IMG/VR virus record: IMGVR_UViG_3300045988_183936
Coordinates: 2,626 to 66,625 of that record
Reading direction: 5' to 3' (one strand)
Length of the DNA: 64,000 nucleotides
DNA from: a virus
Shown: positions 1-64,000 of the stretch, one piece after another
How the letters are laid out: each line of letters begins with the position of its first letter
How positions within the stretch are numbered: position 1 is the stretch's first letter
Position numbers and translations under genes: made by a program
The notes under the pieces: model-generated
The model's database searches: none
What the model was told of the DNA's origin: nothing
Seen by the model: the letters and a program-made list of their open reading frames with translations, nothing else

Positions 1-7
1 GCCTGCC

Positions 8-970
8 GTGTCTACGCGGTATAAGGCTACCCTTCTTGTCCCTTCCAAGGATGCCGAAATGTGTCAGGAACTGCTGGATATGCCTTGTGGCGAGGAGCAT
101 ATTCCCGCTGTGGAGTCCGGTATTGGCAAGTATGCCGGTGTTCGTTGCTTCGGCCTGACGTTCCCTGATGGCTATACCGCAACCGTCACTGTTTGCTCTG
201 ATGACAAGGGATTCTATGTCAATCCCGTCCTCTGGAATGAGGAAATGTCTGATGTCATGTGTCTGGCTTCTGAAAGCGAGCTGGAGGGAATCTACACCTT
301 TGATTACTGCGACAATGTGTATGTCATGGAAGTCGTCAAAGATACGTCCACACCGGCGCTCCACGCAACTACTATCAGAATTCCTGCTGTGGTCGCAACG
401 AAGTATATCAGCTATATGCAGGGCGAGAATGTTCCCAACAATATCATCTATGCGACAAATGTCGTTATCGCTGAGTATTCCAACAAGTTTGACAACGGCT
501 TCACCGCCGTCCTTCAGATTATCCGAAGGGAAGCTGAAGTTGTTGCGAATCTCGCACTGCATGATGCGAACGGCATCAACGTCTGGAACATGGATGAGGA
601 CAGGCTGCTGTTGTGCGTCAGAAAATTCAACTACGGTAACGGCACTTACGAGGTCGAAGTGACGGATGAGACAGCGAACAGCACCGAAAAGGAGAGTTAT
701 TGGACGGAAATCCGTCACGATTTCCGCGAAGATTCTCCCGTTGGCTACGGCGATGTTATCACCGCCGTTTCCATTGATGGTTGGCGCACGCCTGAAGACG
801 ATGCCGAGGGCGAGGTCATTGCCCGTGTTTTCCTGACCAAGAAAGGTGATGTGGTTATTGATTATATCAATGCCATTGCCCGCATTGATGTGCTGGCACA
901 GGAGGCTATCGACGAAACCGTGAAGGAACTGCGCGAGCAGTTCGTCAGCGAGGATGGCTCAGATGAGTAG
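8..970 (+). CDS. hypothetical protein (320 aa); its 3' end overlaps the start of a MazF-like toxin gene
   Basis: Long ORF in the same orientation as the whole block; no recognisable motif. May begin upstream of the window. Confidence 0.45.
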   Translation: MSTRYKATLLVPSKDAEMCQELLDMPCGEEHIPAVESGIGKYAGVRCFGLTFPDGYTATVTVCSDDKGFYVNPVLWNEEMSDVMCLASESELEGIYTFDYCDNVYVMEVVKDTSTPALHATTIRIPAVVATKYISYMQGENVPNNIIYATNVVIAEYSNKFDNGFTAVLQIIRREAEVVANLALHDANGINVWNMDEDRLLLCVRKFNYGNGTYEVEVTDETANSTEKESYWTEIRHDFREDSPVGYGDVITAVSIDGWRTPEDDAEGEVIARVFLTKKGDVVIDYINAIARIDVLAQEAIDETVKELREQFVSEDGSDE

Positions 971-1307
971 ACCGAAAAGAGGCGATATCATTATCGCCAA
1001 ATTCGACCCCACTGATGGGGCGATGAAGTTTGGTGCTACAAGCACCCTTCTCGCCGTAAGCAACGATACGCTGCACGGAGTAACAGATTTCGTCTGGGTG
1101 TGTCCGTTGTCCTACGAAACTGAGTACGGCCCATACCATGTTATACTCGATGAGAAGACGTGTCCTCCTCGTAGCGGAACCGTCCTGTGTGAGTATGTAA
1201 GCTATTTCAACATCATGGCGAACAAGTACGATGTTGTAGGCCATCTGCCCGATGAGGTTCTCGCCAAGGTGCGTTCTGTTCTCTGTGATATTTTTTCTTG
1301 TTCTTGA
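954..1307 (+). CDS. MazF/PemK-family toxin (endoribonuclease-like)
   Basis: N-terminal RGDIIIAKFDPTDG, LLAVSND and VWVCPLSYETE motifs match the PemK/MazF fold pattern. Start may be the ATG at 963. Overlaps the upstream ORF, as in toxin-antitoxin coupling. Confidence 0.55.
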   Translation: MAQMSRPKRGDIIIAKFDPTDGAMKFGATSTLLAVSNDTLHGVTDFVWVCPLSYETEYGPYHVILDEKTCPPRSGTVLCEYVSYFNIMANKYDVVGHLPDEVLAKVRSVLCDIFSCS

Positions 1308-1313
1308 ACTGTG

Positions 1314-1343
1314 AAAAAGCTCCCTTCGGGGAGCTTTTTCTTT
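1314..1343 (+). terminator. intrinsic terminator
   Basis: aaaaaGCTCCCttcgGGGAGCttttt hairpin followed by a T-run. Confidence 0.7.
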
Positions 1344-1354
1344 ACCTGAAATCA

Positions 1355-1549
1355 TTGACAAAACATCAAACTGTGGTAGTATAGAATTATAATTACGAAG
1401 CTATTTTTATAAAGGAGATTATCTCCGTTTTCCAAGTCACCTTAAAGAATCAAGACAGTTATCCCAATCTTGGGATGGCTGTCTTTTTATATATATACAT
1501 ACATTTGTGTTCCCGTAAGTCCTTCAAGGCTGGGAGAAAGGAGAAACAA
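1355..1549 (+). promoter_or_regulatory. repeated promoter-leader-terminator cassette, copy 1
   Basis: TTGACA(1355)-16nt-TGgTAGTAT extended -10. Leader palindrome GGAGATtATCTCC (1414-1426). Terminator hairpin agacagttatccc/gggatggctgtct (1453-1484) plus TTTTT. Conserved downstream block catacatttgtgttcccgtaagtcctt...gggagaaaggagaaa, then a GTG start. Confidence 0.75.
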
Positions 1550-2713
1550 GTGAAAACCAAAGTTATCTTCGAGCGCACTGGCAAAAACATGGAGGCTATC
1601 CGTGAGGAAGTCATCGTCAACGGCGAAATCACTAAGGATGGTTTTGCTGTAATGATGGCAGCTACCAACGGCGATGGCACATTCGTACCGGCTGTTGTCG
1701 GTCTCCATGAGGTGAACGCTGCTGATGAGGCTGTGTATGCGAAGCTGGTCGGCATCGAATCCTGCGAAGCTAATCTCATCGCAACGTGCAGCGCGGACGT
1801 CCTCGTGGGGCGTTTCGTGAACGCGAACGGTGCGTGGGACGAGCTGCCCGTCAAGGGTCAGGCGCAGAGTGGTACTGTCCGTGTCGGCATCCCCTTTGTC
1901 TACGGACTCTACAACTTTACGCCGGTACGTAACGGGGTGAACAAGAAGATTTCGTGGTGGATTTCCCGTCAGGGTATCGGCCACGCGCTTTACTGCTTCA
2001 CCTCCAACTACACCGCCGAAATCGGCTATCAGTTCCAGCACATCAGCAGCTATATCAGTATGTTCGAGGCACAGTTCGGCACCATCGACGGTAAGCCGGC
2101 GTCCGTACAGATTCCTGCTGGTGGGCGGAATGTGGATGCCATGCGCTTTAAGGTCTACCCCAATGTGGGTCCTGCCTACATCGTCGAGGTTCCCTCCGGC
2201 GAGGTCGATAACATCGACGAGTGGCTGAGTGAGCACATGGAGAGTGATGCCACATTCGTGGAGCTGAAAAGCACCGATTCCACCTCCAAAAACACGTCCT
2301 CTGACGACAATGCCGACATCCGCGTGCGGGATATCTGCGGCGATAAGTGCCAGTGCTATGTCTACTACGACAAGGCTTCCGGACAGGACAAGATGCGTTT
2401 TTGGCTGAGAGCCGCGTTCCCCCGTCCCGCCGATATGATTGAGGTACGCACGGCGCTGAAAGCGAACTTCGGCAGCGGCGCCGGCACATTCACCTATGAT
2501 GATGGTTCCTTCGATGTCATCATTGAGAAGCTGGTGCCGTTCGCGTTCTCCAATGCAGATTTGGAGAACTTCGCTGACAATGCAGTCACCCTCATCGAGA
2601 ATGTCCTGCATACCGAGGCTACCAGCGTGAGCTGGAACGCCGGCCATTGTGAGAGCGATGATGATGCGCTGCTTACTGAGAAAGAGCGGAGCATCGTAAG
2701 CCGGCAGGCGTAA
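1550..2713 (+). CDS. hypothetical protein (about 388 aa, GTG start)
   Basis: RBS gggagaaaggagaaacaaGTG. First gene after cassette copy 1. The antisense 424-aa ORF was rejected. Confidence 0.55.
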   Translation: MKTKVIFERTGKNMEAIREEVIVNGEITKDGFAVMMAATNGDGTFVPAVVGLHEVNAADEAVYAKLVGIESCEANLIATCSADVLVGRFVNANGAWDELPVKGQAQSGTVRVGIPFVYGLYNFTPVRNGVNKKISWWISRQGIGHALYCFTSNYTAEIGYQFQHISSYISMFEAQFGTIDGKPASVQIPAGGRNVDAMRFKVYPNVGPAYIVEVPSGEVDNIDEWLSEHMESDATFVELKSTDSTSKNTSSDDNADIRVRDICGDKCQCYVYYDKASGQDKMRFWLRAAFPRPADMIEVRTALKANFGSGAGTFTYDDGSFDVIIEKLVPFAFSNADLENFADNAVTLIENVLHTEATSVSWNAGHCESDDDALLTEKERSIVSRQA

Positions 2714-2726
2714 GGAGGTGTCTTCA

Positions 2727-2879
2727 GTGAACACAGTGATTTTTCCTGAGGACGTCGCCAACGCGGTACAGTCGGCTTACCTCCAAACCGAAGACGAGGA
2801 TGTCAGAAATTTGCTTTTGTCCGTCGGCGCCGAGCTTCTTGATATCTCTCCCGATGAGATGTTTGAGATGATTCGTTGA
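2727..2879 (+). CDS. small hypothetical protein (50 aa)
   Basis: GTG start 8 nt after an AAGGAGG RBS. Not in the ORF track because it is under 60 aa. Confidence 0.35.
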   Translation: MNTVIFPEDVANAVQSAYLQTEDEDVRNLLLSVGAELLDISPDEMFEMIR

Positions 2880-2904
2880 CCGTTGAAAGAAAGGAGAAAC
2901 AGAA

Positions 2905-3174
2905 ATGACCCTGAAGGAGTTTGTTGAAAAAAACGGTAAAGAGAGATGCGTTAGCAAGATGAGACAGTGGCAGTCTGTTACCATTGGCTTCATCGACGCC
3001 GATGGAAAAGACGATGAGACGGAATTCGACGTATACCGCGTGGACACTTCCGCCGGTCTTGAAGAGCTGGCGCAGCTTTTCAACGATTTCTGTGCTGAAA
3101 ACAATTTCCCCACGAACACGGTGCAGTCGGTTCGTGTGGTGAAGAGCGCGGACGACTACTCTGACCTTGCGTAA
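2905..3174 (+). CDS. hypothetical protein (89 aa)
   Basis: gaaagaaaggagaaacagaaATG RBS. Confidence 0.55.
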   Translation: MTLKEFVEKNGKERCVSKMRQWQSVTIGFIDADGKDDETEFDVYRVDTSAGLEELAQLFNDFCAENNFPTNTVQSVRVVKSADDYSDLA

Positions 3175-3206
3175 ATGCTCTGAAAAAAAGAAAGGAGAAA
3201 ATAATC

Positions 3207-4052
3207 ATGGATTCCAAGAAAAAGACAAACAAGACTCGTTGTAGGGCTTGCCCCGCATCCGGTTTTTGCTCCGATGTCTGCTACAATAGGGATGTTCCTG
3301 ATGCCACCTGTGCTCATGCCGTGAAGTACGATAAGCTGAATAAGCGTGTCGCTTCGCTGGAGGGACAGGTTGAGACGGTGAAGTTCATGCCGCTGAAGCA
3401 GCGAGACGCCGAGCTGGAAAAACTGTGGGATGAGTTCACGGATGTCCCGATGAATCCGGACACCGAGAAGATGGAGGATGCGTTCCTCCACTTCCCCGCC
3501 GGCACTCCTCGTGAAGACATCTGGCACTGGTTCGATGAACGCTATTCCAAGGGCATCGCAGCGTTGCTGTATGGCCGGGGTGAGGACAACACCTCCACCA
3601 TCGCTGCGCTGACCTACCTGAATGAGCTTTGCTGCGAGTGCGATTCTGAACTGTGCGCCTTTGCGGATGCTTCCGGCATCTGCCGTGCCCCGTTCATCAC
3701 CGGAGCAGCACCGCGTATCCGTGAGGATGGTTGCGATGATTTCTGTGGCGTAGGCAATGGCTTCTGCGCTCCCCGCGCAAAGGTCGAAAACTCAGAGGCT
3801 GGTCGCTACATGGTATTCATGGATAGCGCCTACATCCGAGACGCACAGATTTACTGCGGCAACCTCAACGAAGATGTCAATTCCGTGGCAAATGAGGATA
3901 GCTGGCGTGATTCCAGCGGTCCGATTTTGCTTATCGACAAGGAGGTCAGCAGCCTTGATGAACTGCGGAACACCGTGAAGGAGATATATCCTGAAGTGGC
4001 GTTCGCCGCTCTGAATGTCATGCGGGTCAGCGGCAAAGCCGTCCGTTTGTAA
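3207..4052 (+). CDS. hypothetical Cys-rich protein (281 aa)
   Basis: aaagaaaggagaaaataatcATG RBS. Multiple CxxC pairs. Confidence 0.55.
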   Translation: MDSKKKTNKTRCRACPASGFCSDVCYNRDVPDATCAHAVKYDKLNKRVASLEGQVETVKFMPLKQRDAELEKLWDEFTDVPMNPDTEKMEDAFLHFPAGTPREDIWHWFDERYSKGIAALLYGRGEDNTSTIAALTYLNELCCECDSELCAFADASGICRAPFITGAAPRIREDGCDDFCGVGNGFCAPRAKVENSEAGRYMVFMDSAYIRDAQIYCGNLNEDVNSVANEDSWRDSSGPILLIDKEVSSLDELRNTVKEIYPEVAFAALNVMRVSGKAVRL

Positions 4053-4066
4053 GGGAGGTGCCCACA

Positions 4067-4519
4067 ATGGATGCCTTTTTGGAAAAGCTCAAAAAGTCTT
4101 TTGTCGAACGTTTTACGTCTTTGATGGAAGACAACGGCGACTCCGTGACGGAAGCTGCAAGGATTATCGGTGTCGCTCCGGAAGCTGTCTCAACATGGCT
4201 GCGTGGGCGTATCGTGCCGAGCATTGATTACTTCGCTAAAATTGCGGATGTTTACAATGTCTCTGTTGATTATCTGCTGGGTCAATCTGAGACCCAGCAG
4301 GTAAAAGACATCCCCGATGAGGCGGCATATCCGGCTGTTCCCGCACGAGCCTTCTACAACTCGGCGTTGCAGCTTATGGCAAAGCAGAATTCTCTCATTG
4401 CCCAACAGAATGCATTGCTGCAGCAACAGAACACCATTCTGGCGGCGATGCAGCAGAAGGCCACTGTTGAGAACACATCTCTGCCTTCGACAGATGTGCC
4501 TCTTGGTTTGCCATTTTGA
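4067..4519 (+). CDS. XRE-family helix-turn-helix transcriptional regulator
   Basis: HTH signature TEAARIIGVAPEAVSTWLRGRIVPSIDYFAKIADVYNVSVDYLLGQ. RBS aagggaggtgcccacaATG. Confidence 0.6.
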   Translation: MDAFLEKLKKSFVERFTSLMEDNGDSVTEAARIIGVAPEAVSTWLRGRIVPSIDYFAKIADVYNVSVDYLLGQSETQQVKDIPDEAAYPAVPARAFYNSALQLMAKQNSLIAQQNALLQQQNTILAAMQQKATVENTSLPSTDVPLGLPF

Positions 4520-4592
4520 GCAGAAAGGAGATTTTATAACCTTGGAGGGGGCTGTTGTTTGCAGCAGTCCTCTCTTTCTATACATAGTCTGT

Positions 4593-4622
4593 TTGACAGA
4601 GAGCGTACAAATGGGCTATAAT
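4593..4622 (+). promoter_or_regulatory. sigma-A-type promoter
   Basis: TTGACA-17nt-TATAAT upstream of the 4653 gene. Confidence 0.55.
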
Positions 4623-4652
4623 AGAGTTGAAAATTGAAAGGAGGATACAACT

Positions 4653-4868
4653 ATGGAAGAATTCGTAAAGGGCGTATCCAAAACTTGCCTATATGAAGAC
4701 CCTCACTGTGACGAAGAGGATGCGGAAATGGACCGTCGGATTTCGTCGGTAGCCTTTGAAGCCTATCAACGGGCAAAAATGAAAGGTATTCCTGTTGCTC
4801 GCTATGATGCAGAGAAAAAGTGTGCCTATTTACTGTATCCGGATGGGAGAATCGAGTATGTCAAATGA
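4653..4868 (+). CDS. small protein (71 aa), possible antitoxin partner of the downstream zeta-like kinase
   Basis: gaaaggaggatacaactATG RBS. Its end overlaps the start of the P-loop protein gene. Confidence 0.45.
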   Translation: MEEFVKGVSKTCLYEDPHCDEEDAEMDRRISSVAFEAYQRAKMKGIPVARYDAEKKCAYLLYPDGRIEYVK

Positions 4869-5538
4869 GAAACAGCGGAAACCTTGCATTATCGTTTTCG
4901 CTGGGCCTAACGGGTCAGGTAAAAGCTCACTTACAAGTAGAGTAGATATACTACCCCCGTATATCAACGCAGACGACATCAAAAAAGAAACTGGATGCAG
5001 CGATTTGGAAGCGGCACAGAAGGCTGATGCAATGCGCTTACAGTGTGTAGAATGGGGCGAAGATTTTACCTTCGAGACAGTTTTGTCCACGAATAAAAAA
5101 CTGGAATTTCTAAAATATGCAAAAGAGCATGGGTATTTCATAAAAGGCTTTTTCGTTCTTACGAAAGACGCATCCGTAAACGTACTTCGTGTATGGGAAC
5201 GTGTTCAATCTGGAGGCCACGACGTACCTGAAGAAAAGATTCGGTCTCGGTACGAAAAGTCTTTGGCAAGGGTTCAGGCCTTTGTTGACCTATGCGACAT
5301 CTGCCATATTTATGACAACTCCGGCTCTTCAACGGATAGAATATTCAAGAAGGCACATGGCGACACCTATAAATGCAGGGAAAATGCTTTCTGGAGCAAA
5401 CAGGAAATCTGTGACCTCGTAGGCATCAAAAGCAATAATGTTGGAGAACTTCTGCTTTCCGACTATGAGAAGAAGCTCTGTAATTCACTTAATAGTGCTA
5501 CTGAGACTGAGGAGGACGTAGATAGAAATGACAAGTAG
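4858..5538 (+). CDS. zeta-toxin-like P-loop kinase (AAA/zeta family)
   Basis: Walker A FAGPNGSGKSS. ETVLS, GYFIKGFFVLT and RVWERVQSGGHDVPEEKIRSRY resemble the zeta-toxin/UNAG-kinase fold. Confidence 0.45.
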   Translation: MSNEKQRKPCIIVFAGPNGSGKSSLTSRVDILPPYINADDIKKETGCSDLEAAQKADAMRLQCVEWGEDFTFETVLSTNKKLEFLKYAKEHGYFIKGFFVLTKDASVNVLRVWERVQSGGHDVPEEKIRSRYEKSLARVQAFVDLCDICHIYDNSGSSTDRIFKKAHGDTYKCRENAFWSKQEICDLVGIKSNNVGELLLSDYEKKLCNSLNSATETEEDVDRNDK

Positions 5539-6238
5539 CCTTGAGGTATTACGCTCTCATGCTATCTACATCAACCCGTCATTCAGCGAAAAGCCTATTA
5601 AGATACCTTCACAGATGTATCCGCTGACGGGGACAATGGAAGTGTTTAGCTACGGCAACACACTTCCATTTCCCTCAGGTGTAGAGACCGACACCATTCG
5701 ACAGGCCTTCGATGCCACGGAGGTCGATGTCGGCTACTGCTATCAGAACACCCAGCGCATTCTGGACGCTCTGGTTGCCGCAGGCGTGAAGAACGCCGTT
5801 CCGTATGCCGGCTGGCTCTTCGTAGGCGATGCCGTCCCTACCCACCACAGCTTCATCGTCGTAGATGGCAAGCATATCATCGACCCTCTCATTCGATTCG
5901 ATAAGATGAATCTGGAAGCCTATGCCAACGAGGATGGAACCAAGACACCGGATTCAATCCGTGGGGCTTTCACGGACGAGGTCATCGAGATGATGAAGCG
6001 TCCCCATTCCGAAGTTATGACATTCGGGCAGGCCAGTCCGTTGAACTACTATGTGGCCGCAAAATGCAAGCCTTCAGAGGCGGTGGCGCGGTTCAGAAAG
6101 CTCATGACAGCTTTTCCAAAACATCCTTCGTATCAGAATATCAGACCGGATGGGACGAACAAGACGCAGACGCTTTTCTACGAAAAGCAGGGCAAAGATA
6201 TGTATGCGCCGAAAATCAAACCGAAAGGAAGTCTGTGA
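5528..6238 (+). CDS. hypothetical protein (236 aa)
   Basis: Start overlaps the previous stop. Same strand block. Confidence 0.5.
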   Translation: MTSSLEVLRSHAIYINPSFSEKPIKIPSQMYPLTGTMEVFSYGNTLPFPSGVETDTIRQAFDATEVDVGYCYQNTQRILDALVAAGVKNAVPYAGWLFVGDAVPTHHSFIVVDGKHIIDPLIRFDKMNLEAYANEDGTKTPDSIRGAFTDEVIEMMKRPHSEVMTFGQASPLNYYVAAKCKPSEAVARFRKLMTAFPKHPSYQNIRPDGTNKTQTLFYEKQGKDMYAPKIKPKGSL

Positions 6239-6240
6239 GA

Positions 6241-6462
6241 ATGGATTATCCATATATCCGCGCATGGAACAGGCTCATGAACGCCACTTCGGACGTCATC
6301 GAAAATGAAGTCGCGGCTGCCCGTAAAGAGAAGGCTCCACCGACTTCAGTTTACAAGCGTAAGGATGGTGTGTGGGAGATTTTCGAGGGAATCGTCCGTG
6401 GCGAAACGAAGCAGCAGCTTGCTGAACTTGTAGCAAAGATGGAAAAGCGCTCTAAGAAGTAA
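6241..6462 (+). CDS. hypothetical protein (73 aa)
   Basis: Internal ATG in ORF 6064..6462, immediately after the previous stop. Followed by a terminator. Confidence 0.4.
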   Translation: MDYPYIRAWNRLMNATSDVIENEVAAARKEKAPPTSVYKRKDGVWEIFEGIVRGETKQQLAELVAKMEKRSKK

Positions 6463-6465
6463 TTA

Positions 6466-6494
6466 AAGAGGCCCGAAAGGGCTTCTTTTTTTTT
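6466..6494 (+). terminator. intrinsic terminator
   Basis: aagaGGCCCgaaaGGGCttc followed by T9. Confidence 0.7.
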
Positions 6495-6506
6495 GGCTCT
6501 GTAATG

Positions 6507-6707
6507 ATTGACAAAATATCAAACTGTGGTAGTATAGAATTATAATTACGAAGCTATTTTTATAAAGGAGATTATCTCCGTTTTCCAAGTCACCATACGT
6601 AAATTCAGACAGTTATCCCGTTTCGGGGATAGCTGTCTTTTTTATATATTTTCATACATTTGTGTTCCCATAAGTCCTTATCATAGGCAGGGAGAAAGGA
6701 GAAATTC
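6507..6707 (+). promoter_or_regulatory. repeated promoter-leader-terminator cassette, copy 2
   Basis: Identical promoter TTGACAaaatatcaaactgtggtagtatagaat. Leader hairpin cagacagttatcccgtttcggggatagctgtct (6606-6638) plus T-run, with compensatory changes relative to copy 1. Confidence 0.75.
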
Positions 6708-7271
6708 ATGACTGACTATCCTAATGAAATTGCCCGTTTAGACGCACAGCGTCGAAAGAATCACGATGCCACCGCCTATGAGGAGCTTGACAAGGCCTAT
6801 ACCGAATCCGGTCATACCGTGTTCATTATGGCACTCAACGCCCTCATTTCGCTGGGACGTGATACCGTCGCGGCCATGGCGCATCCTGCGGCTATCGCTG
6901 CGACTATCCAAGGGAACATCTTTTCCGAGGATTTCAAGCTGGAGGTCGGACGTATCGCACTGATGATGGCAAACGCCGACATCGACGTTCTGTTGGCCGT
7001 TATTCAGCGCATAGTCGTCCCCTTCACTGACCCTCAGGGCAAGCGCATCCCGTTCCTGCACCCCAACGGCGACGAGGAGGACGTCTGCCCCGTGTGTGGC
7101 GCCGAGGTCGAATATCAGGGCGACCGTGAAATCGACTACAACGATGGTACGGAGGTGAGCTGGGAATGCCCCGTCTGCAAGGCGTTTGGCAAGGCACTGT
7201 ACCACGACACCTTCCTCCAGCACGATTCTGTGATTGATGGGAATGGTGATTGCGTACACGACCGTGTCTGA
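6708..7271 (+). CDS. hypothetical protein with C-terminal CxxC...CxxC zinc ribbon
   Basis: gggagaaaggagaaattcATG RBS. CPVCG...CPVCK motifs. Confidence 0.55.
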   Translation: MTDYPNEIARLDAQRRKNHDATAYEELDKAYTESGHTVFIMALNALISLGRDTVAAMAHPAAIAATIQGNIFSEDFKLEVGRIALMMANADIDVLLAVIQRIVVPFTDPQGKRIPFLHPNGDEEDVCPVCGAEVEYQGDREIDYNDGTEVSWECPVCKAFGKALYHDTFLQHDSVIDGNGDCVHDRV

Positions 7272-7313
7272 GCATTCCCGCACGCTATACTCAAGAAGAA
7301 AGGAGAAAGCACC

Positions 7314-7937
7314 ATGACCAAGAACTTCAAGACGGTCGTTGAAGCCCTGAACGAGACCGGCTTCTATCTGGCCTTCTGCAATCTTGTCGTAAACAAGATT
7401 GTAAGAATCCCCATCAAGAAAATTATCTCCGCTGCGGAGGGAAACATTGATGGCATTTCCAACTGGCTGGAACACGCTGCGAAAGATGCCTGCTCCGCCT
7501 TTAATCAGGACGTCCCCATCGACGACCTGATTATGAAGCTGGAGGGCGAGATTCTGCGTGTCACCCATTTCTGCTTTGACCCCCGCATCCGCGAGGCTTT
7601 CAAAGAGATGGGCTATGAGCGCATCGCAGAGGTGTACGAGTCCCGTGGCATCGACATCGAGGACACCGGTATGTTGGAGAAGGTCAAGAGCGTGTTCTGT
7701 ACCTACGTCTTTCTGCTGAACCAGCAGGATAAGACGCTTGGTATCGACCTCTCCGTTGTCCCTTCTGTGGGTTCCTACAGCATTCGTTTCAACGAGTGTA
7801 TTCAGGACTCCATCGTATTCAAGGACGAGGCGGCAGCGAAAGCATTTGCCAAGGCAAACGGATTGGAGAAGCCGTTCATTTCCTTCTACAAGATGACTGC
7901 TTATTGGCAGCCCTTTGAGGAAGGAGATGCGGTGTGA
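7314..7937 (+). CDS. hypothetical protein (207 aa)
   Basis: agaagaaaggagaaagcaccATG RBS. Confidence 0.55.
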   Translation: MTKNFKTVVEALNETGFYLAFCNLVVNKIVRIPIKKIISAAEGNIDGISNWLEHAAKDACSAFNQDVPIDDLIMKLEGEILRVTHFCFDPRIREAFKEMGYERIAEVYESRGIDIEDTGMLEKVKSVFCTYVFLLNQQDKTLGIDLSVVPSVGSYSIRFNECIQDSIVFKDEAAAKAFAKANGLEKPFISFYKMTAYWQPFEEGDAV

Positions 7938-8377
7938 GCACTTCTCAGACCACTTCCCTGCCGCTTGCTGCTGTCCGCATCAAGAATGCACGATTGTCTC
8001 TGGAACTATCCCAGAGCCAGCTTGCAGAAAGGTGTGAGGTGACACCGCAGACCATCTACAAGTATGAGTCTGGGCGAGTGGAGAATATCCCCCTGAAGAC
8101 TTTGGAACGCTTCGCTGAGGTGCTGGGCGTCTCCCCTGCTTATCTGGCGGGCTGGACGAACTCACCTGCCGGCACCAGCGTTCTGGATATTCAGGTACGA
8201 GGAGCGACTCTGCTCTGTGCCACATGTCCCATCTGCGGAAGCCTGAAGTTCGGCCCGAAGCACGGAAGTGCCTATGGACCCGAAGCCCGTTGCTCCGACT
8301 GCGGTACAACATTCCGCCTCGATGCCGACCAGTTTCCTCTGAAGACTGTTCGGCTTGGTATGTCACTGCTGGCCTGA
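7934..8377 (+). CDS. XRE-family HTH regulator with C-terminal Cys4 zinc-ribbon
   Basis: LSQSQLAERCEVTPQTIYKYESGRVENIPLKTLERFAEVLGVSPAYLAGW, then CATCPICG...CSDCG. Confidence 0.55.
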   Translation: MSTSQTTSLPLAAVRIKNARLSLELSQSQLAERCEVTPQTIYKYESGRVENIPLKTLERFAEVLGVSPAYLAGWTNSPAGTSVLDIQVRGATLLCATCPICGSLKFGPKHGSAYGPEARCSDCGTTFRLDADQFPLKTVRLGMSLLA

Positions 8378-8411
8378 TAGCCAGCTTTTTTGAAAAGAAA
8401 GGAGAAAAAAC

Positions 8412-8837
8412 ATGACTATCACCCGTAATATTCCGATTCCCGACCCCAAGGCCACTATCACTGTCGAAATCGAGCTGACCCGCAGCGAGCTGGAGACCGC
8501 GTACCGTGAACAGGAGCGATACTACCGGCTGATGGATGCGGAAGGCCAGCTCTGCACGTATCTGGGTTTCGATGTCATCGACTTCGACCCCGATAACGAG
8601 GACGACGCCGAGAAGCTGGAGAGCTTCAAGGAAAAGTTCGGTGACACTGAGCCGGCATCTCTGGTCGATGAGGAGTCTCCGAACTATGTGCTGAACGATA
8701 TCGTCGCTCAGTTCGAGCACGATGCCGACTGCAACAATGACGTGAACTCCACGTGGCAGAACGCCGTCGAGGAAGTGCTGAACATCCTGCAGGCACGTCT
8801 CAACTACGAGGCGGTCAGCGGCGGTGATGAGGCATGA
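8412..8837 (+). CDS. hypothetical acidic protein (141 aa)
   Basis: gaaaagaaaggagaaaaaacATG RBS. Confidence 0.5.
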   Translation: MTITRNIPIPDPKATITVEIELTRSELETAYREQERYYRLMDAEGQLCTYLGFDVIDFDPDNEDDAEKLESFKEKFGDTEPASLVDEESPNYVLNDIVAQFEHDADCNNDVNSTWQNAVEEVLNILQARLNYEAVSGGDEA

Positions 8838-9154
8838 GCCTTCTGAGATTTCCTGACAAGCGTTATCTCAAGAACGCCATTTGCGGCACTGTCACGTTGC
8901 TGCCCATTGCGGTGGTAGACCCGGAACCTTGTGTTGTCTCTGCGAGACTGTATCCGCATCGCTATGATGGTGCGGCACTGTATCGTTATATCGTAGTGGA
9001 TGCGGAGAACATCGGCATTATCTACGATGACGCGCAGGGGTACGGGTACAAGAACGCTGAGGCCGCAAAACGAGCGTTTTCACACAAGTATCGCGGGATG
9101 TTTCCGTTCAACTATGTGTGGCCTCCCGTGCGGGAAGCCGAATTTTACGAATAA
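8834..9154 (+). CDS. hypothetical protein (106 aa) sharing a DDAQG(Y/F)GY...AAK(R)A(F/Y) motif with the minus-strand gene 30537..30935
   Basis: Start overlaps the previous stop. Motif YRYIVVDAENIGIIYDDAQGYGYKNAEAAKRAF. Confidence 0.45.
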   Translation: MSLLRFPDKRYLKNAICGTVTLLPIAVVDPEPCVVSARLYPHRYDGAALYRYIVVDAENIGIIYDDAQGYGYKNAEAAKRAFSHKYRGMFPFNYVWPPVREAEFYE

Positions 9155-9216
9155 CACAGAAGCCCCTGCGTCCTCTCTTTTTGGAGAGGACGCGGGGTTG
9201 AAAGGAGAAAAAACTA

Positions 9217-10022
9217 TGATAAGGGCTGTTGAGATGCCTATTTTGCATCGTGAAATCGCGGAGTTCCTCGACCCTCGCATCCATGAGGCTGCGCCGGGAA
9301 CTCCGTCGTTTGCACTGCATGGTTTTCGCATCGACGACCGCGAGTATGTGATGGACTGCCTGCCCACCGTGGGACTCATGGTGGGCTACCGCATCGTCGA
9401 GACCGGTGAACTGGTTTCAGCGCTGCAGTTCGACAAGGGTGTTTCTGAGGAAAAACAGATTTTCCATGCGTTGCTGTTTGCACCTTGTGCGAAATATCTG
9501 GCGACGAAAAACTGCGTGTCTTCCCTGCCTGACGGGTCGTATGGTGATATTGAGTGCTTCTATATCATCTACAAAAACCCTGAGGCACGATGCTGGCTGC
9601 CTCGCTGTGAGACTCCTGTCATCGGGGCCGGCAATGCCGAGCAGAGGTTCACGACAGAAGTGCGGCTGAATACGATGGATGGCTTTGTAAGCTATCTGTA
9701 TTTCGATTTCACAACCCGTGGCTCTTGCGGTACAAACTTCTTCAACTCCGTCTGCGATAACATTCAGCGTATGCTGCGTGAGGACTGGGACGCTCTGGCT
9801 GCCACTGTACCCGCCGTTTCTTACGATGCGGGAAGTGAAATTCTGTCCATTCCCTTCTCGAATGTAAATGGCGATTATACGCTGATGGATTTCGAGAAGA
9901 AGTGGGCAGGGGCGCATGAGCTCACCTCACTGGTCACGTCGATTCGGCTGGTCAAAAACGACATCACACTGTATAAAGACAGTCGTTTCGATGTGCCGGA
10001 AGTGGAGGTCGTCCATGAGTAA
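9217..10022 (+). CDS. hypothetical protein (268 aa)
   Basis: ggagaaaaaactATG RBS inside ORF 9000..10022. Confidence 0.5.
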
Positions 10023-10194
10023 GAAGGCTGATGACCGCGTATACAAAGTCAAAATCCAGCGGCCAATCTTCCCTCCCGATGCTCCGTTTCTGGCAATGAG
10101 CGAGTGCGGCTGCATCCAGCCGACACTTCTTCAGGCAACACCGGAGCTAAAGGGCCTGCTTGGGGAAAGGTTGACTATTCCAGCTTTAGTGTAG
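10018..10194 (+). CDS. small hypothetical protein (58 aa)
   Basis: ATGA overlap with the previous stop. Confidence 0.3.
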   Translation, partial: SKKADDRVYKVKIQRPIFPPDAPFLAMSECGCIQPTLLQATPELKGLLGERLTIPALV

Positions 10195-10199
10195 GGTCT

Positions 10200-11575
10200 A
10201 TATAAGGAGAATGAATAATTCTACAGAAAGGAGTGTGAACATTGGAAATCTATAGGGCTTACAAGCTGTGCATCAAACCCACAGAAGCTCAGGCAGCGGA
10301 GATTGAGAACACCTTCCGGTGCTGCCGGTTCGTATGGAACCATTTCCTTGAGCGGAAGTCCAAGGCCTACCAGCGCCGAGGCGAAAGCCTCTCATACTAC
10401 GGTATGAAGAAACTCCTGACGGAGATGAAGGTCTATCTGCCTTGGCTGGGTAGCTGTAACCGGCACGCCTTGAATTATACGATACAGAACCTCTGCGACG
10501 CCTACGACGGGTTCTTCCGTCGCTGCAAAAAAGGCAAAGGCAAGGTGGGATATCCGAGATTCAAGGGACGGAAGAATCCTAAGCAGAGCTTTACCACAGA
10601 TGGCTCGGTCATTGTGACCGAGAAGTTTGTCCAGATTCCCTCTATTGGGAAGGTAAAGCGCGGTAAGGATAAACGTGCCGTTACCGGGGTTCCGGTAAAT
10701 GTCACGGTGTCCCGCAGTGCCTCCGGTAAGTATTGGGCGTCCGTTCTTTGTAAAGAGAAGGTTGACCCTCTGCCGGAGCTGAACGCGGAGGTTGGTATTG
10801 ACGTTGGGCTCCATGTATTTGCCGCCGACAGTGATGGCAACACCTACGAAAACCCTCACTGTTTAATCCATAGTGAGAAGCGGCTGGCTCGTGAGCAGCG
10901 TAAGCTGTCCCGTATGCGGAAGGGTTCTTCCAACTATGAGAAGCAGCGGCTCAAGGTAGCAACCATCCACGAACGTGTTGCAAACCAGCGTCGTGACTAT
11001 ACCCACAAGCTGAGTCGGAAACTCGTTGACGAGAACCAAGTCATCGCAGTGGAAGACCTCAACATCAAAGGGATGGTCAAGAACCACAAGAAGGCAAAGG
11101 CTGTGGCTGATGTCTCTTGGGCTGAGTTTTTCCGGATGCTGGAGTACAAGTCACTGTGGGCGGGACGCACATTCATCCAAATCGACCGGTTCTATCCCAG
11201 CAGCCAGACTTGCAGCTCTTGTGGCTACAAGAACGCCGCTGTGAAAGATGAAAAGGTTCGGGAATGGACCTGCACCCAATGCGGCGCACACCACGACCGC
11301 GACATCAATGCGGCAATCAATATTTTGAGAAAGGCAAAGGATACCTGCACCGCAGCGTAACCGGCATACCCTACTACGGCAGGATGAGCCGAAAGTTACG
11401 CCTGTGGAGACTGGTAAGACCTCGAACCTCACGGCGAGAGGCACGGTCTGCGAAGCAGGAATCGACCGGACGTGTGTACCTGAGAATTACCAATGCGAAT
11501 GGTATGTTCTTTCATGCTATGCATACGGAACACACAAAAGGTTGAATATCCGAACGCACGGGCGACGACTGGTGA
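10200..11575 (+). mobile_element. IS200/IS605-family (IS1341-like) TnpB-only insertion with a putative 3' omegaRNA region
   Basis: Complete tnpB is flanked by non-coding ends. No tnpA was seen. Boundaries are approximate. Confidence 0.5.
10242..11360 (+). CDS. tnpB: TnpB (OrfB) RNA-guided endonuclease, IS200/IS605 family
   Basis: N-terminal YKLCIKPTEAQ...RFVWNH. RuvC-like segments. C-terminal zinc finger CSSCG...CTQCG...DRDINAAINI. TTG start after an AAAGGAG RBS. Confidence 0.8.
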   Translation: MEIYRAYKLCIKPTEAQAAEIENTFRCCRFVWNHFLERKSKAYQRRGESLSYYGMKKLLTEMKVYLPWLGSCNRHALNYTIQNLCDAYDGFFRRCKKGKGKVGYPRFKGRKNPKQSFTTDGSVIVTEKFVQIPSIGKVKRGKDKRAVTGVPVNVTVSRSASGKYWASVLCKEKVDPLPELNAEVGIDVGLHVFAADSDGNTYENPHCLIHSEKRLAREQRKLSRMRKGSSNYEKQRLKVATIHERVANQRRDYTHKLSRKLVDENQVIAVEDLNIKGMVKNHKKAKAVADVSWAEFFRMLEYKSLWAGRTFIQIDRFYPSSQTCSSCGYKNAAVKDEKVREWTCTQCGAHHDRDINAAINILRKAKDTCTAA

Positions 11576-11592
11576 AAGAAAGGAGAAAAATT

Positions 11593-12177
11593 ATGGGACG
11601 TAAAGCAACTCGTTCCGCCGACGAAATCGCCATGAGCAAACAGAATATGTTCATCAGAACCGCTGAAAAGCGTGTTGGGCGTGTTCTGGACGGTCTGAAT
11701 ATGCTGGAGTGCCTGTCTACCCGTTATAGCGGATACTACACAGAAGAACAGGTCAATGCCATGTTCAGTGCCATCCGCAAGAAGGTGGATGAAGCCGAGA
11801 AGAGCTTCCGGACGAACGGGAAAACAAAGCTGTTTTCCTTTTCCGATGAATCCACTTCCTGCGGAGAGTTCAACCTCGAAGCCGGCGAGCGCATCGGTAT
11901 CTCGTTGAAGGTCATCAATGACTGCAATATGAGCGTAGCGCCCAACAAGCTGGAAGTTGAGACCTTCCCTGACGGCAGCGAACCGACTTACTATGAGCTA
12001 TTCAACAGCGAAGGTATGCTTTGCTGCTGTGATGGCGAGGTCGTCACTGTGGTACGCACCGGCGTCGATGAAAACGGCATTGCGGTGGCGTGGCTGTATG
12101 CCACTGACTCCAACGGTGAGACCGGGCCTGAGTTTTCTCTGCCCATTGAAGCTCTGAAGGTCGGCGTGTTCCGCTGA
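11593..12177 (+). CDS. hypothetical protein (194 aa)
   Basis: gaaagaaaggagaaaaattATG RBS inside ORF 11404..12177. Confidence 0.5.
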   Translation: MGRKATRSADEIAMSKQNMFIRTAEKRVGRVLDGLNMLECLSTRYSGYYTEEQVNAMFSAIRKKVDEAEKSFRTNGKTKLFSFSDESTSCGEFNLEAGERIGISLKVINDCNMSVAPNKLEVETFPDGSEPTYYELFNSEGMLCCCDGEVVTVVRTGVDENGIAVAWLYATDSNGETGPEFSLPIEALKVGVFR

Positions 12178-12196
12178 AAATGAAAGGAGAAAAAGA

Positions 12197-13603
12197 ATGA
12201 ATCATTTTTGCTACAACTCTTTATTCGGGTTTTCTGAGAAGGAGCTGGAAAAGATGGAAAACAACCACCGTATCGTAGTTGATGGCGACCTCATCGACTT
12301 CGCAAAGGCTTACGAGGACATCATGCAGAATGATGTTTTCGGGCAAATGTCCTGCCGGTTCGTTCCGGTTGAGAGCGACGAAAAAAAGAAGAAGGGCATC
12401 AAGATTTATGACAATGTTTTTCGGGCCTATGTGAAGGGACGCTGCTACGTGCTGCCTACTTCCGAGGTAAACGACGTTTTCTTCGCCGAATCTGAGAAGG
12501 GCGCTGTCGTGAATGTGACTGCCCCGGAACTGGCGGAGCTCTATATCCGTGAACGGCTGCATCAGACCAAAGAGAAGCTCATTCCGTTGTCTATGCTGGA
12601 GCTTCACCTTCTGCTGGTCATGGGCATCTGCAGTAAAAAAGATGGTAAGCCGTTTGGTAAGGACGGAAAGTGGCTGAATGGCTACATCAACGTCTACAAT
12701 GCGGCGACCTTCCCCGATTTGGTCTGCTACATCACCGGAAAGGACTGCAGCGTGGCACCGTTTGCCTCGTACACATGGAACGAGATTCTCGCCGTGTGTG
12801 AGGGCAACAACAATCTGGCTGTTCGGGTATTCAACGCGCTTCGGGAGGATGCGACACACTCGTGGACTCCTGAGGGAGTCGTTGCTTTCTTCACCGATTT
12901 AGGCACGGAGGACAGTGCCGGTGAGGATGACGATGGGGACGACCTCATCCACGTGGAGAAGCACTACGAGGTCTCTGGCGGTCTGGCGAAGGCACTCGGT
13001 TACGAGGGCGACCTGTTTGCCATGGACGTTGCGGATTTCAACCGCGTCTCTTCGCGGCTGGGGAATCTGCACTGCCTCGTCGAAGCTATCCCTGAAATCA
13101 TCCATGACAGAGACTTTAGTCGGTTTTCTTCCATGAGCATGAACGGCTACTGGAACGTACTCCTGAATTTGGCGCTGACCAATCTCATCGAGGACTTGCG
13201 TATCCATGCTATTGCACGTAACTCCGATACTGGCGTTGTCATTGATGTCGATGGCAAGAAGCAGGAAGTCACTGGCGGCAAGAATACCTCCAAGGAGGAG
13301 TCATCGGAAAGTGAAGCCTTCTGGGACTTCAAGACCATTTGGCTGTACTGCCGAACGGCTGATTTTGCCAAGGCAAAGGACCGTGAGATGTTGCGGACTC
13401 TTTGGGACAATATGGTTGAGGACCAGCACATCGTTCCAAAGAGCGCTGAGTACAAGCTGCTGCTTGTTAAGCTCTGGGGCATCTTGAATGCCGAAGAAAC
13501 CGATGGACATATCACTGCCGGCAATCGCCCCACTCTTATCCGCAATCGTTTTTTCGGATTCTGGGATGATTTTGCCAAGTTCATGGGTGAGCATCTTTCC
13601 TGA
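12197..13603 (+). CDS. hypothetical protein (468 aa)
   Basis: gaaaggagaaaaagaATG RBS. Followed by a terminator. Confidence 0.55.
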   Translation: MNHFCYNSLFGFSEKELEKMENNHRIVVDGDLIDFAKAYEDIMQNDVFGQMSCRFVPVESDEKKKKGIKIYDNVFRAYVKGRCYVLPTSEVNDVFFAESEKGAVVNVTAPELAELYIRERLHQTKEKLIPLSMLELHLLLVMGICSKKDGKPFGKDGKWLNGYINVYNAATFPDLVCYITGKDCSVAPFASYTWNEILAVCEGNNNLAVRVFNALREDATHSWTPEGVVAFFTDLGTEDSAGEDDDGDDLIHVEKHYEVSGGLAKALGYEGDLFAMDVADFNRVSSRLGNLHCLVEAIPEIIHDRDFSRFSSMSMNGYWNVLLNLALTNLIEDLRIHAIARNSDTGVVIDVDGKKQEVTGGKNTSKEESSESEAFWDFKTIWLYCRTADFAKAKDREMLRTLWDNMVEDQHIVPKSAEYKLLLVKLWGILNAEETDGHITAGNRPTLIRNRFFGFWDDFAKFMGEHLS

Positions 13604-13641
13604 AAACTTTTCACAGCAAAGCACTGATTTTTCCACTAAGA

Positions 13642-13672
13642 AAAGCTCCTTCGGGGGCTTTTCTTTTTTTCT
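13642..13672 (+). terminator. intrinsic terminator
   Basis: aaaaGCTCCttcgGGGGCtttt plus a T-run. Confidence 0.7.
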
Positions 13673-13756
13673 CAATTTTTGCTGAATTTGAAAGAAAGAA
13701 AACGCTCGAAAATGGCTTGGTTATGCGGTTTTCATGGACTATGTTTGTTCCTGTTC

Positions 13757-13872
13757 TCCCGACTAAAATCTCAAATTTTTATTCGGTTTTTCCCGACTAA
13801 AGTTTAGTTCTTAAAACTCTGATTTCCCGACTAAAATTGCAATTTGAAAATTCAGAAATCCCGACTAAAATC
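13757..13872. repeat. four direct iterons TCCCGACTAAA(A/G)T phased at exactly 34 bp
   Basis: cccgactaaa begins at 13758, 13792, 13826 and 13860, inside a 330-bp non-coding stretch upstream of cassette copy 3. Confidence 0.8.
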
Positions 13873-13918
13873 AAAAAACAGTGCAAATAGAGTAAACGCA
13901 ATTTGATACCTAAAACGA

Positions 13919-14096
13919 TTGACAAAATATCAAACTGTGGTAGTATAGAATTATAATTACGAAGCTATTTTTATAAAGGAGATTATCTCCGTTTTCAAGT
14001 CACCACATAAATTCAGACAGTTATCCCAATCTTGGGGTAGCTGTCTTTTTTTATATATTTATTGCATTTTTCGACAACAAAGAAAGGAGAAACACC
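13919..14096 (+). promoter_or_regulatory. repeated promoter-leader-terminator cassette, copy 3
   Basis: Same promoter and GGAGATtATCTCC leader. Hairpin cagacagttatcccaatcttggggtagctgtct (14015-14047) plus T8. Lacks the catacatttgtgttccc block. Confidence 0.75.
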
Positions 14097-14279
14097 ATGA
14101 AGTACAAGAAGCTCACCAAACATGAGCGAGACACGCACCCGTCCATTCACTGTACGGGCAGCGTGCGCGGCATGAAGGAACGTGGGTTGTGGGACAAGGA
14201 TGCCGAGTGTGTTCGCTGCGGCAACCACATCTACAACCTGTCCGTTACCATCCCGCCCTACCCTGCTGATGGCTGCTGA
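14097..14279 (+). CDS. small hypothetical protein (60 aa)
   Basis: aaagaaaggagaaacaccATG RBS. Confidence 0.45.
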   Translation: MKYKKLTKHERDTHPSIHCTGSVRGMKERGLWDKDAECVRCGNHIYNLSVTIPPYPADGC

Positions 14280-14312
14280 TGCAATCGACTTCAAAAGAAA
14301 GGAGAAATTATT

Positions 14313-14618
14313 ATGAATACATCTACGCTGCATTTCATCGACTGCACTCTGTCCACGTATCGGAACGAGCTGCTGTTCAACCCTTCCAACAAGATGCCTG
14401 CCCGTGAGGTCAACGACGCACTGAGCAAGCTACTGGAGCTGCCGGAGGTCTGCGGTAAGGTGCGCGATACCCTGACCACCCACCTGAACGACCGGCGTGG
14501 CTATGCCCGTGATTTGAGCAAGCCCGCGCCCACTGTCGCCGAGGTGATTACGTCCATGGAGTTCGCACTGGGTGCCGCATATGCGGCAGCAATGAAGAAG
14601 AGAGGTGAGCAGAAGTGA
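14313..14618 (+). CDS. hypothetical protein (101 aa)
   Basis: aaaagaaaggagaaattattATG RBS. Confidence 0.5.
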   Translation: MNTSTLHFIDCTLSTYRNELLFNPSNKMPAREVNDALSKLLELPEVCGKVRDTLTTHLNDRRGYARDLSKPAPTVAEVITSMEFALGAAYAAAMKKRGEQK

Positions 14619-14824
14619 GTAAGCATCGTTGGACTATCGAGGAACTGAAGAACGTCAATGACGCTCAGTTCGCTATGGCGATTCTGATGGAACGCCGCAG
14701 TGAGTTATCGAATCCCTACACCCCGTTCGCACAGCGCCTTACCAGCGTCATCAATACGCTGACGGACATGGCTGTGGATGGCGGGCTGACGGACGAAGAA
14801 AGGAGCAAGAACAATGGCTGTTGA
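14615..14824 (+). CDS. hypothetical protein (69 aa)
   Basis: Translationally coupled by a GTGA overlap. Confidence 0.4.
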   Translation: MSKHRWTIEELKNVNDAQFAMAILMERRSELSNPYTPFAQRLTSVINTLTDMAVDGGLTDEERSKNNGC

Positions 14825-15182
14825 GATGAGACTCTACCGCGTGCCTATTATCGGTAGTAATGCCGAACGGCGGCACGGAAAGGTGGTGGATGAGGTCACG
14901 GTCAAGGTTGGAACCAAGTGGCTGACAGACAATAGAGACTGTCGATACTACAAGGCTCCTTCCGAAGATGCGAACAGAAATCCCTACTTCCAGCAGAACT
15001 CCATGTACTGGAGTACAGATTACCGGCTGTATCAGACGGAACAGGCTGCCAAGGACTATCACCATCAGGCGGAATTGCTCATAGCTCTTCGCAGAGCCGT
15101 TGGCGACTTCGGCTTCAACGCCCCGTTGACCGTGTTGGAGAAGGTCATGGACATTCTCAAGGAAGGCGGGTGCCTGAAATGA
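14814..15182 (+). CDS. hypothetical protein (122 aa)
   Basis: Overlapping start. Same strand block. Confidence 0.45.
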   Translation: MAVEMRLYRVPIIGSNAERRHGKVVDEVTVKVGTKWLTDNRDCRYYKAPSEDANRNPYFQQNSMYWSTDYRLYQTEQAAKDYHHQAELLIALRRAVGDFGFNAPLTVLEKVMDILKEGGCLK

Positions 15183-15958
15183 GCACAAAAATCTTTGACG
15201 CTTGGCGCATCAACTCTACCGACATCGGGGAGTTGGTCAAGCTCGGCAGTGAGATTCGGGAAGTGCAGCGGAAGTCTTTCGTGGACGCTGTCTACAACTC
15301 GCTCGATTTCTGCCAGCTCGCCATCATCTTCGCCAAGAAGTCTGTAGAGGATGTTGAGGAGCTCAGACCTGTTTTTGCTTCAATCGCCGCAAACGTCGTC
15401 CATAAGTGTGTTCTGATGTACGACTGGACGCCGTCTTTTACGATGACGGATGGCGCCAAAAGCTCTGCGGAACAGATTCTGCAGAAGGAGGCTCAGAAAC
15501 GGAAGATTTCATTGACAGTAGAGCAGAAGAGAAATCTGCTCGACGTTATCACTGAAATCTACGAAATCGTCTCCCGTGATTGGCAAGCGTCACTGCTGTT
15601 CCTTAGGGGCGATAATGGCAGTACCTACATGAAAGGGTTCAATCTCACCAGAGAAGCGGCCCATTTCATCGACTCCCAATATCCCCGCTTTGAGTACACC
15701 GACCAGACGGAGATGAATATTTCAGACTTCAACGAGTACACACGGCAGTACATTGACGCTGCAAAGACGGAAGAAGAACGCTATGAGAGGCTCTTGGAGG
15801 CCCAGTGCGAACGTGGAGAACTGTGGGACAAAGCATTCGCAGGCCAAAGTGTATGGCGCGATGCCGGTCTCTCCGTCTCCCTCGTGCCGGCACAGCTTCA
15901 GGAACAGTTCGTGGCTATTCATTCCATCTGCAAAAAGGTGTTCGGTGTCGAAGCCTAA
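15170..15958 (+). CDS. hypothetical protein (262 aa)
   Basis: Overlapping start. Confidence 0.5.
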   Translation: MPEMSTKIFDAWRINSTDIGELVKLGSEIREVQRKSFVDAVYNSLDFCQLAIIFAKKSVEDVEELRPVFASIAANVVHKCVLMYDWTPSFTMTDGAKSSAEQILQKEAQKRKISLTVEQKRNLLDVITEIYEIVSRDWQASLLFLRGDNGSTYMKGFNLTREAAHFIDSQYPRFEYTDQTEMNISDFNEYTRQYIDAAKTEEERYERLLEAQCERGELWDKAFAGQSVWRDAGLSVSLVPAQLQEQFVAIHSICKKVFGVEA

Positions 15959-15982
15959 CGAAAAAAAGAAAGGAGAAAAATC

Positions 15983-16624
15983 ATGGAGAATAACCAAAAA
16001 AACGCTGCGGAGGTCGAGACCAGCGTTCCTGACCTGATTCCGTCCAACTACCGCGAAAAGGCAGAAGCACTGGGCTGGGTCATCGACGAGGACAAGGTTT
16101 GCGGAGTATTCACCTTCAGGCAGGGGTCGCCTGCCGGCGAGGACTATTCCTTCGACCTGTACGCCGACGATGACTTCAGCGACGGTGTGGCTGCTGCGGT
16201 GCGCCGTGTCTACGATGACTTTGACATCGACGAACACGTTGGACTGTTCGCAGAGGCTTCTATGAGAGGTGAGTCCGGCGTTCCGAAGCTGTCGATTCTT
16301 GTCGATGACGCTAAGGAAATCGACGAGATGCTTCTCACGCTCGCCGAAGCGTTTGAAGACATCGAATCTGATACATCAGAGCGGGAGCAGAAGGCATATA
16401 CCCGCTGCTGCCCCAACTGTGGTGGCGTATCTTTCTCTGGTCATCAGGTCCTCCACATTGATGTGTTGGTTGACATCGAAACGGGAGATTTCCTCGGAAA
16501 TATCAACGACGAAATCGAATCTAACATCTACGAGTCGTCTGACCCCTACGGTCCATATCACTGCATGACCTGCGGATTTGAATGCGACAACCTTTCCGAG
16601 CTGGAAAAGAGCGAGGTGGAGTAA
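15983..16624 (+). CDS. hypothetical acidic protein with zinc-ribbon (CPNCG...CMTCG)
   Basis: aaaaaaagaaaggagaaaaatcATG RBS. Confidence 0.5.
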   Translation: MENNQKNAAEVETSVPDLIPSNYREKAEALGWVIDEDKVCGVFTFRQGSPAGEDYSFDLYADDDFSDGVAAAVRRVYDDFDIDEHVGLFAEASMRGESGVPKLSILVDDAKEIDEMLLTLAEAFEDIESDTSEREQKAYTRCCPNCGGVSFSGHQVLHIDVLVDIETGDFLGNINDEIESNIYESSDPYGPYHCMTCGFECDNLSELEKSEVE

Positions 16625-16629
16625 CTCTA

Positions 16630-16791
16630 ATGTCGATTATTCTTTACTTCGCACTGACCATTCTCGTGATGTGCGGCATATTCCTTGGCATAAGGAGACT
16701 GGACACACAGGACCTCTTGCCGCCAATCATCTGCAGCGTTTCTGTGGGCGTTATTATGGTGGAACTGTTCGCCCTTGTTCGGTGGTATTAA
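16630..16791 (+). CDS. small hydrophobic membrane protein (53 aa)
   Basis: ATG immediately after the previous stop. Two predicted TM helices. Confidence 0.35.
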   Translation: MSIILYFALTILVMCGIFLGIRRLDTQDLLPPIICSVSVGVIMVELFALVRWY

Positions 16792-16813
16792 CGGAGGTGA
16801 AGGACGTGTTCAA

Positions 16814-16982
16814 AATGCTGACGAACCCCTTGTTTATAGCCTATGTCGTTCTTATCATCGCCGCAATGGTCGTCTCAGTCATAGCCGCAAAAAAATCAGA
16901 CCAGCCAGAAATGCTTCCGGCTGCCTTTGGTACTATTGCGCTCACCATCGTTTTGGTTATTGTAGCGGTCATAACCGGTTAA
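16814..16982 (+). CDS. small hydrophobic membrane protein (56 aa)
   Basis: GGAGG RBS then ATG. Hydrophobic. Confidence 0.35.
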
Positions 16983-17050
16983 ATTAAAGCCAGCGGGAGG
17001 GGCGCTCTGCCTCTCCCCTGCTTAAAAAAGAAAAGGAAGGAGATATTCGA

Positions 17051-17269
17051 ATGGCATACAGCATTGCTGAAATCGCGGCCATCAAAGCGGAGTATCCCGC
17101 AGGCACAAGAATCAGACTGAAACACATGGACGAAAGCAAGTTTCCTGTGGCAGACGGCACGACCGGTAAAGTCACTTATGTGGACGATAACGGCCAGATT
17201 CATATGCGTTGGGATAATGGCCGCACGCTGCCGCTCGTTCCGGGCGTCGATGATTTCGACAAAATCTGA
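17051..17269 (+). CDS. hypothetical protein (72 aa)
   Basis: aaggaaggagatattcgaATG RBS. Confidence 0.45.
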   Translation: MAYSIAEIAAIKAEYPAGTRIRLKHMDESKFPVADGTTGKVTYVDDNGQIHMRWDNGRTLPLVPGVDDFDKI

Positions 17270-17299
17270 GCTGTTTTTTCAAAAAGAAAGGAGAAAAAT

Positions 17300-18341
17300 T
17301 ATGGGTAATACATCTATCAGAGCCGCTGCATCTTTCTGCAACGAGAACACGCTGGTCAAGGTCTACCGCTATAATCCTAAGTACGACAGGTTCGAGACGA
17401 CCTTCGTTCCTTTCAAGGACATCCGCAAGAGCGATTCTGTGAGCGTCTTTGCCAGTGATGGGCACGAGATGCACTTTTCCGTTCTCACAAATGCTTCTTT
17501 TAAGAAGGACGAGCGATACGGGAACGAGTGCGGTTGGTCTGTGAAAGTCACTGAGGACGGCGGCAAGACGGAGATGGTTCTTCGTCCCACCGATTTCGCG
17601 CCCTACATCATCAGCCTTTCCGTTACCGACGAAGGAGAGTGGCGCGGCTGCCGGCTACTTTTCGAAAGCGTCCTCAACGACACCGAAGCTATCGTCAACA
17701 ATATGCGGGCGCGATTCGAGCCGCGTGTTGCGCCGGAAAACACCTGCGGGCGGCATTCCGACACAGTTGCGGCCATGGCGAAGAGAGACCTTACTCGTGA
17801 GTGGACGGAGCAGTTCGGCTTCCGGCTCATTTCGGACAGCGTAAACTTCGCCCAGTGCAGTGTGAAGGACATTCTCTCTGATAAGTTCTTCAATCCCCCT
17901 GCCATGGAGTTGACGTTCTTCGCCTATTCCGACGGCGAGTATTCAGCGTCCCCCCTGTTCTTTGCCAAACTGCCCGATTTGGGCGAACGGTACAACAAGC
18001 CTGAGGGACGTGCTGCAATCGCAGAACTGCTGCAGAAGCTGGATGAGATGTACGGCGACCTGCCTGAAGACACAACAAAATGGGCTCTGGAGTATCAGCT
18101 TTGGGCTCGTATGCTGCTGGCAGAAGGTGCGGTCATGCTGAATCCGAAGCACCTCGACCTCCCCGACTGCGCCTACGAATTCAAAACGCTGGCTTTCGGT
18201 AATAAAATGCTGAAAGACAGCGGTGACGGTATTGCGTGGGCAAAGGCTGTCAAAACACCTATCAGCGTAATCGCCGAGGCGTGGGAGAATGACATGAGTG
18301 AGTCCGGCGATGAGGCTTTTACCTGCATCGTGACGGGCTGA
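17300..18341 (+). CDS. hypothetical protein (347 aa), paralog A
   Basis: aaaaagaaaggagaaaaattATG RBS. Shares FFAKLP..LG, EYQLWARMLL.EGAVMLNPK and DILSD(K/R)FF blocks with the next gene. Confidence 0.55.
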
Positions 18342-18355
18342 AAGGAGAAAAACAT

Positions 18356-19408
18356 ATGGATATGCCGATTTCGAACAAGCGAAAGCTGCACTGCGACGAG
18401 AACGTACTGGTCCACATCGTGCGTTACTGCCATGATACGGATGACGCAGATGGCGACGGCGTCAGAGAGGTGGAAATGTACGTCCCCTTCAAGCACATTT
18501 GCAAGGGCGATGCCATTGATATTCCTGATAAGGACACCGACGATGCCTTCAGAACAACCGCCTATGCTGCGGAAAACGCTTCGTACAACGAGGCTAAGGC
18601 GGGTGGTTGGTTTGTGCCGGTCGCCTGCACTGGGCAGAAAGATTACATTCTGAAGCCCGACGATTTCGCACCTTGGCTCGTGACACTGAGCGTTGTGTTC
18701 ACGAACGGGTCGTCCTGCAAGCTCTTTTTCGAGTGCGTGGAACGAAGCGAAGAGAAGCTGCGGGCAAACATCCGCAGAATCTTTGACGATGTGCCGACGC
18801 TGCGGCATGAGCTGGGCTTCGTTGCCCTCGTCCGCCATATGGCATGGAAGTACCTCACACCGGAAAGAACGGAGCCTCTCGGCTTCAGATTCCTTTCGGA
18901 TGATGTCGTCTGGAGCAACTGCAAAGTGAAGGACATCCTTCCTGACCGGTTCTTCGCGGCGGCTGACATGAAGCTGACGTTTTACGCCTATGCGGAAGAT
19001 GAGTATTCTGGGAATCCTCTGTTCTTTGCAAAGCTGCCGTATCTCGGTACGCATCACGGACATCCTGAAGGTTGTGTGATTTGCGCTTCCATCCTGCGGA
19101 AACTGGATGAGCTGTATGGCGACCTGCCGACGGAAGCGTCCCGTTGGTCGCTGGAATACCAGCTCTGGGCGCGTATGCTGCTCTCTGAGGGAGCAGTTAT
19201 GCTCAATCCGAAGTACGTTGACTTGCGCCAAGACGGTGCGCTTGATGCGCTTCTGGAGGACATTCCGATGATTGATGGTTTCGCCGATGACGTCGCTTGG
19301 CGTCGTGTGGCAGGTGTACCCATCGACGAAATCCATGAAGTGTGGGATGCGAGTTCGGATGATGGTGTCGCTCCGTTCACCTATACCGTCCGAGCAAAAA
19401 TCCTTTGA
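18356..19408 (+). CDS. hypothetical protein (350 aa), paralog B, in tandem with 17300..18341
   Basis: gaaaggagaaaaacatATG RBS. Conserved C-terminal two-thirds, divergent N-terminus. Confidence 0.55.
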   Translation: MDMPISNKRKLHCDENVLVHIVRYCHDTDDADGDGVREVEMYVPFKHICKGDAIDIPDKDTDDAFRTTAYAAENASYNEAKAGGWFVPVACTGQKDYILKPDDFAPWLVTLSVVFTNGSSCKLFFECVERSEEKLRANIRRIFDDVPTLRHELGFVALVRHMAWKYLTPERTEPLGFRFLSDDVVWSNCKVKDILPDRFFAAADMKLTFYAYAEDEYSGNPLFFAKLPYLGTHHGHPEGCVICASILRKLDELYGDLPTEASRWSLEYQLWARMLLSEGAVMLNPKYVDLRQDGALDALLEDIPMIDGFADDVAWRRVAGVPIDEIHEVWDASSDDGVAPFTYTVRAKIL

Positions 19409-19442
19409 TTCTTTCGCTTCAAGACAAACCACATTTTTTCAA

Positions 19443-19474
19443 AAGAAGCTCCTTCGGGAGCTTCTTTTTTTTTA
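19443..19474 (+). terminator. intrinsic terminator
   Basis: aagaAGCTCCttcgGGAGCTtc plus T9. Confidence 0.7.
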
Positions 19475-19486
19475 CAGCAAAAGCGA

Positions 19487-19690
19487 TTGACAAAATATCA
19501 AACTGTGGTAGTATAGAATTATAATTACGAAGCTATTTTTATAAAGGAGATTATCTCCGTTTTCAAGTCACCACAAAGAATCAAGACAGTTACTTCCCTT
19601 TTCTGGGAAGTGACTGTCTTTTTCTATATATAACATTTTTTGGATTCCCGTAAGTCCTTATTACAGGCTGGGAGAAAGGAGAAAAAGACC
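19487..19690 (+). promoter_or_regulatory. repeated promoter-leader-terminator cassette, copy 4
   Basis: Same promoter and leader. Hairpin agacagttacttcccttttctgggaagtgactgtct (19585-19619), fully compensated relative to copies 1-3, plus T-run. Conserved ggattcccgtaagtcctt...ggctgggagaaaggagaaa block. Confidence 0.75.
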
Positions 19691-21568
19691 ATGGCAAATT
19701 GTGTACTCTTCAGAAGTAAGAAAGGGTTCGACATCAGTACCCTCCCCTTCGGGCTGAACCAAATGCCTAACCGCAGCACGACGACGTTCTCCAAGTGGAA
19801 TGCGCCGCAGAGACCGTCTATGAAGGGGCAATCTACGCTGCACGCCTATGCAACCAGAGCATTTCTGGCATATCTGGGTATCCCCGGCTTTGTCGAGGAC
19901 TATGCTCTGCTGCAGGTCTCTGACAATCTGTGGAGCGCTGAGTTCCGCGACAACTCTACCGGCACGACCGTGAAGACGCTGCTGTTCACCTATAAAACGG
20001 TGTTCCAGACCAATGCGCCTTCTGTCGGTAAACTGGGTGCCGCCGTGACGATGCCTTCCGGCCAGTGGGCGGGTACTCCGTCTATCGGTTCTGAGTCTGA
20101 CGACATCGACCTCAGCGGCGCTATGCTGGCAATGACACCCCAAGTCCTGTCCCTCTACTACGAGGCACCGGAGTTGGCTGTCGTGGATGACAACTCGGAA
20201 CTCAAGACCGTCCGTGACGAGATTCTCGCCCTGTGCGCCAAGTACCCCGCTGATTGGGGCGCTCACATGGTGGAAGCATCTACCGCCTTCAACTATCTGT
20301 ATATCTTCAGTGATATGTTCTACTATGGCTGTGAGACGGGCAAAGTCCCGCTGAACGTCCAGAACGGGAACATGGATACGTTGACGCGGCAGAAGGTCAA
20401 CAACGGCGCTTTCAACGGCACCATCATTGTCGGCACACCTACCATCATCGGTGGCACAATGGCCGCCAACAGCACCTCAAGCTCTACCAAGGGCATGACC
20501 GTGAAGGCTGCCAAGCTCAGATACGCAGCGTGGGCTGACGCACACCCGTGGACGCCCGACGAGGAACTGCTGATTCCCACCTTCGATGATGACTTCAAGG
20601 TTCAGCCTGAGGTTATCGAGATGGCCGACAAAATCGTCGCTACGTCCAATATGCGCGTACCCTTCCGCAACTTTCTGTGGCGCGGCATTACCGGTTACGG
20701 TAAGTCTACCGGCACGAAGGTTCTGGCGTGCATCCTGCACACTCCTCGGCTGGAGCTGACCTGCCATACCGATATGCTGGCGAAGGACCTGATTTCTGAG
20801 TTCGTCCCCTGCAATCCCGTGGATGCGGCGCGTGGAGAACTTCCCACGTTCGATGAGATTTCCTTCGACCCCGAATCCGCGTGGACGACCATGACGGGCG
20901 AGGATGGCACTGGCATCACATCTGAGGAATGCTTCGCAAAGTATTCTGAGCTGTTGGTTGCCCGCGCCGGCTGCACTTCCCCTGTGAAGGTGGTCGAGTC
21001 CGCTTTCGTGAAAGCCGTTTCTCGCGGTTACATCTGCGAGATTCAGGAAATCAGCCGTATCAAGGACTCCGGCGTTATGGTCGCACTGAACCAGTACGAC
21101 CTGCCGGGTGCTATGATTCCGCTGGTGGACGGCGGTTTCACGTATCGTCAGAAGGATGCCGTTGTGGTATTCACGGATAACGTCGGCTATGCTTCCTGCC
21201 GCCCCATCGACCAGTCTGTTATTCGGCGTTGCCGGATGATTTTCGACAGCACTGAAATCGAAAAGCAGGCTATGCTGGAGCGCATCAAGTACAACACCGG
21301 CTGGAGCCGTGACGACAAGACGCTGAACGCTCTGTACGACGTGTTCGAGCAGATTCGGAGCTACTGCGCCGACAAGGAAATCACGGAAGGTTCCTGCACT
21401 ATTTGCGAGCTGGAGTCTCTCGTCTGCTGCGTGCAGTGTGACGACAGATACATGGCTCATTTGGAAGATTACATTGACACGTGCCTCATCGCCAAATGCA
21501 CGAATGACCCCGTCGAGCAGAACGAGATTCGTTCCAATGCGGCGCAGGTCATCAGCAAGGTGGCGTAG
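19691..21568 (+). CDS. MoxR/CbbQ-type AAA+ ATPase (CobS-like), 625 aa
   Basis: Walker A FLWRGITGYGKSTGTKVL. Walker B/sensor GYICEIQEISRIKDSGVMVALNQ resembles the MoxR LLLDEINR...ALLEAM pattern. Confidence 0.6.
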   Translation: MANCVLFRSKKGFDISTLPFGLNQMPNRSTTTFSKWNAPQRPSMKGQSTLHAYATRAFLAYLGIPGFVEDYALLQVSDNLWSAEFRDNSTGTTVKTLLFTYKTVFQTNAPSVGKLGAAVTMPSGQWAGTPSIGSESDDIDLSGAMLAMTPQVLSLYYEAPELAVVDDNSELKTVRDEILALCAKYPADWGAHMVEASTAFNYLYIFSDMFYYGCETGKVPLNVQNGNMDTLTRQKVNNGAFNGTIIVGTPTIIGGTMAANSTSSSTKGMTVKAAKLRYAAWADAHPWTPDEELLIPTFDDDFKVQPEVIEMADKIVATSNMRVPFRNFLWRGITGYGKSTGTKVLACILHTPRLELTCHTDMLAKDLISEFVPCNPVDAARGELPTFDEISFDPESAWTTMTGEDGTGITSEECFAKYSELLVARAGCTSPVKVVESAFVKAVSRGYICEIQEISRIKDSGVMVALNQYDLPGAMIPLVDGGFTYRQKDAVVVFTDNVGYASCRPIDQSVIRRCRMIFDSTEIEKQAMLERIKYNTGWSRDDKTLNALYDVFEQIRSYCADKEITEGSCTICELESLVCCVQCDDRYMAHLEDYIDTCLIAKCTNDPVEQNEIRSNAAQVISKVA

Positions 21569-21646
21569 GCTTATCCTGAAAGGAGAAGAGAGGCATGGAG
21601 CCTCTTTTCTTGCTTTCAGGACCGAAAGCAAGAAAGGAGAAAACAT

Positions 21647-22070
21647 CATGACTCACAACTATGAGAACGCCAAGTTCTTTAATCACGAGAGCTATAAGGC
21701 GCTTTGCGCTAAGGTCGGTGAGTGCATCAAAAACGGCGTCCAGTACGCTGATAAGATGCTCGACAACATCGAACGGCGCTGCGCCGGTGCTTTCCTCGAC
21801 TATGTGACGACCGTTGATATGAGCGAAACTCGCATCATCATCGCCCATAATCGTCTCGAAGGCGAAGACCTCATCGACACGCTGCAGACTATCGACGCGG
21901 GACGCCGGTCGGCACACGAGGCAGCTATGGCCGGATGCAGCATTCTCAACCGAATGGCTTTCGCCAACGGTATTGACCCCGTGTTCACTGGCAATCCTGA
22001 AGACCGTTTGCAGGTGGCAGATTTCTGCCTTGAATTCACTGTTGAAATTTTCAAGAACCGGCGCAAGTAA
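21647..22070 (+). CDS. hypothetical protein (141 aa) between the ATPase and VWA genes
   Basis: gaaaggagaaaacatcATG RBS. Confidence 0.5.
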
Positions 22071-22091
22071 ATAAGAAAGGAGAAATGACGC

Positions 22092-24320
22092 ATGGACCAG
22101 AAATCTATCTGGAGGCAAATCCGTGTGGGTGCCAATGAAATGAGCGAGAAGCTCACGGATGCTGACATCTACACCAGTGAAGCGTTTCGGAGTCATGTGC
22201 AGGCGACAGTCGATTCGATGACGAAGGACCTTGACAAGCACATCTCCGTTTCTCTGATGCATAACCCAAACTCAGACATCACCGCCTGTACTGATGGGAA
22301 TAATCTTTATCAGAATACGGCGAATAGTGTCATCACGTGGTATAAGCTCCCCTCCTCACGATTCGCAACGGTTATGGGTATCGTCTATCACGAGTTGGCC
22401 CACATCCGATTCCACGACTTCCGCGCCGATGCGCTGGCAGACAAGGAACTGGAAGAGAACGGCACACTCTACGGACGGATGCCTGAACCGGACGACGAGA
22501 CAGAACTGGATGAGATGAAGGAGGCGCTGAAGCATCCTGAATACCGCAAGGTGTTCAAGTCGCTGCGGGACGAACTCGTCAACTGCATCATCGACGCACA
22601 CGACGAGGAGCGTATGAGCGACTACTACGGCGGCATTGTTGCACGTGGTATAGAGATGGCAGCATCTTCCCTTCAGGGACAGCTTCACACGCTGGAAGGC
22701 TATACGAATAACAAGAATGAGCCGCTGTCTATCATGACAAGCCTCGTTCTCCAGTTCGCACGCTTCGGTGAAATTCTCGTTGCGGATGAGCAGACGCTCT
22801 ATACCAATGAGTACGCCAAGAAGCTGACAGACATCTCACAGGCCATTGAGCTTGCCACCAACACGGATAACCCTAAAGAGCTGTATGCTCAAATCAATGT
22901 GATGCTTCTCTTTATGTGGCCTTACATCAAGGATGCAATAGATAAGTGTGACAAGCAGCAGAATGCTCAGGCAGGCCAAGGCCAGCAGGGGCAAGGTCAG
23001 CAGTCCGGCTCCGACCAGAACGGTCAGGGTGGGCAGCAGGGCCAGTCCTCTTCCGGCGGCAACTCCGGCGGCGGTCAAAACAGCCAGAACCAGCAGGGCG
23101 GCGGAGGTGTCTCCCAGCCCAGCGCAAATGCCATTCAGCAGGTGCTCCAACAAATCGCTCAGGGCGCACAGAATGGCGGCGGCTCTCAGATACCCAAGAA
23201 CCAGAAGGCTTCCAACGTAGCCAAGCAAGCTACCAAGGATGCTCAGTCTGCTGGTAAGAAAAAGGGCAAGAAGGGCGGCAGCGGTTCCGGCGGTAATGAT
23301 GCCAATGAGGGCAACGTTCCCGCTGCTGTGACTGGTAAGAACGGCGATGGAAAGGATAAGAATGAGAAGCAGGAGCAGGCTGACAATATGTTGGCAAATG
23401 TTCTGCAGACCATCATTTCCTCCGTTGCAGGTGACATGGCCGAAGCCCAGATGGAACAGGATTTGAAGTCCCAAATCATCGCTGATGTTGACATCATGGA
23501 CCGCAGCTCCACGCACAAGGGTCATAAAATCGACGTCAAACGCGAGGTTGAAGTAACACCCGCAAACATCAAGCTCTACGGAGAAATGATGGAGGATGTG
23601 AAACAGTATTCCAAGCGTTTGGCGAAGCTGATGCAGCAGGAACTGAAAGACCTGCAAGATGGCGATGTCCGCAGAAATCGGATGTACGGTAGGGATATCG
23701 TAGCCAATGATATGTGGCGTCCCGACTGCCGGTACTTCAGCGACACCAAGCTGCCGCAGGACCTGCCTGACATGGCCGTGGCTGTTCTCGTTGACCAGTC
23801 CGGCTCCATGTGCGGACAGCGCATGGGCGCCGCTATGAAGGCCACCATGCTCCTGCATGACTATGCAGAGCGTGTTCATGTTCCTGTCGCTGTGTACGGC
23901 CACAACGTGACCATGCATGGTAGGGTCAACCTGTTCGTCTATACGGACTTCCTGAAGGCTGGTAAGCGTGACAAGTATCGCCTTGCCAAGCTCTCCACCG
24001 GAGGTTGTAACCGTGACGGTGCAGCTCTGGAGGTCGTTGCGAACCTGCTGAATGCGAGACCTGAGCGCACGAAGCTCCTCATTATCATTTCGGATGGCAA
24101 GCCGAATGATGATTCCTATGGTGGAGATTCTGCGGCGAAGGACATCAAAGACATCGTAGCCCGCAATCGCCGGCGCGGTGTTGAGATTGTTGCAGCAGCT
24201 ATCGGCGACGACAAAGCGTACCTCAAGAAGATTTACGGCGACCAGTTCCTTGACATTACTGACCTGTCCACCTTCCCCAAGGCAATGGTCAAAATCGTCA
24301 AGAAACGGCTGAAGGTCTAA
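22092..24320 (+). CDS. CobT-like von Willebrand factor A (VWA) domain protein with an HExxH motif and a Gln/Gly-rich linker, 742 aa
   Basis: MIDAS VLVDQSGSM. IIISDGKPND. HELAH at the N-terminus. Low-complexity QGQQGQGQQSGSDQNGQGGQQG between 22960 and 23120. Confidence 0.6.
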   Translation: MDQKSIWRQIRVGANEMSEKLTDADIYTSEAFRSHVQATVDSMTKDLDKHISVSLMHNPNSDITACTDGNNLYQNTANSVITWYKLPSSRFATVMGIVYHELAHIRFHDFRADALADKELEENGTLYGRMPEPDDETELDEMKEALKHPEYRKVFKSLRDELVNCIIDAHDEERMSDYYGGIVARGIEMAASSLQGQLHTLEGYTNNKNEPLSIMTSLVLQFARFGEILVADEQTLYTNEYAKKLTDISQAIELATNTDNPKELYAQINVMLLFMWPYIKDAIDKCDKQQNAQAGQGQQGQGQQSGSDQNGQGGQQGQSSSGGNSGGGQNSQNQQGGGGVSQPSANAIQQVLQQIAQGAQNGGGSQIPKNQKASNVAKQATKDAQSAGKKKGKKGGSGSGGNDANEGNVPAAVTGKNGDGKDKNEKQEQADNMLANVLQTIISSVAGDMAEAQMEQDLKSQIIADVDIMDRSSTHKGHKIDVKREVEVTPANIKLYGEMMEDVKQYSKRLAKLMQQELKDLQDGDVRRNRMYGRDIVANDMWRPDCRYFSDTKLPQDLPDMAVAVLVDQSGSMCGQRMGAAMKATMLLHDYAERVHVPVAVYGHNVTMHGRVNLFVYTDFLKAGKRDKYRLAKLSTGGCNRDGAALEVVANLLNARPERTKLLIIISDGKPNDDSYGGDSAAKDIKDIVARNRRRGVEIVAAAIGDDKAYLKKIYGDQFLDITDLSTFPKAMVKIVKKRLKV

Positions 24321-24330
24321 CTACAACTAA

Positions 24331-24358
24331 AGAGCCACCCTTCGGGGTGGCTCTTCTT
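24331..24358 (+). terminator. probable intrinsic terminator
   Basis: agaGCCACCCttcgGGGTGGCtcttctt. The T-run is weak. Confidence 0.45.
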
Positions 24359-24374
24359 GAAAGGAGATAATACT

Positions 24375-24611
24375 ATGGATTTAGGTTACATTGCTCCCTG
24401 CCCCGTGTGTGGTGGCAAAATCAAGCTGTATTCCCACTGTGGCAAGCCCGATTGTAAGGCTGTATGTCAGAGTTGCAAAAAGGGGTTTCCGTTCCACGCA
24501 AACCTGAAGACCTATGCCGGCACAAAAATCTATGCCAGCAGTATCAGGAAAAGTGTGCGGATGTGGAACAACACGGTTTCCAAGGAAGTTCTTGCTGATG
24601 TTGTTCTTTAA
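24375..24611 (+). CDS. Lar-family restriction alleviation protein (zinc-ribbon)
   Basis: APCPVCGG...CQSC...VRMWNNTV matches the Lar pattern CPFCGG...AWNRR. gaaaggagataatactATG RBS. Confidence 0.55.
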   Translation: MDLGYIAPCPVCGGKIKLYSHCGKPDCKAVCQSCKKGFPFHANLKTYAGTKIYASSIRKSVRMWNNTVSKEVLADVVL

Positions 24612-24633
24612 GCCCATTTGCTGCAGGAAGGAG

Positions 24634-24662
24634 TTGATTTTCTGCATATAAAGATGTATAAT
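24634..24662 (+). promoter_or_regulatory. sigma-A-type promoter
   Basis: TTGATT-17nt-TATAAT upstream of the fic gene. Confidence 0.5.
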
Positions 24663-24686
24663 AATGTGCAGAAAGGAGCTGGTGTT

Positions 24687-25733
24687 ATGAGAAAGTTTGA
24701 TTATTCTTTCCTCGATAACGGGCTGCTTCCTGCAAGCCTTGTGAACATCACGAGCAAAATCTACTCTCTTCGTACTGAAGCCGGCTTCCGTAAGCAGGAG
24801 TTTGGAAAAGTCTTCACTGAACTGGAATCCATTGCGCGAGTTCAGTCAGTAAAGAGCTCCAACGCCATTGAGGGCATTGTGACCAGCGACAAGCGCATTG
24901 CGGAAATCGTAAACCACAGCAGTGCGCCTCTGAACCATGATGAGGCGGAAATTGCCGGATACAGAGATGCACTCAACGCTGTGCATTCAGGATATGAGTA
25001 CCTGTCTTTCGGCGTTCCTGACATTCTGCGGCTCCATGAAACCATGATGGCAGTCGCAGGCGACGAGAACGGTGGGCAGTACAAAACGGATGACAATGTG
25101 ATTCTGGAAGTCGCGGCGGATGGCACGCGGCGTGTGAGGTTTCGTCCCACACCTGCGGCAGAGACACCGGCTACTATGGAGCAACTGGAACTGGCCTATT
25201 TGGATGCCTGTTCCAACTCTAATATCAACCAGCTTCTTCTTATTCCCTGCGTTATTTTGGACTTCCTTTGTATCCATCCATTCCGTGACGGCAACGGCAG
25301 AATGTCGAGGTTGCTCTCACTTCTGCTGCTCCACAAAAACGGCTTCGATGTAGGAAAGTACATTTCTTTCGAGGAACAAATCAACCAGCACAAGGCGTAT
25401 TATTACGACGCACTGGAGCAATCCTCGAAGGGCTGGATGGAGAACAACAACGACTATGCGCCATTTATTCAAAACTTCTTGTCCATACTGTATCAGTGCT
25501 ATAAGGAGTTGGATAAGCGGTTTGCAGTCGTCAATGGGAAGAAAATCACGAAGATGACGCGAATCGAAGCTACGGTACTTGGCAGCCTGATGCCAATTTC
25601 CAAAGCGGAGATATGCGCCATTCATCCTGATGTAAGCCCGTCCACCGTGGAGGCTGTGCTTGGACGCATGGTGAAGGAAGGGAGCATTAAACGTATCGGA
25701 ATGTCCAAGAAGGCACGATATGTTAGAGCCTGA
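24687..25733 (+). CDS. Fic family protein (class II, with internal inhibitory SxxxEG motif)
   Basis: Canonical Fic motif HPFRDGNGRMSR. N-terminal SNAIEG matches the (S/T)xxxE(G/N) alpha-inh. Confidence 0.8.
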   Translation: MRKFDYSFLDNGLLPASLVNITSKIYSLRTEAGFRKQEFGKVFTELESIARVQSVKSSNAIEGIVTSDKRIAEIVNHSSAPLNHDEAEIAGYRDALNAVHSGYEYLSFGVPDILRLHETMMAVAGDENGGQYKTDDNVILEVAADGTRRVRFRPTPAAETPATMEQLELAYLDACSNSNINQLLLIPCVILDFLCIHPFRDGNGRMSRLLSLLLLHKNGFDVGKYISFEEQINQHKAYYYDALEQSSKGWMENNNDYAPFIQNFLSILYQCYKELDKRFAVVNGKKITKMTRIEATVLGSLMPISKAEICAIHPDVSPSTVEAVLGRMVKEGSIKRIGMSKKARYVRA

Positions 25734-25768
25734 TTAAAGTCTATTTAGACAAGAAAGGAGAAAGCACA

Positions 25769-25978
25769 ATGACAGCCAAGCTGAAAAGTGATGCGTTGAG
25801 AGTTGTCAAGAGACTCCGTTGCTATGGCACGGACGCTGAAGACAACTTCGGCTGCGGCGATAAGCGGTGCAAGTACCGAGATGTGGACGGTGCCTGCAAC
25901 ATTAACAGCCTTGAAGCTGATGCTGCCGAAGTGATAGAGAAATTGTTGAAGGAGGTTGAAAAGTTTGAACATCGCTGA
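25769..25978 (+). CDS. small hypothetical protein (69 aa)
   Basis: aagaaaggagaaagcacaATG RBS. Confidence 0.45.
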   Translation: MTAKLKSDALRVVKRLRCYGTDAEDNFGCGDKRCKYRDVDGACNINSLEADAAEVIEKLLKEVEKFEHR

Positions 25979-27329
25979 TGTGGTAATGAAATCCCGCAAT
26001 GTCGAATCGTTCAGCAACCTCCTCCCTGCTGCGTCTGTCACATCAGAGAAAGCAAAGGCAGTTGCCAGTCGGAACGGATATATGGCGCCCTATACAGCCG
26101 ATGAACTGCGGAAGAAGTTTCATCTAACCGACGACATCATTGAGAACCTCTACTACTGCTGCGGCTTTACCCCGTTTTATTACTGGGATAAGGATAAGGT
26201 CATATTCCCCTGCAACAGTCTTACAATGGCAGCCGACGGTGAAGATAAAACGCCTGAAATCCGAGGGGCTGTTGAGCAACTGAAGAAGAAAATTGCCTCC
26301 GGCAACTGTAACTTCATCATCACGGCACTCAACGACCGGATGCGGATAGAATATCTGAAGAAACTCGTTGATGAGGGCTTTGATGGTGCTTACAAACTGT
26401 TCTACAATGTCTACCCCTTTTCCGATTACGGATGCTCCGCACTCGGACGGGATGGTATACTGAAGCTCAAAAGCATGAAAACGCCGGAACAGGTTCAGGC
26501 AACGGAGAAGGGGCTCAGGAAGTATCCTGACACACTGACGGTTTACCGTGGCGCCGGCGATGAAAGCGCAAGTCTGGAGGAAGCGTTCTCTTGGACGCTG
26601 GACCCTGCCGTGGCCGTGTTCTTCGCCACACGCTTCCCGTCTGACAATGCGAAGGTATTTCGGGCTACAGTCGAAAAAGCCTCTGTCATTGAGTATTTCG
26701 AAGGTGTGGAGGCTGAAATTATCGTATCTCCTGATGACATCAAGGAGGTTGAAGACTTTCCCCTCTATGGTATCGACTGGCTCAATGAGGCCGTGGATGA
26801 CGGCGCGATAGATGACTTCTGGCTCTATCAGAGGACTGCCGACTATGATGCCGTTCCTTTCCAAATGGCAAGCAAACTACACGGAAAGGCTCATGCTGGC
26901 CGTGTCCTGTTCATGTGTATGCTGTTGGCATATATGAAGGGTCTGGACTTGGAAGACAAGGAGATTTTGATTGATGCCGCACTGTACCATGACACAGGTA
27001 GATGCAGTGATTCAGAGGACAACACCCACGGCGCCGAGAGCGCGAAGATGCTGCAGGAAGCGTATCCTGATACTGACCCCATCACTCTGTTCCTGATGGA
27101 GTATCATTGCCGTCCCGATAAGGAAGGCTATGAGTTCATCGAGAAACATTGGTTGGATAAGCAAGATGCGCTGCGAGTCAAAAGCCTCTTTGACATCTTC
27201 AAGGATGCCGATGGTCTTGACCGCGTGCGGCTCGGTAATTATGAGTTGGATATGTTCCAGCTTCGTACCGAAGAAGCTCGCAAGCTGCCGCAAATCGCAA
27301 AAATAACTGAAGACCAACTGAAATTCTAA
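25965..27329 (+). CDS. HD-domain phosphohydrolase-like protein (C-terminal HD domain)
   Basis: H..LLAYMKGLDLEDKEILIDAALYHDTGR...HG..SA HD signature. TTG start is uncertain (25956, 25965 or 25986). Confidence 0.55.
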   Translation: MNIADVVMKSRNVESFSNLLPAASVTSEKAKAVASRNGYMAPYTADELRKKFHLTDDIIENLYYCCGFTPFYYWDKDKVIFPCNSLTMAADGEDKTPEIRGAVEQLKKKIASGNCNFIITALNDRMRIEYLKKLVDEGFDGAYKLFYNVYPFSDYGCSALGRDGILKLKSMKTPEQVQATEKGLRKYPDTLTVYRGAGDESASLEEAFSWTLDPAVAVFFATRFPSDNAKVFRATVEKASVIEYFEGVEAEIIVSPDDIKEVEDFPLYGIDWLNEAVDDGAIDDFWLYQRTADYDAVPFQMASKLHGKAHAGRVLFMCMLLAYMKGLDLEDKEILIDAALYHDTGRCSDSEDNTHGAESAKMLQEAYPDTDPITLFLMEYHCRPDKEGYEFIEKHWLDKQDALRVKSLFDIFKDADGLDRVRLGNYELDMFQLRTEEARKLPQIAKITEDQLKF

Positions 27330-27333
27330 ACTG

Positions 27334-27367
27334 AAAGCACCTCTCGAAAGAGAGGTGCTTTTTTTGT
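27334..27367 (+). terminator. intrinsic terminator ending the plus-strand array
   Basis: aaaGCACCTCTCgaaaGAGAGGTGCttttttt. Confidence 0.75.
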
Positions 27368-27399
27368 TATGTTACTTTCAAGTTGCAACTAACTTGCGA

Positions 27400-27580
27400 C
27401 CAACTTACTACTAAAGGATGCAAAGTCGCAACTGGATTGAACTAAGAGATTTGCAAACTATAGTTTGCATTTTACTCTTGGCGTTTGCAAACTGCAGACG
27501 TTTGCGGGAAATGGAAATATATAGCATATTGTGTTGAGAACCGGCAGATACACAATATGTTGTGGAAAACTTTGTGAACA
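27400..27580. promoter_or_regulatory. inverted-repeat-rich non-transcribed gap between convergent terminators (candidate oriT/att/protein-binding region)
   Basis: GCAAACtataGTTTGC (27453-27468). GCAAACtgcagacGTTTGC (27485-27503). catattgtgt...acacaatatg (27525-27559). Repeated aacttgcga/agtcgcaact motifs. Confidence 0.4.
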
Positions 27581-27584
27581 AAGT

Positions 27585-27615
27585 GGAAAAGCGGCTCCGC
27601 CAGATGCAGAGCCGC
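27585..27615 (-). terminator. intrinsic terminator of the minus-strand operon
   Basis: GCGGCTCtgcatctggcGGAGCCGC then a T-run on the minus strand. Confidence 0.6.
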
Positions 27616-27621
27616 CTTTGC

Positions 27622-27825
27622 TTATTTTTTGGTTGTGGCGCCGATGGGGTTGATGAACCGCGTCGCCCACTCCTCTTTGCCGCAGCGGGGACAAGGGCGG
27701 TGCCAGTCGTACATGAGGTGTCCATCCACATCCACCTTATCGGTCAGTGGGGCAACCTGCCCGCAAGCGGTACAGAAGACGATATAGCGTCGGTCGGCGC
27801 CTGCACGCTGTTTGCCGGCGGCCAT
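27622..27825 (-). CDS. small zinc-ribbon protein (67 aa)
   Basis: CTACG...CPRCG motifs. Confidence 0.45.
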   Translation of the reverse strand: MAAGKQRAGADRRYIVFCTACGQVAPLTDKVDVDGHLMYDWHRPCPRCGKEEWATRFINPIGATTKK

Positions 27826-28097
27826 TAAGATGCCTCCTTAACAGCGCTGACCAGCGGGCGCTCCTCCAACATACCGACAACTGTACGCAGAGGCTCAGAA
27901 CCGCCAAAAGCAGCAACGATGTGCTTCAAAGCACTCTCAGGAACGGAGAAGCTGTCCGAGGCACAGATGCCAACGGTCTTGCCCTTCTTTGTGTCCACCG
28001 TCACGAAATCGCCGGTATGGAGCGCACAACCGTCAGGGACGGAGAACAGGAAGGTCTGCGGGCACTTGGGGTGCTTGATGATGACGACATTGCTCAT
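27825..28097 (-). CDS. hypothetical protein (90 aa)
   Basis: Coupled to its neighbours in the minus-strand operon. Confidence 0.45.
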   Translation of the reverse strand: MSNVVIIKHPKCPQTFLFSVPDGCALHTGDFVTVDTKKGKTVGICASDSFSVPESALKHIVAAFGGSEPLRTVVGMLEERPLVSAVKEAS

Positions 28098-28100
28098 AAT

Positions 28101-28319
28101 TTAATCCTCCTTATCCAATTCAACGCCGCAATGGATGCAGCGGTTCAATTTGATGGCACACTCAGGGCAAAGTGTGTCTGCAGGTGTGTTGGAACAGATA
28201 ATGAACTTGCCGCATTCGAGACAATGGCTTTCAGAAAATGCGTGAAGAACGATGCGATTGAAGCATTTGGCGCAATGCTTGTATGTCAGCCGTGAGGTTA
28301 CGGTAGTTGCAGCTTCCAT
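28101..28319 (-). CDS. small Cys4x2 zinc-finger protein (72 aa)
   Basis: CAKC...CLEC...CPEC...CIHCG. Confidence 0.45.
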   Translation of the reverse strand: MEAATTVTSRLTYKHCAKCFNRIVLHAFSESHCLECGKFIICSNTPADTLCPECAIKLNRCIHCGVELDKED

Positions 28320-30497
28320 TTAGGATACCTCCTTCTGAGCAACCCAGCTCAAGAATTTCGATACATTGCGGGAATGGAGACTATGGACATCCTCGGCGAG
28401 CTTCCACTCGGACAGGTCTACCATCCAAGAGGGATACTTCTCCGTAAAGCCGGGGCAAGCATGGTCAATGTGCTCTTTCTCGGATACCTCGCGCTGGCGG
28501 ATGTGCTGTAGCGCCACGTTCAGGTACTTGATACCATAGGCGTAATCCACGCACTTACCTCCGATAATCCATCCACCGAGGTTCTTGGTGTTGATGGCGT
28601 AAGTCAGCCACTCGGAGTTCATAAAAGTGAGGTTGATGTATTCGTCGCGGAATACCTCAAAATTGGAACGGGCGCGTTTCTTACCCTCGTCATCATACCA
28701 ACGGCGATTTATGGACTCGCCCTTCTCCACAGACACGAAGAAATGCGGCTTAGTCTCCATGACAGTTTCAATGATTTCGGCGTCGTCGCCGAGATTACTG
28801 CCATCGCCATATGTGGCATAGCGAATGCCATTAAAGAGATAATAGGTGCGCTGCTCCGGTGCATCATACTCCACCAGATTGATGGGATAGATGGCGCAGT
28901 CATCAACGGAACAGTCGTGGGTACGGTTGCGGTCTCCCCTGCCACGGTCATTCCAGTAAGGCCTATACCTGTATTCTCTCTCCGGAGTCAAAGAAAGAAC
29001 GGTCAAGATACTATCACCCTTCTTTGCGTCAGGCTTGTTGCATCGCTCCACAATGTCTACAAAGCTGCCGTAGCGGTTGTCGGTCAACCAGCGGTCAGCC
29101 ATGGAAAACACGACATACTCGGAGGACTTGGAGATTTTGACGCCAGCCGGCAGAGAAAGGATGTTGGAGCTATCCGCCACACCCTGCAGGATATTGAACA
29201 GGAAGATGCGGGATACCATCTCCACGACCATGCTGCGTGCCTGTGTACGCTCTTCCTTCACACGCTGCTTACGCTGGTGTTCATCCTCCTGACCGATATA
29301 TTCCGTATTCACACGGAAATCCTTGGGGTTCACGTCCATGATGAAATCGTCCGTTACATGAACTTCCTCAGGGTCAGTCCAGCCTATATAGACGTTCTCG
29401 CCATTACGAATGACAATACCGACGGTGTTACCGTGATAGATATTGTAGCTGTCCAGCATATTGCTCCACGTCTCATGACCAAAGAAGTGCTTGCCAGTCT
29501 TGCTGAGGCGAACCAGCGCAACACACTTCTCGCTGGGAGCAAAGGTATCCAGCGCAACAGGAGACGCTGCGAGGAACTCCTCGAAATACTTCAGCTTGCT
29601 TTCTTTCATGTTGTAAATGGAAGCAAGGCGCCCCATCTCTTCATCAAGGAAACGGAGCTTCTGGAACAGGACGACCGGTTCTTTCTCCGGTGCATTCCGG
29701 CCAGTGCGGATACGGGTAAAATTGATTGTCTCACCCATGTAGCAGCGGATAGCATAAATCTGGGACTCCAGCAGGTAAATCTGATTATTCATCATCTCAA
29801 CCTGCTCTTCCAGCGCCTCACGCTTGGCAGATAGTTCGTCCATCAGCTTAGACTTCTTCTCTTCCAGCGCGGCCATAGCACGCTCGACCTCTTCCTTGAG
29901 GGCGCGAAGTTCTTCGCTGGTGCCATTTCTCGTTGCCTCAATATCGGCCTTGAGCGAGTTCAGCTCCGCTTCACGGTCAGACAGGCCTTCACGCACCTGA
30001 GAGACCGAAAGAGACTCAGGCACGGATGCCGGCAGCGTCGATGAAGCGCCGTGCGTTGCGAGGGCTCGCATCTCGCCCACGGACATTGCGGAATAGTCCT
30101 TGACCGGCACATACTCCGCCACCAGAGAGTCCGGCTGGTAGAGAAAGAATCTGCGGCTGCCGAGACCGACGACCATACCGATGCCCTCATAAATGCTATA
30201 TACGTTGGCGGGCTGCTCATAGGTCTTACAGTAGTCGATGAACTCAGAAAGGTTCTTGAGATAGTCCTCAATGTGTTTCCGCCACCATCTCGCATTGGTG
30301 TCACTATCTTGTGAGAGACTGGACAGGTCCGTAAGCCCCAAAAAGAGCGTTGCATCGTCTCTGTCATTCTCTCTGATAATGCGAATTTCTTCCTGTCGGG
30401 CCTTTTCAAAGCGCCATTCACGGCTTCTCGCTGCCCACTCATTCTTGTACGCCTCGATGTCATTGAAGCGCACCGTCCCCAAAATGGTGTTCTTCAT
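28320..30497 (-). CDS. large hypothetical protein with central coiled-coil (725 aa)
   Basis: Long ORF. Heptad-like EEL/ALEE region. No recognised catalytic motif. Confidence 0.55.
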   Translation of the reverse strand: MKNTILGTVRFNDIEAYKNEWAARSREWRFEKARQEEIRIIRENDRDDATLFLGLTDLSSLSQDSDTNARWWRKHIEDYLKNLSEFIDYCKTYEQPANVYSIYEGIGMVVGLGSRRFFLYQPDSLVAEYVPVKDYSAMSVGEMRALATHGASSTLPASVPESLSVSQVREGLSDREAELNSLKADIEATRNGTSEELRALKEEVERAMAALEEKKSKLMDELSAKREALEEQVEMMNNQIYLLESQIYAIRCYMGETINFTRIRTGRNAPEKEPVVLFQKLRFLDEEMGRLASIYNMKESKLKYFEEFLAASPVALDTFAPSEKCVALVRLSKTGKHFFGHETWSNMLDSYNIYHGNTVGIVIRNGENVYIGWTDPEEVHVTDDFIMDVNPKDFRVNTEYIGQEDEHQRKQRVKEERTQARSMVVEMVSRIFLFNILQGVADSSNILSLPAGVKISKSSEYVVFSMADRWLTDNRYGSFVDIVERCNKPDAKKGDSILTVLSLTPEREYRYRPYWNDRGRGDRNRTHDCSVDDCAIYPINLVEYDAPEQRTYYLFNGIRYATYGDGSNLGDDAEIIETVMETKPHFFVSVEKGESINRRWYDDEGKKRARSNFEVFRDEYINLTFMNSEWLTYAINTKNLGGWIIGGKCVDYAYGIKYLNVALQHIRQREVSEKEHIDHACPGFTEKYPSWMVDLSEWKLAEDVHSLHSRNVSKFLSWVAQKEVS

Positions 30498-30536
30498 TGT
30501 CCTTTCACCTCTTTTTTTGACTACCCTTTTTTGATT

Positions 30537-30935
30537 TTAAGTTTTGCAGTAGCGGATAAAGTCCTGCGCCGAGAACGGCAGGTTATCGTATCCGCAGTCC
30601 TTCAAATAACGGGAAACAACAGCAGAGCTCATACTGATACGTCCATCACCAGATGCCTTCATATGTTGCAAGCAGATGTCAGCATAACCATCTACCACAT
30701 CAAGGTGCTCCAGACACCACTTCTCTACGCGGCGTTTGCGGGCCGCCAGAGACCGCTGTTCGGGATGCGGCATCTTCTTATAGGTGTACGCCTTTGCCGC
30801 CTTCTCACGGCTTGTGTAGCCGAAACCTTGGGCATCATCCAGTACCGCACCAGTCTTGGGCTGTATGACAATGTAACGCGGCTCATATTCTGAGGAAAGC
30901 TCCCTCGAATATACTACTTTGAAGTAATCAGCCAT
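30537..30935 (-). CDS. hypothetical protein (132 aa) sharing the DDAQGFGY...AAKAY motif with 8834..9154
   Basis: RYIVIQPKTGAVLDDAQGFGYTSREKAAKAYTYKKM. Confidence 0.45.
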   Translation of the reverse strand: MADYFKVVYSRELSSEYEPRYIVIQPKTGAVLDDAQGFGYTSREKAAKAYTYKKMPHPEQRSLAARKRRVEKWCLEHLDVVDGYADICLQHMKASGDGRISMSSAVVSRYLKDCGYDNLPFSAQDFIRYCKT

Positions 30936-31100
30936 ACAAGCTCATCGCCCTTCCACCGATTTTAGTAGTCATGCTCATGTTCCCCCAAGGCACTCTCACC
31001 TCGGCGCTGCGCCGCCTCTCACGCAGCATTCAGCTCATGGCAAGTTCCTGCTTCAGCGACGGAGTTCGTCTCCACAGGCGTAAATTCCGGTTATACCATC

Positions 31101-31137
31101 CGTACTTATTTTTTACTTTGCGTACTTATTTTTACTT
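31101..31137. repeat. tandem about 20-bp direct repeat (cgtacttatttt(t)tactttg x2) abutting the tRNA 3' end
   Basis: Seen at 31101-31120 and 31121-31140. Confidence 0.6.
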
Positions 31138-31225
31138 TGGCGGAGAGAGTGGGATTCGAACCCACGGATGTTTTCGCATCGCCGGTTTTCAAGACCGGTG
31201 CCTTCAACCGCTCGGCCATCTCTCC
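31138..31225 (-). tRNA. tRNA-Ser (anticodon TGA)
   Basis: Reverse complement GGAGAGATGGCCGAGCGGTTGAAGGCACCGGTCTTGAAAACCGG...GGGTTCGAATCCCACTCTCTCCGCCA. 7-bp acceptor stem, long variable arm, anticodon loop cTTGAaa, encoded CCA. Confidence 0.85.
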
Positions 31226-31268
31226 GTGTTTCCCGCCGCAGGGAGTGCCTACGGCGGGGTAATTGTTT

Positions 31269-32705
31269 TTACTCGGCTTCGCCCTCAGTGACGGCGGTAG
31301 GCTCAACACTGGAAGCAGATGCGGGAACTGCGACCTTACCGCCGACAAAGCCAGCCAGCAGGCTCCGCAGGTCGATACCCAGACCATTCAGCATACCGTT
31401 GGAGACCTGAGTGGTAGAAGAAACGATGTCCTCAATCAGCTTGGTGCTGTTGCCCTCGCCGTACATGGTAATAGAATCCACATTAGTGAGAGGTGCAGCC
31501 ACGTTCTTGGCGATTTCGGGAAGCGCGTTCATAATCATCTCGACCACTGCGGCCTCACCATACTTCTTCATGGCCTCAGCCTTACGGTCGATACCCTCCG
31601 CTTCGGCCAGAGCCTTGGCCTTGATAGCCTCGGCTTCTGCGGCACCAACGGCCTTGATACCTTCGGCAATCTGCTCCTGCTCGAAGCGCTTGGCCTCGGC
31701 TTCCTGCTTGCGAGCGTACAGCTCTGCTTCGGCCTTCTTTTCGGCAGCGTACTTATCGGCATCTGCCTTCTTGCGAATATCAGCATCCAGCCGACGCTCC
31801 TGCAGCGTGATTTCGCGCTCGGCCAGCTCTGCTTCCTTCTCGCGCTTCGCAATGTCGGCATCGGTAGAAGCAATATCGAGGCTCCGGCGCTGCTTCTGCT
31901 CCTCAATCTTATAGGCAGCATCGGCAGCAGCCTTCTTGATGTCGGAGGTCTCCTTCAGCTCGGCCTGCTTCACGGCCAGTTCGGTCTTACGAATAGAAAT
32001 CTGTGTATCGGATGCGACCTGAGCCTCGTTCGCCTGACGCGCCGCTTCCGCCTGAGCAATCTGAATATCGCGCTCCGCTTCGGCTTTGGCGATAGAAGCA
32101 TTTTTCTGGATTTGACTCATATTGTCCTGACCCAGAGCATTGATAAGACCCTTCTCGTCGGTCACACGCTGGATGTTGCAGGAGATAATCTCGATACCCA
32201 ACGCATTCATGTCAACCTGCGCCTTTGACTGGATTTCATCACCGAATTTCTTACGGTCATTGCAGATTTCCTTGAGCGTTATAGTACCGATAATCTCTCT
32301 CATGTTTCCCTGAAGAGAGTCCGAGATAGCCTGCTCAAAACCACGGGCATCGGTGATGTTCAGGAAGTTCCGCATAGCCAGCTTGATACCCTCATCATCA
32401 GTCCGGACACGAACTTTGGCAACAGCGTCCACGTCAACGCCGATGAAGTCCAGTGTGGGGATGTAGCCATCGGATTTGATGTCCACAGAAATCTGACGGA
32501 CAATTAGCTTATCGACGCGCTCCAGAAACGGAACGCGAACGCCGGCACGACCAATGAGGATTTTGGGCTTCTTGCGAAGACCGGAGATGATATACGCCAT
32601 ATCGGGCGGCGCCTTGATATACCCCAAAATACAGATGATGAGGACCGCAATCACGATAATTGCGGGGACGAGAACAGCCTTGTTCCCAAAGAGCAGGTCA
32701 AACAT
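31269..32705 (-). CDS. flotillin / SPFH (band-7) domain protein with long Ala/Glu-rich coiled-coil
   Basis: N-terminal TM. SPFH region (GYIPTLDFIGVDVDAVAKVRV...). AEAE/KAEA repeats typical of YqiK/FloT. Confidence 0.7.
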   Translation of the reverse strand: MFDLLFGNKAVLVPAIIVIAVLIICILGYIKAPPDMAYIISGLRKKPKILIGRAGVRVPFLERVDKLIVRQISVDIKSDGYIPTLDFIGVDVDAVAKVRVRTDDEGIKLAMRNFLNITDARGFEQAISDSLQGNMREIIGTITLKEICNDRKKFGDEIQSKAQVDMNALGIEIISCNIQRVTDEKGLINALGQDNMSQIQKNASIAKAEAERDIQIAQAEAARQANEAQVASDTQISIRKTELAVKQAELKETSDIKKAAADAAYKIEEQKQRRSLDIASTDADIAKREKEAELAEREITLQERRLDADIRKKADADKYAAEKKAEAELYARKQEAEAKRFEQEQIAEGIKAVGAAEAEAIKAKALAEAEGIDRKAEAMKKYGEAAVVEMIMNALPEIAKNVAAPLTNVDSITMYGEGNSTKLIEDIVSSTTQVSNGMLNGLGIDLRSLLAGFVGGKVAVPASASSVEPTAVTEGEAE

Positions 32706-32729
32706 AGTTCTTTTTCTCCTTTGTTCTAT

Positions 32730-33518
32730 TTAATCAGCGGAGTATTCCGCGTCCGCCCAGTTAAGGCCAGTGCCGTAATCAATCTTGACACCGGGCTGCA
32801 CGTTATAGCAAAACACGCAGAACTCAATGGTATCATCCTCTACGGAGAGAGCTTCCATCAAGACGCCATTCGCCACAAGATTATCTCCTTCAAAAACAGG
32901 AGTCACACGATACAGAACGTGGTTGTTTGTCTCGTGAACATAATCGGCAATCTCATTCTCAAACGGAAGCATACCAGTTACATTGAGGTAGCGGGTTCCG
33001 GTGATGAGGTTCTTGACGTTGGCATTCTCGCCGGTGAGCTGATAGCCCAGAAGGTGACAGCGATTGTAGAGGTACTTGCCATCCACGCAGTCGTACTTGT
33101 TCAGGTGCCAGCCTGACGGCTTCACGGAACCGATAGACCCACGCTCCTCCGTAGGCATCAGCTCTTGGCACACATTTGCGTAGGCCGGTCCGCAGCGTCC
33201 GAGGTCGTCCAAGTCAGTAAACAGCTCGAAAGGCTCGGTAGTGATGTCGTCCTCGGTGAAGTACGGTACATTACCGTTCACAACGGTGTACGGCTCTCCG
33301 CTGAATGGCTCTATGTCGTCCAACGAGAACTCCGTCGAATACCCTGTCTGGGTACTCCCTTGCGTATCGCTATACGGAGGGTTGGTATCGGGATTGGCAG
33401 TGTTCGTAAGCTGAGGAATCAGCTTTGCACCATAGAACACTGCGATTGCTACTAAGAAGGCAAGCAAACCGCGAACGACATTCATGTTCGTCTGTTTCTT
33501 CTTCGCTTTCTTTGCCAT
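32730..33518 (-). CDS. membrane-anchored DNA/RNA non-specific endonuclease (EndA/NucA-like)
   Basis: N-terminal signal anchor. NRCHLLGYQLTGENANVKNLITGT resembles the (D/N)RGH...N...NL active-site block of Endonuclease_NS_2. Confidence 0.5.
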   Translation of the reverse strand: MAKKAKKKQTNMNVVRGLLAFLVAIAVFYGAKLIPQLTNTANPDTNPPYSDTQGSTQTGYSTEFSLDDIEPFSGEPYTVVNGNVPYFTEDDITTEPFELFTDLDDLGRCGPAYANVCQELMPTEERGSIGSVKPSGWHLNKYDCVDGKYLYNRCHLLGYQLTGENANVKNLITGTRYLNVTGMLPFENEIADYVHETNNHVLYRVTPVFEGDNLVANGVLMEALSVEDDTIEFCVFCYNVQPGVKIDYGTGLNWADAEYSAD

Positions 33519-33561
33519 AATGACAGATTTTTCCTTTCTTTCAAAGATTGTTTTTATAGTT

Positions 33562-33594
33562 CGACTATAACACGAACGTAAAAAAATGTCAAGT
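33562..33594 (-). promoter_or_regulatory. promoter for the nuclease gene (TTGACAttttttta...TTATAGT module)
   Basis: On the minus strand: gacTTGACAtttttttacgttcgtgTTATAGTc. Near-identical module at 53114-53146. Confidence 0.5.
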
Positions 33595-33612
33595 CAATGT
33601 GAGCCAAATTGC

Positions 33613-33640
33613 TTGACAATATGTTCGAATGTGGTAATAT
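33613..33640 (+). promoter_or_regulatory. sigma-A promoter with extended -10
   Basis: TTGACAatatgttcgaatgTGgTAATAT. Resembles the cassette promoter. Confidence 0.55.
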
Positions 33641-33720
33641 AGAATATGTAATAAGTGCAGGTAATAAGGGCATTTGGGGAATGTTGCCCACAACGTCGCC
33701 TGCAAGCGGAGGTGCTTTTT

Positions 33721-33954
33721 ATGCTTGAAAAACTTGTCAAAATATTTGAAACTGTAAGGGACTGGGTTCTCGCGCTTACACCTTCGCAAATTGTGAGCCT
33801 GCTGGTGCTGATTGCCGCCCTGTATGTGGCACGTAAGGTCGTCAGGAAGGGACTGTCTATTGCACTGACCATCGTTGCAGTGCTGGCTGGTCTGTACTTC
33901 CTCGTACCCAGTATCTTTTACACCATCATCGGCTGGCTCACCACAATCTTCTAA
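33721..33954 (+). CDS. small membrane protein (77 aa)
   Basis: Internal ATG of ORF 33655..33954 downstream of the promoter. Two TM helices. Confidence 0.45.
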   Translation: MLEKLVKIFETVRDWVLALTPSQIVSLLVLIAALYVARKVVRKGLSIALTIVAVLAGLYFLVPSIFYTIIGWLTTIF

Positions 33955-33982
33955 ACTACAACATACTTGAAAGGACAAAACT

Positions 33983-34420
33983 ATGAGCAGCTATGAGAAA
34001 TTCAAAACGGTGTGGACCGTAGGTAACATCATCGTTATCTACCTCCTCAACGCATTCATTTTGAAGAAGGCAGGGTATCCCATCTGGGCCGGCTTTACGC
34101 CGATTTACAATATCTTCTGCCTGTTCTATTCCACTTATGGACATACCCGTTACGTGTGGCTGATGCTGGTGCCTATCGTAAACATCGTCCTGACCATCGT
34201 AACGTGGGTGAAGTTCGTATCCATGTTTGGTGTGGACTATCAGGGGTTTACCAGCTACCACAGGCCGAAAATGGTACTCTGGATGGCTCTGTTCCCTGCT
34301 ATCGTCTATGCGATTTTGGCTTTTGACCCCACAGAGTACAAAGGCCCCTACCCCGGCCCTGACCCGTTCCGGAAAAATCCTCTTCCCTCCGCTGGAAGCA
34401 ACGGCGGTCAGAATATGTAA
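33983..34420 (+). CDS. polytopic membrane protein (145 aa)
   Basis: Hydrophobic throughout. aaggacaaaactATG RBS. Confidence 0.5.
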   Translation: MSSYEKFKTVWTVGNIIVIYLLNAFILKKAGYPIWAGFTPIYNIFCLFYSTYGHTRYVWLMLVPIVNIVLTIVTWVKFVSMFGVDYQGFTSYHRPKMVLWMALFPAIVYAILAFDPTEYKGPYPGPDPFRKNPLPSAGSNGGQNM

Positions 34421-34447
34421 AACCAGAAAGAAAGGAAGTAGATACCC

Positions 34448-35941
34448 GTGGCACGAGATAACACGTGGACTTTCACTGCAGAGGAAGTCGCACAAATCAC
34501 CAAGTTGCCCAAACGTCAGTTCAAGCTGGGCGCCGGCAACGTCTGCACCGGATATTTCGATGATGCCAACAGTCGCTTCTATGAGTGCGACGATAACGGT
34601 AAGCTGACCGGACGTGTCGGCAGCGCAAAGAAGCAGACGACCATCGTTGTACCCGCAACCAATGGAGGAGATGACCCTCCCCCTGCTCCCCCTGAAAAGA
34701 AGGAACCTCCCAAGAAAGAGCCCGCAAAGAAGCCTGAACCTCCGAAGTCTGAACCGACACCTCCCCCCTCAGGTACGGCTGACGCCCCTGACTGGCGTGA
34801 GCTGAAGCGGCAGGAGGAGGAGCGTCTGAAAGCCGAGAAGCAGCGGGAACGTGAGGAGAAGAAAAAGCGTAAGCCTACCGTATCCGCCAGTGATGCTGCT
34901 GGAACCAGTATGGTGCCTGTAAGCCCGTTCAAGCGTTTTATGAAGAAGGTTGTCCTGCCCGTCGTGGCTGTAGTCGCCTGTGGAGCTATCGCTTTCTGTG
35001 TATATTCCATTTTGGCAAACCGGTCTACGCCTATCGGCTATCAGTACCCCACAGTGCTTCAGCGTTCCGATGGTACGACTGTTACCACGTCTTACGTACA
35101 CGGCGACAGTGTTCAGGTCATTCAGGTCACGGACGATGTCCTGCCGGGGACGCAGTTCTCCAAGGACAATCTGGCCGTGGCTACCATTCCCGCTGACGTC
35201 TACAACTGTGCTGTAGCTATCGGCTCCAAGTTGTGCAACGTTGAAATGGCGAACACAGTCGTCGGGAAGTATGCCACCGAGTATATCGGCGCCGGTCAAA
35301 TCCTTCGTATCGACCAGTTCAGCGTCAACAGCACTACAGGAGCTTCCGTTGCTGCAAATCCTTGGCTGGCTGAGGATGGCGAGGATGTCCGCGATTACCT
35401 GTGGGAAGATGATACCAGTTTCCTGATGTTCGGTCGTGAGGCGGTCATCACTATCACCCGCACTGTGGACGATAACAACGCCGCTCTCCGCGAGGAGCTG
35501 TATGCAGATGACCCCACTATCGAGTACACCATCAGCGAGAAAGACGAGCATAATCGTCGGCATGAGACCATCAAGCTGAAAGCTGTTGTCAGTGACCTCT
35601 TGAACTCCGACGGCACCCTGTTGTATGATGTATACGCCAAGTTGGGTGCTATCCCGCAGGGCGAACTGAGCCAGTATGTGAAGAACCATGTCAGTGTTGC
35701 AAAGATGGTTCCCACCATCGTACGCTTCCGTATGACAGAGAAGGCTGCCACCGTGTATGATGCAGCAATGGTCACGGGCGCTGATGTGACGCTCACCAGC
35801 GGCACAGTAACGACCGTGGAGCTGCTGGAGGAACTGGAAGCCAACACTCCCGAACGGGCCGCACAGCTCAACATCTGCCAGTTCGTAGACCGTATCCTCT
35901 GCGGAGATAACACCGTACAGAACACTGACCCTGTGCAGTAA
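34448..35941 (+). CDS. single-pass membrane protein with Pro/Lys-rich linker (497 aa)
   Basis: GTG start. PPPAPPEKKEPPKKEPAKKPEPPK linker then a TM helix and an extracellular domain. Confidence 0.5.
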   Translation: MARDNTWTFTAEEVAQITKLPKRQFKLGAGNVCTGYFDDANSRFYECDDNGKLTGRVGSAKKQTTIVVPATNGGDDPPPAPPEKKEPPKKEPAKKPEPPKSEPTPPPSGTADAPDWRELKRQEEERLKAEKQREREEKKKRKPTVSASDAAGTSMVPVSPFKRFMKKVVLPVVAVVACGAIAFCVYSILANRSTPIGYQYPTVLQRSDGTTVTTSYVHGDSVQVIQVTDDVLPGTQFSKDNLAVATIPADVYNCAVAIGSKLCNVEMANTVVGKYATEYIGAGQILRIDQFSVNSTTGASVAANPWLAEDGEDVRDYLWEDDTSFLMFGREAVITITRTVDDNNAALREELYADDPTIEYTISEKDEHNRRHETIKLKAVVSDLLNSDGTLLYDVYAKLGAIPQGELSQYVKNHVSVAKMVPTIVRFRMTEKAATVYDAAMVTGADVTLTSGTVTTVELLEELEANTPERAAQLNICQFVDRILCGDNTVQNTDPVQ

Positions 35942-35963
35942 AAGTTTTGAGGAGGACAAAAAC

Positions 35964-36653
35964 ATGAAAAAGTATCTTGTCTTGGTGCTGGCTGCGCTGA
36001 TGCTGCTGACTATCGCCGGCTGCGGAAAGAAGAACGGAGACAATCCCGCTGACGACCCGAAGTACAATCTGGAAAATCCCGAACCTATTCCCGATGGTAT
36101 GGAGGATACCAAGGGCTATATCGGTGATGGAAAGTACCGCAACGACGTGAAGCTGACCTGCATCCTGCAGTCTGGCTACGAGGTCACGCTGGGCATGGGC
36201 GACAAGGACGCAGGCTCCAACGCCGTCTACCTGAACCCCACCTGTTCCAACCCCAACGGCGCGGTTTTCTATATCGAAGCCGAGCGCATGATGTTCCCTC
36301 AGTATTCTACCCCGATGGAACTCGCCACTGTTAAGCTGGCCGACTTCCCCGCCATGGATACCAACAGCATCGCTGCTTTCCAGTGGTATGAAGACATCAT
36401 GGGTGTGGATGCCGTCTATCACGACGTAGATAACTACGGCGTGGCATGGCAGGACTCCAGCCTTGTGGATGGCGACTCCGGTTCTGAAACGCTGACCATC
36501 AAGGTCTGCGATAAGGTTACTGGCGAAGAGCTGGGAACAGTCGTTGCCCACATCGACTATGATGCTGAGAATGACATCTACTTCCTCGCCGATATGAGCG
36601 AGGTCATCGAAAACGCCGACGGTGCTGTTGACACCACAGTTCCTGCGACATAA
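35964..36653 (+). CDS. lipoprotein (229 aa)
   Basis: Signal peptide with lipobox LTIAGC. Confidence 0.6.
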   Translation: MKKYLVLVLAALMLLTIAGCGKKNGDNPADDPKYNLENPEPIPDGMEDTKGYIGDGKYRNDVKLTCILQSGYEVTLGMGDKDAGSNAVYLNPTCSNPNGAVFYIEAERMMFPQYSTPMELATVKLADFPAMDTNSIAAFQWYEDIMGVDAVYHDVDNYGVAWQDSSLVDGDSGSETLTIKVCDKVTGEELGTVVAHIDYDAENDIYFLADMSEVIENADGAVDTTVPAT

Positions 36654-36672
36654 AAAAGAAAGGAGAACAAAT

Positions 36673-37125
36673 ATGCCCGCTATTATCAGTGATTCCAAGC
36701 AGCAGCAGGCACTTCAGCAGGTCATGGACGGTCTGAAAGCTGTCTCCGGCATCAACACTATGCTGGATATTGCCGCGAAGGATAACGCCTTTACAGTGTC
36801 CGCAAAAAGCCGCAAGAAGCCCGCAATCGTCGTTGATGAACAGGCTGCCACCCGTATTCAGGGCGCTATTAAGGCGTACCGCGATAAGATGGTCAAGAAG
36901 ATTCGTGATACAGCCGACAAACAGCGTATTGCTTTGTCCGATGAGGACGAGGCAATTCTCAACTGGGGCGTTGGTACTTCCGCAGCAGAACCCGTCGAGG
37001 ACACCGCCGAGGCTTCCGATGCCGATGAGGACGATACCGCTGACGGCGAATCCGCAGAGGAAATCGCGGAAGCCGATGAACCTACAGAGACTCCCGAAAA
37101 CGCCAATCCCTACACACTGTATTAA
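36673..37125 (+). CDS. hypothetical acidic protein (150 aa)
   Basis: aaaaaagaaaggagaacaaatATG RBS. Confidence 0.5.
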   Translation: MPAIISDSKQQQALQQVMDGLKAVSGINTMLDIAAKDNAFTVSAKSRKKPAIVVDEQAATRIQGAIKAYRDKMVKKIRDTADKQRIALSDEDEAILNWGVGTSAAEPVEDTAEASDADEDDTADGESAEEIAEADEPTETPENANPYTLY

Positions 37126-37132
37126 GCCAAAT

Positions 37133-37166
37133 CGGAAGCCCTCGCCTATCGGCGGGGGCTTTTCTT
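37133..37166 (+). terminator. intrinsic terminator (a second hairpin at 37180-37205 serves the minus strand)
   Basis: aaGCCCtcgcctatcggcgGGGGCttttctttt. Then aaGCCGGCCCtttaGGGCCGGCtgttt. Confidence 0.6.
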
Positions 37167-37206
37167 TTATATGCTTGAAGAAAGCCGGCCCTTTAGGGCC
37201 GGCTGT

Positions 37207-37743
37207 TTAGTTGTCACGAGAGTTCAGTTCCGCTTTGACTTCCTCGGTATCCTTGGCATCCGCAGGAACGTAAATTTCCTGATAGGCCAGAAGGCGCGTA
37301 GCATCTTTGGCGCGGACGTAGATGGTATATTTGAAGCCGGGGAACAGGTCTTTGTTCTTCCGGTCAGGAAGATTGAACACATGAGCTTCCTGTTCCTCGT
37401 CCTCTCCAGTTACAAAGATGACTTCCTTGCTGTCACGCGGCCAATTCCGCGACCGTACAGAACGGCACGTAGCCACATGGCAGATGATATCACCGTTCTC
37501 CCATTCTGTCCGCAGGTGCAGTGCAGTGTAGACCACATATGCGGCCAGCAGAAGAATGGCACAGGCAAAAGGAATCATGGATGCAAAATGTGTTTTCTGA
37601 AGTACGAGGGTCGCAATCAGAATGACTACAATAGCTCCAGCCATCAACAGGCCTTTGGTCGTCATCTGCTGCAGAGCTGCGGGATAAGGGTGTTCTTCGT
37701 CGAGGTGCTCGTCATAATTGCACACGGAGTTTTTGTCGGACAT
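37207..37743 (-). CDS. membrane protein (178 aa)
   Basis: Two TM helices. Start overlaps the upstream HTH gene stop. Confidence 0.5.
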   Translation of the reverse strand: MSDKNSVCNYDEHLDEEHPYPAALQQMTTKGLLMAGAIVVILIATLVLQKTHFASMIPFACAILLLAAYVVYTALHLRTEWENGDIICHVATCRSVRSRNWPRDSKEVIFVTGEDEEQEAHVFNLPDRKNKDLFPGFKYTIYVRAKDATRLLAYQEIYVPADAKDTEEVKAELNSRDN

Positions 37744-38393
37744 TATGCATCACCTCCAATACGAGACCGCGAGGGTGCGATGCGGCGTCCGCGATAGAAC
37801 AGACGAGTATTCGCTTCACGACCAGTCACGGAACCAATAACCAAGGCCATTTCCTCAGGAGTAGCCATTCCATTTGCCATGTTGCAGGATGCAAATGCGA
37901 CTGCCATCATCTTCTCCACAGGAACGTCGATAACCGCCGCAACTGCCTTTGCACGGGACTGGGGCATCTCCTTATAGGGGTATGTGGAGAACAAATACTG
38001 AGCAAGGCCCTGCACGCCTGCAAGCTGCTCCAGATAATCCAGCGTGACTCCCTCCTTGTTCAGATAATCCGCAATGAGGGGATATCCTTCGCTGAAATAC
38101 CATGAGTGTGCGCCACGAATGTTGTTGCAGAGCATCGTAACATCGGACAGGGAAATTCCAGTTGCCTCCGCAGCAGCGGTGACAGATGAATCTTTGTTGG
38201 TGGCAAAGTAACTGATGACAGCACGTACCTGCTCCTCATCCAGAACAGGACGGGGATACCGCCTTGCCTTCTCGTTGGGAAAGGGAATTTTCTGCAGGTG
38301 CAGATACACCTGCTGGCGAGAGATGTTGAGATTTTCGGCAATCTCCTGAACAGAGTAGCCGTTCCACCTCATAAGACCTACATAGGTCGCCAT
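37743..38393 (-). CDS. HTH DNA-binding protein (sigma-70 region-4 / resolvase-like HTH)
   Basis: GYSVQEIAENLNISRQQVYLHLQKI. Start taken at MATYVGL (38393) because the longer ORF to 38660 would overlap the ydjM-like gene. Confidence 0.45.
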   Translation of the reverse strand: MATYVGLMRWNGYSVQEIAENLNISRQQVYLHLQKIPFPNEKARRYPRPVLDEEQVRAVISYFATNKDSSVTAAAEATGISLSDVTMLCNNIRGAHSWYFSEGYPLIADYLNKEGVTLDYLEQLAGVQGLAQYLFSTYPYKEMPQSRAKAVAAVIDVPVEKMMAVAFASCNMANGMATPEEMALVIGSVTGREANTRLFYRGRRIAPSRSRIGGDA

Positions 38394-38442
38394 GCGCTCG
38401 CCCCACTGCACGTTTTCTGACTTACGTGTATCATTTGTTGAC

Positions 38443-38991
38443 TCACACAAATCTAATCGCCTCCTTGAAAAAATCGCCGGACTCGTAGACAAAACTGACA
38501 GTACAGAGAATGGCAACACACGCCAAAATGAACGAGAAAGTATGTCCAGATGCACCATCGGTCTTGATGCCGAAAATCCAGAAGCGGTGGGAAATCGGCC
38601 AAAGAAGAGGAACGCCGGCTTTATTGAAAAGGTCGAGCAAGATATGAGTTGCTCCACCAATTACAAACGCGAGGATATAGGGCAGCCATTCAATGCCCAA
38701 AAACAGCCTCAGGGCTGCGTACAAGGCCGCCCAAATGAAAGGGGCATGAGTGATACCCCTATGCCCAAAGAGGGCGTTTACGGCAGCGGAGACGGGTTTA
38801 TTCTTACGCCCCGCCTTGCTGCACGGAAGGTCGATGTCAGGCGCGAGAGAGCCTGCCATGGACAGACCAACCACTCCGAGGGCCGGAAGCAACCCCTCCG
38901 GTGCCGGAAGCTCGAACAGTCCGTTGATTTGTGCCTGCACAAGCAGCAGGCCAGCCGTGTAACCGGCAAAAGTATGGGTTCGCCCGTCCAT
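38443..38991 (-). CDS. YdjM-family membrane-bound metal-dependent hydrolase (DUF457)
   Basis: HRGITHAPF..., GGATHILLDLFNKAGVPLLWP motifs. Confidence 0.6.
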   Translation of the reverse strand: MDGRTHTFAGYTAGLLLVQAQINGLFELPAPEGLLPALGVVGLSMAGSLAPDIDLPCSKAGRKNKPVSAAVNALFGHRGITHAPFIWAALYAALRLFLGIEWLPYILAFVIGGATHILLDLFNKAGVPLLWPISHRFWIFGIKTDGASGHTFSFILACVAILCTVSFVYESGDFFKEAIRFV

Positions 38992-39082
38992 AGTTCACCT
39001 CCTATATAAGTGGACGGGGTACAGCACAATAACAAGAATCTTGTTATTTCTATCGAAAATTGCAGAAAAATAACAAGCATCT

Positions 39083-39096
39083 TGAACAAATGTTCT
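39083..39096. promoter_or_regulatory. LexA (Cheo-type) box GAACaaatGTTC in the ydjM-like promoter region
   Basis: Perfect GAAC-N4-GTTC. The palindrome aataacaagaATCTTGTTATT (39028-39048) lies nearby. Confidence 0.5.
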
Positions 39097-39123
39097 GGCG
39101 AATTTTTGTTAATTGGAACACTT

Positions 39124-39157
39124 GTACTATACCACAAAGTATGATAGAATGTCAATC
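39124..39157 (-). promoter_or_regulatory. promoter for the ydjM-like gene
   Basis: Minus strand: TTGACAttctatcatactttgTGgTATAGT. Confidence 0.55.
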
Positions 39158-39192
39158 ACGATATGACGATACAGCATTGATAGGAACGCAGA

Positions 39193-41490
39193 TTACCTAC
39201 GACCGGAACGGCGACTACGAGAGCTGCTGCGTGATGTGCTGCGGCTACTGGAACGGCTGCCGCCCCCAGAACGCGAGGACGTACCAGCGGGCTTGGTGTT
39301 GTTGAACTGAAGCGTGAAGTTCGGACCCCAATCGCTGCGCTGGCTATCATCCATCACGAGGTCTGCGGCGAATGTGCCGCCGTCTTTCTTGGTCAGCTTC
39401 GTCTTATGGACGGGCTTTCCGTCGAGGAAGTTCTTGACGTCCTTCTCGGTAAAGGTGATGTGCTGGAACAAAGACGGTTTGGGCTTCTTCCAGATGGTGA
39501 ACTTGCAACCGTTCTTCCAGTTGGAACAGCCGAAGCCAATCTTCCCTTCGATGATGTTGCCACCGCAGCGAGGACACACGCCAATCGGTGTATAGCCCTT
39601 TCGAGTCGGGATGATGCTGGGGTCTACTTTCGGATGCGGCTGCTGCAAGAAATCCTTGAGCATAGCGAGAACGTTCTGTTCCAGCTTTTCCGGTGTCGCC
39701 TTCCCCTCATGTATCTCTTCCTGAATAACCCACCACAAAGCGGTAAGGTCAGGACCACGAAGAGCGTCAGGGAGAATGCGATACAGCTCGCGACCGAGAG
39801 GTGTCGAGATAAGGGACTTCCCTTTCTCCTGTAAGAAACCTCTGGAGATGAGTCCGGAGATTATCTGGTCGCGGGTCGCACTGGTTCCGATGGCACCGTT
39901 ATTCTCCTCCACGTCAGCATCTTTCTTGAGAAGCGTGCTTTTGATGAAAGGGTCGGTCACATATTTGGCGATACGGCTCATGTCCTTCGCCAGCGTGTAC
40001 TGTGTATAACGCGGAAGCGGATTGGTCTCCTTCTCCAAAACCTGAGCATCAGAAACAAAGGCGTCGTAGCTGCCGGCAGGTATCATACTCAATGCCGTAG
40101 GTGTATCAACACCCTCGCGCATCATCACCAGATAACCGGGCTTCAAAACACCGGTGCTGGAGGCTTCCAATGTGGCACCGTCCGGCAGAGGAATAGTCAG
40201 CTTCGTAGTTTCCTTCTCGGCAGGCGGGAAAAACTGGATAAGGTAATACTTGCAGATTGCAAGATATACGTTCCGCTCCCTCTCCGTCATCTTATTGAGG
40301 TCGAGGCTTACATTCTGAGGGATGATTCCGAAATGGGCTTCGATTTTAGAGTCATCGAAGCAGCGGCCCTTCGTCTTGAAGTCCATGCCCTGAATGGGAT
40401 TGAAGTTGCCCTTCCCTACCGTGTTGATGTTTGCGATGACAGTACGGGACGTGGCAGGTGCTTCCGCAAAGTAGTTTTCGGGGAGGTAGCGCACCTGAGT
40501 TCGGTTGTAGGTAATGGCATTATAGTTATCACGCAAGGACTGTGTAATTTCCATTGTGTCATCCAGCTTATAGCCGAAGTTCTTCAGACAGTAGCCCTGC
40601 AATTCCAACATATCGAACGGCAGCGGCGGCTGCTCTTTGGAGACCTTCTTCGTGATAGTCGCTCCAGAGAACTGCTTTCCCGCAACCAACGCGGCCTTGC
40701 TCTCCGCATAAGGCTTATCCAAAATAAGCCCGTCGGCCAGATGAGGGTCATCCTTCTTCGGCTTGTATTTTGCTTCAATGACTTTACCCGCAACGGAGGT
40801 GTTTGCCATGACTTCATAGTATTTTGTCTTTACGTGGTTCTCAATGAGCTTATCACGCTCAACCACGAGCCCCAGCGTCGGGGACTGCACACGGCCAACA
40901 GTCAGCGAAGCATTGTTGACAAGAGAATAGTAGCGACTCATATTGACGCCAACCATCAAGTCAGCAACGCTGCGGGCATAGGCAGACCAGCCCATGTTTT
41001 CAAAGGAACGGTTATCCTTTAGATTGTTGAGCGCACGCTGCAACGCAGGTATGGAAGTGTCACCTGTCGCCAGACGGTAGACAGGGCCTCTATAGTGATG
41101 CCAGCGAAGCAGCTCGTCAATGAGAAGCTGTCCCTCTTCGTCGGGGTCGCCGGCGTGTATGACACAGCTACACTGTTTCAGCAGTTCACCAATGCGGGCA
41201 ACACGCTCGTTGGGGTTCACTCCCCTGCCATTATATTCTTTGATTTTGGTCTGCCAGTTGGGAAAGTATATGGGCAGTGCAGACAAATCCCACTTACCAA
41301 AAGCGGCATCGTAATCTTCAGGTTCTTTCAAAGACAATAGGTGTCCCTGAGAACACACGATGACATACTCACCTTTTACGGTAGCGCCACGGTCGGAACG
41401 TGCCGTGCCGGGGATAGCTTGAGCAATCAAATCACCAAGCTGTTTCTTCTCAGCCAGTATTAGTTTAATGTGAGAACACGACCTTTCCAT
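39193..41490 (-). CDS. topB: DNA topoisomerase III (type IA) with C-terminal zinc ribbons and a Ser/Arg-rich tail
   Basis: TOPRIM AGDPDEEGQ. Type-IA core. CPRCGG, CSNWKNGC. Terminal SRSGGGSRSSSRSTSRSSSRSRRSGRR. Confidence 0.85.
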   Translation of the reverse strand: MERSCSHIKLILAEKKQLGDLIAQAIPGTARSDRGATVKGEYVIVCSQGHLLSLKEPEDYDAAFGKWDLSALPIYFPNWQTKIKEYNGRGVNPNERVARIGELLKQCSCVIHAGDPDEEGQLLIDELLRWHHYRGPVYRLATGDTSIPALQRALNNLKDNRSFENMGWSAYARSVADLMVGVNMSRYYSLVNNASLTVGRVQSPTLGLVVERDKLIENHVKTKYYEVMANTSVAGKVIEAKYKPKKDDPHLADGLILDKPYAESKAALVAGKQFSGATITKKVSKEQPPLPFDMLELQGYCLKNFGYKLDDTMEITQSLRDNYNAITYNRTQVRYLPENYFAEAPATSRTVIANINTVGKGNFNPIQGMDFKTKGRCFDDSKIEAHFGIIPQNVSLDLNKMTERERNVYLAICKYYLIQFFPPAEKETTKLTIPLPDGATLEASSTGVLKPGYLVMMREGVDTPTALSMIPAGSYDAFVSDAQVLEKETNPLPRYTQYTLAKDMSRIAKYVTDPFIKSTLLKKDADVEENNGAIGTSATRDQIISGLISRGFLQEKGKSLISTPLGRELYRILPDALRGPDLTALWWVIQEEIHEGKATPEKLEQNVLAMLKDFLQQPHPKVDPSIIPTRKGYTPIGVCPRCGGNIIEGKIGFGCSNWKNGCKFTIWKKPKPSLFQHITFTEKDVKNFLDGKPVHKTKLTKKDGGTFAADLVMDDSQRSDWGPNFTLQFNNTKPAGTSSRSGGGSRSSSRSTSRSSSRSRRSGRR

Positions 41491-41534
41491 AAATGTGACG
41501 ACTTTTTTCGCCTTCTATCGCTATCTGTAACTCT

Positions 41535-41570
41535 ATATTAGCATGAGTGTAAAAAAATGTCAAGTTATTG
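41535..41570 (-). promoter_or_regulatory. promoter for topB (TTGACAttttttta module)
   Basis: Minus strand: TTGACAtttttttacactcatgcTAATAT. Confidence 0.45.
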
Positions 41571-41824
41571 AGACGGCATATCAATATATAGTGGGTAAGG
41601 AAAAACAACACACAAGACAAAACAAAGGTACGAGCAGCCGAAAATGAAAAATATTTTTTTGTAGCAAAATTAGTAAAAAAGTGGGGAAAAGTGGAGGAAA
41701 AAGCGGCTTGAAATGACGGGGGCCCGCACAATTTAACGTCATTCTGCACAATAAAATCTCACGTTTATTCGTCAAAACGACAAGGCGTAATTGTTGAATT
41801 TCACAACATTTTTGTGCGTAAAGG

Positions 41825-41853
41825 CTTGACATTATTATTGCATTGTGGTATAG
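41825..41853 (+). promoter_or_regulatory. promoter with extended -10
   Basis: TTGACAttattattgcatTGtGGTATAGT. Confidence 0.55.
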
Positions 41854-41867
41854 TGTGCGAGAACAAA

Positions 41868-41970
41868 AAACAGTGTTGGCAGGCCGCTTTTCCTGCCGCA
41901 GATGCACCGAGACACTGAACGGATTCTTTTTGCGGCAGAGAAAACAAGGCCGTACCAGCACTGTTTTTAA
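41868..41970 (+). ncRNA. structured 5' leader / possible attenuator or small RNA
   Basis: AACAGTGTTGG (41868-78) pairs with CCAGCACTGTT (41955-65), followed by TTTTT. Internal hairpin GGCAGGccgcttttCCTGCCGC. Confidence 0.35.
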
Positions 41971-42100
41971 TATTTCACCAAATCTTCCAGCAGACAGATT
42001 TGGAGTTCGAATGTCCGCATTTCAAATGTGTGGCATCGGTATTGGGTAGAGAGGAACAAACGCGCTGACACATGAATTGCAGGAGGAGGTTGGAATTAAG

Positions 42101-42685
42101 ATGGCGCAGAATAACAGCAGTATGAACAACGGACATGGAACCCCGCGACACCAAGCTAACAACGGAAAACATTCAAGCGATGCACCCCACGATGCGCTCG
42201 TCGATGACCTCGCTAAATTTACTGGGTCGGACGAGCCGGCTGTACGCGAGTCAATCAAAGCATCCGTGAAAGACTCTCTTTCCCTCATGGACATTGGCCT
42301 GTCCGTGATTGAGTTTTCCACCGATGAAGACCCCGAAGAAGTCAAACGTCTTCTTGATATGATTGAACTCCGGTTAAAGACACTAACCAAGAACCAAGAG
42401 ATTTATGGCGTGAGCTCAAAGCATAAACTCACACCTGAGGAGGAAGGGATTGGGCGGCCCTTCTCCGCAAGAGAAATCCTGCTTATGTGGGATTTTCGCC
42501 GCAAGAATCTCGTCGTCACTCCGATTAGCCGGATTTACCTCAATCGTGCTGACTTTGTGACGGATGTCTGCAACGAGTTCAACTGGTCTCGCCAGAAGGC
42601 TGAAACGTACATCCAGAACGAATACGCGAACTTCGCTCAGGATATCTCAAGTATCGGTGTAATCGTATACGAAAAAGACGATTGA
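42101..42685 (+). CDS. hypothetical protein (194 aa)
   Basis: gcaggaggaggttggaattaagATG RBS. Confidence 0.5.
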   Translation: MAQNNSSMNNGHGTPRHQANNGKHSSDAPHDALVDDLAKFTGSDEPAVRESIKASVKDSLSLMDIGLSVIEFSTDEDPEEVKRLLDMIELRLKTLTKNQEIYGVSSKHKLTPEEEGIGRPFSAREILLMWDFRRKNLVVTPISRIYLNRADFVTDVCNEFNWSRQKAETYIQNEYANFAQDISSIGVIVYEKDD

Positions 42686-42742
42686 CCTTTTTTTTAACAA
42701 CTTAATAATGTGATATATTATATGAATACATTGTTTTCAAAA

Positions 42743-42778
42743 TAAAGGAGAGCAACCCGACCGGATTGCTCTCCTTGT
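42743..42778. terminator. bidirectional intrinsic terminator
   Basis: aaaGGAGAGCAAcccgaccggaTTGCTCTCCttgttt. Confidence 0.6.
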
Positions 42779-42779
42779 T

Positions 42780-44336
42780 TCATTTTATTGTTATCGTATC
42801 CTCTCTATCAGGCTTCTGCCGCAAACGCAAAACACGCCGGATGAATGGGCGGACATAAGTCTCATCAGGCGCAAGAGAGTAGCCAAGCGCCTCCGCATAC
42901 TCTACAGCTTCGCGGGAGGGTGTCCTCCCCTCCCCCACCTTGCGGATAAAGCCCTGAATGGCTCTGGGGGACTCCTCATAGGCTTCGTCGCCCTTGCGGG
43001 CATATCCACCCTTCCCCGTCGCTTCCGTGCCGTCGTAGACGTTCCTGAGGCGTCCTCCGCGACCGTAGTAGCTTATGGACACATCCTCAAACTTTCGAAT
43101 ACCCTTTTCGTCGAGGGACAGGTACTTGATGTGTTCACTCAGGCTCGCCAGCAGTTCTGGGCCCTTACGTGTTACGGCACAGGCATAGAGAGTTAAAACG
43201 AGCCGCCTTATGTTCCCGTAGATGACTCTGTCCTCTGAATCGAGGAAAACCGAAAAGAAGAACCCTGTCTTAGTATCATAGTACCCGCTCAAGTCTCCCT
43301 CACAGGTGTCCAGACGGTAAAGCATATAGATGGAATCGCCGTATAGAGTTTCCTTGAGCAAGACTTTCCGGATGATATCCTTCTCGCTTGCAAATTCAAA
43401 AACTGCGCCGTTGGCAGGAAGCGTCGAACTTCGTTTCGTCCGCAGCAGCTCATGCATCTCATCAGGCATCATCACGGGCAGCGCAACAATAGAAAAGAAC
43501 TTATTTGCGATAGCAGAAAAGCGGTGTTGTGGGAGTATGTCGAAGGTGTATTCGTTGATGAGCGCAGCCATGCCCGCAATCTGATTGGAAAAAATTCTGT
43601 CTACTTGCGTATAGAGTTCCAAATCATCTGTGTTTTGGATGTAGTCATATCCCCATTTACCATAGATTTCCTTGATTTGGGCGTCCAGTTCCATAGGAGA
43701 ATGAACCTTTCCATCAAGATGCCGGCGCTCCAACTCAAAAGCAGGCTTATCCAAGAAGGGGTAGGTATCTTCCATGACCAACAGTTCGCCGGTCGTTTTC
43801 AAACCGCAGACGACTTTGGTTAAGTCGAACTTATCTGGACGCAGGTATTCCGTCTGCTGAAGGAGGATACTGAAGTAACAGTACACCACATCAATGTTGA
43901 TGTTAGATTGCTTTTCTTCCTTTGCGGTAAAAAGAAGGCGAGATGCAGCCATGAGAAAATCAAAGAACAGGGCGTATTCGGATTCGTTCTTGATTCTTTT
44001 GGCCGTGGTATTGAAAAAGCTATGAAGGCCCTTGATGAACTTGTCAGGGTTGGCACCGGCCAACTCCACCTGAGACTCATACAGACGAGAGAACTCCTTG
44101 CTCTCTATATCACGACAAAAGAAGTACAGCGAAGAAGATAACTCAGCAAAAGGAATATTTTGCAGTGTACTCACAGTGACGACCGCAGTATTCATAGTCC
44201 TCCGCTGTAATAGGTTTGCTGGCCCATAACCGTCGCCGTATTTCCGGTCGAACCAGTTGCGCCACTTTTTTACGAGGGTGTAATCTGCATCCATTGCCAT
44301 TGTGAATAGTCCCCTTTTATTTTCTCGCATCTCCAT
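42780..44336 (-). CDS. hypothetical protein (518 aa)
   Basis: Long ORF with no recognised motif. First gene of a two-gene minus-strand operon is 44367..45083. Confidence 0.5.
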   Translation of the reverse strand: MEMRENKRGLFTMAMDADYTLVKKWRNWFDRKYGDGYGPANLLQRRTMNTAVVTVSTLQNIPFAELSSSLYFFCRDIESKEFSRLYESQVELAGANPDKFIKGLHSFFNTTAKRIKNESEYALFFDFLMAASRLLFTAKEEKQSNINIDVVYCYFSILLQQTEYLRPDKFDLTKVVCGLKTTGELLVMEDTYPFLDKPAFELERRHLDGKVHSPMELDAQIKEIYGKWGYDYIQNTDDLELYTQVDRIFSNQIAGMAALINEYTFDILPQHRFSAIANKFFSIVALPVMMPDEMHELLRTKRSSTLPANGAVFEFASEKDIIRKVLLKETLYGDSIYMLYRLDTCEGDLSGYYDTKTGFFFSVFLDSEDRVIYGNIRRLVLTLYACAVTRKGPELLASLSEHIKYLSLDEKGIRKFEDVSISYYGRGGRLRNVYDGTEATGKGGYARKGDEAYEESPRAIQGFIRKVGEGRTPSREAVEYAEALGYSLAPDETYVRPFIRRVLRLRQKPDREDTITIK

Positions 44337-44366
44337 TGTACTACAAAATCGAACATATTTCCAGAA

Positions 44367-45083
44367 CTATTTACCGCTATCCGGAATATGAGTGTATGCT
44401 TCAGCAAGGTATGAAACAATATCAGCTTTCACTTCAGATGCGAATTCTTTTTGGCATGGAATGAATATAATATAGATGTCCTTGTCTGATGCAACTGGTG
44501 AACGACCATAAGGAGTTTTGTCTGTGAACCCAGAAAGCCGTGCATAAGCACGGGAGCAGCAGGCACCTACGAACGAAGAGCCTACGAAAATTGGAACAAG
44601 ACTTTGTGCCTCATCATTACGTTCCGCAATGACGTATATACCAGATAAATAGACGTACTTGTAACCGTATTGAGAAAGGTCATACAGTGCATTCTTTTTG
44701 TAATTTGATGGGAGCGAATTCCAGTCGTAAATAAAATCATTAAGGGGTATAGGGATACTCCCAGACACATTGCGTTCAATGTCTGCACGTTTTTTGTTTG
44801 CATATTTCGTACTTGCAATGTCGCAAGCAAATAGAGCAAAAAGAGCCGCTGCACAGAAAAAGCCTATTACAATATACGACAAATTACGGCGAACAAACCT
44901 TGCCATATCTTTTAGAGGGATAGCAAGAAAATCTAACCAGTTGTAACGGTCGGCAAAAAGCAAAAGTATTATTAACAGTAGACATCCAATGGCAACGACC
45001 GTAATAAGCAAAAAACGTCGAAATCGCCTTTCGCTTTCTTCACAGTCTTTTTCTGTATCAATGTATTCGTTCATATAGTTCAC
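44367..45083 (-). CDS. 2-TM membrane protein with cytoplasmic C-terminal domain (238 aa)
   Basis: Two N-terminal TM helices (LLITVVAIGCLLLIILLLF; YIVIGFFCAAALFALFA). Gly-rich VPIFVGSSFVGACC loop. Confidence 0.5.
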   Translation of the reverse strand: MNYMNEYIDTEKDCEESERRFRRFLLITVVAIGCLLLIILLLFADRYNWLDFLAIPLKDMARFVRRNLSYIVIGFFCAAALFALFACDIASTKYANKKRADIERNVSGSIPIPLNDFIYDWNSLPSNYKKNALYDLSQYGYKYVYLSGIYVIAERNDEAQSLVPIFVGSSFVGACCSRAYARLSGFTDKTPYGRSPVASDKDIYIIFIPCQKEFASEVKADIVSYLAEAYTHIPDSGK

Positions 45084-45144
45084 CTACTTATGAAAGCAGG
45101 AGAGAAAGCTATCCTTCTCCCCTGCTGAAATTTATTCGCTTGTA

Positions 45145-45384
45145 TCAGTTGTACCATCCACCAACAACGCTGGAAAGCAGCGCACCGGATACGATGGCTC
45201 CGATAATGCTCAGACCGACAGCCACGCAGAAGCCAATCAGTGCCCACTTGCCGACCGCCTTGGCCTTAATAGGCGTGGTATTCTGCCATGACAGGAACAG
45301 AATCAGGCCGACCAGAGGGATGAGGAAAGACAGGATGTTCAGGCCGGTAGAAGGCGTGTCCACCTCAACATTCTTGCTCGCCAC
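45145..45384 (-). CDS. small membrane protein (DUF4190-like), GTG start
   Basis: Two TM helices. Upstream in-frame CPFCGCA zinc-ribbon-like codons lack an ATG. Confidence 0.4.
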   Translation of the reverse strand: MASKNVEVDTPSTGLNILSFLIPLVGLILFLSWQNTTPIKAKAVGKWALIGFCVAVGLSIIGAIVSGALLSSVVGGWYN

Positions 45385-45442
45385 GGCGCAGCCGCAGAAA
45401 GGGCAAATAATGGCATTATCCAGAACTTCCTTGCCTCAGTTG

Positions 45443-45805
45443 TTACAATACTTCATGCTCTTTGCTCTCCTTCTGAGACTTTTCAGTGGTGTTTTTACTC
45501 TTCTTGAATGAAATAATTCCGCAGACCAATCCTCCGATGGCAAAGATTGGCATGAGCACACCAAGGGCTCCAATTACACAGCAGCCAGCACCTACGCCGC
45601 CAAGGATAATGGCAGTTTTGTTGTTTGCCTTAATGCCTCGCACCAGACCAATAATGGAGAATACCGCGCCTACGCAGAGGACGAGGTATAAGACGATTGC
45701 CAAAACAATAAGCCATCCGGTCAGTGCAAGCAAAGTTCCCGTGGAAAAAGACTCAACGCCGTTGACAATAGCGTCACTTCCGTTCACACCAAAAGAAAAA
45801 TCCAT
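45443..45805 (-). CDS. small membrane protein (120 aa)
   Basis: Gly/Ala-rich TM helices. Confidence 0.45.
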   Translation of the reverse strand: MDFSFGVNGSDAIVNGVESFSTGTLLALTGWLIVLAIVLYLVLCVGAVFSIIGLVRGIKANNKTAIILGGVGAGCCVIGALGVLMPIFAIGGLVCGIISFKKSKNTTEKSQKESKEHEVL

Positions 45806-45930
45806 AGTTCTGTTCTCTCTTTCTGGGGAGGTCTGCTCCCCTGCTTTTTTATTTTTGCAAAATCAGGGGCGCAGGCACAAGGTCTGCGCCCCTGAATTCA
45901 CTTTGAGTGATTGCTCAGGTGGGGATGTGC

Positions 45931-48900
45931 TTACTCGGCGAACTGCTCCTTCTTGCGACGGAACATGAACATCGCCGTAGCGCAGCAAGCGATGGCACTG
46001 AACGTACTCAGCATAGCCCACAGGCCGATGCCTTCATCGCCGGTCTGGACGCTATCGCGGAAGTACACAGTCTGAGCACCGTCCATCAGGTCGTTGTGGG
46101 TAGCAATGACATTACCCGCCTCAGCACGACCCTCATACAGAGTCTCGAACACCACGAGCGCATGGTCCTTCAGCTTGGATGCGTCGAACTTGAACGTAAC
46201 ATTCACAGCCCCGTTGGAGGACTTGGGCGTAAAGGTCGTGGTAGCCGTTACCAGATTCCCCTTATTGTCCTTGAGGGCAACACCGGAATCCTTATCCATC
46301 AGCGTACCAACCAGCACGTAGGTCTTGCCCACAGTCAGGCCGGTGTAGTTGACGGTGTCCACGATTTTCACGTTCTTGCCAGCCACGGAGTTCTTCTTGT
46401 CCTTGCCGTCGAAGGTGGCAGTCGTAGAGATGCTCGGACCGGAATAGGTCGGGATGCGCTTGATAGTCACGGTCTGGTCAACATCGTTGATGTCGGTGTG
46501 CGTAGCGACCGTAGTGCCATTGCGGGTCAGAGTCTCGAACACGACCAGCGTCTTGCCACCCAGAATGGAGGCATCGAACACGAAGCTCACATCCACAGTA
46601 CCGTCAGAGGACTTGGCCTCGAACTCGGTAGTGGCGGTGATTTCCTTGTTGTTGCGGCCCAGAACAGGCTCACCTGTCGCCTTGTCCATCAGCTTGCCGA
46701 TTACGGTGTACTTATTGCCGGCAATCAGGCCCTTATAGGACACGGTATCGACCAGCTCGACCTTGCTGTAGGCCCAGAATTCCTTCTTGCCATCAGCAGC
46801 GTTCTTAGCGGAGGTCTTGATTTCAGGGCTGTTGACAGTCACAGTCTGGTCAACATCGTCGATGTCGGCGTGAACTGCGATTTCAATGTCCTTGTACTGC
46901 AGGGACTCGAACACAACGATAGACTGGCCGCGCAGCAGAGATGCATCGAGCACGAAGAACACGTCAACGGTGCCGTTGGACGCCTCAGCGGTGAAAGTAA
47001 CGGAGGAGATAATTTCCTTTCCGTCCTTATCCTTCAGGGGCTCGTTGGTGGCCTTGTTCATCAGCTTACCGGAAACAGTGTACTTCTCCCCAGCAATCAG
47101 GCCCTTATAGGACACGGTATCCTTGATTTCAGCGCGAGCTTCGGGGTCAAGAGTCTTGCCGTTGGTGGCGTTGTTCACGGCCTTGGTGCCGATTTCGGGA
47201 ACGCCGATGGTAACGGTCTGGCCCTCATCGTTGATGTCCTCATGGCTCACAAACACGGGCTTATCGGAGTCACCGGGAACAATCTCGTTGCCCAGATACA
47301 CACGCTCGAATACCACCAGAGACTTGCCGGCCAGCTCAGTGGCATTGAAGACGAACTTCACGTCCACAGTGCCAGTAGCCTGCTCAGGAGTGAACACCTT
47401 GTAGGCGGTAATGGGCTCGCCCTTGGCATCGGTGACGGGCTTGCCGGTTGCCTTATCCATCAGAGTACCGATAGCAATGAACTCCTTACCCACAGGCATA
47501 TTCTCATAGGAGATGGTATCAACCAGAATCACATCGTCCAGAGGCATAAATTCCTTGCCGCCGGCGGAGTTCTTCGCGGTAGTACCAATCTTGGGATTCA
47601 GGACGGTCACGGTCTGGTCAACATCGTTGATGTCGGCATGAGTCGCAACGACCTTCTCACCACGCTTCAGGTCCTCGAAAGCAACGAGGGACTCGCCGCC
47701 CAGCAGAGAAGCATCGAAGGTGAACTCCAGCTCCACATAGCCGGTAAAGTCGGCCTCGGCCTTGAAGGTCTTGGAAGCAGTGATGCGGTTGCCCTGAGCA
47801 TCCAGCAGAGGCTCACCAGTGGACTTAACCACCAGATAGCCCTCGACCGTATAGGTCTTGTTGGGGATGACATCAGTGCATTCCACCTTATCAATGATAG
47901 TGACGGAGGTGGAAGGAATGATTTCCTTGTTGCCGTCCTTATCGGTGGCAGTGGTCTTGACCTTGGGGGTCACGGCCTCATCCTCAGCGACGATGCTCAC
48001 GGTCACAAGACCGGTCTCAGCGTCCAGAGAGATGGTGTCGGGAGTGACATCAAAGCGGATGGGAGTGTCCATCAGCTCGTAGCCCTTGGGGGCCTTGGTC
48101 TCGACCAGATGATAGCCCTCGCCATAAGGCAGGACCAGAGGAGTCACAAAGTAACCCTCGTCATTGGTCACGAATGTATCAATATACTTGACAGTGGGAT
48201 AAGTGACCTTCTGAGACACCTTGTTGCCATCGGGGTCATAAATCTGGAATTCAGCGCCGCCCCAAGGAATGACTTCGCCATCGAACTCATCGACCTTCAC
48301 AACGCGCAGATACGCAGTGATGGGGCCGTTGTTGACAGCCAAATCATGATGGTCACGGTCAACTTCGCCAACCAGAACGGTGAACTCAGGCGCGAGCCCC
48401 GCACCCTTATCCCCGGCCTTGGTCTGATGCACCACATAGGTGCCGTAGGGCAGCTCGATGGACTTGCCGCTGTAACCCAGCTCATTGGTGGTCAGCGTAC
48501 CACGCTCGTCCTCCTTGGCGTTCTCATAGGAGCCAGCAGACTGCAGCCAGTAGATGAACTCAGCGCCGCCCTCGAACTTAGCGGGGCCGGAAGTGCCATC
48601 GGAGATGAACTTGGTGATAGCGAACGTACCACGGTTGATGACCTCAACAGAGGTAATCAGAGGAGCAGAGTTGTGCTCAATGGTGTAGTTCTCAGGCTCA
48701 GAACCAACGGGATACACGGTCTCGTCAATCTGATAGCCGGTAGGAGCCTTGATTTCACGGATGGTGTAATCGTAGCCGCAGTTGTACTCGTCGGTCGTGA
48801 ACGTGCCGTCCTTACCGATGACGTACTCCTTCACCAGCTCGTCGCCCTTATACAGACCATACACAGCACCCTCGAAAACGCCATCGCCGCGAGGAATGTC

Positions 48901-51561
48901 AACGGTCTCGGAGTCGGTCTTCTTGACAGTGACCTTCCACTTCTTCAGTACGTTGCTCACAGCCGTATCGGTCGTCTTCTGGTACTCGACCACAAGACCT
49001 TCCTGAACAGCGGGGATGACGTACTTCACAGCGGTATCGACTTCCTCCAGCGTGTAGTTATTGCCAATCAGGACATCCTTGAAGATGGCAACGCCGTCAG
49101 CGTTGGTGGTAGCGGTCATATCCACAGCATCGCCGGAAATGGCAGTGCCGTACAGACGGAAGGTAATACCCTCGACCAGACCATCCTCGGAGGTCTTGGT
49201 CACGCGCAGGTCGCCGCGCTTGAGCTTGTTGTAGACTTCCACATCAGTGGTGTTGCCCAGCGTCACCTTGACGCCAGCCTTTACACCAGGAACAACGTAC
49301 TTCGCAGCGGTGTTGACTTCTTCAACGCTGTAATTGTTGCCAATCAGAACGTTATTGAAAGTAGCAATACCGTTTGCGTCAGTAACAGCGGTCATATCAA
49401 CGGTCTCACCGTTGATGGCCGTGCCGTACAGCCGGAACGTGATACCAGCGGTCTTGCCGTCCTCAGAGGTCTTCTTGACCTCAACGGCGCCGCGAGCCAG
49501 CTTGTTCTCGAACTGCAGGTTGGTCGTTTTGTTCAGAGAAATAGTCACGCCCTCCTGAATGGTGGGAACGACATATCTCTCAGCGGTGTTGATTTCCTGC
49601 ACGGTGTAGTTGTTACCGATAAGGATATCCTTAAACAGAATCACACCGTTTTCATCGGTGGTAGCCGTCTCGTTGACAGCCGCACCGGAGATGGAAGTAC
49701 CGGACAGGCGGAAAGTCATACCGGACACGAAGCCATCCTCGGAAGTCTTCGTGATTTTCAGATTACCGCGAGCCAGCTTATTCTCGAACTTGGCTTCAGT
49801 GGCGGCGTTGTACTCAACGACAACACCAGCCTGAACTTCAGGAACCACATACTTTGCAGCGGTATTGATTTCCTCAAGTTTGTAGTTCTTACCAATGGGA
49901 ACGTTGTTGAAAGTGGCAACGCCGTTCGCATCGGTAGTAGCGGTCATGTTCACGGACGTACCGCCGGCGGAAGTGCCGGACAGCCGGAAGGTATGACCGG
50001 CAACCTGACCATCCTCAGACATCTTTGTAATCTTGACAGTGCCCTTCTTCAGAACGTTGTTGAAGCTCACTGTCTTGACGTCTCCGATTGCGATGCTCAC
50101 GGTCTGAGACGTCGTCGGAATGTAGTTATCCGACATCTTCTCTGTCACGGTGTACGTACCGGGCTGCAGGTCAGCAATGGTGATTTTGCCGTTGGCAGCA
50201 GTCGTCACGGTTTTATTGAAACCGTTGGGACCGGTCACGGTGAAGCTCACGCCACTGACCTTGCCATCCTCAGAGGTCTTGGCAATGGTCAGGTCTCCGG
50301 TGGTCTTCGTGACCTTTGCTCTGACGTAAGCCGTAACAGGGTCAGGCCAACCATTCAGAGCAACGCAGTCCTGCTTGTCTCCGCCAGCGACAAGAACATA
50401 GGCGTTGACGCTATCGGGGTCAATCACATTGCCCTCAGAAGCATACGACGCAATACCGTTTAGCATACTCTTAGCAGCCTCGGCTGTAGCATTGATTGTC
50501 AAATTATAGCCGCTTTGAATGGTAGTAACTCCCGGCAGGCTGAACGTGAAGTCATCAAAGTTCGGCAGAACTCTGTTGGAGTCATATTCTGTAGCTGTCC
50601 ACTTTGTGCCATCCCACGACAGTTCGATATCTTTTCTTGAGTCAGTAGGCCTATATACGGCAAAACTCGGAATTTCAGCGTGCTGGTTAATCTTCTCCCA
50701 GATATAATCATGTGCTGCCTTGATAGGCTCTGCAACAGAGGCATCATAGGAATGACCGGGACCCACAAACAGGTCACTCAGGTCTCTGTAGCCACCAACG
50801 ATTTCCCAGATAACTTCCTGTGTGGCACACCACGCATAAGTGCCGTTGCCAGCATACCAGAGCAATGTCGAGTCGTCTACCCCACCGTAGCCATAGGCAA
50901 GAGCAAGACGGACATCATCGCTACCCCAAAAAGTATTTGCATCAACAGAAGTGCCACTACCGGGAGCTCCCTTGTGAGGTTCGATACAATAAGCGGGCTG
51001 GCCGTTGAAATATTTTACAACAGCGCTTGTATACGGCTCAAATTCTGACAGCCACGTACTGTTGTAACTCATATCGTCACCGGTCGTAATGGTTCCGGAG
51101 GAACGAGCGGGTGCTCTCATGGCACTGATAGCCCTGGGTGCGTTCTGCGCTGACCCGTAAAGGACGGAAACGCTTACAGGCGTATCCTCTCCAGCGTAGG
51201 GGTCCTGAAGCCCCTCCTCCGTCACGGACGTTTTGACAGACTCATCCTTACCAGCCCCGGATTTATCTTCATCCAGAGCAGCCTGCCCATTTTCGGAGGA
51301 GCTTTCTTTATCCTCAATGACGGGAGAATCGGACTTCTCACTGTCATCAGGATTCTTTGTGTCTTCTGTGGCGTTATAAACCAAATCGCCATCGCCAGAA
51401 TCAGTCTTCCCGACCTCCACAGGGTCAGAAACACTTTCAATAACGACCGAATTGCTGCCGCCATCCGCATCCGCTGCATACACGGACGTCGGGAGCAATC
51501 CAACCACCATCACCAGCGTCAGCAACATAGCTACTACGCCACGCAGCTTCTTGTGTTTCAT
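45931..51561 (-). CDS. sortase-anchored giant adhesin (1876 aa): signal peptide, thioester-like N-terminal domain, Cna-B-type repeats, VaFE-type repeats, C-terminal sorting signal
   Basis: Signal MKHKKLRGVVAMLLTLVMVVGLLPTSVYA. AYCIEP and TQEVIW (TQxxIW) motifs. More than 8 KTSEDG...TATTD.NG.A.F repeats. LVVFE(T/S)L...HxDINDxDQTV repeats. C-terminal VQTGDEG plus TM plus RRKKEQ. Confidence 0.8.
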   Translation of the reverse strand: MKHKKLRGVVAMLLTLVMVVGLLPTSVYAADADGGSNSVVIESVSDPVEVGKTDSGDGDLVYNATEDTKNPDDSEKSDSPVIEDKESSSENGQAALDEDKSGAGKDESVKTSVTEEGLQDPYAGEDTPVSVSVLYGSAQNAPRAISAMRAPARSSGTITTGDDMSYNSTWLSEFEPYTSAVVKYFNGQPAYCIEPHKGAPGSGTSVDANTFWGSDDVRLALAYGYGGVDDSTLLWYAGNGTYAWCATQEVIWEIVGGYRDLSDLFVGPGHSYDASVAEPIKAAHDYIWEKINQHAEIPSFAVYRPTDSRKDIELSWDGTKWTATEYDSNRVLPNFDDFTFSLPGVTTIQSGYNLTINATAEAAKSMLNGIASYASEGNVIDPDSVNAYVLVAGGDKQDCVALNGWPDPVTAYVRAKVTKTTGDLTIAKTSEDGKVSGVSFTVTGPNGFNKTVTTAANGKITIADLQPGTYTVTEKMSDNYIPTTSQTVSIAIGDVKTVSFNNVLKKGTVKITKMSEDGQVAGHTFRLSGTSAGGTSVNMTATTDANGVATFNNVPIGKNYKLEEINTAAKYVVPEVQAGVVVEYNAATEAKFENKLARGNLKITKTSEDGFVSGMTFRLSGTSISGAAVNETATTDENGVILFKDILIGNNYTVQEINTAERYVVPTIQEGVTISLNKTTNLQFENKLARGAVEVKKTSEDGKTAGITFRLYGTAINGETVDMTAVTDANGIATFNNVLIGNNYSVEEVNTAAKYVVPGVKAGVKVTLGNTTDVEVYNKLKRGDLRVTKTSEDGLVEGITFRLYGTAISGDAVDMTATTNADGVAIFKDVLIGNNYTLEEVDTAVKYVIPAVQEGLVVEYQKTTDTAVSNVLKKWKVTVKKTDSETVDIPRGDGVFEGAVYGLYKGDELVKEYVIGKDGTFTTDEYNCGYDYTIREIKAPTGYQIDETVYPVGSEPENYTIEHNSAPLITSVEVINRGTFAITKFISDGTSGPAKFEGGAEFIYWLQSAGSYENAKEDERGTLTTNELGYSGKSIELPYGTYVVHQTKAGDKGAGLAPEFTVLVGEVDRDHHDLAVNNGPITAYLRVVKVDEFDGEVIPWGGAEFQIYDPDGNKVSQKVTYPTVKYIDTFVTNDEGYFVTPLVLPYGEGYHLVETKAPKGYELMDTPIRFDVTPDTISLDAETGLVTVSIVAEDEAVTPKVKTTATDKDGNKEIIPSTSVTIIDKVECTDVIPNKTYTVEGYLVVKSTGEPLLDAQGNRITASKTFKAEADFTGYVELEFTFDASLLGGESLVAFEDLKRGEKVVATHADINDVDQTVTVLNPKIGTTAKNSAGGKEFMPLDDVILVDTISYENMPVGKEFIAIGTLMDKATGKPVTDAKGEPITAYKVFTPEQATGTVDVKFVFNATELAGKSLVVFERVYLGNEIVPGDSDKPVFVSHEDINDEGQTVTIGVPEIGTKAVNNATNGKTLDPEARAEIKDTVSYKGLIAGEKYTVSGKLMNKATNEPLKDKDGKEIISSVTFTAEASNGTVDVFFVLDASLLRGQSIVVFESLQYKDIEIAVHADIDDVDQTVTVNSPEIKTSAKNAADGKKEFWAYSKVELVDTVSYKGLIAGNKYTVIGKLMDKATGEPVLGRNNKEITATTEFEAKSSDGTVDVSFVFDASILGGKTLVVFETLTRNGTTVATHTDINDVDQTVTIKRIPTYSGPSISTTATFDGKDKKNSVAGKNVKIVDTVNYTGLTVGKTYVLVGTLMDKDSGVALKDNKGNLVTATTTFTPKSSNGAVNVTFKFDASKLKDHALVVFETLYEGRAEAGNVIATHNDLMDGAQTVYFRDSVQTGDEGIGLWAMLSTFSAIACCATAMFMFRRKKEQFAE

Positions 51562-51830
51562 GGTTTTTGAAATCTCCTTTCAAAAATTTTTGAAGATTAA
51601 CCGGCCTTCCTACCTTTACATGAATATGATATTTTGCCAAGTTCGAGATGCAAAAAAGGCAGGAGACCGACGCTCTCCATAATCCCATAGTAGCATATTC
51701 GATTATATTGTCAACACATCTGAAGCTGCAAAATTCCAGCCGAACAATAAGCATCAGCATCTTTTTCTTGCAGGAGGCGCAAAAAAAAGCAGCGGCTATG
51801 CCGCTGCTTTTCTGACTTAATTGAAACTTG

Positions 51831-53013
51831 TTACGCTGCGTAGTAAACGAAAATCTCGTGGTATCCAGCAGAGGCATTCCAACGAACCACACAGTTGACG
51901 GCGGAAGCGCAACCCTCAGGGACTTCATCAACAGGACTCCAACGCCCAAGGCGGATGGCAGTTTCCTTAACATAATCCACCTTCTGCTTAATTGCAGACT
52001 CAACCCATTCCTGATTCCAACAAGACTCAGGACAATCGCGCTCCAAGTAAATGGGAGGGAAATAGCTTCTGCTGCCATCCCAAATCTCAAAACCTACGCT
52101 TTCCGCGTAAGCATTTCCAGCAGCCATAGCTGCGGAACAGTCGATATCAGCCTTGGTGGGCTTGGTGGGCTCGGTGGGAGTAGCAGAACCACCACCAGTG
52201 GAACCGCTGTTGTCGTCAGAGGGCTTGCTGGGAGTAGTGCTGCCACCGTTGTTGCCGGTGTTACCGCCGGAGGGCTGGTCAGGCGTGGTAGTCTGCTTGT
52301 TGTTCTGGTAGTAGGCCCAAGCCTCGTCAGCGGTACGACCGCCGGCTGCCTTCTTAGAACCCGCGCCCCACTGACCGTCAGCGGTCACGCCATACCAACG
52401 CTGCAGCTCCTTCACCTGAGCAGTAGTCAGGCTGCCGTTGTCATAGCTGGGAGTAGAGGGCTTCTGAGAGGGGGTCTCCGTCTTGGTGTCATTCTTGGTA
52501 TCGCTCTTGTTGTCAGACTTGTTATCCGTCTTCGTGTCGGTCTTGGTGTCCGTCTTAGAGGTGTCCTGCTTATTGTCAGCGGGCTTCTGCTCACCCTTCT
52601 TGGACTCGTCAACCTTAGTCTCGGTCTTCTTATCGTCGGCCTTGACCTCATCCTTGGCATCGGTCTTATCCTCGGTCTTCTGAGCATCATCGACCTTGGG
52701 TTCCTCCGCCTTCTCATCTGTCACGTTTCCGGACTGCTCGACATAAGCGGTGATATCCTCCGCCTTGACGACCACATTGCCATCCGCATCCAGCACATTG
52801 CCGTCCGCATCCAGCGTGAAGTCGGTCACTGCCTTGCCGTCCTTGTCCACCAGAACCTTTTCGCCGGTCTCAGTCGTCTGCACGTAGCATCCGATTTCCT
52901 CGCCGGTCTTGGTTTCCTCGCTGGCCTTGTTGCCACAGGCCACCAAACTCATGGTCATCACCAGAGCCAGCAGCAGGGCCATAAAATTCTTCATCTTTTT
53001 CATTGTCATAGTT
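51831..53013 (-). CDS. lipoprotein with K/D/T-rich low-complexity repeats (about 394 aa)
   Basis: Start at MKKMKNF (53013 or 53019) after gaaaggaac. Lipobox LVACG. TKTDTKTDTKTDNKSDNKSD repeats. Cys-rich C-terminal domain. Confidence 0.55.
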
Positions 53014-53113
53014 CCTTTCTTAAAATTCAAAATTTGCTCAGGGAATGTATTCAAATAAATGACCAGTGCGCGAGGATTTGTTCTGTGGAAACTTGACATT
53101 ATTTTTGATGTGC

Positions 53114-53146
53114 TGACTATAACACGAATATAAAAAAATGTCAAGT
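53114..53146 (-). promoter_or_regulatory. promoter for the lipoprotein gene (same module as 33562-33594)
   Basis: Minus strand: gacTTGACAtttttttatattcgtgTTATAGTc. Confidence 0.5.
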
Positions 53147-53350
53147 CTCGATTTTGTAAAAATATGAATCTGAGGTGCGAAAAGCACAAGGTCTTGTGTT
53201 CCAAAAAATCTGAAACCCTTGATGTAGCAACAGCTTCAGCAGTCCACTGCCCTCCAAATTTCTCCTGAAAAATTTTTGCAAAAAAATTGAGCCGGAGGTT
53301 TTCTCCGGCCCAATTTTGGGTTTCTATGAGGTCTGCTGACCCCATTTAAG

Positions 53351-56300
53351 TTATTTGTTCTTCTTGCGCTTGATGGTGGACACGACCACAACCACAACTA
53401 CCGCACCCAGAGCAATCGCTCCGATTGCGATGTAGATGCCGATTCCGCTATCGCCGGTCTTGGGAGAAACGGTGACAGTCACAGTCTGACCAGCATCATT
53501 GATATCGGTATGGCTCAGGTACGGAGTGCCAGCCACGTCCTTACCGACGTACATTTCCTCAAATACGACAATCTTCGCACCCTTGATGTTCCCCGCGTTA
53601 AAGGAGAACTTCATATCAACGGAGCCATCGGAGGTCTTCGGGGTAAATGTCAGCGTGGAGGTCACTTCCCTATCGTTCGTGTCGCGGAGCGCCACGCCCG
53701 TCTGAGCATCCATCAACTTACCAACCAGCGTGTAGGTCTGGCCGACAGTCAGACCGGAGTAGCTCACGGTATCCACAATCACAAGGCGAGAGGCATAGCC
53801 GCTGGACTTGGCGCCATTGGCAAATGTTGCCGTCGTACTCATGGTAGGACCGCTGCGATAATGGATACGGTCAACGGTCACGGTCTGCTCCTCATCCGTG
53901 ATGTCGGCGTGAGCAGCGATACTCATGCTGTCATAGAAGAGTTCCTCGTAGACAACAAGGGTCTTCCCTGCCACGGAACGAGCGCTGAAGATGAAGGATA
54001 CGGTCGTTGTGCCATCAGCCTTTTCAGGAGTAAAGGTCGCTGTAGCGGTCAAAGGCTTATTGTCCTTGTCCATTACGGCCTTACCCTCGAACTTGTCGCC
54101 AGTCTTCACCTTCTCCATCAGAGTACCGACCAGTGTGTACTCATGGCCGGGAATGAGACCTGTGTAGGTCACAGTATCGACCAGTTCGGCCTTTTCATAC
54201 GGTGAGAAAGTCTTCTTTCCGGTGGAGGCATTGGAAGCAGATGTCTTGACAGACGGGTTTGTGAAGGTAACGGTCTGAGCAGCATCCTCCAAGTCCTCGT
54301 GAGTTGTCAGTGCGGTTTCATCGCCATCATTATAGAAGAGGTACTCGAAAACAACGACATCCTTACCTGCAAGGGCTTTACCATCGAACTCGAATACCAC
54401 ATCGACGGAACCGGAAAGCGCATCGGGAGTAAAGGATGTAGAAGCCGTGACAGGATTGCCGTCCTTATCATTCACTGCCTCGCCAGATGCCTTATCCATC
54501 AGCTTTCCGGCAAGCGTATACTTGTGGGCAGCGGAGAGATGGTCATACTTCACGGTATCGACCAAAACAACCTTTTCTGCAGGGTCGAACAGCTTTCCGC
54601 CATCGGCCTTGTTGGTCGCAGTAGTACCAACAATAATGGGAGCCTTGACGTCAACAGACTGGTCTTCGTCATTGATATCCTTGTGAGATGCAACAACGGA
54701 ATTACCATAGTACAGGTTCTCAAAAACGACCAGCGTACGTCCAAAGAAAGTACGTGCGTCGAACTTGAACTCAACAACCACGGAACCACTCTCCGCCTCA
54801 GGCGTAAAGGTGGTCTCTGCGGTGATGGTCTTCCCTCCTGTGTTCTCTACGGGCTTGCCGGTTGCCTTATCCATCAGAGTACCGACAACCTTGTACGTAT
54901 GCCCGACGATGAGGCCTTCGTAGGTCACGGTATCCTTCAGTACGACATCAGCAGTAGGCTCAAACACCTTCGTGCTATCAGCGGCGTTCTCAGCGGAGGT
55001 CTTGATGGAAGACTTCACCACGGTCACGGTCTGGTCAGCATCCTCAATATCCTTATGAGCCGCAACAGGGTTCTTATCGTCGGCGTTAAAGAACAGCTCT
55101 TCAAATACCACGATGTCACGTCCCTTTACGGAGGAGGCGTCAAACTCGATTGCAGCGACGACCGAGCCGGCAGTGCTCTCCGGAGCGAACTGCATCTCCG
55201 CAACAACAGGTACACCGTTGTTCAGCACAGGCTCACCGGTGGTCTTGTCAACCAAGCTGCTTCTCAGCGTGTAGGTGTGACCGGTAGACAGGTGGCGATA
55301 CACCACGGTATCGTTGATGATAGAGGTTTCAGAGGCATCAATGAGCTTGCCCTCATCAACTGCGCTCACCGCGATAGTTCGCATAATTTCAGGGTTATGG
55401 ACCGTGGTGGTTTGCTCCTCATCATTGATATCCTCGTGAGATGCAATGACAGTCCCGTTAAACAGGAGCTTCTCAAATGCCACGATAGTCTTACCGTACA
55501 GTTCGGTTGCAACAAAGGTAAACTCAACATCGACCGTACCGCAGGCAGCTTCGGGGACGAACTCGACGGAAGCAGTTACGATGTTTCCATCAATATCCTT
55601 GATGGCTTTCCCAGTTTCCTCATCCATCAGGGTTCCGGTCACGGTGTACTTGTGCCCCACAATAAGGTTGTTGTAGAACACAGTATCCTTCAGCGTGACC
55701 GTGGTATCCGGCTCAAACACCTTGCCGTTATCCTCTTTGTTCACGGCAACAGTCTGTACTTCAGGGTTCGTCACAGAGACGGTCTGGCTGCCATCGTCGA
55801 TATCCTTATGGACTGCGACAGGTTCGGTATCGTCAACGTTAAAGTAGATTTCCTCGAATACGACAACATCCTTACCCTTCAAGAAAGAGGCATTGAAAGT
55901 GAACTGCATATCCACAGAGCCGCTTGTTGCCGCAGGCGTGAAGACCTGTTCGAATACAACCTCTGTTCCACCGTTCTTGATAGGTTCGCCAGTCTCCTTG
56001 TTCATCAGCGTACCACGCAGCGTGTACTCGTGGCCGGTGGAGAGATGCTCATAGGTTACAGTATCGGTGATTTTCACGTTTGCAGCGGGGTCAATGAACT
56101 TACCGCCATCAAGTGTTCCAACTGCTGTCGTACCAGTGATATTGGGGTTATGGACCTGCACGGTCTGCCCCTTATCATTGATATTTTCGTGAGAGGCAAT
56201 CTCGGTATCGTTGTAGAAAATCTTCTCAAATACCACGAGGTCTTTGCCGAACAGCTCGGTAGCAGCAAAGGTGAACTCAACATCAATGCTGCCGCTGGCA

Positions 56301-59300
56301 TCCTTTGCCTTGAAGGTCTTCTCAACTGTAATCGCATCACCATTTGCATCGACCACAGGCTTACCGGTTGCCTTATCCATCAGTGTTCCGGAAACCTTGT
56401 ATGTATGACCGTCAATCAGGCCAGTGAAGGAAACAGTATCCAGAATCGTGACCTTCTTTTCAGGTTCAAGCATTTTGCTGCCATCAGCCTTATTGGAAGC
56501 TGTGGTCTTAACAGTGGGTTTCGCTACCGTTACAGTCTGGCCTTCATCGTCAAGGTCTTTGTGGGATGCAACCGCAACAGACTGCTGCTCGTAGAACAGT
56601 TCCTCGAAAACTACGATGTCCTTACCCTGCATACCCGTTGCATCGAAAGTGAACTCCATGTCGATGCTGCCATATGCCTTCTTTGCGGTGAAGGATTTCT
56701 CAAATACAACAGGCTTGCCGTTCAGTAGAACAGGCTCACCAGAGGCCTGATAAACCAGTGTTCCACGCAGCCTATAGTCGTGTTTTGCTGACAGGTGTTC
56801 ATACTTGACAGTATCACGAATTACGACATTTCCGGCTGCATCAATGAATTTTCCGCCGCCCTCGCCATTCTCGGCGGTCGTATCGGACAGTTCGGGCATA
56901 TAGAACGTTGCAGACTGGTCAACATCGTTGATGTCTTCATGCTTGGCGATGATATTTCCATCATAGGAAACAGTCTCAAACGCCACAACCGTCTTCCCAA
57001 ACAGTGCTGAGGAGTCAAACGTAAAGTAGACATCAACAGAACCATCGGAAGATGTGGGCACAAATATCGTCTTGCCCGTGATTTCCCCGTTTCCTCCGAC
57101 CAGCACTCGGCCAGTAGCCTTATCCATCAGGCGGCCTTCAGCAACGTAAGTATGACCGGGAATGAGGTTGTGGTAGCTCACGGTATCGACAAGAACAGTA
57201 GCCAACGAAGAGACGAAGAACTGGTTCTTATCAGGGCTTGCGTTCATCGTCGTACCAATGCTGGGCTCGGTGACAATCACGGTCTGCGCTTCATCACGAA
57301 GGTCTGTATGCTTCGCACAAGGCTCGACGTCGTTCTCATTGAAGAAGAGTTCCTCAAATACCACAACACTCTTGCCTGCGAGCTGAGAGGCATTCAAAGT
57401 GAATGTCATATCCACGGAGCCAAAAGTCCGCTTCGGTGTAAACTTGATAGATACAACCGTGTTGGGCAGTTCTTCACCAGTTTCACCATTCATCAGTCGT
57501 CCAACCAGTGTATACTCGTGGTCGGGTGTCACATGGGAATAGGTAACGGTATCAGTGATGGAAACCTTCTTGGCTGCATCGACCAAATTGTTGCCGCCAT
57601 CAGTGTTCTCAGCGCTCGTTGAGATGCTTGGCGTGTTGATTTTCACGGTCTGGTTATCGTCCTCAAAGTCCTTATGCCCGGCGATAATCGTACCGTTGAA
57701 AGCCAATTCCTCAAACACGACCAAGGACTGACCATAGAGCTGCGAAGCATCGAAGGTAAACTCGACATTGACTTTTCCGTTCACACTGCGGGCTGTAAAG
57801 GTCGTGCTGCCTGTTACGGGAGTTCCATTAGAATTCAGCACAGGAGCGCCAGTCTGCTTATTCACCAGCGTGCCGGACACGGTATATTCGTGTCCCTTAC
57901 TCAGACCGGAATACGTCACGGAATCAATCAGCTTAACAAAACTCTTGGGGTCAAAGAACTTGGAATTGCCCTCTGCGTTCTTTGCGCTGGTCTTGATTTC
58001 CGGAGTATTAAAGGTCAAAGACTGCTTCAGGTCGTTAATGTCAGTGTGTTTGCCCGCAGGAATCTCCTCGTCTTTATTGAAGTACAGATACTCAAACACC
58101 ACGAGTGTCTTCCCTGCCATATTGCTGGCATCAAAGGTAAACTCGACATTCACCGTACCAGCAACACGCTCAGGTGTGAACGTGGTCTTGCCGGTAATCT
58201 CGTTACCCTTCGCATCGAGCAGAGCCTTGCCTGTATCCTTATCCATCAGCTTACCGATGATGGTGTACTCATGGTCGGGAGTCAGATGGCGGTAATACAC
58301 GGTATCCACGATATGAGTCCCCAAAGCGGGGTCAATCAGGTTGGTATTGCCATCATCGTTCAGGGCCTTAGTGCTCAACTCAGGAGCGAAGAAAATGGCT
58401 TCCTGCTTCTCGTCCGTGAGGTCCTTGTGCTCGGCGATAATGGTGTTGTGATAGTACAGAGACTCAAAGGCGATAACGCTCTGGCCGTACAGGATAGATG
58501 CATTCAGCGTGAAAGTCACGTCAATACTGCCATCCTTACTGGTCGGAACGAACTCGGTCTCGCCAGCCACCAATTTACCGTTGCCGTCACGGATAACATC
58601 GCCGGTTTCCTTAGAAACGAGGTTGCCCATCACTTTATATGTGTGACCGGGCACAAGGTCGGTATAAGTCACGGTATCCGTGATAGTGATTTCGTTCAGG
58701 GGCTCAAAGTAGTTGTTCAGAGAGATGCTTTCGTTGATGTTCGTATGAATCGAAGGAGTATTCACAACGACAGTCTGGCCTTCATCATTGATGTCCTTAT
58801 GGACAGCGCAAGGAGTCGTATCAGAAGCGCGGAAATACAGTTCCTCGTAGACGACCAGAGAATCACCGTCAAGCCCAGAAGCATCAAAGGTAAAGACCAT
58901 CTCGGTGTTGCCCTTGGAGGCGGTAGGCGTGAACGTGTTCGTCACAGTCACAGTGCGTCCGCCAGACACCACAGGCTCTCCGGTGAGCTTATTCATCACC
59001 GTACCAGTGATGGTATACTCCTGACCGATGGTAAGGTGCTCGTAGGCAATCGTATCCTTGATGACAACGTTCTTGGCAGGGTCAATGAACTTGCCAGTAC
59101 CCTCACCATCAATAGCAGTAGTGCCAATTTCGGGGTTATATACCTTTACGGTCTGGTTGGCATCTGCATCATCTTCATGTACCGTCAGTACCGTACCACG
59201 GTAGGACAGCTTCTCGAAGATAACCAGCGTATGCCCATACAACTCAGAAGCATCAAAGATGAACTCAACATCTACTGTACCGGTCTTTGCCGTAGGCGTA

Positions 59301-62300
59301 AACGTCGTTGTGCCAGTAATATCATTGCCGGCAGTATCTTTCAGAAACTCGCCCGTAGTTTTATCAAAGACCTTGCCAGTCAGCAGATAGGTATGTCCCT
59401 CAACGACCTTCTCATAAGAGACGGTATCCTTGATTTTTACGCTGTACTGCGCCTCAAGGAACTTCGTTCCGTCGGCAGCATTCACTGCGTTGGTGGTAAT
59501 CTCAGGAGCCTCGACCGTCACGGTCTGGTCAGCATCGTCAATGTCCTCATGCGTCGCAACAGGCACTTCTGCGCTGATAGCAACATGGTAGAGTTTCTCG
59601 AAAGCAACGAGCTGGACGCCGGCAATCTCAGTGGCGTCGAAGGTAAAGACCACATCCACCGTACCTGAAGTGGTGGACGGCGTAAAGGTTGTCTCGCCAA
59701 CAATGAAATTACCATTGTCATCCTTTGCGGGCTGCTGTGTGTCCTTATCCATCATCTGCCCACTCAGTACATATTTATGGCCGGGTGTCAGGTGCTTATA
59801 GGATACGGTATCAACGATAGAAACGCCAACAGAGGGGTCAACTACCTTCACGTTGCCATCGGGGTTATTTGCAGAGGTCTTGATTTCAGGGGCGTAGAAA
59901 GCTACGGTCTGGTCGGCATCCGCAATGTCCTTATGGCTTGCCACCTCGACACCATCACGATGCAGCGTATCGAAAACAACAACAGCATCGCCGGCAATCA
60001 GAGAAGCATCAAAGGTAAAGGTCAGCTCCGTGGAACCATTGAAGTTGTCACCTGCAACAAATGTGTTTGTTGCAGTGATGCGCTTACCGCTGCCATCCAG
60101 CAAAGGTTCACCTGTAGACTTCAGCACAAGATATCCATTCACGGTATAAGTCTTGCCGGGGATTACATCCGTGCAGGATACTGTATCCTCGATAGTCACA
60201 GATGTCAGGGGCTCCATAGTCTTCTCGCCAGCAGCTCCCTTTGCCATGGTCTTGATTTCCGGTGTCACAGGACTATCCTTTGCCGTAACCACGATGACCT
60301 TCTTATCACCTTCCATCGTAGTGTTCTCTGCGTCAACATTGAACTCGATGGGAGTGGAATCCAGCTTGTAGCCCTTGGGCGCCGTTACCTCGACCAGCGT
60401 ATAGCCGCGACCAAACGGCAGCTCCTCAGGAGTAATCAGCTTACCTTCGGCATCGGTCTTAAATGTAGAGACAGTTGAAAGGCCATTCTTGAGAGAAACC
60501 ACATCGCCCTCAGGGTCGTAGATTTGGAACTCCGCACCACTGTAAGGAATCAGGGTGTTATCCATCGCATCGAGCTTGACAATGCGAACAGAAGCATAGT
60601 AAGGACGGTCGTTCAAAACATAGAAGTATGTCTTGCCGTTCTCGGAAATAGTGACCTCAAAACCATGGAGCATATCAGCGCTCTCAAAGTCCTTCGTCTG
60701 GTCAATGATGTATGTACCGTAAGGCAGAGCCTTGGTGGTAGCATACCCGTCCTCTCCAACAACGATATGGTCTCGGTCGGTGGTCTTCGCGTTGGCGTAA
60801 CTGCCAGCAGCCTTCAGGTAGACGTCGAACTCGGCTCCCACTTCGGGAGTCACCTTTCCGGTCGGGAGAGCTTCCTCAAGGCCGGTAGCTCCCACATCGG
60901 AGTGCTTGAAAATCTTGATGTAGCCCTTGATGACTCGCTCGGTAACGCCCAAGTCGGGAGCCGCATTGATTTCGATAACGTAGTTCTTCGCCTCGGCACC
61001 GACGTGATACACACTGTCGTCCAGCAGATAGCCAACGGAAGGGACGATTTCCTTGATGGTCCAATTATCACCACAGATGTAAACGTCCGTAGTGAACTTG
61101 CCATTGGCATCAGTGGTGTACTGCTTCACCAGCTCATCACCGTCATACAAACCGTAAACGGCACCTTTCAGCGTGGCATTACCCTGTGCTGTAGTCGTCT
61201 CATTATCACGCTTTGTGACGGTCACAGACCACTTCTTCAGCACGTTATGGATAGATGCGGTCGTGGTCTTATCCAACTTGACGTCAATACCGTCCTTGAC
61301 GGCGGGAATGACGTAGCGGGCGGCAGTATCAACTTCTTCCAGAGAGTAATTATAACCGACCAACACGTTCTCGAAGGTCGCCACGCCAGCAGCGTTGGTC
61401 ACGGCGGTCATATCAACGGCCTGTCCCTGTGCGGAAGTTCCTGTCAGGCGGAATTTGATGCCCTCAACGATACCATCTTCAGAGGTTTTAGTGACACTCA
61501 CTGTACCACGGGCCAGCTTATTATACACGTTGGCATTTGTGGTTTTATTCAGAGTGACCACGATGCCGGAAACGACATCGGGCACAATGTACTTCTCAGC
61601 AGTGCCGACCTCCTGAACGGTGTAATTTTCACCAATCAGGACGTTAGAGAAGGTCGCAATACCCTTGGCGTTTGTAGTGGCGGTCATGTCCACTGTGTCA
61701 CCGTTACCAGCCGTGCCGGTCAAGCGGAACTTGATGCCAGACACCAGACCATCTTCAGCAGTCTTGGTGACTGTGACAGTACCACGAGCCAGCTTGTTGT
61801 AGACGGCGGCATCAGTAGTCTTACCCACAGCAATGGTGATACCATTCTGTGCTGCAGGAACCACATAGCGGGCAGCCGTGCCGACCTCGGTCAGCACATA
61901 GCTGTTGCCAACCAGCACATCCTTAAACTCGGCAATACCCTGTGCGTTGGTAGTCGCATCCAGAGACACTTTCGCACCGGAGGTTGATGTGCCTTCCAGA
62001 TGGAACTTCACACCGGAAACCAAACCATCCTCGGAGGTCTTGGTGACACGGAGATTACCACGAGCAAGGTCGTTACGGAACGACAGCTTGGTCGTATCGT
62101 TGACCTTTACAGTCACGCCAGCCTGAACCGCAGGAACCACATAGCGAGCCGGAGTGTTGGCTTCCTGCACCGTATACTTCGAACCGATAGGCACGTTGGA
62201 GAATGTCACTACACCCTTGGCATCTGTCTTAGCGGTCATGTTGACGGTCGTACCAGCATCGGAAGTGCCGGTCAGTGTGAATGTGAGGTTACTCACAACA

Positions 62301-64000
62301 CCATCTTCGGAGGTCTTCGTTACCTGAACAGCTCCGACCTTGAGCTTATTCTGGATAGACACCGAAGTCTTATTGTTGATGGTTACGGTAACATTAACAG
62401 GGTTGACCACCTGATAGTATGCCGGTGTATTGACCTCGGACACAGTATAGCTTCCGATAAGAACATTGGAGAAGGTTGCAATACCTGAGGCGGTGGTTGT
62501 CGCGTACAGGTCAACGGCAGTACCATCAACGGAAGTACCCTGCAGGCGGAAACGCACGTTGGCGATTTTACCATCTTCGGAAGCCTTCGTTACCTGCACA
62601 GAGCCGCGTGCCAGCTTGTTGCTGACAGTTACCTGTGTGGTGTTATTATACTTTACAGTGACGTTCTGTGCGGACACAGGAGCATACTGTTTACCAGTAT
62701 TTACCTCGGTCAGCGTATATGTACCGATAAGCACATTTGAGAACGTAGCTACACCGCTGGCATTGGTGGTAGCTGTCAGGTTTACAGCCTGACCGGAAGT
62801 GGATGTGCCCTTCAGGTTAAACTGAATGCCACTCACCTTTCCGTCCTCGGAGTTCTTGGTGACAGTCACATTGCCGCGAGCCAATTTATTTTCGAATGTT
62901 TTGGTTGCAGACGTATTAGGCGTCGAAAGCGTAAACGTCTGGCTGGCAGGGGCTACATATCTTCTGGGCGTATTTGCCTCGGTAAGAACATAGTTGGAAC
63001 CCAAGGGGACATTGGAGAACGTAGCCTTGCCGTTCGCATCTGTGGTCGCAGACAGATTTACAGCATCTCCCGCGTAAGACGTCCCCGTCAGTGTAAAAGT
63101 GAACCCTTGCAGAACTCCATCTTCCGATGTCTTCGTTACCTGCACGGTACACCGAGACACTTTGTTCTGGAAGGAGACACTCGCCGTGCCTCCAATCGTA
63201 ACTGTCGCAGTCTGAACCCGATTCACAGCATAGTATCCTAACGGCGAAGATTCTGTAATCGTGTAAGTTCCGGGCTGCAGGTCTGTAATGCTGATTTTGC
63301 CGGATGCATTTGTCTTAAAGAGTCGGTTATACCCATTCGGCCCGGTTACAGTAAAACTGACGTTGGAAATGTTTTTCCCATTTTCAGACGTCTTTGTGAT
63401 GTTAAGATTACCGGTTGTTTGCGTCACCTTCGCCCGCACATAACAAGTAACGGGGTCAGGCCAACCGTTCAGCGCAACGCAGTCCTGCTTGCTGCCACCT
63501 GCGACGAGAACGTAAGCATTGACGCTGTCGGGGTCAATCACGTTACCATAAGACACATATGAAGCATATCCATTCAGCAAACTCTTTGCCGCTTCTGATG
63601 TTGCTGTTATTGTCAGATTGTATCCAACCTTACTCGCCGACAAACCAGCCAACCCAAATGTGAAATTGTCAAAATTCGGCAGAACCCTGTTTGAATCATA
63701 CTTAGTTGCTGTCCACACTGAACCATTCCACGCAAGTTCAATATCTTTTCTAAAATCTGTGGGACGGTAAACAGCAAAACTCGGAATCTCTGCCTGCTGA
63801 TTTATTTTCTCCCAAATATAATCGTGCGCCGCCTTGATAGGTTCAGCAACCTCGGGGTCATAAGCATGACCGGGACCCACAAACAGGTCGCTCAGGTCAC
63901 TGTAACCGCCAACGATTTCCCAGATAACCTCCTGTGTGGCACACCAAGCATAAGTACCGTTACCAGCATACCAGAGCAACGTCGAGTCATCTGCGCCACC
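53351..64000 (-). CDS. sortase-anchored giant adhesin, N-terminus truncated by the window end (at least 3542 aa): thioester-like domain, Cna-B and VaFE-type repeats, SPKTG sorting signal
   Basis: Same TQEVIW block as adhesin 1. More than 12 Cna-B-like repeats. More than 20 (V/L)V(A/V)FE repeats. C-terminal SPKTGDSG plus TM plus KRKKNK. Confidence 0.8.
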   Translation of the reverse strand, partial: GGADDSTLLWYAGNGTYAWCATQEVIWEIVGGYSDLSDLFVGPGHAYDPEVAEPIKAAHDYIWEKINQQAEIPSFAVYRPTDFRKDIELAWNGSVWTATKYDSNRVLPNFDNFTFGLAGLSASKVGYNLTITATSEAAKSLLNGYASYVSYGNVIDPDSVNAYVLVAGGSKQDCVALNGWPDPVTCYVRAKVTQTTGNLNITKTSENGKNISNVSFTVTGPNGYNRLFKTNASGKISITDLQPGTYTITESSPLGYYAVNRVQTATVTIGGTASVSFQNKVSRCTVQVTKTSEDGVLQGFTFTLTGTSYAGDAVNLSATTDANGKATFSNVPLGSNYVLTEANTPRRYVAPASQTFTLSTPNTSATKTFENKLARGNVTVTKNSEDGKVSGIQFNLKGTSTSGQAVNLTATTNASGVATFSNVLIGTYTLTEVNTGKQYAPVSAQNVTVKYNNTTQVTVSNKLARGSVQVTKASEDGKIANVRFRLQGTSVDGTAVDLYATTTASGIATFSNVLIGSYTVSEVNTPAYYQVVNPVNVTVTINNKTSVSIQNKLKVGAVQVTKTSEDGVVSNLTFTLTGTSDAGTTVNMTAKTDAKGVVTFSNVPIGSKYTVQEANTPARYVVPAVQAGVTVKVNDTTKLSFRNDLARGNLRVTKTSEDGLVSGVKFHLEGTSTSGAKVSLDATTNAQGIAEFKDVLVGNSYVLTEVGTAARYVVPAAQNGITIAVGKTTDAAVYNKLARGTVTVTKTAEDGLVSGIKFRLTGTAGNGDTVDMTATTNAKGIATFSNVLIGENYTVQEVGTAEKYIVPDVVSGIVVTLNKTTNANVYNKLARGTVSVTKTSEDGIVEGIKFRLTGTSAQGQAVDMTAVTNAAGVATFENVLVGYNYSLEEVDTAARYVIPAVKDGIDVKLDKTTTASIHNVLKKWSVTVTKRDNETTTAQGNATLKGAVYGLYDGDELVKQYTTDANGKFTTDVYICGDNWTIKEIVPSVGYLLDDSVYHVGAEAKNYVIEINAAPDLGVTERVIKGYIKIFKHSDVGATGLEEALPTGKVTPEVGAEFDVYLKAAGSYANAKTTDRDHIVVGEDGYATTKALPYGTYIIDQTKDFESADMLHGFEVTISENGKTYFYVLNDRPYYASVRIVKLDAMDNTLIPYSGAEFQIYDPEGDVVSLKNGLSTVSTFKTDAEGKLITPEELPFGRGYTLVEVTAPKGYKLDSTPIEFNVDAENTTMEGDKKVIVVTAKDSPVTPEIKTMAKGAAGEKTMEPLTSVTIEDTVSCTDVIPGKTYTVNGYLVLKSTGEPLLDGSGKRITATNTFVAGDNFNGSTELTFTFDASLIAGDAVVVFDTLHRDGVEVASHKDIADADQTVAFYAPEIKTSANNPDGNVKVVDPSVGVSIVDTVSYKHLTPGHKYVLSGQMMDKDTQQPAKDDNGNFIVGETTFTPSTTSGTVDVVFTFDATEIAGVQLVAFEKLYHVAISAEVPVATHEDIDDADQTVTVEAPEITTNAVNAADGTKFLEAQYSVKIKDTVSYEKVVEGHTYLLTGKVFDKTTGEFLKDTAGNDITGTTTFTPTAKTGTVDVEFIFDASELYGHTLVIFEKLSYRGTVLTVHEDDADANQTVKVYNPEIGTTAIDGEGTGKFIDPAKNVVIKDTIAYEHLTIGQEYTITGTVMNKLTGEPVVSGGRTVTVTNTFTPTASKGNTEMVFTFDASGLDGDSLVVYEELYFRASDTTPCAVHKDINDEGQTVVVNTPSIHTNINESISLNNYFEPLNEITITDTVTYTDLVPGHTYKVMGNLVSKETGDVIRDGNGKLVAGETEFVPTSKDGSIDVTFTLNASILYGQSVIAFESLYYHNTIIAEHKDLTDEKQEAIFFAPELSTKALNDDGNTNLIDPALGTHIVDTVYYRHLTPDHEYTIIGKLMDKDTGKALLDAKGNEITGKTTFTPERVAGTVNVEFTFDASNMAGKTLVVFEYLYFNKDEEIPAGKHTDINDLKQSLTFNTPEIKTSAKNAEGNSKFFDPKSFVKLIDSVTYSGLSKGHEYTVSGTLVNKQTGAPVLNSNGTPVTGSTTFTARSVNGKVNVEFTFDASQLYGQSLVVFEELAFNGTIIAGHKDFEDDNQTVKINTPSISTSAENTDGGNNLVDAAKKVSITDTVTYSHVTPDHEYTLVGRLMNGETGEELPNTVVSIKFTPKRTFGSVDMTFTLNASQLAGKSVVVFEELFFNENDVEPCAKHTDLRDEAQTVIVTEPSIGTTMNASPDKNQFFVSSLATVLVDTVSYHNLIPGHTYVAEGRLMDKATGRVLVGGNGEITGKTIFVPTSSDGSVDVYFTFDSSALFGKTVVAFETVSYDGNIIAKHEDINDVDQSATFYMPELSDTTAENGEGGGKFIDAAGNVVIRDTVKYEHLSAKHDYRLRGTLVYQASGEPVLLNGKPVVFEKSFTAKKAYGSIDMEFTFDATGMQGKDIVVFEELFYEQQSVAVASHKDLDDEGQTVTVAKPTVKTTASNKADGSKMLEPEKKVTILDTVSFTGLIDGHTYKVSGTLMDKATGKPVVDANGDAITVEKTFKAKDASGSIDVEFTFAATELFGKDLVVFEKIFYNDTEIASHENINDKGQTVQVHNPNITGTTAVGTLDGGKFIDPAANVKITDTVTYEHLSTGHEYTLRGTLMNKETGEPIKNGGTEVVFEQVFTPAATSGSVDMQFTFNASFLKGKDVVVFEEIYFNVDDTEPVAVHKDIDDGSQTVSVTNPEVQTVAVNKEDNGKVFEPDTTVTLKDTVFYNNLIVGHKYTVTGTLMDEETGKAIKDIDGNIVTASVEFVPEAACGTVDVEFTFVATELYGKTIVAFEKLLFNGTVIASHEDINDEEQTTTVHNPEIMRTIAVSAVDEGKLIDASETSIINDTVVYRHLSTGHTYTLRSSLVDKTTGEPVLNNGVPVVAEMQFAPESTAGSVVAAIEFDASSVKGRDIVVFEELFFNADDKNPVAAHKDIEDADQTVTVVKSSIKTSAENAADSTKVFEPTADVVLKDTVTYEGLIVGHTYKVVGTLMDKATGKPVENTGGKTITAETTFTPEAESGSVVVEFKFDARTFFGRTLVVFENLYYGNSVVASHKDINDEDQSVDVKAPIIVGTTATNKADGGKLFDPAEKVVLVDTVKYDHLSAAHKYTLAGKLMDKASGEAVNDKDGNPVTASTSFTPDALSGSVDVVFEFDGKALAGKDVVVFEYLFYNDGDETALTTHEDLEDAAQTVTFTNPSVKTSASNASTGKKTFSPYEKAELVDTVTYTGLIPGHEYTLVGTLMEKVKTGDKFEGKAVMDKDNKPLTATATFTPEKADGTTTVSFIFSARSVAGKTLVVYEELFYDSMSIAAHADITDEEQTVTVDRIHYRSGPTMSTTATFANGAKSSGYASRLVIVDTVSYSGLTVGQTYTLVGKLMDAQTGVALRDTNDREVTSTLTFTPKTSDGSVDMKFSFNAGNIKGAKIVVFEEMYVGKDVAGTPYLSHTDINDAGQTVTVTVSPKTGDSGIGIYIAIGAIALGAVVVVVVVSTIKRKKNK

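What the first reader, a model, noticed from the sequence alone, without database searches (positions are those of the whole stretch)
1..27367. 27-kb unidirectional array of about 45 small unknown genes with a uniform RBS: a leading-region-like anti-defence or accessory island of a mobile element
All genes are on the plus strand. Most are under 300 aa, and many are translationally coupled. Nearly all carry the same GAAAGGAGAAA RBS. The recognisable genes are of the kinds enriched in conjugative-element leading regions and phage early regions: a Lar-family restriction alleviation protein, a Fic protein, two toxin-antitoxin-like pairs, two XRE regulators, a MoxR/VWA pair, an HD-domain protein and many Zn-ribbon small proteins. 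The array ends at an inverted-repeat-rich gap. A tRNA lies 4 kb further on. No phage structural gene, relaxase or integrase is present in the window.
Basis: inference. Interest (0 to 1): 0.7.

Follow-up and report, generated by a model that had tools for sequence, protein, structure and literature searches.

The report
Repeated promoter-leader module drives plasmid operons
The 27-kb run of small unknown genes is part of about 94 kb of same-direction operons on a ~190-kb conjugative plasmid of human-gut Clostridia, and each operon starts with the same near-invariant promoter, leader and terminator module, which points to one shared on/off switch for a very large cargo of host-manipulating genes.

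Summary
There are 39 plus-strand genes, not 45. The exact RBS GAAAGGAGAAA occurs 18 times against 0.01 expected, and only on this strand in this region. The array is cut into operons by four copies of a ~200-nt module: an upstream terminator, a TTGACA/TGgTAGTAT promoter with a perfect TATAAT at the start site, an invariant ~55-nt leader with an SD-mimic/anti-SD hairpin, a 13-bp intrinsic terminator, and then an optimal RBS. The same module occurs at 13 sites, always co-oriented, across ~94 kb of a probably circular 192-kb relative. That relative carries ParA/ParB, a RepL-like protein, a type IV coupling protein and a VirB4-like ATPase, so it is a conjugative megaplasmid that IMG/VR files as viral. 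The closest known analogue is the multi-operon establishment regulon of the Bacillus plasmids pLS20 and p576. This module is different: it has no Reg576 operator, is not an ssDNA promoter, and carries a leader terminator. "Leading region" could not be tested because no oriT or relaxase was located. "Anti-defence" has no direct hit: Lar is not supported and the Fic protein matches the defence family SoFic. The last gene encodes an ADP-ribosyltransferase fused to an HD/PDE domain. Verdict: a new variant of a known kind.

The parts
1..1307 (+). End of an upstream operon: the C-terminal 320 aa of a 412-aa unknown protein (8-970) and a PemK/MazF-like toxin (963-1307).
   Evidence: Gene calls on the source contig. 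PemK_toxin 9.6e-10. phrog_1936 MazF-like.
1312..1549 (+). Module copy R1: upstream terminator 1312-1344; promoter TTGACA-16-TAGTAT with TG at 1355-1382; TATAAT at 1388-1393; hairpin 1 (GGAGAttaTCTCC) at 1414-1426; leader terminator at 1452-1485 plus T-run; RBS at 1536-1546.
   Evidence: Repeat families D1, D4, D7, D10 and D12. Alignment A1. Promoter and terminator scan.
1550..6462 (+). Operon 1, 10 genes. Includes a 387-aa unknown first gene, a Cys-rich 281-aa protein, XRE regulator 4067-4519, a consensus promoter at 4593-4622, small gene 4653-4868 with Zeta-toxin-like P-loop kinase 4858-5538, and a 236-aa unknown.
6465..6707 (+). Module copy R2: terminator 6465-6488; promoter 6508-6535; hairpin 1 at 6567-6579; leader terminator 6607-6638; RBS 6694-6704.
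6708..13603 (+). Operon 2. Includes a Zn-ribbon protein at 6708-7271 (not Lar), XRE with C-terminal Zn-ribbon at 7934-8377, a small intra-operon terminator at 8368-8385, unknowns, and a 468-aa unknown at 12197-13603.
10175..11551 (+). IS200/IS605-family insertion: TnpB at 10242-11360 plus about 190 nt of 3' flank (a likely omega-RNA region). Absent from all relatives, which join 10174 directly to 11552.
   Evidence: OrfB_IS605 5e-29, Cas12f1-like_TNB 1e-25, HTH_OrfB_IS605. BLAST junctions.
13638..14096 (+). Module copy R3, preceded by terminator 13638-13665 and short direct repeats at 13751-13879. Promoter 13919-13946; hairpin 1 at 13978-13990; leader terminator 14015-14046; RBS 14082-14092. 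This copy lacks the conserved stem next to the RBS.
14097..19408 (+). Operon 3, 11 small or medium genes. Includes DUF4314 at 17051-17269 and two paralogous unknown proteins at 17301-18341 and 18356-19408.
   Evidence: DUF4314 2.6e-24. Internal 68% nucleotide similarity.
19441..19690 (+). Module copy R4: terminator 19441-19468; promoter 19487-19514; hairpin 1 at 19546-19558; leader terminator 19583-19620 with compensatory stem changes; RBS 19674-19684.
19691..27329 (+). Operon 4: 625-aa AAA-like ATPase; DUF3232 at 21648-22070; 742-aa VWA/CobT_C protein at 22092-24320; Zn-ribbon protein at 24375-24611; Fic/SoFic-like protein at 24687-25733; 69-aa protein; ART + HD/PDE fusion protein at 25965-27329.
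27334..27620 (.). Convergence point of the plus-strand and minus-strand blocks: terminators at 27334-27361 (+) and 27587-27619, with palindromes such as TGCAAACTATAGTTTGCA between them. GC skew changes sign here.

Best explanation
The window's first 27.4 kb is four and a half operons of a much larger regulon. The regulon has at least 13 co-oriented operons over about 94 kb. It lies on a ~190-kb, probably circular, conjugative megaplasmid of human-gut Clostridia. Homologues of one array protein are named Agathobacter and Clostridia.

Every operon begins with the same module:
(i) a terminator that ends the previous operon;
(ii) a strong sigma-A promoter, TTGACA, 16 nt, extended -10 TGgTAGTAT;
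(iii) a perfect TATAAT lying on the predicted start site;
(iv) an invariant ~55-nt leader containing the hairpin AAAGGAGA-uua-UCUCC, which pairs a Shine-Dalgarno mimic with an anti-SD;
(v) a 13-bp GC-containing hairpin followed by U6-8, about 70-105 nt after the start, which is a canonical intrinsic terminator;
(vi) usually a conserved small stem, then an SD that is 9-11 nt complementary to the 16S 3' end.
Genes inside the operons reuse that same optimal SD.

Proposed working (inferred). RNA polymerase starts efficiently at all module promoters. By default most transcripts end at the leader terminator. Read-through is controlled at the invariant leader or promoter-proximal region by one shared factor or condition, either antitermination or attenuation. 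Repression by the array-encoded XRE proteins may act on top of this. When the switch opens, all operons fire together and their messages are translated at maximal efficiency.

The cargo includes two toxin-type modules, a Fic/SoFic-like AMPylase, an ART + HD/PDE enzyme, an AAA/VWA pair and about 25 proteins with no family. It is best read as plasmid establishment, host-manipulation and addiction functions. That makes it functionally analogous to the establishment regulons of pLS20 and p576, but on a far larger scale.

Shown: the anatomy, copy number, co-orientation, conservation, plasmid backbone and domain content. Inferred: the start site, termination in vivo, the existence of a trans factor, and the timing and biological role.
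For: - Four module copies lie in the window. About 88 consecutive positions are invariant while the flanks diverge.
- nhmmer finds 82 module hits and 39 distinct full-length variants in IMG/VR loci.
- Module copies are always on one strand within each contig or locus.
- There are 13 module sites in the 191,977-bp relative, spanning 131 kb through the contig ends to about 33 kb.
- That contig has a 104-nt exact terminal overlap.
- The promoter TTGACA-16-TAGTAT with TG is found in all four copies, and the four leader hairpins are the four best terminator-like sites in 1-20 kb.
- The consensus fold keeps both hairpins. Hairpin 2 has 3 pairs with compensatory changes and further G-U/A-U switches.
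- The leader RNA folds better than shuffles (z = -3.6), and UCUCCGUUUUCC is predicted to pair with the downstream RBS.
- The exact RBS 11-mer is confined to module-driven arrays (0.45-0.73 per kb). It occurs 0 times in 20.6 kb of adhesin/par/rep, 3 times in 21.4 kb of T4SS genes and 0 times in 30 kb of other plus-strand genes.
- The window has 18 copies against 0.01 expected.
- Plasmid backbone: ParB_N 1e-14, RepL, T4SS-DNA_transf 6e-40, TraG-D_C, P-loop_TraG/AAA_10, CHAP + Phage_lysozyme2, plus a ParA-like Walker-A protein next to ParB recognised by eye, with Topo III and TED/SpaA/TQ adhesins in the window.
- Cassette turnover occurs at modules: one relative lacks exactly 6651-13918, the span from R2 to R3.
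- Literature analogue: several variable operons each preceded by a conserved regulatory sequence in pLS20/p576 (PMC8708921, PMC6294495). Leading regions are adapted for translational efficiency (PMC13478746).
Against: - No transcript data exist. The start site, termination efficiency and read-through are all predictions.
- No antiterminator-like protein (NusG/LoaP, Q, N or BglG type) was detected in the window.
- I found no conserved alternative (antiterminator) pairing that competes with hairpin 2.
- A default-off leader terminator fits poorly with an establishment role that needs immediate expression in a naive recipient.
- No known anti-defence family is present in the window.
- oriT and relaxase were not located, so the position in the transfer order is unknown.
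- The ~88-nt invariance could partly reflect gene conversion among copies rather than selection on every base.
- All backbone evidence comes from relatives at 93-99% identity, not from the window's own contig beyond 64 kb.
Confidence: 0.55

Rival explanations
1. Zygotic induction only, as in p576 EGeRS2. The module promoters are constitutively strong and are shut off in established cells by a plasmid repressor, for example one of the two XRE proteins encoded in operons 1 and 2. The genes then fire transiently after transfer. The leader hairpin and U-run act merely as an insulator or a leaky damper, not as a regulated step.
For: p576 has four strong sigma-A promoters repressed by an autoregulated repressor encoded inside the regulon (PMC6294495, PMC8708921). 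Here two XRE/HTH_3 genes sit inside module-driven operons, and a small terminator follows the second one. At least 13 consensus promoters with optimal RBSs would be very costly if never repressed.
Against: The Reg576 operator (dual TTATCCCnnTTATCCC) is absent. Only single TTATCCC heptamers occur, inside hairpin 2. No clear palindromic operator flanks -35/-10. The most conserved part is the transcribed leader, and the hairpin-1 loop tolerates a 1-nt insertion, which fits RNA better than a DNA operator. A 13-bp stem with U6-8 is not expected to be leaky.
Confidence: 0.22
2. It is the early, host-takeover region of a large (~190 kb) phage or phage-plasmid. The repeats are early promoters, as in T4, T5 or SPO1, and the small genes are early proteins.
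For: All close relatives are filed in IMG/VR as viral genomes. Large lytic phages do have many near-identical early promoters and arrays of small unknown genes (own knowledge). Phage-type domains occur in the arrays of relatives: YopX, YqaJ, RecD2-like and RecG helicases, and Phage_lysozyme2.
Against: About 130 of the 192 kb of the best relative were read. ORFs were scanned selectively, mostly the larger real-looking ones. No terminase, portal, capsid or tail domain appeared. Instead there are a T4CP, a VirB4-like ATPase, VirB2/VirB6-like proteins, ParA/ParB and a RepL-like protein. There is no nucleotide match in 50,697 phage records, and protein matches for the one array protein tested (the AAA-like ATPase) are weak. 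Gut Bacillota conjugative megaplasmids are known to be mis-filed in viral databases (PMC12934698).
Confidence: 0.06
3. The short (~105 nt) terminated leader transcript is itself the product. It would be a multi-copy small RNA whose anti-SD segment (UCUCCGUUUUCC) pairs in cis or in trans with the uniform GAAAGGAGAAA sites and tunes translation of the whole gene set, or titrates a host factor.
For: A strong promoter followed by a strong terminator about 100 nt later is the anatomy of an sRNA gene. The leader carries both an SD mimic and an anti-SD. The predicted pairing with the downstream RBS is in the minimum-free-energy fold. The RBS it would target is shared by 18 genes in the window.
Against: Every module sits directly in front of an operon with a conserved spacing to its RBS, which argues for a cis leader. 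The pairing (4+5 bp with a bulge) is no stronger than 16S pairing. No Rfam family matches.
Confidence: 0.08
4. The repeats are mainly recombination scars or portable cassette junctions with no special regulatory logic. Duplicated promoter segments are kept identical by gene conversion, and they promote shuffling of cargo cassettes.
For: A relative has lost exactly the segment between two modules. Metagenome contigs break at modules. IS elements (TnpB, IscB) sit in or beside the arrays.
Against: The downstream half of the module has diverged and shows compensatory changes while the upstream ~88 nt stay invariant. Uniform gene conversion would not produce that pattern. The consensus promoter, terminator and RBS features are all functional-looking and correctly ordered.
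Confidence: 0.07

Closest known systems
Establishment regulon of Bacillus pumilus plasmid p576 (EGeRS2 promoters with the Reg576 repressor; PMC6294495, PMC8708921)
   Same: It is a Gram-positive conjugative plasmid. Several operons of mostly unknown, variable genes are each preceded by a conserved sequence that contains a strong sigma-A promoter. A regulator is encoded inside the regulon. The proposed role is a burst of expression for establishment.
   Different: p576 has 4 promoters at 50-68% identity. Here there are at least 13 sites with ~88 nt invariant, covering ~94 kb. The dual TTATCCC operator is absent and no RHH Reg576 homologue or ardC was found in the window. This module adds an invariant leader and a strong intrinsic terminator before the first gene.
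EGeRS1 regulon of pLS20 (PMC8708921)
   Same: Five operons confined to one sector of the plasmid are each headed by a conserved structured sequence. That sequence blocks read-through from upstream. The gene content is highly variable.
   Different: EGeRS1 is 420-750 bp, GC-rich and heavily structured, with no detectable sigma-A promoter. This module is ~200 nt and AT-rich, with a consensus promoter and two simple hairpins.
Leading-region anti-defence islands with Frpo ssDNA promoters (Samuel et al. 2024, PMC11541004)
   Same: Co-oriented arrays of small, mostly unknown genes lie on a conjugative element. Toxin-antitoxin-type genes are present. There is strong translation signalling (compare PMC13478746).
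   Different: No known anti-defence gene, SSB or PsiB is present in the window. The promoter is not inside an ssDNA hairpin. Position relative to oriT is unknown. The arrays cover half the plasmid rather than about 30 ORFs.
Promoter-proximal processive antitermination (lambda PR'-qut-tR'/Q, HK022 put RNA, conAn of pLS20; PMC8191782)
   Same: A strong promoter is followed within ~100 nt by an efficient terminator. There is a -10-like element at the start of the transcript and a conserved promoter-proximal RNA element.
   Different: No Q, N, NusG-like or ConAn1-like protein was identified. conAn2 is a single ~280-nt element per operon. Here a ~55-nt leader is repeated at 13 or more promoters. 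No experimental evidence of antitermination exists.
'Hodor' conjugative megaplasmids of gut Bacillota (preprint PMC12934698)
   Same: They come from the human gut and from a Bacillota host. They are large conjugative plasmids mis-filed in viral databases. They carry ParA/ParB, VirB4, VirD4, giant surface proteins, TnpB elements and Phage_lysozyme2. An HD-type (MOBH-like) candidate relaxase is accompanied by a separate helicase.
   Different: Hodors are 211-389 kb, 44-47% GC and use Rep_3. This lineage is ~190 kb, ~51% GC and RepL-like, with TED/SpaA/T-Q adhesins. A search of the preprint text found no occurrence of 'promoter' or 'leading region'.

Membership tests
Leading-region anti-defence island (PMC11541004) | Lies within roughly the first 30 ORFs on the leading side of oriT. 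| not testable with these tools
   No oriT or nic site and no clear relaxase were found in the window or in the selectively scanned ORFs of about 130 kb of the best relative. The only lead is an HD TraI_2-like 308-aa protein plus a RecD2-like helicase in relatives.
Leading-region anti-defence island (PMC11541004) | Genes are co-oriented on the transferred strand. | tested here: inconclusive
   Co-orientation is complete, but the transferred strand is unknown. The orientation also matches the GC-skew and replication direction.
Leading-region anti-defence island (PMC11541004) | Enriched in known anti-defence genes (ArdA, ArdB/KlcA, ArdC, Acr, SSB, PsiB, orphan MTase). | tested here: not met
   None was found in the window with Pfam, NCBIfam, PHROGs or PADLOC. 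An orphan N6_N4 MTase exists elsewhere on the relative, outside the module arrays.
Leading-region anti-defence island (PMC11541004) | Frpo/ssi-type single-stranded DNA promoter. | tested here: not met
   The ssDNA fold of a module is no more stable than shuffles (z = -0.85), and -35/-10 are not inside a long hairpin. It is a canonical duplex promoter.
p576-type establishment regulon (EGeRS2/Reg576) | Several operons are each preceded by a conserved sequence with a strong sigma-A promoter. | tested here: met
p576-type establishment regulon (EGeRS2/Reg576) | Dual heptamer operator TTATCCCnnTTATCCC next to the promoter. | tested here: not met
   There are zero dual motifs in the window. Single TTATCCC heptamers occur in three leader terminators.
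p576-type establishment regulon (EGeRS2/Reg576) | Autoregulated RHH repressor and ardC inside the regulon. | tested here: not met
   No RHH or ArdC family hit was found in the window. Two XRE regulators are present instead.
pLS20-type EGeRS1 | A 420-750 bp GC-rich, multi-hairpin element without a sigma-A promoter. | tested here: not met
   The module is ~200 nt and AT-rich, with a consensus promoter and two hairpins.
conAn bipartite antitermination (PMC8191782) | A ~280-nt conAn2 RNA flanked by 20-bp inverted repeats, plus a ConAn1 protein at the head of the conjugation operon. | tested here: not met
   The leader is ~55 nt invariant plus a terminator, lacks flanking 20-bp inverted repeats, and is present at 13 sites outside the T4SS operon. 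ConAn1 homology was not searched.
Lambdoid Q-type late promoter | A -10-like pause element in the initial transcribed region and a terminator downstream. | tested here: inconclusive
   TATAAT lies 5 nt after the TAGTAT -10 hexamer, on the predicted start site, and a terminator follows about 70 nt later. The start site and any pausing are not measured.
Lambdoid Q-type late promoter | A Q-family antiterminator protein. | tested here: not met
   No antiterminator family appeared in the Pfam, NCBIfam or PHROGs scans of the window arrays.
Conjugative plasmid | Type IV coupling protein and VirB4-family ATPase. | tested here: met
   Found in relatives at 93-99% identity to the window: PF02534 6.4e-40, TraG-D_C 3.9e-25, P-loop_TraG 8e-16. 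The corresponding part of the window's own contig was not retrievable.
Conjugative plasmid | Replication and partition module. | tested here: met
   ParB_N 1e-14, RepL 23.0 bits against a cut-off of 20.3, and a ParA-like Walker-A protein recognised by eye.
Conjugative plasmid | Relaxase. | tested here: inconclusive
   The only hit is TraI_2 (MOBH-type HD domain), 26.6 bits against a cut-off of 23.9, in a 308-aa protein. About 62 kb of the best relative remain unread.
Tailed phage | Terminase, portal, major capsid and tail genes. | tested here: not met
   None was found among the proteins scanned from the window and from relatives, mostly the larger ORFs. Coverage of the best relative is about 130 of 192 kb.
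Lar restriction-alleviation family (PF14354) | A score at or above the Pfam gathering threshold. | tested here: not met
   15.9 bits (6708-7271) and 13.8 bits (24375-24611) against 28.6.
ADP-ribosyltransferase (R-S-E class), for gene 25965-27329 | ART fold plus a conserved Arg / Ser-x-Ser(Thr) / Glu-x-Glu motif. | tested here: met

The most novel reading that the evidence does not exclude
The invariant promoter-proximal leader (a TATAAT pause-like element plus the SD-mimic/anti-SD hairpin) is the recognition site of a previously undescribed antitermination or riboregulatory system of Firmicute plasmids. This system would make RNA polymerase that starts at any of 13 or more module promoters resistant to the leader terminator. 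About 94 kb of cargo genes would then be wired to one switch, a plasmid-wide "late/early gene" programme comparable to phage Q or N control but used by a conjugative element.
Probability: 0.25. Interest if true: 0.8.

Novelty: new variant of a known kind. Interest (0 to 1): 0.6.

Why it matters
How Gram-positive conjugative plasmids time the expression of their establishment and host-manipulation genes is known for only two Bacillus plasmid types. This lineage offers a natural, extreme case: half of a 190-kb plasmid, 13 or more operons, all headed by one near-invariant ~200-nt module.

- The module is short enough to test directly with reporter fusions.
- It doubles as a search handle that marks every gene of the regulon, so about 100 unknown proteins can be assigned to one co-regulated programme. 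These include an ART + HD/PDE enzyme, a SoFic-like Fic protein and an expanded paralogue family.
- It may be a compact, strong and insulated expression cassette for gut Clostridia, which lack genetic tools.
- It adds another case of conjugative megaplasmids being mis-filed as viruses in metagenome catalogues.

Tried and rejected
- Nucleotide searches of the array against 50,697 phage records and 72,556 plasmid records gave no match.
- Protein searches with the AAA protein gave only weak or partial hits.
- Rfam gave nothing but the tRNA at gathering threshold. In E-value mode it gave only terminator-driven noise.
- GTDB representative genomes gave no match to the module and no close relative of the coupling protein, so no host genome was obtained.
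- An exact look-up of my first PemK gene call failed because the start codon differed from the one on record.
- Walking with the DNA search gained only 517 nt because loci stop at storage boundaries. I switched to the search for related loci.
- The phage reading was rejected after finding the T4CP, VirB4, ParAB and RepL-like genes.
- The Frpo-type ssDNA promoter reading was rejected.
- The Reg576 operator was rejected.
- conAn was rejected on anatomy.
- Lar was rejected.
- A diverged relative carrying a homologue of the last gene has a similar array of small genes but no repeated module, so the module could not be traced beyond this lineage.
- In the metagenome scan, 42 of 73 matches to the short leader pattern were a chance match inside an unrelated coding sequence and were discarded.

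Full report
1. CHECKING THE OBSERVATION

A gene model was built from ORFs and RBS positions. It agrees with the gene calls on record for the source contig. It gives 39 plus-strand genes in 1-27367 and no credible minus-strand gene.
- 29 genes are under 300 aa.
- 11 of 38 junctions overlap and 14 more have gaps of 40 nt or less.
- About 91% of the region is coding.

The RBS claim is real but overstated.
- The exact 11-mer GAAAGGAGAAA occurs 18 times in the 64-kb window, all on the + strand and all inside 1-27367. Dinucleotide-preserving shuffles give 0.01 expected.
- 23 genes have AAAGGAG and 4 more have AAGGAG. The rest are mostly coupled genes with weaker sites.

Pfam results:
- Confirmed: PemK/MazF, Zeta toxin, two HTH_3/XRE proteins, VWA/CobT_C, Fic, HD, DUF4314 and DUF3232.
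- Sub-threshold: the "MoxR" ATPase (AAA_5).
- Not supported: the "Lar" assignment, at 15.9 and 13.8 bits against a cut-off of 28.6.

NCBIfam and PHROGs add nothing functional. PADLOC matches only the Fic protein, to the defence family SoFic (6.7e-34).

The array is punctuated by four copies of a ~200-nt intergenic module at about 1312-1549, 6465-6707, 13638-14096 and 19441-19690. In order, each copy contains:
- a terminator closing the previous operon;
- TTGACA, 16 nt, then TGgTAGTAT (an extended -10);
- a perfect TATAAT five bases further on, which is on the predicted start site;
- an invariant stretch running to GTCACC that includes the hairpin GGAGA-tta-TCTCC followed by GTTTT;
- a short variable linker;
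- a 13-bp hairpin AGACAGTTATCCC/GGGATAGCTGTCT followed by T6-8;
- in three of the four copies, a conserved CCCGTAAGTCCTT...AGGCTGGG stem;
- the RBS and the start codon.

About 88 consecutive positions are identical in all four copies although the flanks are unrelated. An independent consensus scan picks the same promoter in all four copies. It also ranks the four leader hairpins as the four best terminator-like sites in the first 20 kb.

A consensus fold over 16 diverse variants keeps both hairpins. Hairpin 2 shows three pairs with compensatory double changes plus G-U/A-U alternation. Hairpin 1 never varies in its stem, but its loop tolerates a substitution or a 1-nt insertion.

The full leader folds better than shuffles (z = -3.6). 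In the minimum-energy fold, the anti-SD-like UCUCCGUUUUCC pairs with the RBS of the first gene.

No Rfam family matches.

As single-stranded DNA the module is no more structured than shuffles, and -35/-10 are not inside a hairpin. It is therefore not an Frpo-type promoter.

3. WHAT ELEMENT THIS IS

Source and relatives:
- The window comes from a 134.7-kb human-gut metagenome scaffold and starts 2.6 kb from its end. A second assembly breaks exactly at module R2.
- A 39-nt piece of the promoter occurs exactly in 49 stretches of nine IMG/VR "viral" contigs of 9-192 kb, always in one orientation per contig.
- These contigs are 93-99% identical to the window.
- The longest, IMGVR_UViG_3300029310_000398 (191,977 bp), has a 104-nt exact terminal overlap, so it is probably circular.

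Walking along that contig with protein-anchored fetches recovered about 130 kb. In window orientation the map is as follows.
- Module-driven plus-strand arrays run from 131 kb through the ends to about 33 kb. The window corresponds to about 7.3-70 kb.
- A minus-strand block lies at 33-79.6 kb. It holds flotillin, a non-specific nuclease, tRNA-Ser, topoisomerase III, two giant thioester/SpaA/T-Q-ester adhesins, a VWA surface protein, a ParA-like protein, ParB and a RepL-like protein.
- A plus-strand T4SS block lies at 79.6-100 kb. It holds a primase-like protein, VirB2-like and VirB6-like membrane proteins, a CHAP + lysozyme hydrolase, a 917-aa coupling protein (PF02534 6e-40, TraG-D_C 4e-25) and an 892-aa VirB4-like ATPase.
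- Further plus-strand genes without modules lie at 100-131 kb and include an orphan N6/N4 DNA methyltransferase.

No terminase, portal or capsid domain was seen among the proteins scanned, which were mostly the larger ORFs. I therefore read the element as a conjugative megaplasmid that viral catalogues have mis-filed. A recent preprint describes the same situation for other gut Bacillota megaplasmids (PMC12934698).

No clear relaxase was found. The only lead is a 308-aa HD protein with a TraI_2 (MOBH-type) hit next to a RecD2-like helicase in a module-driven operon of relatives. This resembles the relaxase-helicase pair proposed for those megaplasmids.

No GTDB representative genome carries the module or a close T4CP relative. 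Homologues of the last array gene are named Agathobacter and Clostridia.

4. EXTENT AND SPECIFICITY OF THE REGULON

- The best relative has 13 distinct module sites, all on the + strand, at 0.08, 3.7, 8.8, 13.9, 20.0, 26.0, 131.2, 137.1, 148.0, 156.2, 180.0, 183.1 and 186.5 kb. They cover about 94 kb.
- Across all loci held, nhmmer finds 82 hits and 39 distinct full-length variants placed in front of at least about 15 different first genes.
- The uniform RBS is a property of these arrays and not of the plasmid. The exact 11-mer occurs at 0.45-0.73 per kb in module arrays. It occurs 0 times in 20.6 kb (adhesin/par/rep), 3 times in 21.4 kb (T4SS) and 0 times in 30 kb (other plus-strand genes).
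- The leader motif is restricted to this lineage in IMG/VR.
- In public metagenomes it is present in 31 genuine stretches from many independent human-gut assemblies. 42 other matches were a chance hit in an unrelated gene.

The arrays are plastic at module boundaries.
- One relative lacks exactly 6651-13918, the span from R2 to R3.
- Another has an IscB element beside R4.
- The window's TnpB segment (10175-11551) is absent from every relative.

5. HOW IT MOST LIKELY WORKS

Shown: a consensus promoter, an invariant leader, a canonical terminator and an optimal RBS, in fixed order, repeated at every operon head and insulated from the previous operon by another terminator.

Inferred: transcription starts about 7 nt after TAGTAT. 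Most transcripts stop at hairpin 2, about 105 nt downstream. A shared input acting on the invariant leader or promoter-proximal region sets the read-through at all modules together.

Reasons to favour regulated read-through:
- A strong promoter followed by a strong terminator is otherwise self-defeating.
- The most conserved part is transcribed.
- The TATAAT at the start site resembles the sigma-dependent pause element of lambdoid late promoters (own knowledge).

Reasons for caution:
- No antiterminator-like protein was found.
- No competing antiterminator hairpin is evident.
- A default-off design fits an establishment role poorly.

The main rival is pure repressor control (zygotic induction), as shown for p576 (PMC6294495). 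The two array-encoded XRE proteins would be the candidates. The two mechanisms could coexist. The SD-mimic/anti-SD hairpin and its predicted pairing with the first RBS suggest an additional translational layer.

I give 0.55 to the composite statement. The structural part (a multi-operon regulon with a shared module on a conjugative megaplasmid) is about 0.85. Regulated termination is about 0.4. An establishment or host-manipulation role is about 0.35.

6. CARGO

Recognisable products are:
- two toxin-type modules (PemK, and Zeta with its own perfect consensus promoter at 4593-4622);
- two XRE regulators;
- an AAA / DUF3232 / VWA trio;
- a SoFic-like Fic protein;
- DUF4314;
- a pair of unknown paralogues;
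- several zinc-ribbon proteins.

The last gene (25965-27329) was examined further.
- 58 homologues exist. In a 95-kb contig, and in an Agathobacter MAG next to a tyrosine integrase, the homologue is again the last gene of a one-directional array of small unknown genes.
- The family has invariant Y-R-G, S-W and E-x-E residues plus an HD motif.
- The AlphaFold model is confident, with pLDDT 92.6.

An ART fused to a PDE-type HD domain is the catalytic pair that SidE effectors use for phosphoribosyl transfer (own knowledge). Whether this protein does the same, and on what target, is unknown.

Overall the cargo looks like enzymes and small proteins that act on host components. That is compatible with an establishment or anti-defence role but does not demonstrate one.

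7. COMPARISON WITH WHAT IS KNOWN, AND VERDICT

The kind is known from the pLS20 family: several variable operons of a Gram-positive conjugative plasmid, each headed by a conserved regulatory sequence (PMC8708921, PMC6294495). Leading regions of Enterobacterales plasmids are also known to be tuned for translation (PMC13478746) and to hold anti-defence islands (PMC11541004).

This case fails the specific membership tests for EGeRS1, EGeRS2/Reg576, Frpo and conAn (see the table). It differs in three ways:
- scale, with 13 or more operons covering about half of a 190-kb plasmid;
- degree of conservation;
- the leader terminator.

I therefore rate it a new variant of a known kind. It is of moderate to high interest to plasmid biologists, with a testable possibility that the leader defines a new antitermination or riboregulatory system.

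The element is mobile and the region is accessory. "Leading region" is untested, and "anti-defence" is unsupported by any direct hit.

Noticed in passing
window 25965-27329: The last gene of the array encodes a fusion of an ADP-ribosyltransferase-fold domain (invariant R-S-ExE) with an HD/PDE domain. The HD/PDE domain's best structural matches include the PDE domains of Legionella SidE-family effectors. This is the same catalytic pair used for phosphoribosyl transfer. 58 homologues exist in Clostridia/Agathobacter mobile elements, in the two contexts examined as the last gene of a similar array.
   Followed up: yes
window 10175-11551; L005 5758-7242: A TnpB (IS605-family) element with about 190 nt of 3' flank is inserted cleanly in operon 2 and is absent from all relatives. 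A relative carries an IscB (RRXRR, 7e-50) element right next to module R4. OMEGA-type elements seem to target or survive in these arrays.
   Followed up: partly
window 27362-27620: The convergence point between the plus and minus blocks holds perfect palindromes (TGCAAACTATAGTTTGCA, repeated TTTGCAAAC motifs) between two terminators. GC skew flips here. It could be a replication terminus or dimer-resolution site, or another protein-binding site.
   Followed up: no
L092 2642-7128 (IMGVR_UViG_3300030040_000294, 176.5-181 kb); also L006, L034, L035, L048: A family of 340-400-aa proteins with a conserved C-x(2)-DPFG-x-x-R-x-G motif is expanded to at least 7 paralogues. Four are in tandem, and several are the first gene after a module. 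No Pfam hit. The family is not present in the window.
   Followed up: partly
L025 42-1958 and 6690-7616; L008 1721-4042: A RecD2-like helicase (AAA_19/AAA_30, HHH_RecD2) and, one module-driven operon later, a 308-aa HD protein with a TraI_2 (MOBH-type) hit. Together they form a candidate relaxase-helicase pair like the one proposed for 'Hodor' megaplasmids. oriT might lie nearby.
   Followed up: partly
nine IMG/VR contigs (e.g. IMGVR_UViG_3300029310_000398, 191,977 bp): Contigs catalogued as viral genomes carry ParA/ParB, a RepL-like protein, a T4CP and VirB4, and no structural phage gene among the proteins scanned. They are probably conjugative megaplasmids mis-filed as viruses.
   Followed up: yes
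window 45931-51561 and 53351-64000 (minus strand): Two giant surface adhesins with a thioester domain, 7 SpaA-type domains and 5 T-Q ester-bond domains. The second is 3808 aa in the relative. A further VWA surface protein of 974 aa lies just beyond the window in relatives.
   Followed up: partly
window 1386-1413, 6539-6566, 13950-13977, 19518-19545 (minus strand): Each module also contains a minus-strand promoter-like site (TTTATA, 16 nt, TATAAT) that reuses the palindromic ATTATAAT. It would fire back into the upstream, apparently bidirectional, terminator. It is unclear whether this is functional or a by-product of the palindrome.
   Followed up: no
window 4593-4622: A 12/12 consensus sigma-70-type promoter (TTGACA, 18 nt, TATAAT) sits inside operon 1, directly ahead of the small gene and Zeta-toxin pair. 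This toxin module therefore has its own promoter independent of the shared module.
   Followed up: no
IMGVR_UViG_3300029582_000367 (L019, L080, L083): In this 113-kb contig the window-like arrays are followed within about 5 kb by genes that lie at about 100 kb in the 192-kb relative. The whole adhesin/par/rep/T4SS block appears to be missing. This is either a deletion variant or a mis-assembly.
   Followed up: no
window 13751-13879: Four or five short direct repeats (TTTCCCGACTAAAAT-like, 34-68 nt apart) lie between the end of operon 2 and module R3. They are not seen at the other modules.
   Followed up: no

Follow-up and report, generated by a model that had tools for sequence, protein, structure and literature searches.

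All plus-strand gene blocks of a ~190-kb element share a strong promoter at their start that runs, ~100 bases on, into a terminator with an unusually long stem. Four such promoter–leader–terminator cassettes, picked out by a first-pass annotation, are confirmed in the window (the whole 64,000-nucleotide stretch of DNA analysed). Judged from the sequences, we put at about 0.5 the probability that each cassette gates transcription in cis from the head of its operon, where expression would need read-through via an inferred factor. The source of the window is a plasmid-like replicon from human gut metagenomes (Clostridia) with genes for ParAB, a RepL-like protein, TopoIII and pilus adhesins; HTH, LexA-like and AbrB/MazE-like proteins are also products of the element. 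No phage hallmark genes were found on this replicon.

The cassettes are located at operon heads

Each cassette occupies ~190 bp of the + strand and consists, in order, of a sigma-A promoter, a leader, a terminator (T1), a 5′UTR and a ribosome-binding site (RBS). The −35 hexamers lie at 1355, 6508, 13919 and 19487, the second of these having been corrected from 6507. The promoter and leader had been described as more than 95% identical, and they are near-invariant in all four copies: the only differences are one promoter-spacer substitution (1364) and a one-base C indel within the run 3′ of the leader hairpin. With up to three mismatches allowed, the window contained four matches to the promoter (33 nt) and four to the leader core (22 nt), against none expected from shuffles, and an unfiltered covariance-model search recovered the four cassettes and none elsewhere in the window. 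T1 is followed within 51–71 nt by an RBS and start codon in 4/4 window cassettes, and soon afterwards in the related copies printed; a consensus scan of the interval from T1 to the first gene found no promoter.

A full-length relative of 192 kb has 14 promoter copies; they share one strand, and every one heads an operon. Leader A and T1 accompany 12 promoter copies, and one copy is followed by leader B, which has diverged, and an unrelated T1. Overall, cassettes were found at operon heads only, with 12–14 per element. Two promoter copies, X1 and X2, have no leader, an absence that counts against the gate reading; in X2 a terminator hairpin comes immediately 3′ of the promoter.

Anatomy of the four copies

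Cassette 1 is preceded by an intrinsic terminator (1314–1345, +; ΔG −16.1) that ends the upstream block after a PemK-like gene (963–1307). With an A-run on one side of its 11-bp stem and a T-run on the other, this terminator could work bidirectionally. The promoter (1355–1382, +) has TTGACA, a 16-nt spacer and TAGTAT, with a Gram-positive −16 motif (TGTG) at 1372–1375. A perfect −10-like hexamer, TATAAT, follows at 1388–1393 (transcript positions about −1 to +5), with equivalents at 6541–6546, 13952–13957 and 19520–19525 in cassettes 2–4. The conserved AU-rich leader (1389–1441, +; ~53 nt) carries the SD-like AAAGGAGA and the hairpin P1 (GGAGA 1414–1418, loop 1419–1421, UCUCC 1422–1426), then G-UUUU-CC and AAGUCACC. 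T1 (1452–1489, +) has a 15-bp stem, a 4-nt loop, ΔG −22.4, a T-run and ATATAT. The post-terminator 5′UTR block (1500–1549, +), running from CATACATTTGTGTTCCCGTAAGTCCTT to GGCTGGGAGAAAGGAGAAA, has at its end the RBS for the first gene, whose start codon is the GTG at 1550; the block forms a weak hairpin only and shows complementarity to the leader's 3′ half.

Cassette 2 (6465–6707, +) comprises an upstream terminator (6465–6488), promoter (6508–6535), P1 (6567–6579), T1 (6607–6638) and UTR block, with an ATG directly 3′ at 6708. Cassette 3 (13919–14096, +) has its promoter at 13919–13946, P1 at 13978–13990 and T1 at 14015–14046; its UTR is short, without the conserved block, and an ATG at 14097 opens a 60-aa Cys-rich ORF. 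Cassette 4 (19441–19690, +) comprises an upstream terminator (19441–19468), promoter (19487–19514), P1 (19546–19558), T1 (19583–19620; 16-bp stem, ΔG −26.7) and UTR block; an ATG at 19691 begins an AAA-like/DUF3232/VWA operon, and an orthologous putative gate was found in distant relatives. The post-terminator block is thus present in copies 1, 2 and 4, as first described. That each cassette directly follows an intrinsic terminator holds except for copy 3, where the nearest one upstream, the + strand terminator ending block 2 (13638–13665), is ~250 nt away and four 34-bp-spaced repeats lie in the gap.

Covariation lies in T1 and not in the leader

T1 has 13–16-bp stems with ΔG of −21 to −27 and a U-run; the terminators at block ends have 10–12 bp and −15 to −17. 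The T1 stems quoted for the four copies were correct, but the covariation claimed among them is only partly present: two-sided compensation is confined to copy 4 (two extra pairs), and copies 1–3 differ by one-sided G-U/A-U changes only. The statistical case therefore comes from the related copies and not from the window alone. With relatives added, compensatory changes were found at 11/13 pairs and 99.6% of cells were paired, a level reached by 0/500 shuffles; slid controls paired at 45–67%. The view of the terminator hairpin as a selected RNA structure is borne out by these values. In these alignments, the G-U pairs together with the compensatory changes show selection on T1 on the transcribed strand. 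The leader–T1 spacer varies in length (8–14 nt), and T1 is wholly replaced beside leader B and in a sister family.

The covariation had originally been assigned to the leader hairpin. No copy varies at the four core pairs of P1, in 8/40 distinct copies the fifth pair is broken, and the ‘leader palindrome’ GGAGAttaTCTCC is invariant in the window, the covariation sitting in the terminator. P1 is not proven as a structure, and the combination of an invariant core with a broken fifth pair counts against the gate reading. G-UUUU lies directly 3′ of P1 and is a further pause candidate. The leader (about 53–55 nt) is invariant in the window and, folded alone, is no better than shuffles (z-score −0.07). 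We found no riboswitch-like fold of the leader and no alternative antiterminator fold that engages the 5′ arm of T1, making classical attenuation unlikely. An Rfam search of the cassettes matched no family.

TATAAT is unchanged in every printed family-1 leader-bearing copy, while its flanks vary; the sister family keeps it in all variants but one (TATGAT). We suggest it as a candidate sigma-dependent promoter-proximal pause element. Not all distant relatives carry this second −10-like hexamer; some do, and this patchiness counts against the gate reading. The promoter spacer is also conserved (AAATATC....TGTGG).

Selection on the cassette and shuffling of blocks

Between sister lineages, identity was 90% in the promoter, 84% in the leader and 85% in the UTR, compared with 59% for the third codon positions in the neighbouring gene, which points to purifying selection on all three cassette regions. 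Paralogues of one genome have lineage-specific leader substitutions in common. Distant AAA-VWA operons (~38% protein identity) have TTGACA-N17-TAnnnT, a 60–75-nt leader, a terminator with a 16-bp stem, a T-run and a UTR; ATATAT follows the T-run in 2/3. Their leader sequence is otherwise unrelated, and no second copy of the cassette occurs in the sequence read. Because the layout is kept at this distance despite unrelated leaders, selection acts on the layout itself.

Between strains, whole blocks are present or absent with boundaries exactly at cassettes, and a chimeric cassette was seen at the repeats. Blocks thus come and go at the cassettes, in keeping with the proposal of insulated modules with one common control region.

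Comparison with known systems

On our reading, the cassette would combine the logic of lambda PR′-tR′ with that of a repeated regulatory cassette such as EGeRS or PeSL. Lambdoid PR′-tR′/Q (6S/StxS by-product) similarly has a constitutive strong promoter, an intrinsic terminator within 100–200 nt whose default product is a short RNA, a −10-like hexamer early in the transcribed region and a signal indifferent to terminator sequence, with read-through switching the downstream genes on. However, there is one gate in that system and 12–14 candidate gates per element here; the context here is Gram-positive and plasmid-like; no Q homologue was found among ~115 proteins scanned; and the Q system has no counterpart to the conserved leader RNA.

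In pLS20-family plasmids (p576 Reg576 regulon), EGeRS1 and EGeRS2 are likewise repeated 5′ of several Gram-positive plasmid operons whose genes are highly variable and for the most part uncharacterized, EGeRS2 having a strong sigma-A promoter and EGeRS1 stopping read-through, and operon content is mosaic among related plasmids. In contrast to the cassettes, to which they show no sequence similarity, neither has the promoter, short leader and intrinsic terminator layout, and EGeRS1, a GC-rich sequence of 420–750 bp, lacks a constitutive promoter. The dual TTATCCC operators are missing here, and conjugative transfer of this element is putative. PeSL (promoter-early stem-loop) motifs of T4-like phages are also composites of terminator and promoter, in many copies and one orientation, that bound small novel-gene blocks and mark insertion, deletion and replacement end points between close relatives. 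They belong to another replicon type and host and consist of a terminator then a promoter only, without the conserved leader and the second, stronger terminator that the cassettes have 3′ of the promoter. The CUP repeats of IncN leading regions, attributed to Delver and Belogurov 1997, are reportedly a PeSL-like repeated block-bounding motif and resemble the cassettes. Element-encoded read-through of insulating or silencing intrinsic terminators is known from conAn (pLS20) and canT (Tn916). Unlike the ~55-nt, AU-rich, essentially unstructured, multicopy leader, conAn2 (with the protein ConAn1 as its partner) measures ~300 nt and the highly structured canT ~450 nt; each occurs once, at the head of a single long operon.

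Alternative explanations

The cassette may instead be a constitutive attenuator and insulator without a dedicated factor, which we consider rather unlikely. T1 would stop a fixed large share of strong-promoter transcripts, giving low, noise-buffered expression of potentially toxic cargo and no read-through between blocks, and the leader would act on mRNA stability or translation as an SD-like ‘STAB-SD’ 5′ stabiliser and by anti-SD pairing with the first RBS. The strong promoter and terminator, the SD-like leader motif, the leaderless X2 copy and the failure to find a factor in the ~115 predicted proteins scanned all suit this reading. So does predicted pairing: RNAduplex gave about −20 kcal/mol between leader and RBS for 3/4 first genes (ordinary RBSs: −8 to −12), leader and SD are paired in the minimum-energy fold of the full UTR, and the probability of the SD being paired to the leader was 0.59 versus 0.31 for a shuffled leader. 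However, 13–16-bp stems with 5–8 U are expected to be very efficient, leaving 12–14 operons almost silent, and a weak promoter would be a cheaper route to the same result. The anti-SD CUCC is missing from the leaders of distant relatives that keep the promoter–terminator layout, and the invariant promoter spacer and TATAAT are left unexplained.

It is quite improbable that the main product is a ~100-nt trans-acting small RNA from 12–14 loci, with an unstructured conserved 5′ region and an anti-SD-like UCUCCGUUUUCC seed repressing translation of element or host mRNAs and incidental read-through as the sole expression of downstream genes. Such RNAs have this anatomy of a conserved single-stranded 5′ part, variable terminator and U-tail; the extended RBSs of first genes are complementary; and StxS, a functional sRNA from a lambda-type PR′-tR′, is a precedent (PMC7547250). 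Against this, the search for perfect antisense targets of at least 10 nt outside the cassettes gave a single 10-mer only, and selection on the post-terminator UTR (85% versus 59%) implies that read-through transcripts matter. The RBS 3′ of every copy without an intervening promoter, and a layout that outlives the leader sequence, unlike a seed-driven sRNA, favour a cis gate. We hold equally low the chance of a DNA-level element with T1 as an ordinary insulator, either an operator platform for an element repressor (an EGeRS2/Reg576 or KorA/KorB-type regulon, transiently derepressed after transfer) or a recombination joint kept by gene conversion. Near-identical paralogues sharing lineage-specific changes, block gain and loss with a chimeric cassette, the conserved promoter spacer and the element's HTH, LexA-like and AbrB/MazE-like proteins are consistent with it, and there are precedents in the regulatory sequences repeated 5′ of variable establishment operons (PMC6294495, PMC8708921) and in PeSL (PMC2839356, PMC4122927). 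Yet the Reg576 operator is absent, TTATCCC occurring once per T1 without enrichment (8 observed versus 4.8 expected); selection on T1 acts on the transcribed strand; a pure insulator 3′ of the promoter would silence its own operon; and distant relatives conserve the layout without repeating the cassette in the sequence read.

A proposed promoter-proximal termination gate

In the gate that we favour, the strong host sigma-A promoter (TTGACA, 16 nt, TGTG-n-TAGTAT) would fire constitutively, and the transcript with its ~55-nt invariant leader would meet T1 and end by default as a predicted ~100-nt RNA, leaving the downstream genes off or nearly off; the short PR′-tR′ RNA StxS is a precedent (PMC7547250). 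These encode toxins, Fic, SSB-like, nuclease and methylase proteins and many of no known function. Expression would need read-through of T1 via an element- or host-encoded factor, probably by antitermination. The factor might load onto RNA polymerase, either at the promoter or within the first transcribed bases, with TATAAT as a sigma-dependent pause, as in the Q mechanism (PMC6606751, PMC9191641), or alternatively or additionally on the leader RNA at P1 and the U-tract. The variable spacer, the replaceable T1 and the lack of an alternative fold imply that the signal is separate from the terminator; such independence from terminator sequence is a prediction of polymerase-modifying antitermination. 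No NusG/KOW, Q, ANTAR or CAT_RBD match was found among the ~115 predicted proteins compared with Pfam, PHROGs or PADLOC. In pLS20, terminators with stems of at least 14 bp resist conAn antitermination (PMC10325885); by this yardstick T1 looks built to resist it, which argues against the gate. Paralogue identity could also owe much to gene conversion, again counting against the gate.

If loading is specific to promoter and leader, T1 would shield each block from upstream polymerases. Pairing of the leader 3′ half with the extended Shine–Dalgarno of the first gene may add a translational brake in this lineage, and the ~100-bp identical repeats would serve as homologous-recombination joints for gain and loss of whole blocks. 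Lambda PR′-tR′/Q or N-nut logic at 12–14 operon heads would jointly switch an accessory or ‘establishment’-type regulon. Seen this way, the cassettes look like a switch of the ‘stop unless licensed’ kind that spans the whole element, is undescribed so far and doubles as a recombination joint.

Four near-identical cassettes on the plus strand

We found exactly four matches in the window to the 33-nt promoter string, all on the plus strand, with −35 elements at 1355, 6508, 13919 and 19487 (up to three mismatches allowed). At the same stringency the 22-nt leader core also gave exactly four matches, all on the plus strand and within the same four cassettes. No matches to either string are expected in shuffled sequence, and a family covariance model run with its filters off matched only these cassettes in the window. 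The four copies are real and beyond chance, and realigning them confirmed the coordinates and stem sequences of the first-pass annotation.

The alignment shows an invariant stretch of ∼87 nt, from the −35 hexamer to ...AAGTCACC, broken only by a single base change in the promoter spacer and, in the run after the hairpin, by the gain or loss of one C. A variable spacer of 8–14 nt follows, and then a hairpin with a T-run, the long-stemmed intrinsic terminator T1. Copies 1, 2 and 4 share a conserved 5'UTR block ending in the ribosome-binding site (RBS), as had been described earlier.

Cassette 1 illustrates the layout on the plus strand. An upstream terminator (1314–1340) is followed by the promoter, in which TTGACA (1355–1360) and TAGTAT (1377–1382) are separated by a 16-nt spacer carrying the Gram-positive −16 motif TGTG. 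A second, perfect TATAAT lies at 1388–1393, or approximately −1 to +5 of the transcript; this hexamer, a candidate sigma-dependent pause element, is kept in all but one copy and is only partly present in distant relatives. The leader is AU-rich and contains the Shine-Dalgarno-like (SD-like) AAAGGAGA, whose GGAGA pairs with UCUCC to form the small hairpin P1 (1414–1426; 5 bp, 3-nt loop), followed by G-UUUU-CC and AAGUCACC. T1 (1452–1485; 15 bp, ΔG −22.4) ends in a T-run and ATATAT, and the first gene has a GTG start at 1550. Across the four cassettes the first genes begin 51–71 nt 3' of T1, and a consensus promoter scan found none between T1 and the first gene. From the promoter-to-T1 distance, the default transcript is predicted to be ∼100 nt in all four copies.

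Every cassette had been annotated as directly following a terminator. This is true of three of the four copies; for copy 3 the nearest terminator is at 13638–13665, and four direct repeats of TCCCGACTAAA (13757–13869, exact 34-bp spacing) lie between the block-2 terminator and the cassette. The repeats look like iterons or a binding-site array, and related contigs have a similar motif, TTCCCGAC, in the UTR of a different class of cassette. We also noted a minus-strand promoter-like site in each leader (TTTATA-16-TATAAT, 10/12 matches; 1413–1386, 6566–6539, 13977–13950 and 19545–19518). Such a site would fire back over the plus-strand promoter, or may merely follow from the palindromic AATTATAATT.

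T1 is conserved as a structure

The T1 stems are 13–16 bp long, with predicted stabilities of −21 to −27 kcal/mol, compared with 10–12 bp and −15 to −17 kcal/mol for the block-end terminators. They far exceed the 9 ± 2 bp typical of Bacillus terminator stems (PMC10325885). Compensatory covariation had originally been assigned to the leader hairpin. The leader palindrome GGAGAttaTCTCC is invariant, and the stem that varies is the terminator; within the window, copy 4 has compensatory changes on both arms, but the differences among copies 1–3 are confined to G-U/A-U changes on a single arm.

Stronger covariation was seen with the related contigs. Among 24 distinct RNAs of family 1, the window's own cassette lineage, 99.8% of the cells in P1 and T1 are paired and eight pairs have changed on both sides. 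None of 500 shuffles reached these values, and slid controls pair at 46–64%. Adding a sister lineage, entered via an 86%-identical homologue of the AAA-like protein, gave 40 distinct sequences with compensatory changes in 11 of the 13 T1 pairs and 99.6% pairing; this alignment was fitted to the model and is biased towards structure, although an independent MAFFT result agrees. Pattern scans for further members of a third lineage (L101) gave nothing.

The same 40 sequences show no variation in the four P1 core pairs, GGAG/CUCC, while the fifth pair is A-U, C-G (in the diverged leader B), U.U or C.U. For P1, structure is therefore indistinguishable from sequence constraint. A long-range 5'–3' helix closing the leader (UUACG/CGUAA) is present in some paralogues only, and a post-terminator hairpin is weak, at −4.4 kcal/mol, and shows one or two compensatory events.

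Between orthologous cassettes of the two lineages, identity is 90% in the promoter, 84% in the leader, 78% in the T1 region and 85% in the 5'UTR, against 59% at third codon positions of the adjacent gene. The entire non-coding cassette is therefore under purifying selection. Lineage-specific leader substitutions are common to the paralogues within one genome, which implies concerted evolution, co-evolution with a partner acting in trans, or the two together.

The extended RBS block GGCUGGGAGAAAGGAGA has its complement, in the window's lineage, within the 3' half of the leader (UCUCC-G-UUUUCC-AAGUC). RNAduplex energies are ∼−20 kcal/mol where the RBS is that of the first gene of cassette 1, 2 or 4, whereas ordinary RBSs give −8 to −12. 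This pairing also appears in the minimum-energy folds computed for the full UTRs of copies 2 and 4, and the probability of the SD being paired to the leader is 0.59, compared with 0.31 for shuffled leaders. CUCC is absent from distant leaders, and we therefore regard the pairing as a lineage-specific extra layer rather than the core function. Outside the cassettes, the window contains no perfect antisense partner of at least 10 nt except a single 10-mer.

The cassettes probably belong to a plasmid-like element

Pfam searches of the plus-strand array identified PemK-like, zeta-like and Fic toxins, an HD protein, an XRE-type HTH protein, an AAA-like/DUF3232/VWA operon and TnpB. Elsewhere in the window are genes for a type IA topoisomerase, an SPFH protein, a nuclease and giant thioester/SpaA/T-Q-ester adhesins. 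Two giant repeat proteins lie on the minus strand, at 45931–51561 (1,876 aa) and 53351–63979 (>3,500 aa), in a region filled with repeats of ∼375 and ∼276 nt; thioester, SpaA and T-Q ester-bond domains like those of Gram-positive adhesins are present in the 1,876-aa protein, the one of the two that was scanned. The minus strand also encodes a tRNA-Ser (anticodon TGA) at 31138–31225, and related contigs carry a second tRNA (L063:2831–2915).

Pattern scans gave no match among GenBank phages or PLSDB plasmids, nor did two scans of 185,579 species-representative genomes. Many matches were obtained on 47–192-kb IMG/VR contigs and on human-gut metagenome contigs. These related contigs encode ParA/ParB, a RepL-like protein, a serine recombinase, RecD2-like and RecG-like helicases, a YqaJ-like nuclease, an SSB-like protein, an orphan methylase, a primase-like protein, a tip pilin and sortase-like paralogues. 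The AAA-like protein has homologues named from MAGs of Oscillospiraceae, Lachnospiraceae and Eubacterium. From this gene content we interpret the window as a portion of a plasmid-like replicon, ∼190 kb in size, from gut Clostridia. No transfer genes were seen on the element sequence read, and we therefore do not call it conjugative. PADLOC matched no defence system in the cargo.

The IMG/VR origin of the related contigs might suggest phage early promoters, but PHROGs gave almost no matches, and the backbone of ParA/ParB, RepL-like protein, TopoIII, pilin, sortase-like proteins and thioester adhesins also counters this reading. Contigs of 100–190 kb, including 3300029310_000398, 3300030040_000294 and 3300045988_183830, are catalogued as viral in IMG/VR; in ∼150 kb read they have plasmid-type maintenance genes and no phage structural genes, and may be misclassified plasmids.

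The cassette is repeated at operon heads

Terminal copies on the 191,977-bp contig 3300029310_000398 (30 and 191,903) suggest that its assembly is circular. This contig carries the promoter 14 times, on one strand only and at operon heads: 12 copies with the common ∼55-nt leader A and T1, one with leader B, and one, X1, without the leader. Each leader-bearing copy inspected on the related contigs has an RBS and start codon after it. The annotation had raised the prospect of a genome-wide repeat unrelated to gene starts; the repeat is element-wide, yet strictly at operon heads.

X1-type sites (L063:1631–1850 and L061:1172–1390) have the leaderless promoter driving a GC-clamped, structured RNA of ∼190 nt, closed by GGGCGCGGG...CCCGCGCCC and located 5' of a signal-peptide protein and a tRNA. 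Rfam has no match to this RNA, which could be a structured RNA or 5'UTR element not described before. At X2 (L057:528–610 and L066:4584–4670, on other contigs) the promoter is on the opposite strand, again without the leader, and runs at ∼+8 into a 13-bp hairpin (GGAAGGACAGTCT..AGACTGTCCTTCC) with a T-run; 3' of it are three paralogous secreted sortase-like proteins with a TLxTC motif. Cassette-driven blocks of related contigs also contain RRXRR/HNH (IscB-like) proteins (L017:9637–10914, L061:7242–8711 and L018:10043–11467), adjoined by four tandem paralogues of an unknown 340–390-aa protein (MDLxxxDT...).

More distant loci (L128/L129, L130 and L131) encode an AAA-like protein that is ∼38% identical, in an AAA-VWA-x-ERF context. 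Each has TTGACA-N17-TAnnnT, a leader of 60–75 nt that is unrelated or faintly related in sequence, a terminator with a 16-bp stem (AAGACAG...CUGUCUU, AAGACAC...GUGUCUU or AAAGCAG...CUGCUUU) and T-run, and a UTR of 60–120 nt. ATATAT follows the T-run in two of the three, and neighbouring operon heads lack the layout. The gate is therefore old at the AAA-VWA operon, and in the window's lineage it has spread to 12–14 operon heads.

Gene blocks are exchanged at cassettes

Block order varies among five contigs, and seven blocks are variably present, their boundaries always being cassettes. One chimeric cassette (L026) joins the variable part of the cassette of one block to the first gene of the next. 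This gain and loss matches descriptions of PeSLs, which bound block exchange in like manner (PMC2839356, PMC4122927), and of establishment regulons, which are mosaic between plasmids (PMC8708921). Contigs of relatives at 67–68% identity end inside the cassette, as expected of a repeat in assembly. Separately, a 1.38-kb insertion at 10175–11551, whose ORF (10242–11360) is an IS605-family TnpB (OrfB_IS605 and Cas12f1-like TNB domains), is missing from a 98%-identical stretch of 3300029310_000398 (L022).

How transcription might pass T1

The known RNA families gave no account of the cassette: Rfam had nothing at gathering thresholds for the window and three loci, and a permissive scan of cassette 1 returned only terminator matches, none meaningful. 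A riboswitch or alternative-fold attenuator is likewise disfavoured. Folding of the leader by itself is no more stable than that of shuffled sequence (z = −0.07); the whole short RNA has z = −4.7 to −6.1 because of T1 only; and the 5' arm of T1 is unpaired in RNAs truncated before the 3' arm, so that there is no alternative antiterminator fold. A leader peptide would need a start codon, and no ATG, GTG or TTG lies within reach of AAAGGAG; the one-base indels in the U/C run would also break any frame between copies. The T1 5' arm had suggested a Reg576-type TTATCCC operator, but eight occurrences in the window against 4.8 expected indicate a coincidence.

The promoter is strong and close to consensus, a strong terminator separates it from genes with no other promoter, and the conserved signal is kept apart from T1, which can be replaced outright, by a variable spacer. 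Together with the lack of a competing fold, these facts argue against attenuation of the riboswitch, RAT or leader-peptide type, and leave either polymerase-modifying antitermination or T1 acting as a fixed, leaky attenuator. Evidence against antitermination is that no antiterminator (NusG/LoaP, Q, ANTAR or CAT_RBD) was found among the ∼115 proteins scanned in the readable part of the element, and long terminator stems resist conAn antitermination in pLS20 (PMC10325885). We nevertheless prefer it, with a probability of about 0.5, because the layout reproduces the lambda PR'-tR' gate controlled by Q, including a −10-like hexamer at the transcript start (PMC6606751, PMC9191641), and because 12–14 operons with one invariant control region look like a regulon. 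Under antitermination, a system loading at the promoter, the early transcribed region or the leader would allow read-through of T1, and promoter-specific loading would explain how a terminator 3' of the promoter both insulates and gates. On this reading the ∼100-nt RNA would arise as a by-product, and it could also be functional in itself like StxS, a short RNA from such a gate (PMC7547250). A short terminator-like hairpin (8368–8385; 6 bp, T6) inside block 2, between the HTH gene (7934–8377) and the next gene, hints that read-through may have to be processive.

The most complete version of this reading is speculative and rather unlikely to hold in every part. A factor unrelated to known antiterminators would load at a promoter-embedded site or sigma-dependent pause and/or the ∼55-nt unstructured leader RNA and license RNA polymerase past extra-long-stem terminators at 12–14 operon heads. 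It would thereby switch the complete accessory/establishment gene set on a 190-kb Clostridial plasmid in one step, with the ∼100-nt RNA doubling as an anti-Shine-Dalgarno regulator of the same operons.

Comparison with known systems

Like the lambda Q gate, the cassette places an intrinsic terminator within ∼200 nt of the promoter and ahead of the genes, but no Q-family Pfam match was found in the ∼115 proteins scanned from the readable part of the element. The Firmicute boxA consensus is GUUCUUUGAAAA. By eye, leader A (GUUUUCCAAGUC) matches it at ∼5/11 positions and leader B at ∼9/14; this match is weak. A hairpin of putative structure is present, but the boxA consensus with an adjacent boxB hairpin that defines N/nut or rrn-type sites is not seen. 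The conAn2 RNA of pLS20 is ∼300 nt, has a GC-rich region and SL1, and follows the conAn1 gene where the conjugation operon begins (PMC8191782), whereas the cassette leader is ∼55 nt, ∼30% GC and multicopy, with no gene between it and the promoter. The ∼450-nt canT RNA of Tn916 has multiple stem-loops (PMC11658703), unlike a leader that folds no better than shuffles. EGeRS2/Reg576 resembles the cassette in repeating a strong sigma-A promoter before variable operons, as in the 14 copies of the 192-kb relative, but its dual TTATCCC-nn-TTATCCC operator, which flanks the promoter, is absent and TTATCCC is single, in the T1 5' arm. PeSLs are terminator-promoter composites bounding indels and replacements, which the upstream terminators recall; they belong to hyperplastic regions of T4-like phages rather than a plasmid-like replicon, and their promoters read straight into genes with no leader and T1 between. 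The cassette is thus outside conAn, canT, EGeRS1, EGeRS2/Reg576, Q and nut by their defining features. It appears to work most like a PR'-tR' gate, is organised like an EGeRS regulon and evolves like PeSLs. The earlier interpretation of these loci is supported in part.

The cassettes illustrate how the exchange of gene blocks as modules in plasmids is driven by regulatory repeats of identical sequence, and they explain the poor assembly of such elements from metagenomes; their long T1 stems are relevant to the question of which terminators resist antitermination and which yield to it. If the gate works as we propose, the lambda late-gene gate would have a multi-copy counterpart in Gram-positive bacteria, and EGeRS1 and EGeRS2 would be joined by a third type of control sequence for an 'establishment regulon'. 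A single switch would then govern the whole variable cargo of a large mobile element common in the human gut, including toxins, Fic, SSB-like proteins, nucleases, a methylase and dozens of unknown genes.

Follow-up and report, generated by a model that had tools for sequence, protein, structure and literature searches.

We identified an intact selfish element of 1380 bp that encodes the RNA-guided nuclease TnpB along with its own guide RNA, in a 64,000-nt stretch of DNA (the window). Our best explanation, which we hold to be probable, is a TnpB/omegaRNA homing element whose nuclease and RNA derive from IS605 and which is moved in trans by a DDE-type transposase. TnpB accompanied by an omegaRNA is common, and in this respect the finding is ordinary; the unusual part lies in the ends of the element and in the way it inserts.

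The whole non-autonomous element occupies positions 10173-11552 of the plus strand. Both limits were set by blastn comparison with eight copies from IMG/VR and nine from metagenomes: the similarity begins at 10173 and ceases at 11552, and the flanks were dissimilar in every copy-to-copy comparison, so that the ends are sharp. The preliminary description had placed the limits at 10200 and 11575 and had suggested comparison with other copies; that comparison moved them by about 25 nt on each side. At least eight distinct sites are occupied by the 1380-bp element. Its layout is a 69-nt left end (LE), the tnpB gene and a 192-nt right end (RE), and the features referred to below are as follows.

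10015-10194, plus strand: upstream gene interrupted by the element, 59 aa here and 77 aa in empty alleles
10160-10172, plus strand: left junction, host TTGGGG (10160-10165) and the 7 nt aaaggtt, then LE
10173-10241, plus strand: LE, with the left terminal inverted repeat, a stop codon TAG and a ribosome-binding site
about 10173-10193, plus strand: left terminal inverted repeat, GACTATTCCAGCTTTAGTGTA
10192-10194, plus strand: in-frame stop TAG in LE, terminating the interrupted upstream gene
10227-10233, plus strand: ribosome-binding site AAAGGAG, inside LE
10242-11360, plus strand: tnpB, 372 aa, TTG start; RuvC residues D187, E271 and D354; zinc finger C324xxC327...C344xxC347
11373-11463, plus strand: omegaRNA core, three helices common to canonical IS605 relatives, with covariation
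11464-11552, plus strand: omegaRNA 3' domain and RE, the last ~22 nt (11531-11552) being the right terminal inverted repeat
11553-11572, plus strand: candidate omegaRNA guide, AACGCACGGGCGACGACTGG, in flanking DNA outside the element, positioned by analogy with characterised TnpBs
31043-31106, minus strand: stand-alone mini-omegaRNA of 64 nt without TnpB, helices 1-3 with a truncated apical stem, adjoining tRNA-Ser

The 372-aa ORF with a TTG start, in which the hallmarks of TnpB had been noticed earlier, was confirmed at 10242-11360. We observed matches to the Pfam domains HTH_OrfB_IS605 (4.3e-16), OrfB_IS605 (1.1e-29) and Cas12f1-like_TNB (2.5e-26), in keeping with the domain architecture of TnpB: an HTH/REC N-terminus, the OrfB_IS605 RuvC core and the zinc-ribbon TNB domain. 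The ORF scored 437.9 bits with the NCBIfam model IS200_TnpB (NF038281; cut-off 425) and 344.7 with NF040570 (cut-off 100). The alignment to the structures of ISDra2 TnpB (8EXA, 8H1J) was full-length with an E-value of 1.6e-81. There, D187, E271 and D354 were aligned with the catalytic D191, E278 and D361; the D-E-D triad of RuvC is intact, and the truncation of catalytic residues that the preliminary description had named as counter-evidence was not seen. The zinc finger retains both of its CxxC pairs. A nuclease-dead domesticated TnpB (TldR-like) was rejected as an identification given the intact triad and zinc finger and the polymorphic locus.

In sister copies the gene starts with TTG or GTG at the same position, 8 nt past the conserved AAAGGAG. 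For tnpB copies at different sites, dN/dS was 0.08-0.17 at dS of 0.16-0.58, and the protein, judging from these ratios, is under purifying selection. One copy (L205) has a premature stop in tnpB. The window itself has only one TnpB gene.

The omegaRNA had been predicted, with its guide, on the 3' side of the gene, and we found three covarying helices at this position, directly past the stop codon of tnpB. The helices were evaluated in an alignment of 20 sequences, eight from this element family and 12 from canonical IS605 relatives. Of the cells in the 17 base pairs of the three helices, 97.3% were standard pairs, compared to 24-41% when the partners were slid by 1-3 columns; compensatory changes occurred in 13 of the 17 pairs, and none of 500 shuffles attained the observed pairing score. 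A nucleotide profile of the RE detected relatives with 45-49% protein identity, with matches extending ~110 nt past the stop codon. A covariance model search, another check suggested earlier, was run with a model built by us: the core in cis scored 88.5 bits, a match by construction since the window sequence was among the 20 building sequences, and a second match was found at 31043-31106 on the minus strand. This pattern of covariation shows a conserved RNA structure at the position expected of the omegaRNA.

The 3' flank had also been described as GC-rich and structured. Its GC content is 0.535, compared to 0.512 for the window, so the first property did not hold up; the second did, by covariation. 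The single-sequence fold of the 192-nt RE gave an unremarkable z-score of -1.87, and the case for an RNA structure is therefore made by covariation and not by thermodynamics. The 3' domain (11464-11552) can form a long stem (UCGACC...GGUUGA and GUGUGU...ACACAC) around two hairpins. The variants seen in this domain are compatible with the pairing, with little covariation at low diversity, and the RE is almost invariant among the copies. No Rfam family was matched in the 3' region, whether gathering or permissive thresholds were applied.

Elements of the IS200/IS605 family have no inverted repeats and make no target duplication; they have asymmetric hairpin ends, and a conserved target of 4-5 nt immediately precedes the LE. 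The canonical relatives of the present element (45-49% identity) follow this description, with tnpA or a remnant of it, hairpin ends, an RE ending in GAGTGTCAA and no duplication. The ends of the element, as read from comparison of its copies, do not behave in this way and have terminal inverted repeats and target-site duplications instead. When it is aligned to the RE in reverse complement, the LE agrees in 15-16 of about 21-22 positions (GACTATTCCAGCTTTAGTGTG for the LE, GGATATTCAACCTTTTGTGTG for the RE). A match of this quality was equalled by 13 of 20000 shuffles and by 2 of 20000 random 24-mers of the window, which corresponds to p of about 1e-4 to 6e-4. The LE hairpin is weak or degenerate among the copies, and degenerate in the window copy. 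The earlier designation as a TnpB-only element of IS200/IS605 type can thus be kept for the mobile, TnpB-only nature of the element and for its protein and RNA core; it fails for the ends, with their inverted repeats and the duplications at sister sites.

At the sister sites we observed duplications of 7 nt, or of 8 nt if a shared G is counted (atataat, agcaaca, gttctgg, cataacg). The duplication is imperfect in L210 (8 nt with one mismatch), exact over 8-9 nt in L204 and about 10 nt long in L008, the latter two from a divergent subfamily. In the empty alleles of two sister sites the 7-mer is present in a single copy, and for this reason we consider the target-site duplication, read from these sequences, to be real; five further sites have similar duplications. 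Such a variable length (7/8, 8/9 and about 10 nt) would not usually be expected of one DDE enzyme. The target duplication is missing at three sites, that of the window among them. The empty allele of one site (L001) was too diverged for reading, and two copies at 81% (L200 and L208) had no readable left end. A split tRNA, considered for the sister insertion with the right flank GGTTCGAGTCC, was rejected, as a tRNA search of the reconstructed empty site with ARAGORN gave no match.

The 7-mer adjoining the LE differs from site to site, and a conserved run of G is situated 7-8 nt further to the left (TTGGGG, CTGGGG, CAGGG, AAGGG or GCGGG at the junctions). Such a run was found directly 5' of the duplicated block or the guide match at eight of nine independent junctions, an enrichment with a binomial p of about 6e-16 relative to the GGG frequency of 0.0095. 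The G-run may reflect a preference of the transposase, the target-adjacent motif (TAM) of TnpB, or both. The pattern could be explained by selection alone, if insertions beside a TAM are the only ones able to home.

The site in the window was read with the help of element-free alleles. A scan with the joined flanking proteins gave 16 related loci, 15 of which hold the insertion site, and in none of these 15 was the element found; among related large mobile elements it is thus either present or absent at this site. The site is the 3' end of a gene that is intact, with 77 codons for amino acids, in the empty alleles. The element had been thought to be embedded between two genes of the array. This is too simple: it takes the place of the last 24 codons of the 77-aa gene, and the LE supplies the last six codons and the stop of the shortened version.

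The left junction in the window has the geometry of the sister insertions, a G-run followed by the block that is duplicated there. The RE is joined to the sequence that comes after GCGGG in the empty alleles, and 55 nt of the target are absent in comparison with these alleles. Therefore, both junctions are normal in geometry but lie at two different G-runs. The intervening 55 nt are gone, and the loss of this piece of target accounts for the window copy having no duplication. The window copy would be explained most simply if the transposase machinery that made the insertion had afterwards deleted adjacent DNA.

The 20-nt guide segment matched all 15 empty alleles with 0-2 mismatches and was preceded in each of them by CTGCGGG. 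No other match to the guide was found in the window. If the guide is placed as in characterised TnpBs, its match to the empty alleles fits the relation expected of a nuclease that would cut the empty allele. Such a match fits homing or a drive for retention, and does not fit domestication.

The statement that no tnpA is present was borne out. A tblastn search with the Y1 TnpA of a relative (L009) found no IS200/IS605-like tnpA within the element or the 64-kb window (best E-value 1.8). The element contains no transposase, and among the domains recorded for the window genes, from about 1 to 54 kb, there was no Pfam transposase domain. The element has the terminal inverted repeats and target duplications of a DDE-type non-autonomous transposon; an element bearing a cognate transposase between the same ends was not found in IMG/VR. 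There, a scan with a 17-mer of the LE returned 56 matches, all new ones being unrelated coding sequence with no partner element, while the additional matches of an RE 17-mer came from a conserved region upstream of a repressor gene and from chance. No other cargo was found in IMG/VR on the same LE and RE; the scans gave just TnpB copies, mini-omegaRNA modules and unrelated sequence. Most likely, to judge from the termini, the element would be mobilised by a DDE-type transposase supplied in trans, with recognition of the inverted repeats and staggered cleavage. TnpBs residing in inverted-repeat transposons, as well as solo TnpBs that have the ends of such transposons and are presumably mobilised in trans, have been described (PMC10691335). 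A scan of the element for promoters and terminators gave nothing beyond chance. An IStron was also considered and rejected: the LE, at just 69 nt, is too short for a group I intron, and no Rfam intron model matched at E<=10 within 9800-12000.

We found eight copies in IMG/VR by a protein-based scan, with 87-95% protein identity, and a DNA-pattern scan of metagenomes added more. Copies at the same site in different elements were 95-99.9% identical, compared to 92-96% for copies at different sites, and there were signs of exchange between copies within one genome. Since the copies at different sites differ by 4-8%, transposition was not recent. The identities indicate that the insertions are old when compared with the diversification of the host elements, and that they have been kept as presence/absence polymorphisms. 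This combination of age and polymorphism speaks against a domesticated gene at a fixed locus, and equally against a highly active transposon. The exact TnpB protein is present on five metagenome contigs; all four of the matches listed (on scaffolds up to 135 kb) are at the site of the window copy.

Related contigs of up to 192 kb are listed as viral in IMG/VR. The gene domains recorded here include PemK and Zeta toxins, Fic, VWA/CobT, flotillin, a type IA topoisomerase and thioester/SpaA adhesins, a set that is also compatible with a plasmid of the conjugative type or with an integrative element. Because of these domains we refer to the host as a large mobile element and not as a phage. A megablast search of phage and plasmid collections gave no match to the element.

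We considered three other readings of the locus. One is a canonical solo TnpB of the IS200/IS605 family (IS1341 group), for which a Y1 TnpA acting in trans would carry out single-strand peel-and-paste transposition. The protein passes the IS200_TnpB model, the relatives with 45-49% identity are genuine IS605 elements that have tnpA and end in hairpins, and the LE still resembles the hairpin and the ATATAAG motif of these relatives. Nevertheless, we regard this reading as improbable: the family is defined as having neither inverted-repeat ends nor duplications, and here there are inverted-repeat ends and true duplications of 7-8 bp, which the canonical relatives themselves do not show. Moreover, the LE abuts a variable 7-mer in place of a conserved tetra- or pentanucleotide, and we found no conceivable single-strand Y1 mechanism that yields a 7-8-nt target duplication.

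The preliminary description had raised the possibility of domestication, that is, of an immobile TnpB serving as a regulator or as a programmable nuclease for defence or offence, with fixed guides from the omegaRNA in cis or from the mini-omegaRNA at 31 kb. The location in an array of same-strand genes, the strong purifying selection, the second guide-like RNA without TnpB in the window and the nuclease-dead TnpB relatives with guide arrays in related elements could all be seen in this light. Still, a domesticated locus is unlikely when the element is present or absent at the site, when the 1380-bp unit occurs at eight or more sites with sharp ends and duplications, when the catalytic residues are intact and when the guide matches the element's own empty site, with no further match in the window. 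Least credible, and very improbable in our view, is a decaying relic, an old insertion with an inert nuclease and RNA. The divergence of copies between sites, the premature stop in one copy and the degenerate LE hairpin of the window copy would suit a relic. On the other hand, the low dN/dS values, the retention of all three RNA helices with compensatory changes, the almost invariant RE and the perfect or near-perfect match of the guide to the empty alleles do not. We thus return to the homing element mobilised in trans as the probable reading.

Besides the omegaRNA in cis, the window has the stand-alone mini-omegaRNA mentioned above (31043-31106, minus strand). Lying outside the training set, it was detected by the covariance model with 40.3 bits and an E-value of 1.3e-8; a 5-nt loop replaces the apical stem. 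Many paralogues of this module are present in related elements. These elements also encode a TnpB2 (L018) that is truncated, mutated in RuvC-I (GISLG) and devoid of the zinc finger and RuvC-III, and which, by its sequence, fits the description of a nuclease-dead, TldR-like protein. They have, in addition, CRISPR-like arrays with a 36-nt hairpin repeat and 30-nt spacers that vary between elements. The 36-nt repeat was not found in the window. The 35 array spacers had no match outside the arrays in the window and the related loci examined, and thus no TAM or PAM could be read from them.

Among known systems, ISDra2 TnpB (8EXA, 8H1J, 8BF8) has the same RuvC triad and zinc finger, and likewise an RNA that runs from the 3' end of the gene through the RE, with a guide that here, too, would come from the flank. 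The role proposed for it, cutting of the empty site, is the same as the one proposed here (PMC10055086). The present element differs from ISDra2 in having no tnpA, in its inverted-repeat ends and duplication on insertion, in a G-rich TAM, inferred from the flanks, as opposed to TTGAT, and in an expanded 3' domain of the omegaRNA that has no match in Rfam. With solo and DDE-associated TnpBs with inverted terminal repeats (Altae-Tran et al. 2023, PMC10691335) it shares symmetrical inverted ends and a tnpB 3' end less than 250 bp from the end of the transposon, and solo copies in that set, too, are presumably mobilised in trans. Unlike those TnpBs, it has a protein and RNA core close to ordinary Y1-type IS605 relatives and no partner transposase that we could find, and it could not be placed in any of the six published DDE branches (PMC10691335).

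The IS1341 group (TnpB-only IS200/IS605) is similar in having one tnpB, a length of about 1.3-1.4 kb and a non-autonomous nature; that group, however, is hairpin-ended and lacks the inverted repeats and the duplication seen here. Eukaryotic transposons that carry Fanzor have, like the present element, inverted repeats and target duplications, and a nuclease of the TnpB family, so that the duplication would separate the TAM from the remainder of the guide match. The difference is that the present element is prokaryotic with a compact bacterial TnpB, and that the duplicated block would form the initial 7-8 nt of the guide rather than belong to the scaffold. Free-standing homing endonucleases of phages (intronless homing) offer another parallel, a nuclease gene in an array that cuts the allele without it in a co-resident relative and spreads by repair; here recognition would be guided by RNA, and the target would be set by the insertion itself.

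Put together, the proposed mechanism would operate as follows. No separate promoter was detected for the element, and tnpB is probably transcribed together with the same-strand genes around it. TnpB would then process the 3' part of its own mRNA into the omegaRNA, whose last ~16-20 nt would come from the flank; such processing of the mRNA 3' end is known behaviour of TnpB (PMC10278001). The complex would cut element-free alleles in a co-resident relative, where a G-rich motif of approximately (T)TGGG(G) is followed by the match to the guide. The element would then be copied in by recombinational repair on the template of the occupied copy (homing), or else the rival element would be destroyed. 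New insertions would arise not by the classical single-strand route of IS200/IS605 but through a DDE-type transposase acting in trans with staggered cuts.

We also entertain, as an improbable extension, that the G-run is the TAM of TnpB and at the same time helps to choose the insertion site, with the RE joined immediately 3' of the TAM. TnpB, or its reading of the TAM, might then guide the partner transposase, or the RNase-H-fold site of TnpB might itself join in integration. If true, an IS605-derived lineage would offer a natural and minimal case of an RNA-guided nuclease linked to cut-and-paste insertion. The nuclease-dead TnpB2, the mini-omegaRNA modules and the CRISPR-like arrays of this element family would be further steps on a path from TnpB to CRISPR.

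Characterised TnpBs have mostly T-rich motifs. A compact 372-aa relative of ISDra2 TnpB with a probable G-rich TAM, as the flanks suggest, could open a broader range of targets to miniature genome editors, and the natural mini-omegaRNA cores of 64 nt suggest how small a working scaffold might be. The guide of the occupied allele, together with the 15 empty alleles, constitutes a natural system that makes RNA-guided homing between co-resident elements testable. Finally, the combination of an IS605-descended protein and RNA core with ends of the inverted-repeat, target-duplicating kind would mean that a nuclease-guide module can switch its transposition mechanism within a narrow lineage.

The predicted genes shaped our view of the large mobile element that hosts the 1380-bp TnpB/omegaRNA unit. 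The following features of the window were considered:

45931-51561, minus strand: a very large ORF of 1876 aa with thioester, SpaA and TQ adhesin domains
53351-63979, minus strand: a very large ORF of 3542 aa
39193-41490, minus strand: a type IA topoisomerase

Because of the two very large ORFs and the topoisomerase, together with Fic and toxin genes, the host element has the look of a conjugative plasmid or an integrative element as much as that of a phage.

Other copies of the 1380-bp element were compared by site. The copy at the window's own insertion site in a related locus (L205) was 95.4% identical and had an internal stop codon within tnpB; this tnpB is either a pseudogene or the product of an assembly error. 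One genome carried two copies of the element with 6.2 kb between them (L209; contig IMGVR_UViG_3300029582_000367, with L002 and L006). The two L209 copies shared 97.5% identity, while the L209 copy at site C and the L006 copy at the same site shared 96.1%. Since identity within the genome exceeded identity at the same site, the sequences suggest gene conversion between element copies.

About 2 kb downstream of the 1380-bp element, one related contig had a different TnpB element of the canonical IS605 type (L003 6448-6650; L185 7802-8000; L201). Its left end was a hairpin, its tnpA was reduced to a remnant, and its right end finished in GAGTGTCAA.

A 17-mer, AAAAGGTTGAATATCCG, was common to the right end of the 1380-bp element and to conserved sequence that precedes a gene for an XRE-type repressor (L177, L178, L181, L182, L184, L186, L188, L192, L194 and L198). 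This sequence is unrelated to the element, and the match was judged a coincidence.

Immediately downstream of a tRNA gene, the window held a mini-omegaRNA with no adjoining TnpB:

31138-31225, minus strand: tRNA-Ser
31101-31139, minus strand: tandem duplication, two copies of ~19-20 nt, caaagtaaaaa(a)taagtacg
31043-31106, minus strand: stand-alone mini-omegaRNA module, with a 3' extension to about 30985

The duplication lies at the 5' edge of the module and takes in its initial six bases. The 3' extension terminates in CCTTGGGGGAAC, after which ~15 nt vary among related elements before conserved sequence returns. In L190/L191 the same core is followed instead by CACAAAAGGTTGAATATCCG, the terminal 20 nt at the right end of the TnpB element, and the join falls precisely at the GGGG|AACATGAGC boundary.

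In related elements (L018 2990-4560; also L012, L017-L036, L040, L189 and L190), we observed a TnpB relative with 52-53% identity across residues 4-315, in which the catalytic GIDVG was replaced by GISLG and both the zinc finger and RuvC-III were missing. Downstream of this gene came a mini-omegaRNA and an array in which 36-nt hairpin repeats (GGTATACACCACCCNGAAATAACAGGGTTGTATACC) alternate with spacers of 30 nt. None of these repeats was found within the 64-kb window. The count of distinct spacers was 35. The arrangement resembles a CRISPR-like system derived from a nuclease-dead TnpB.
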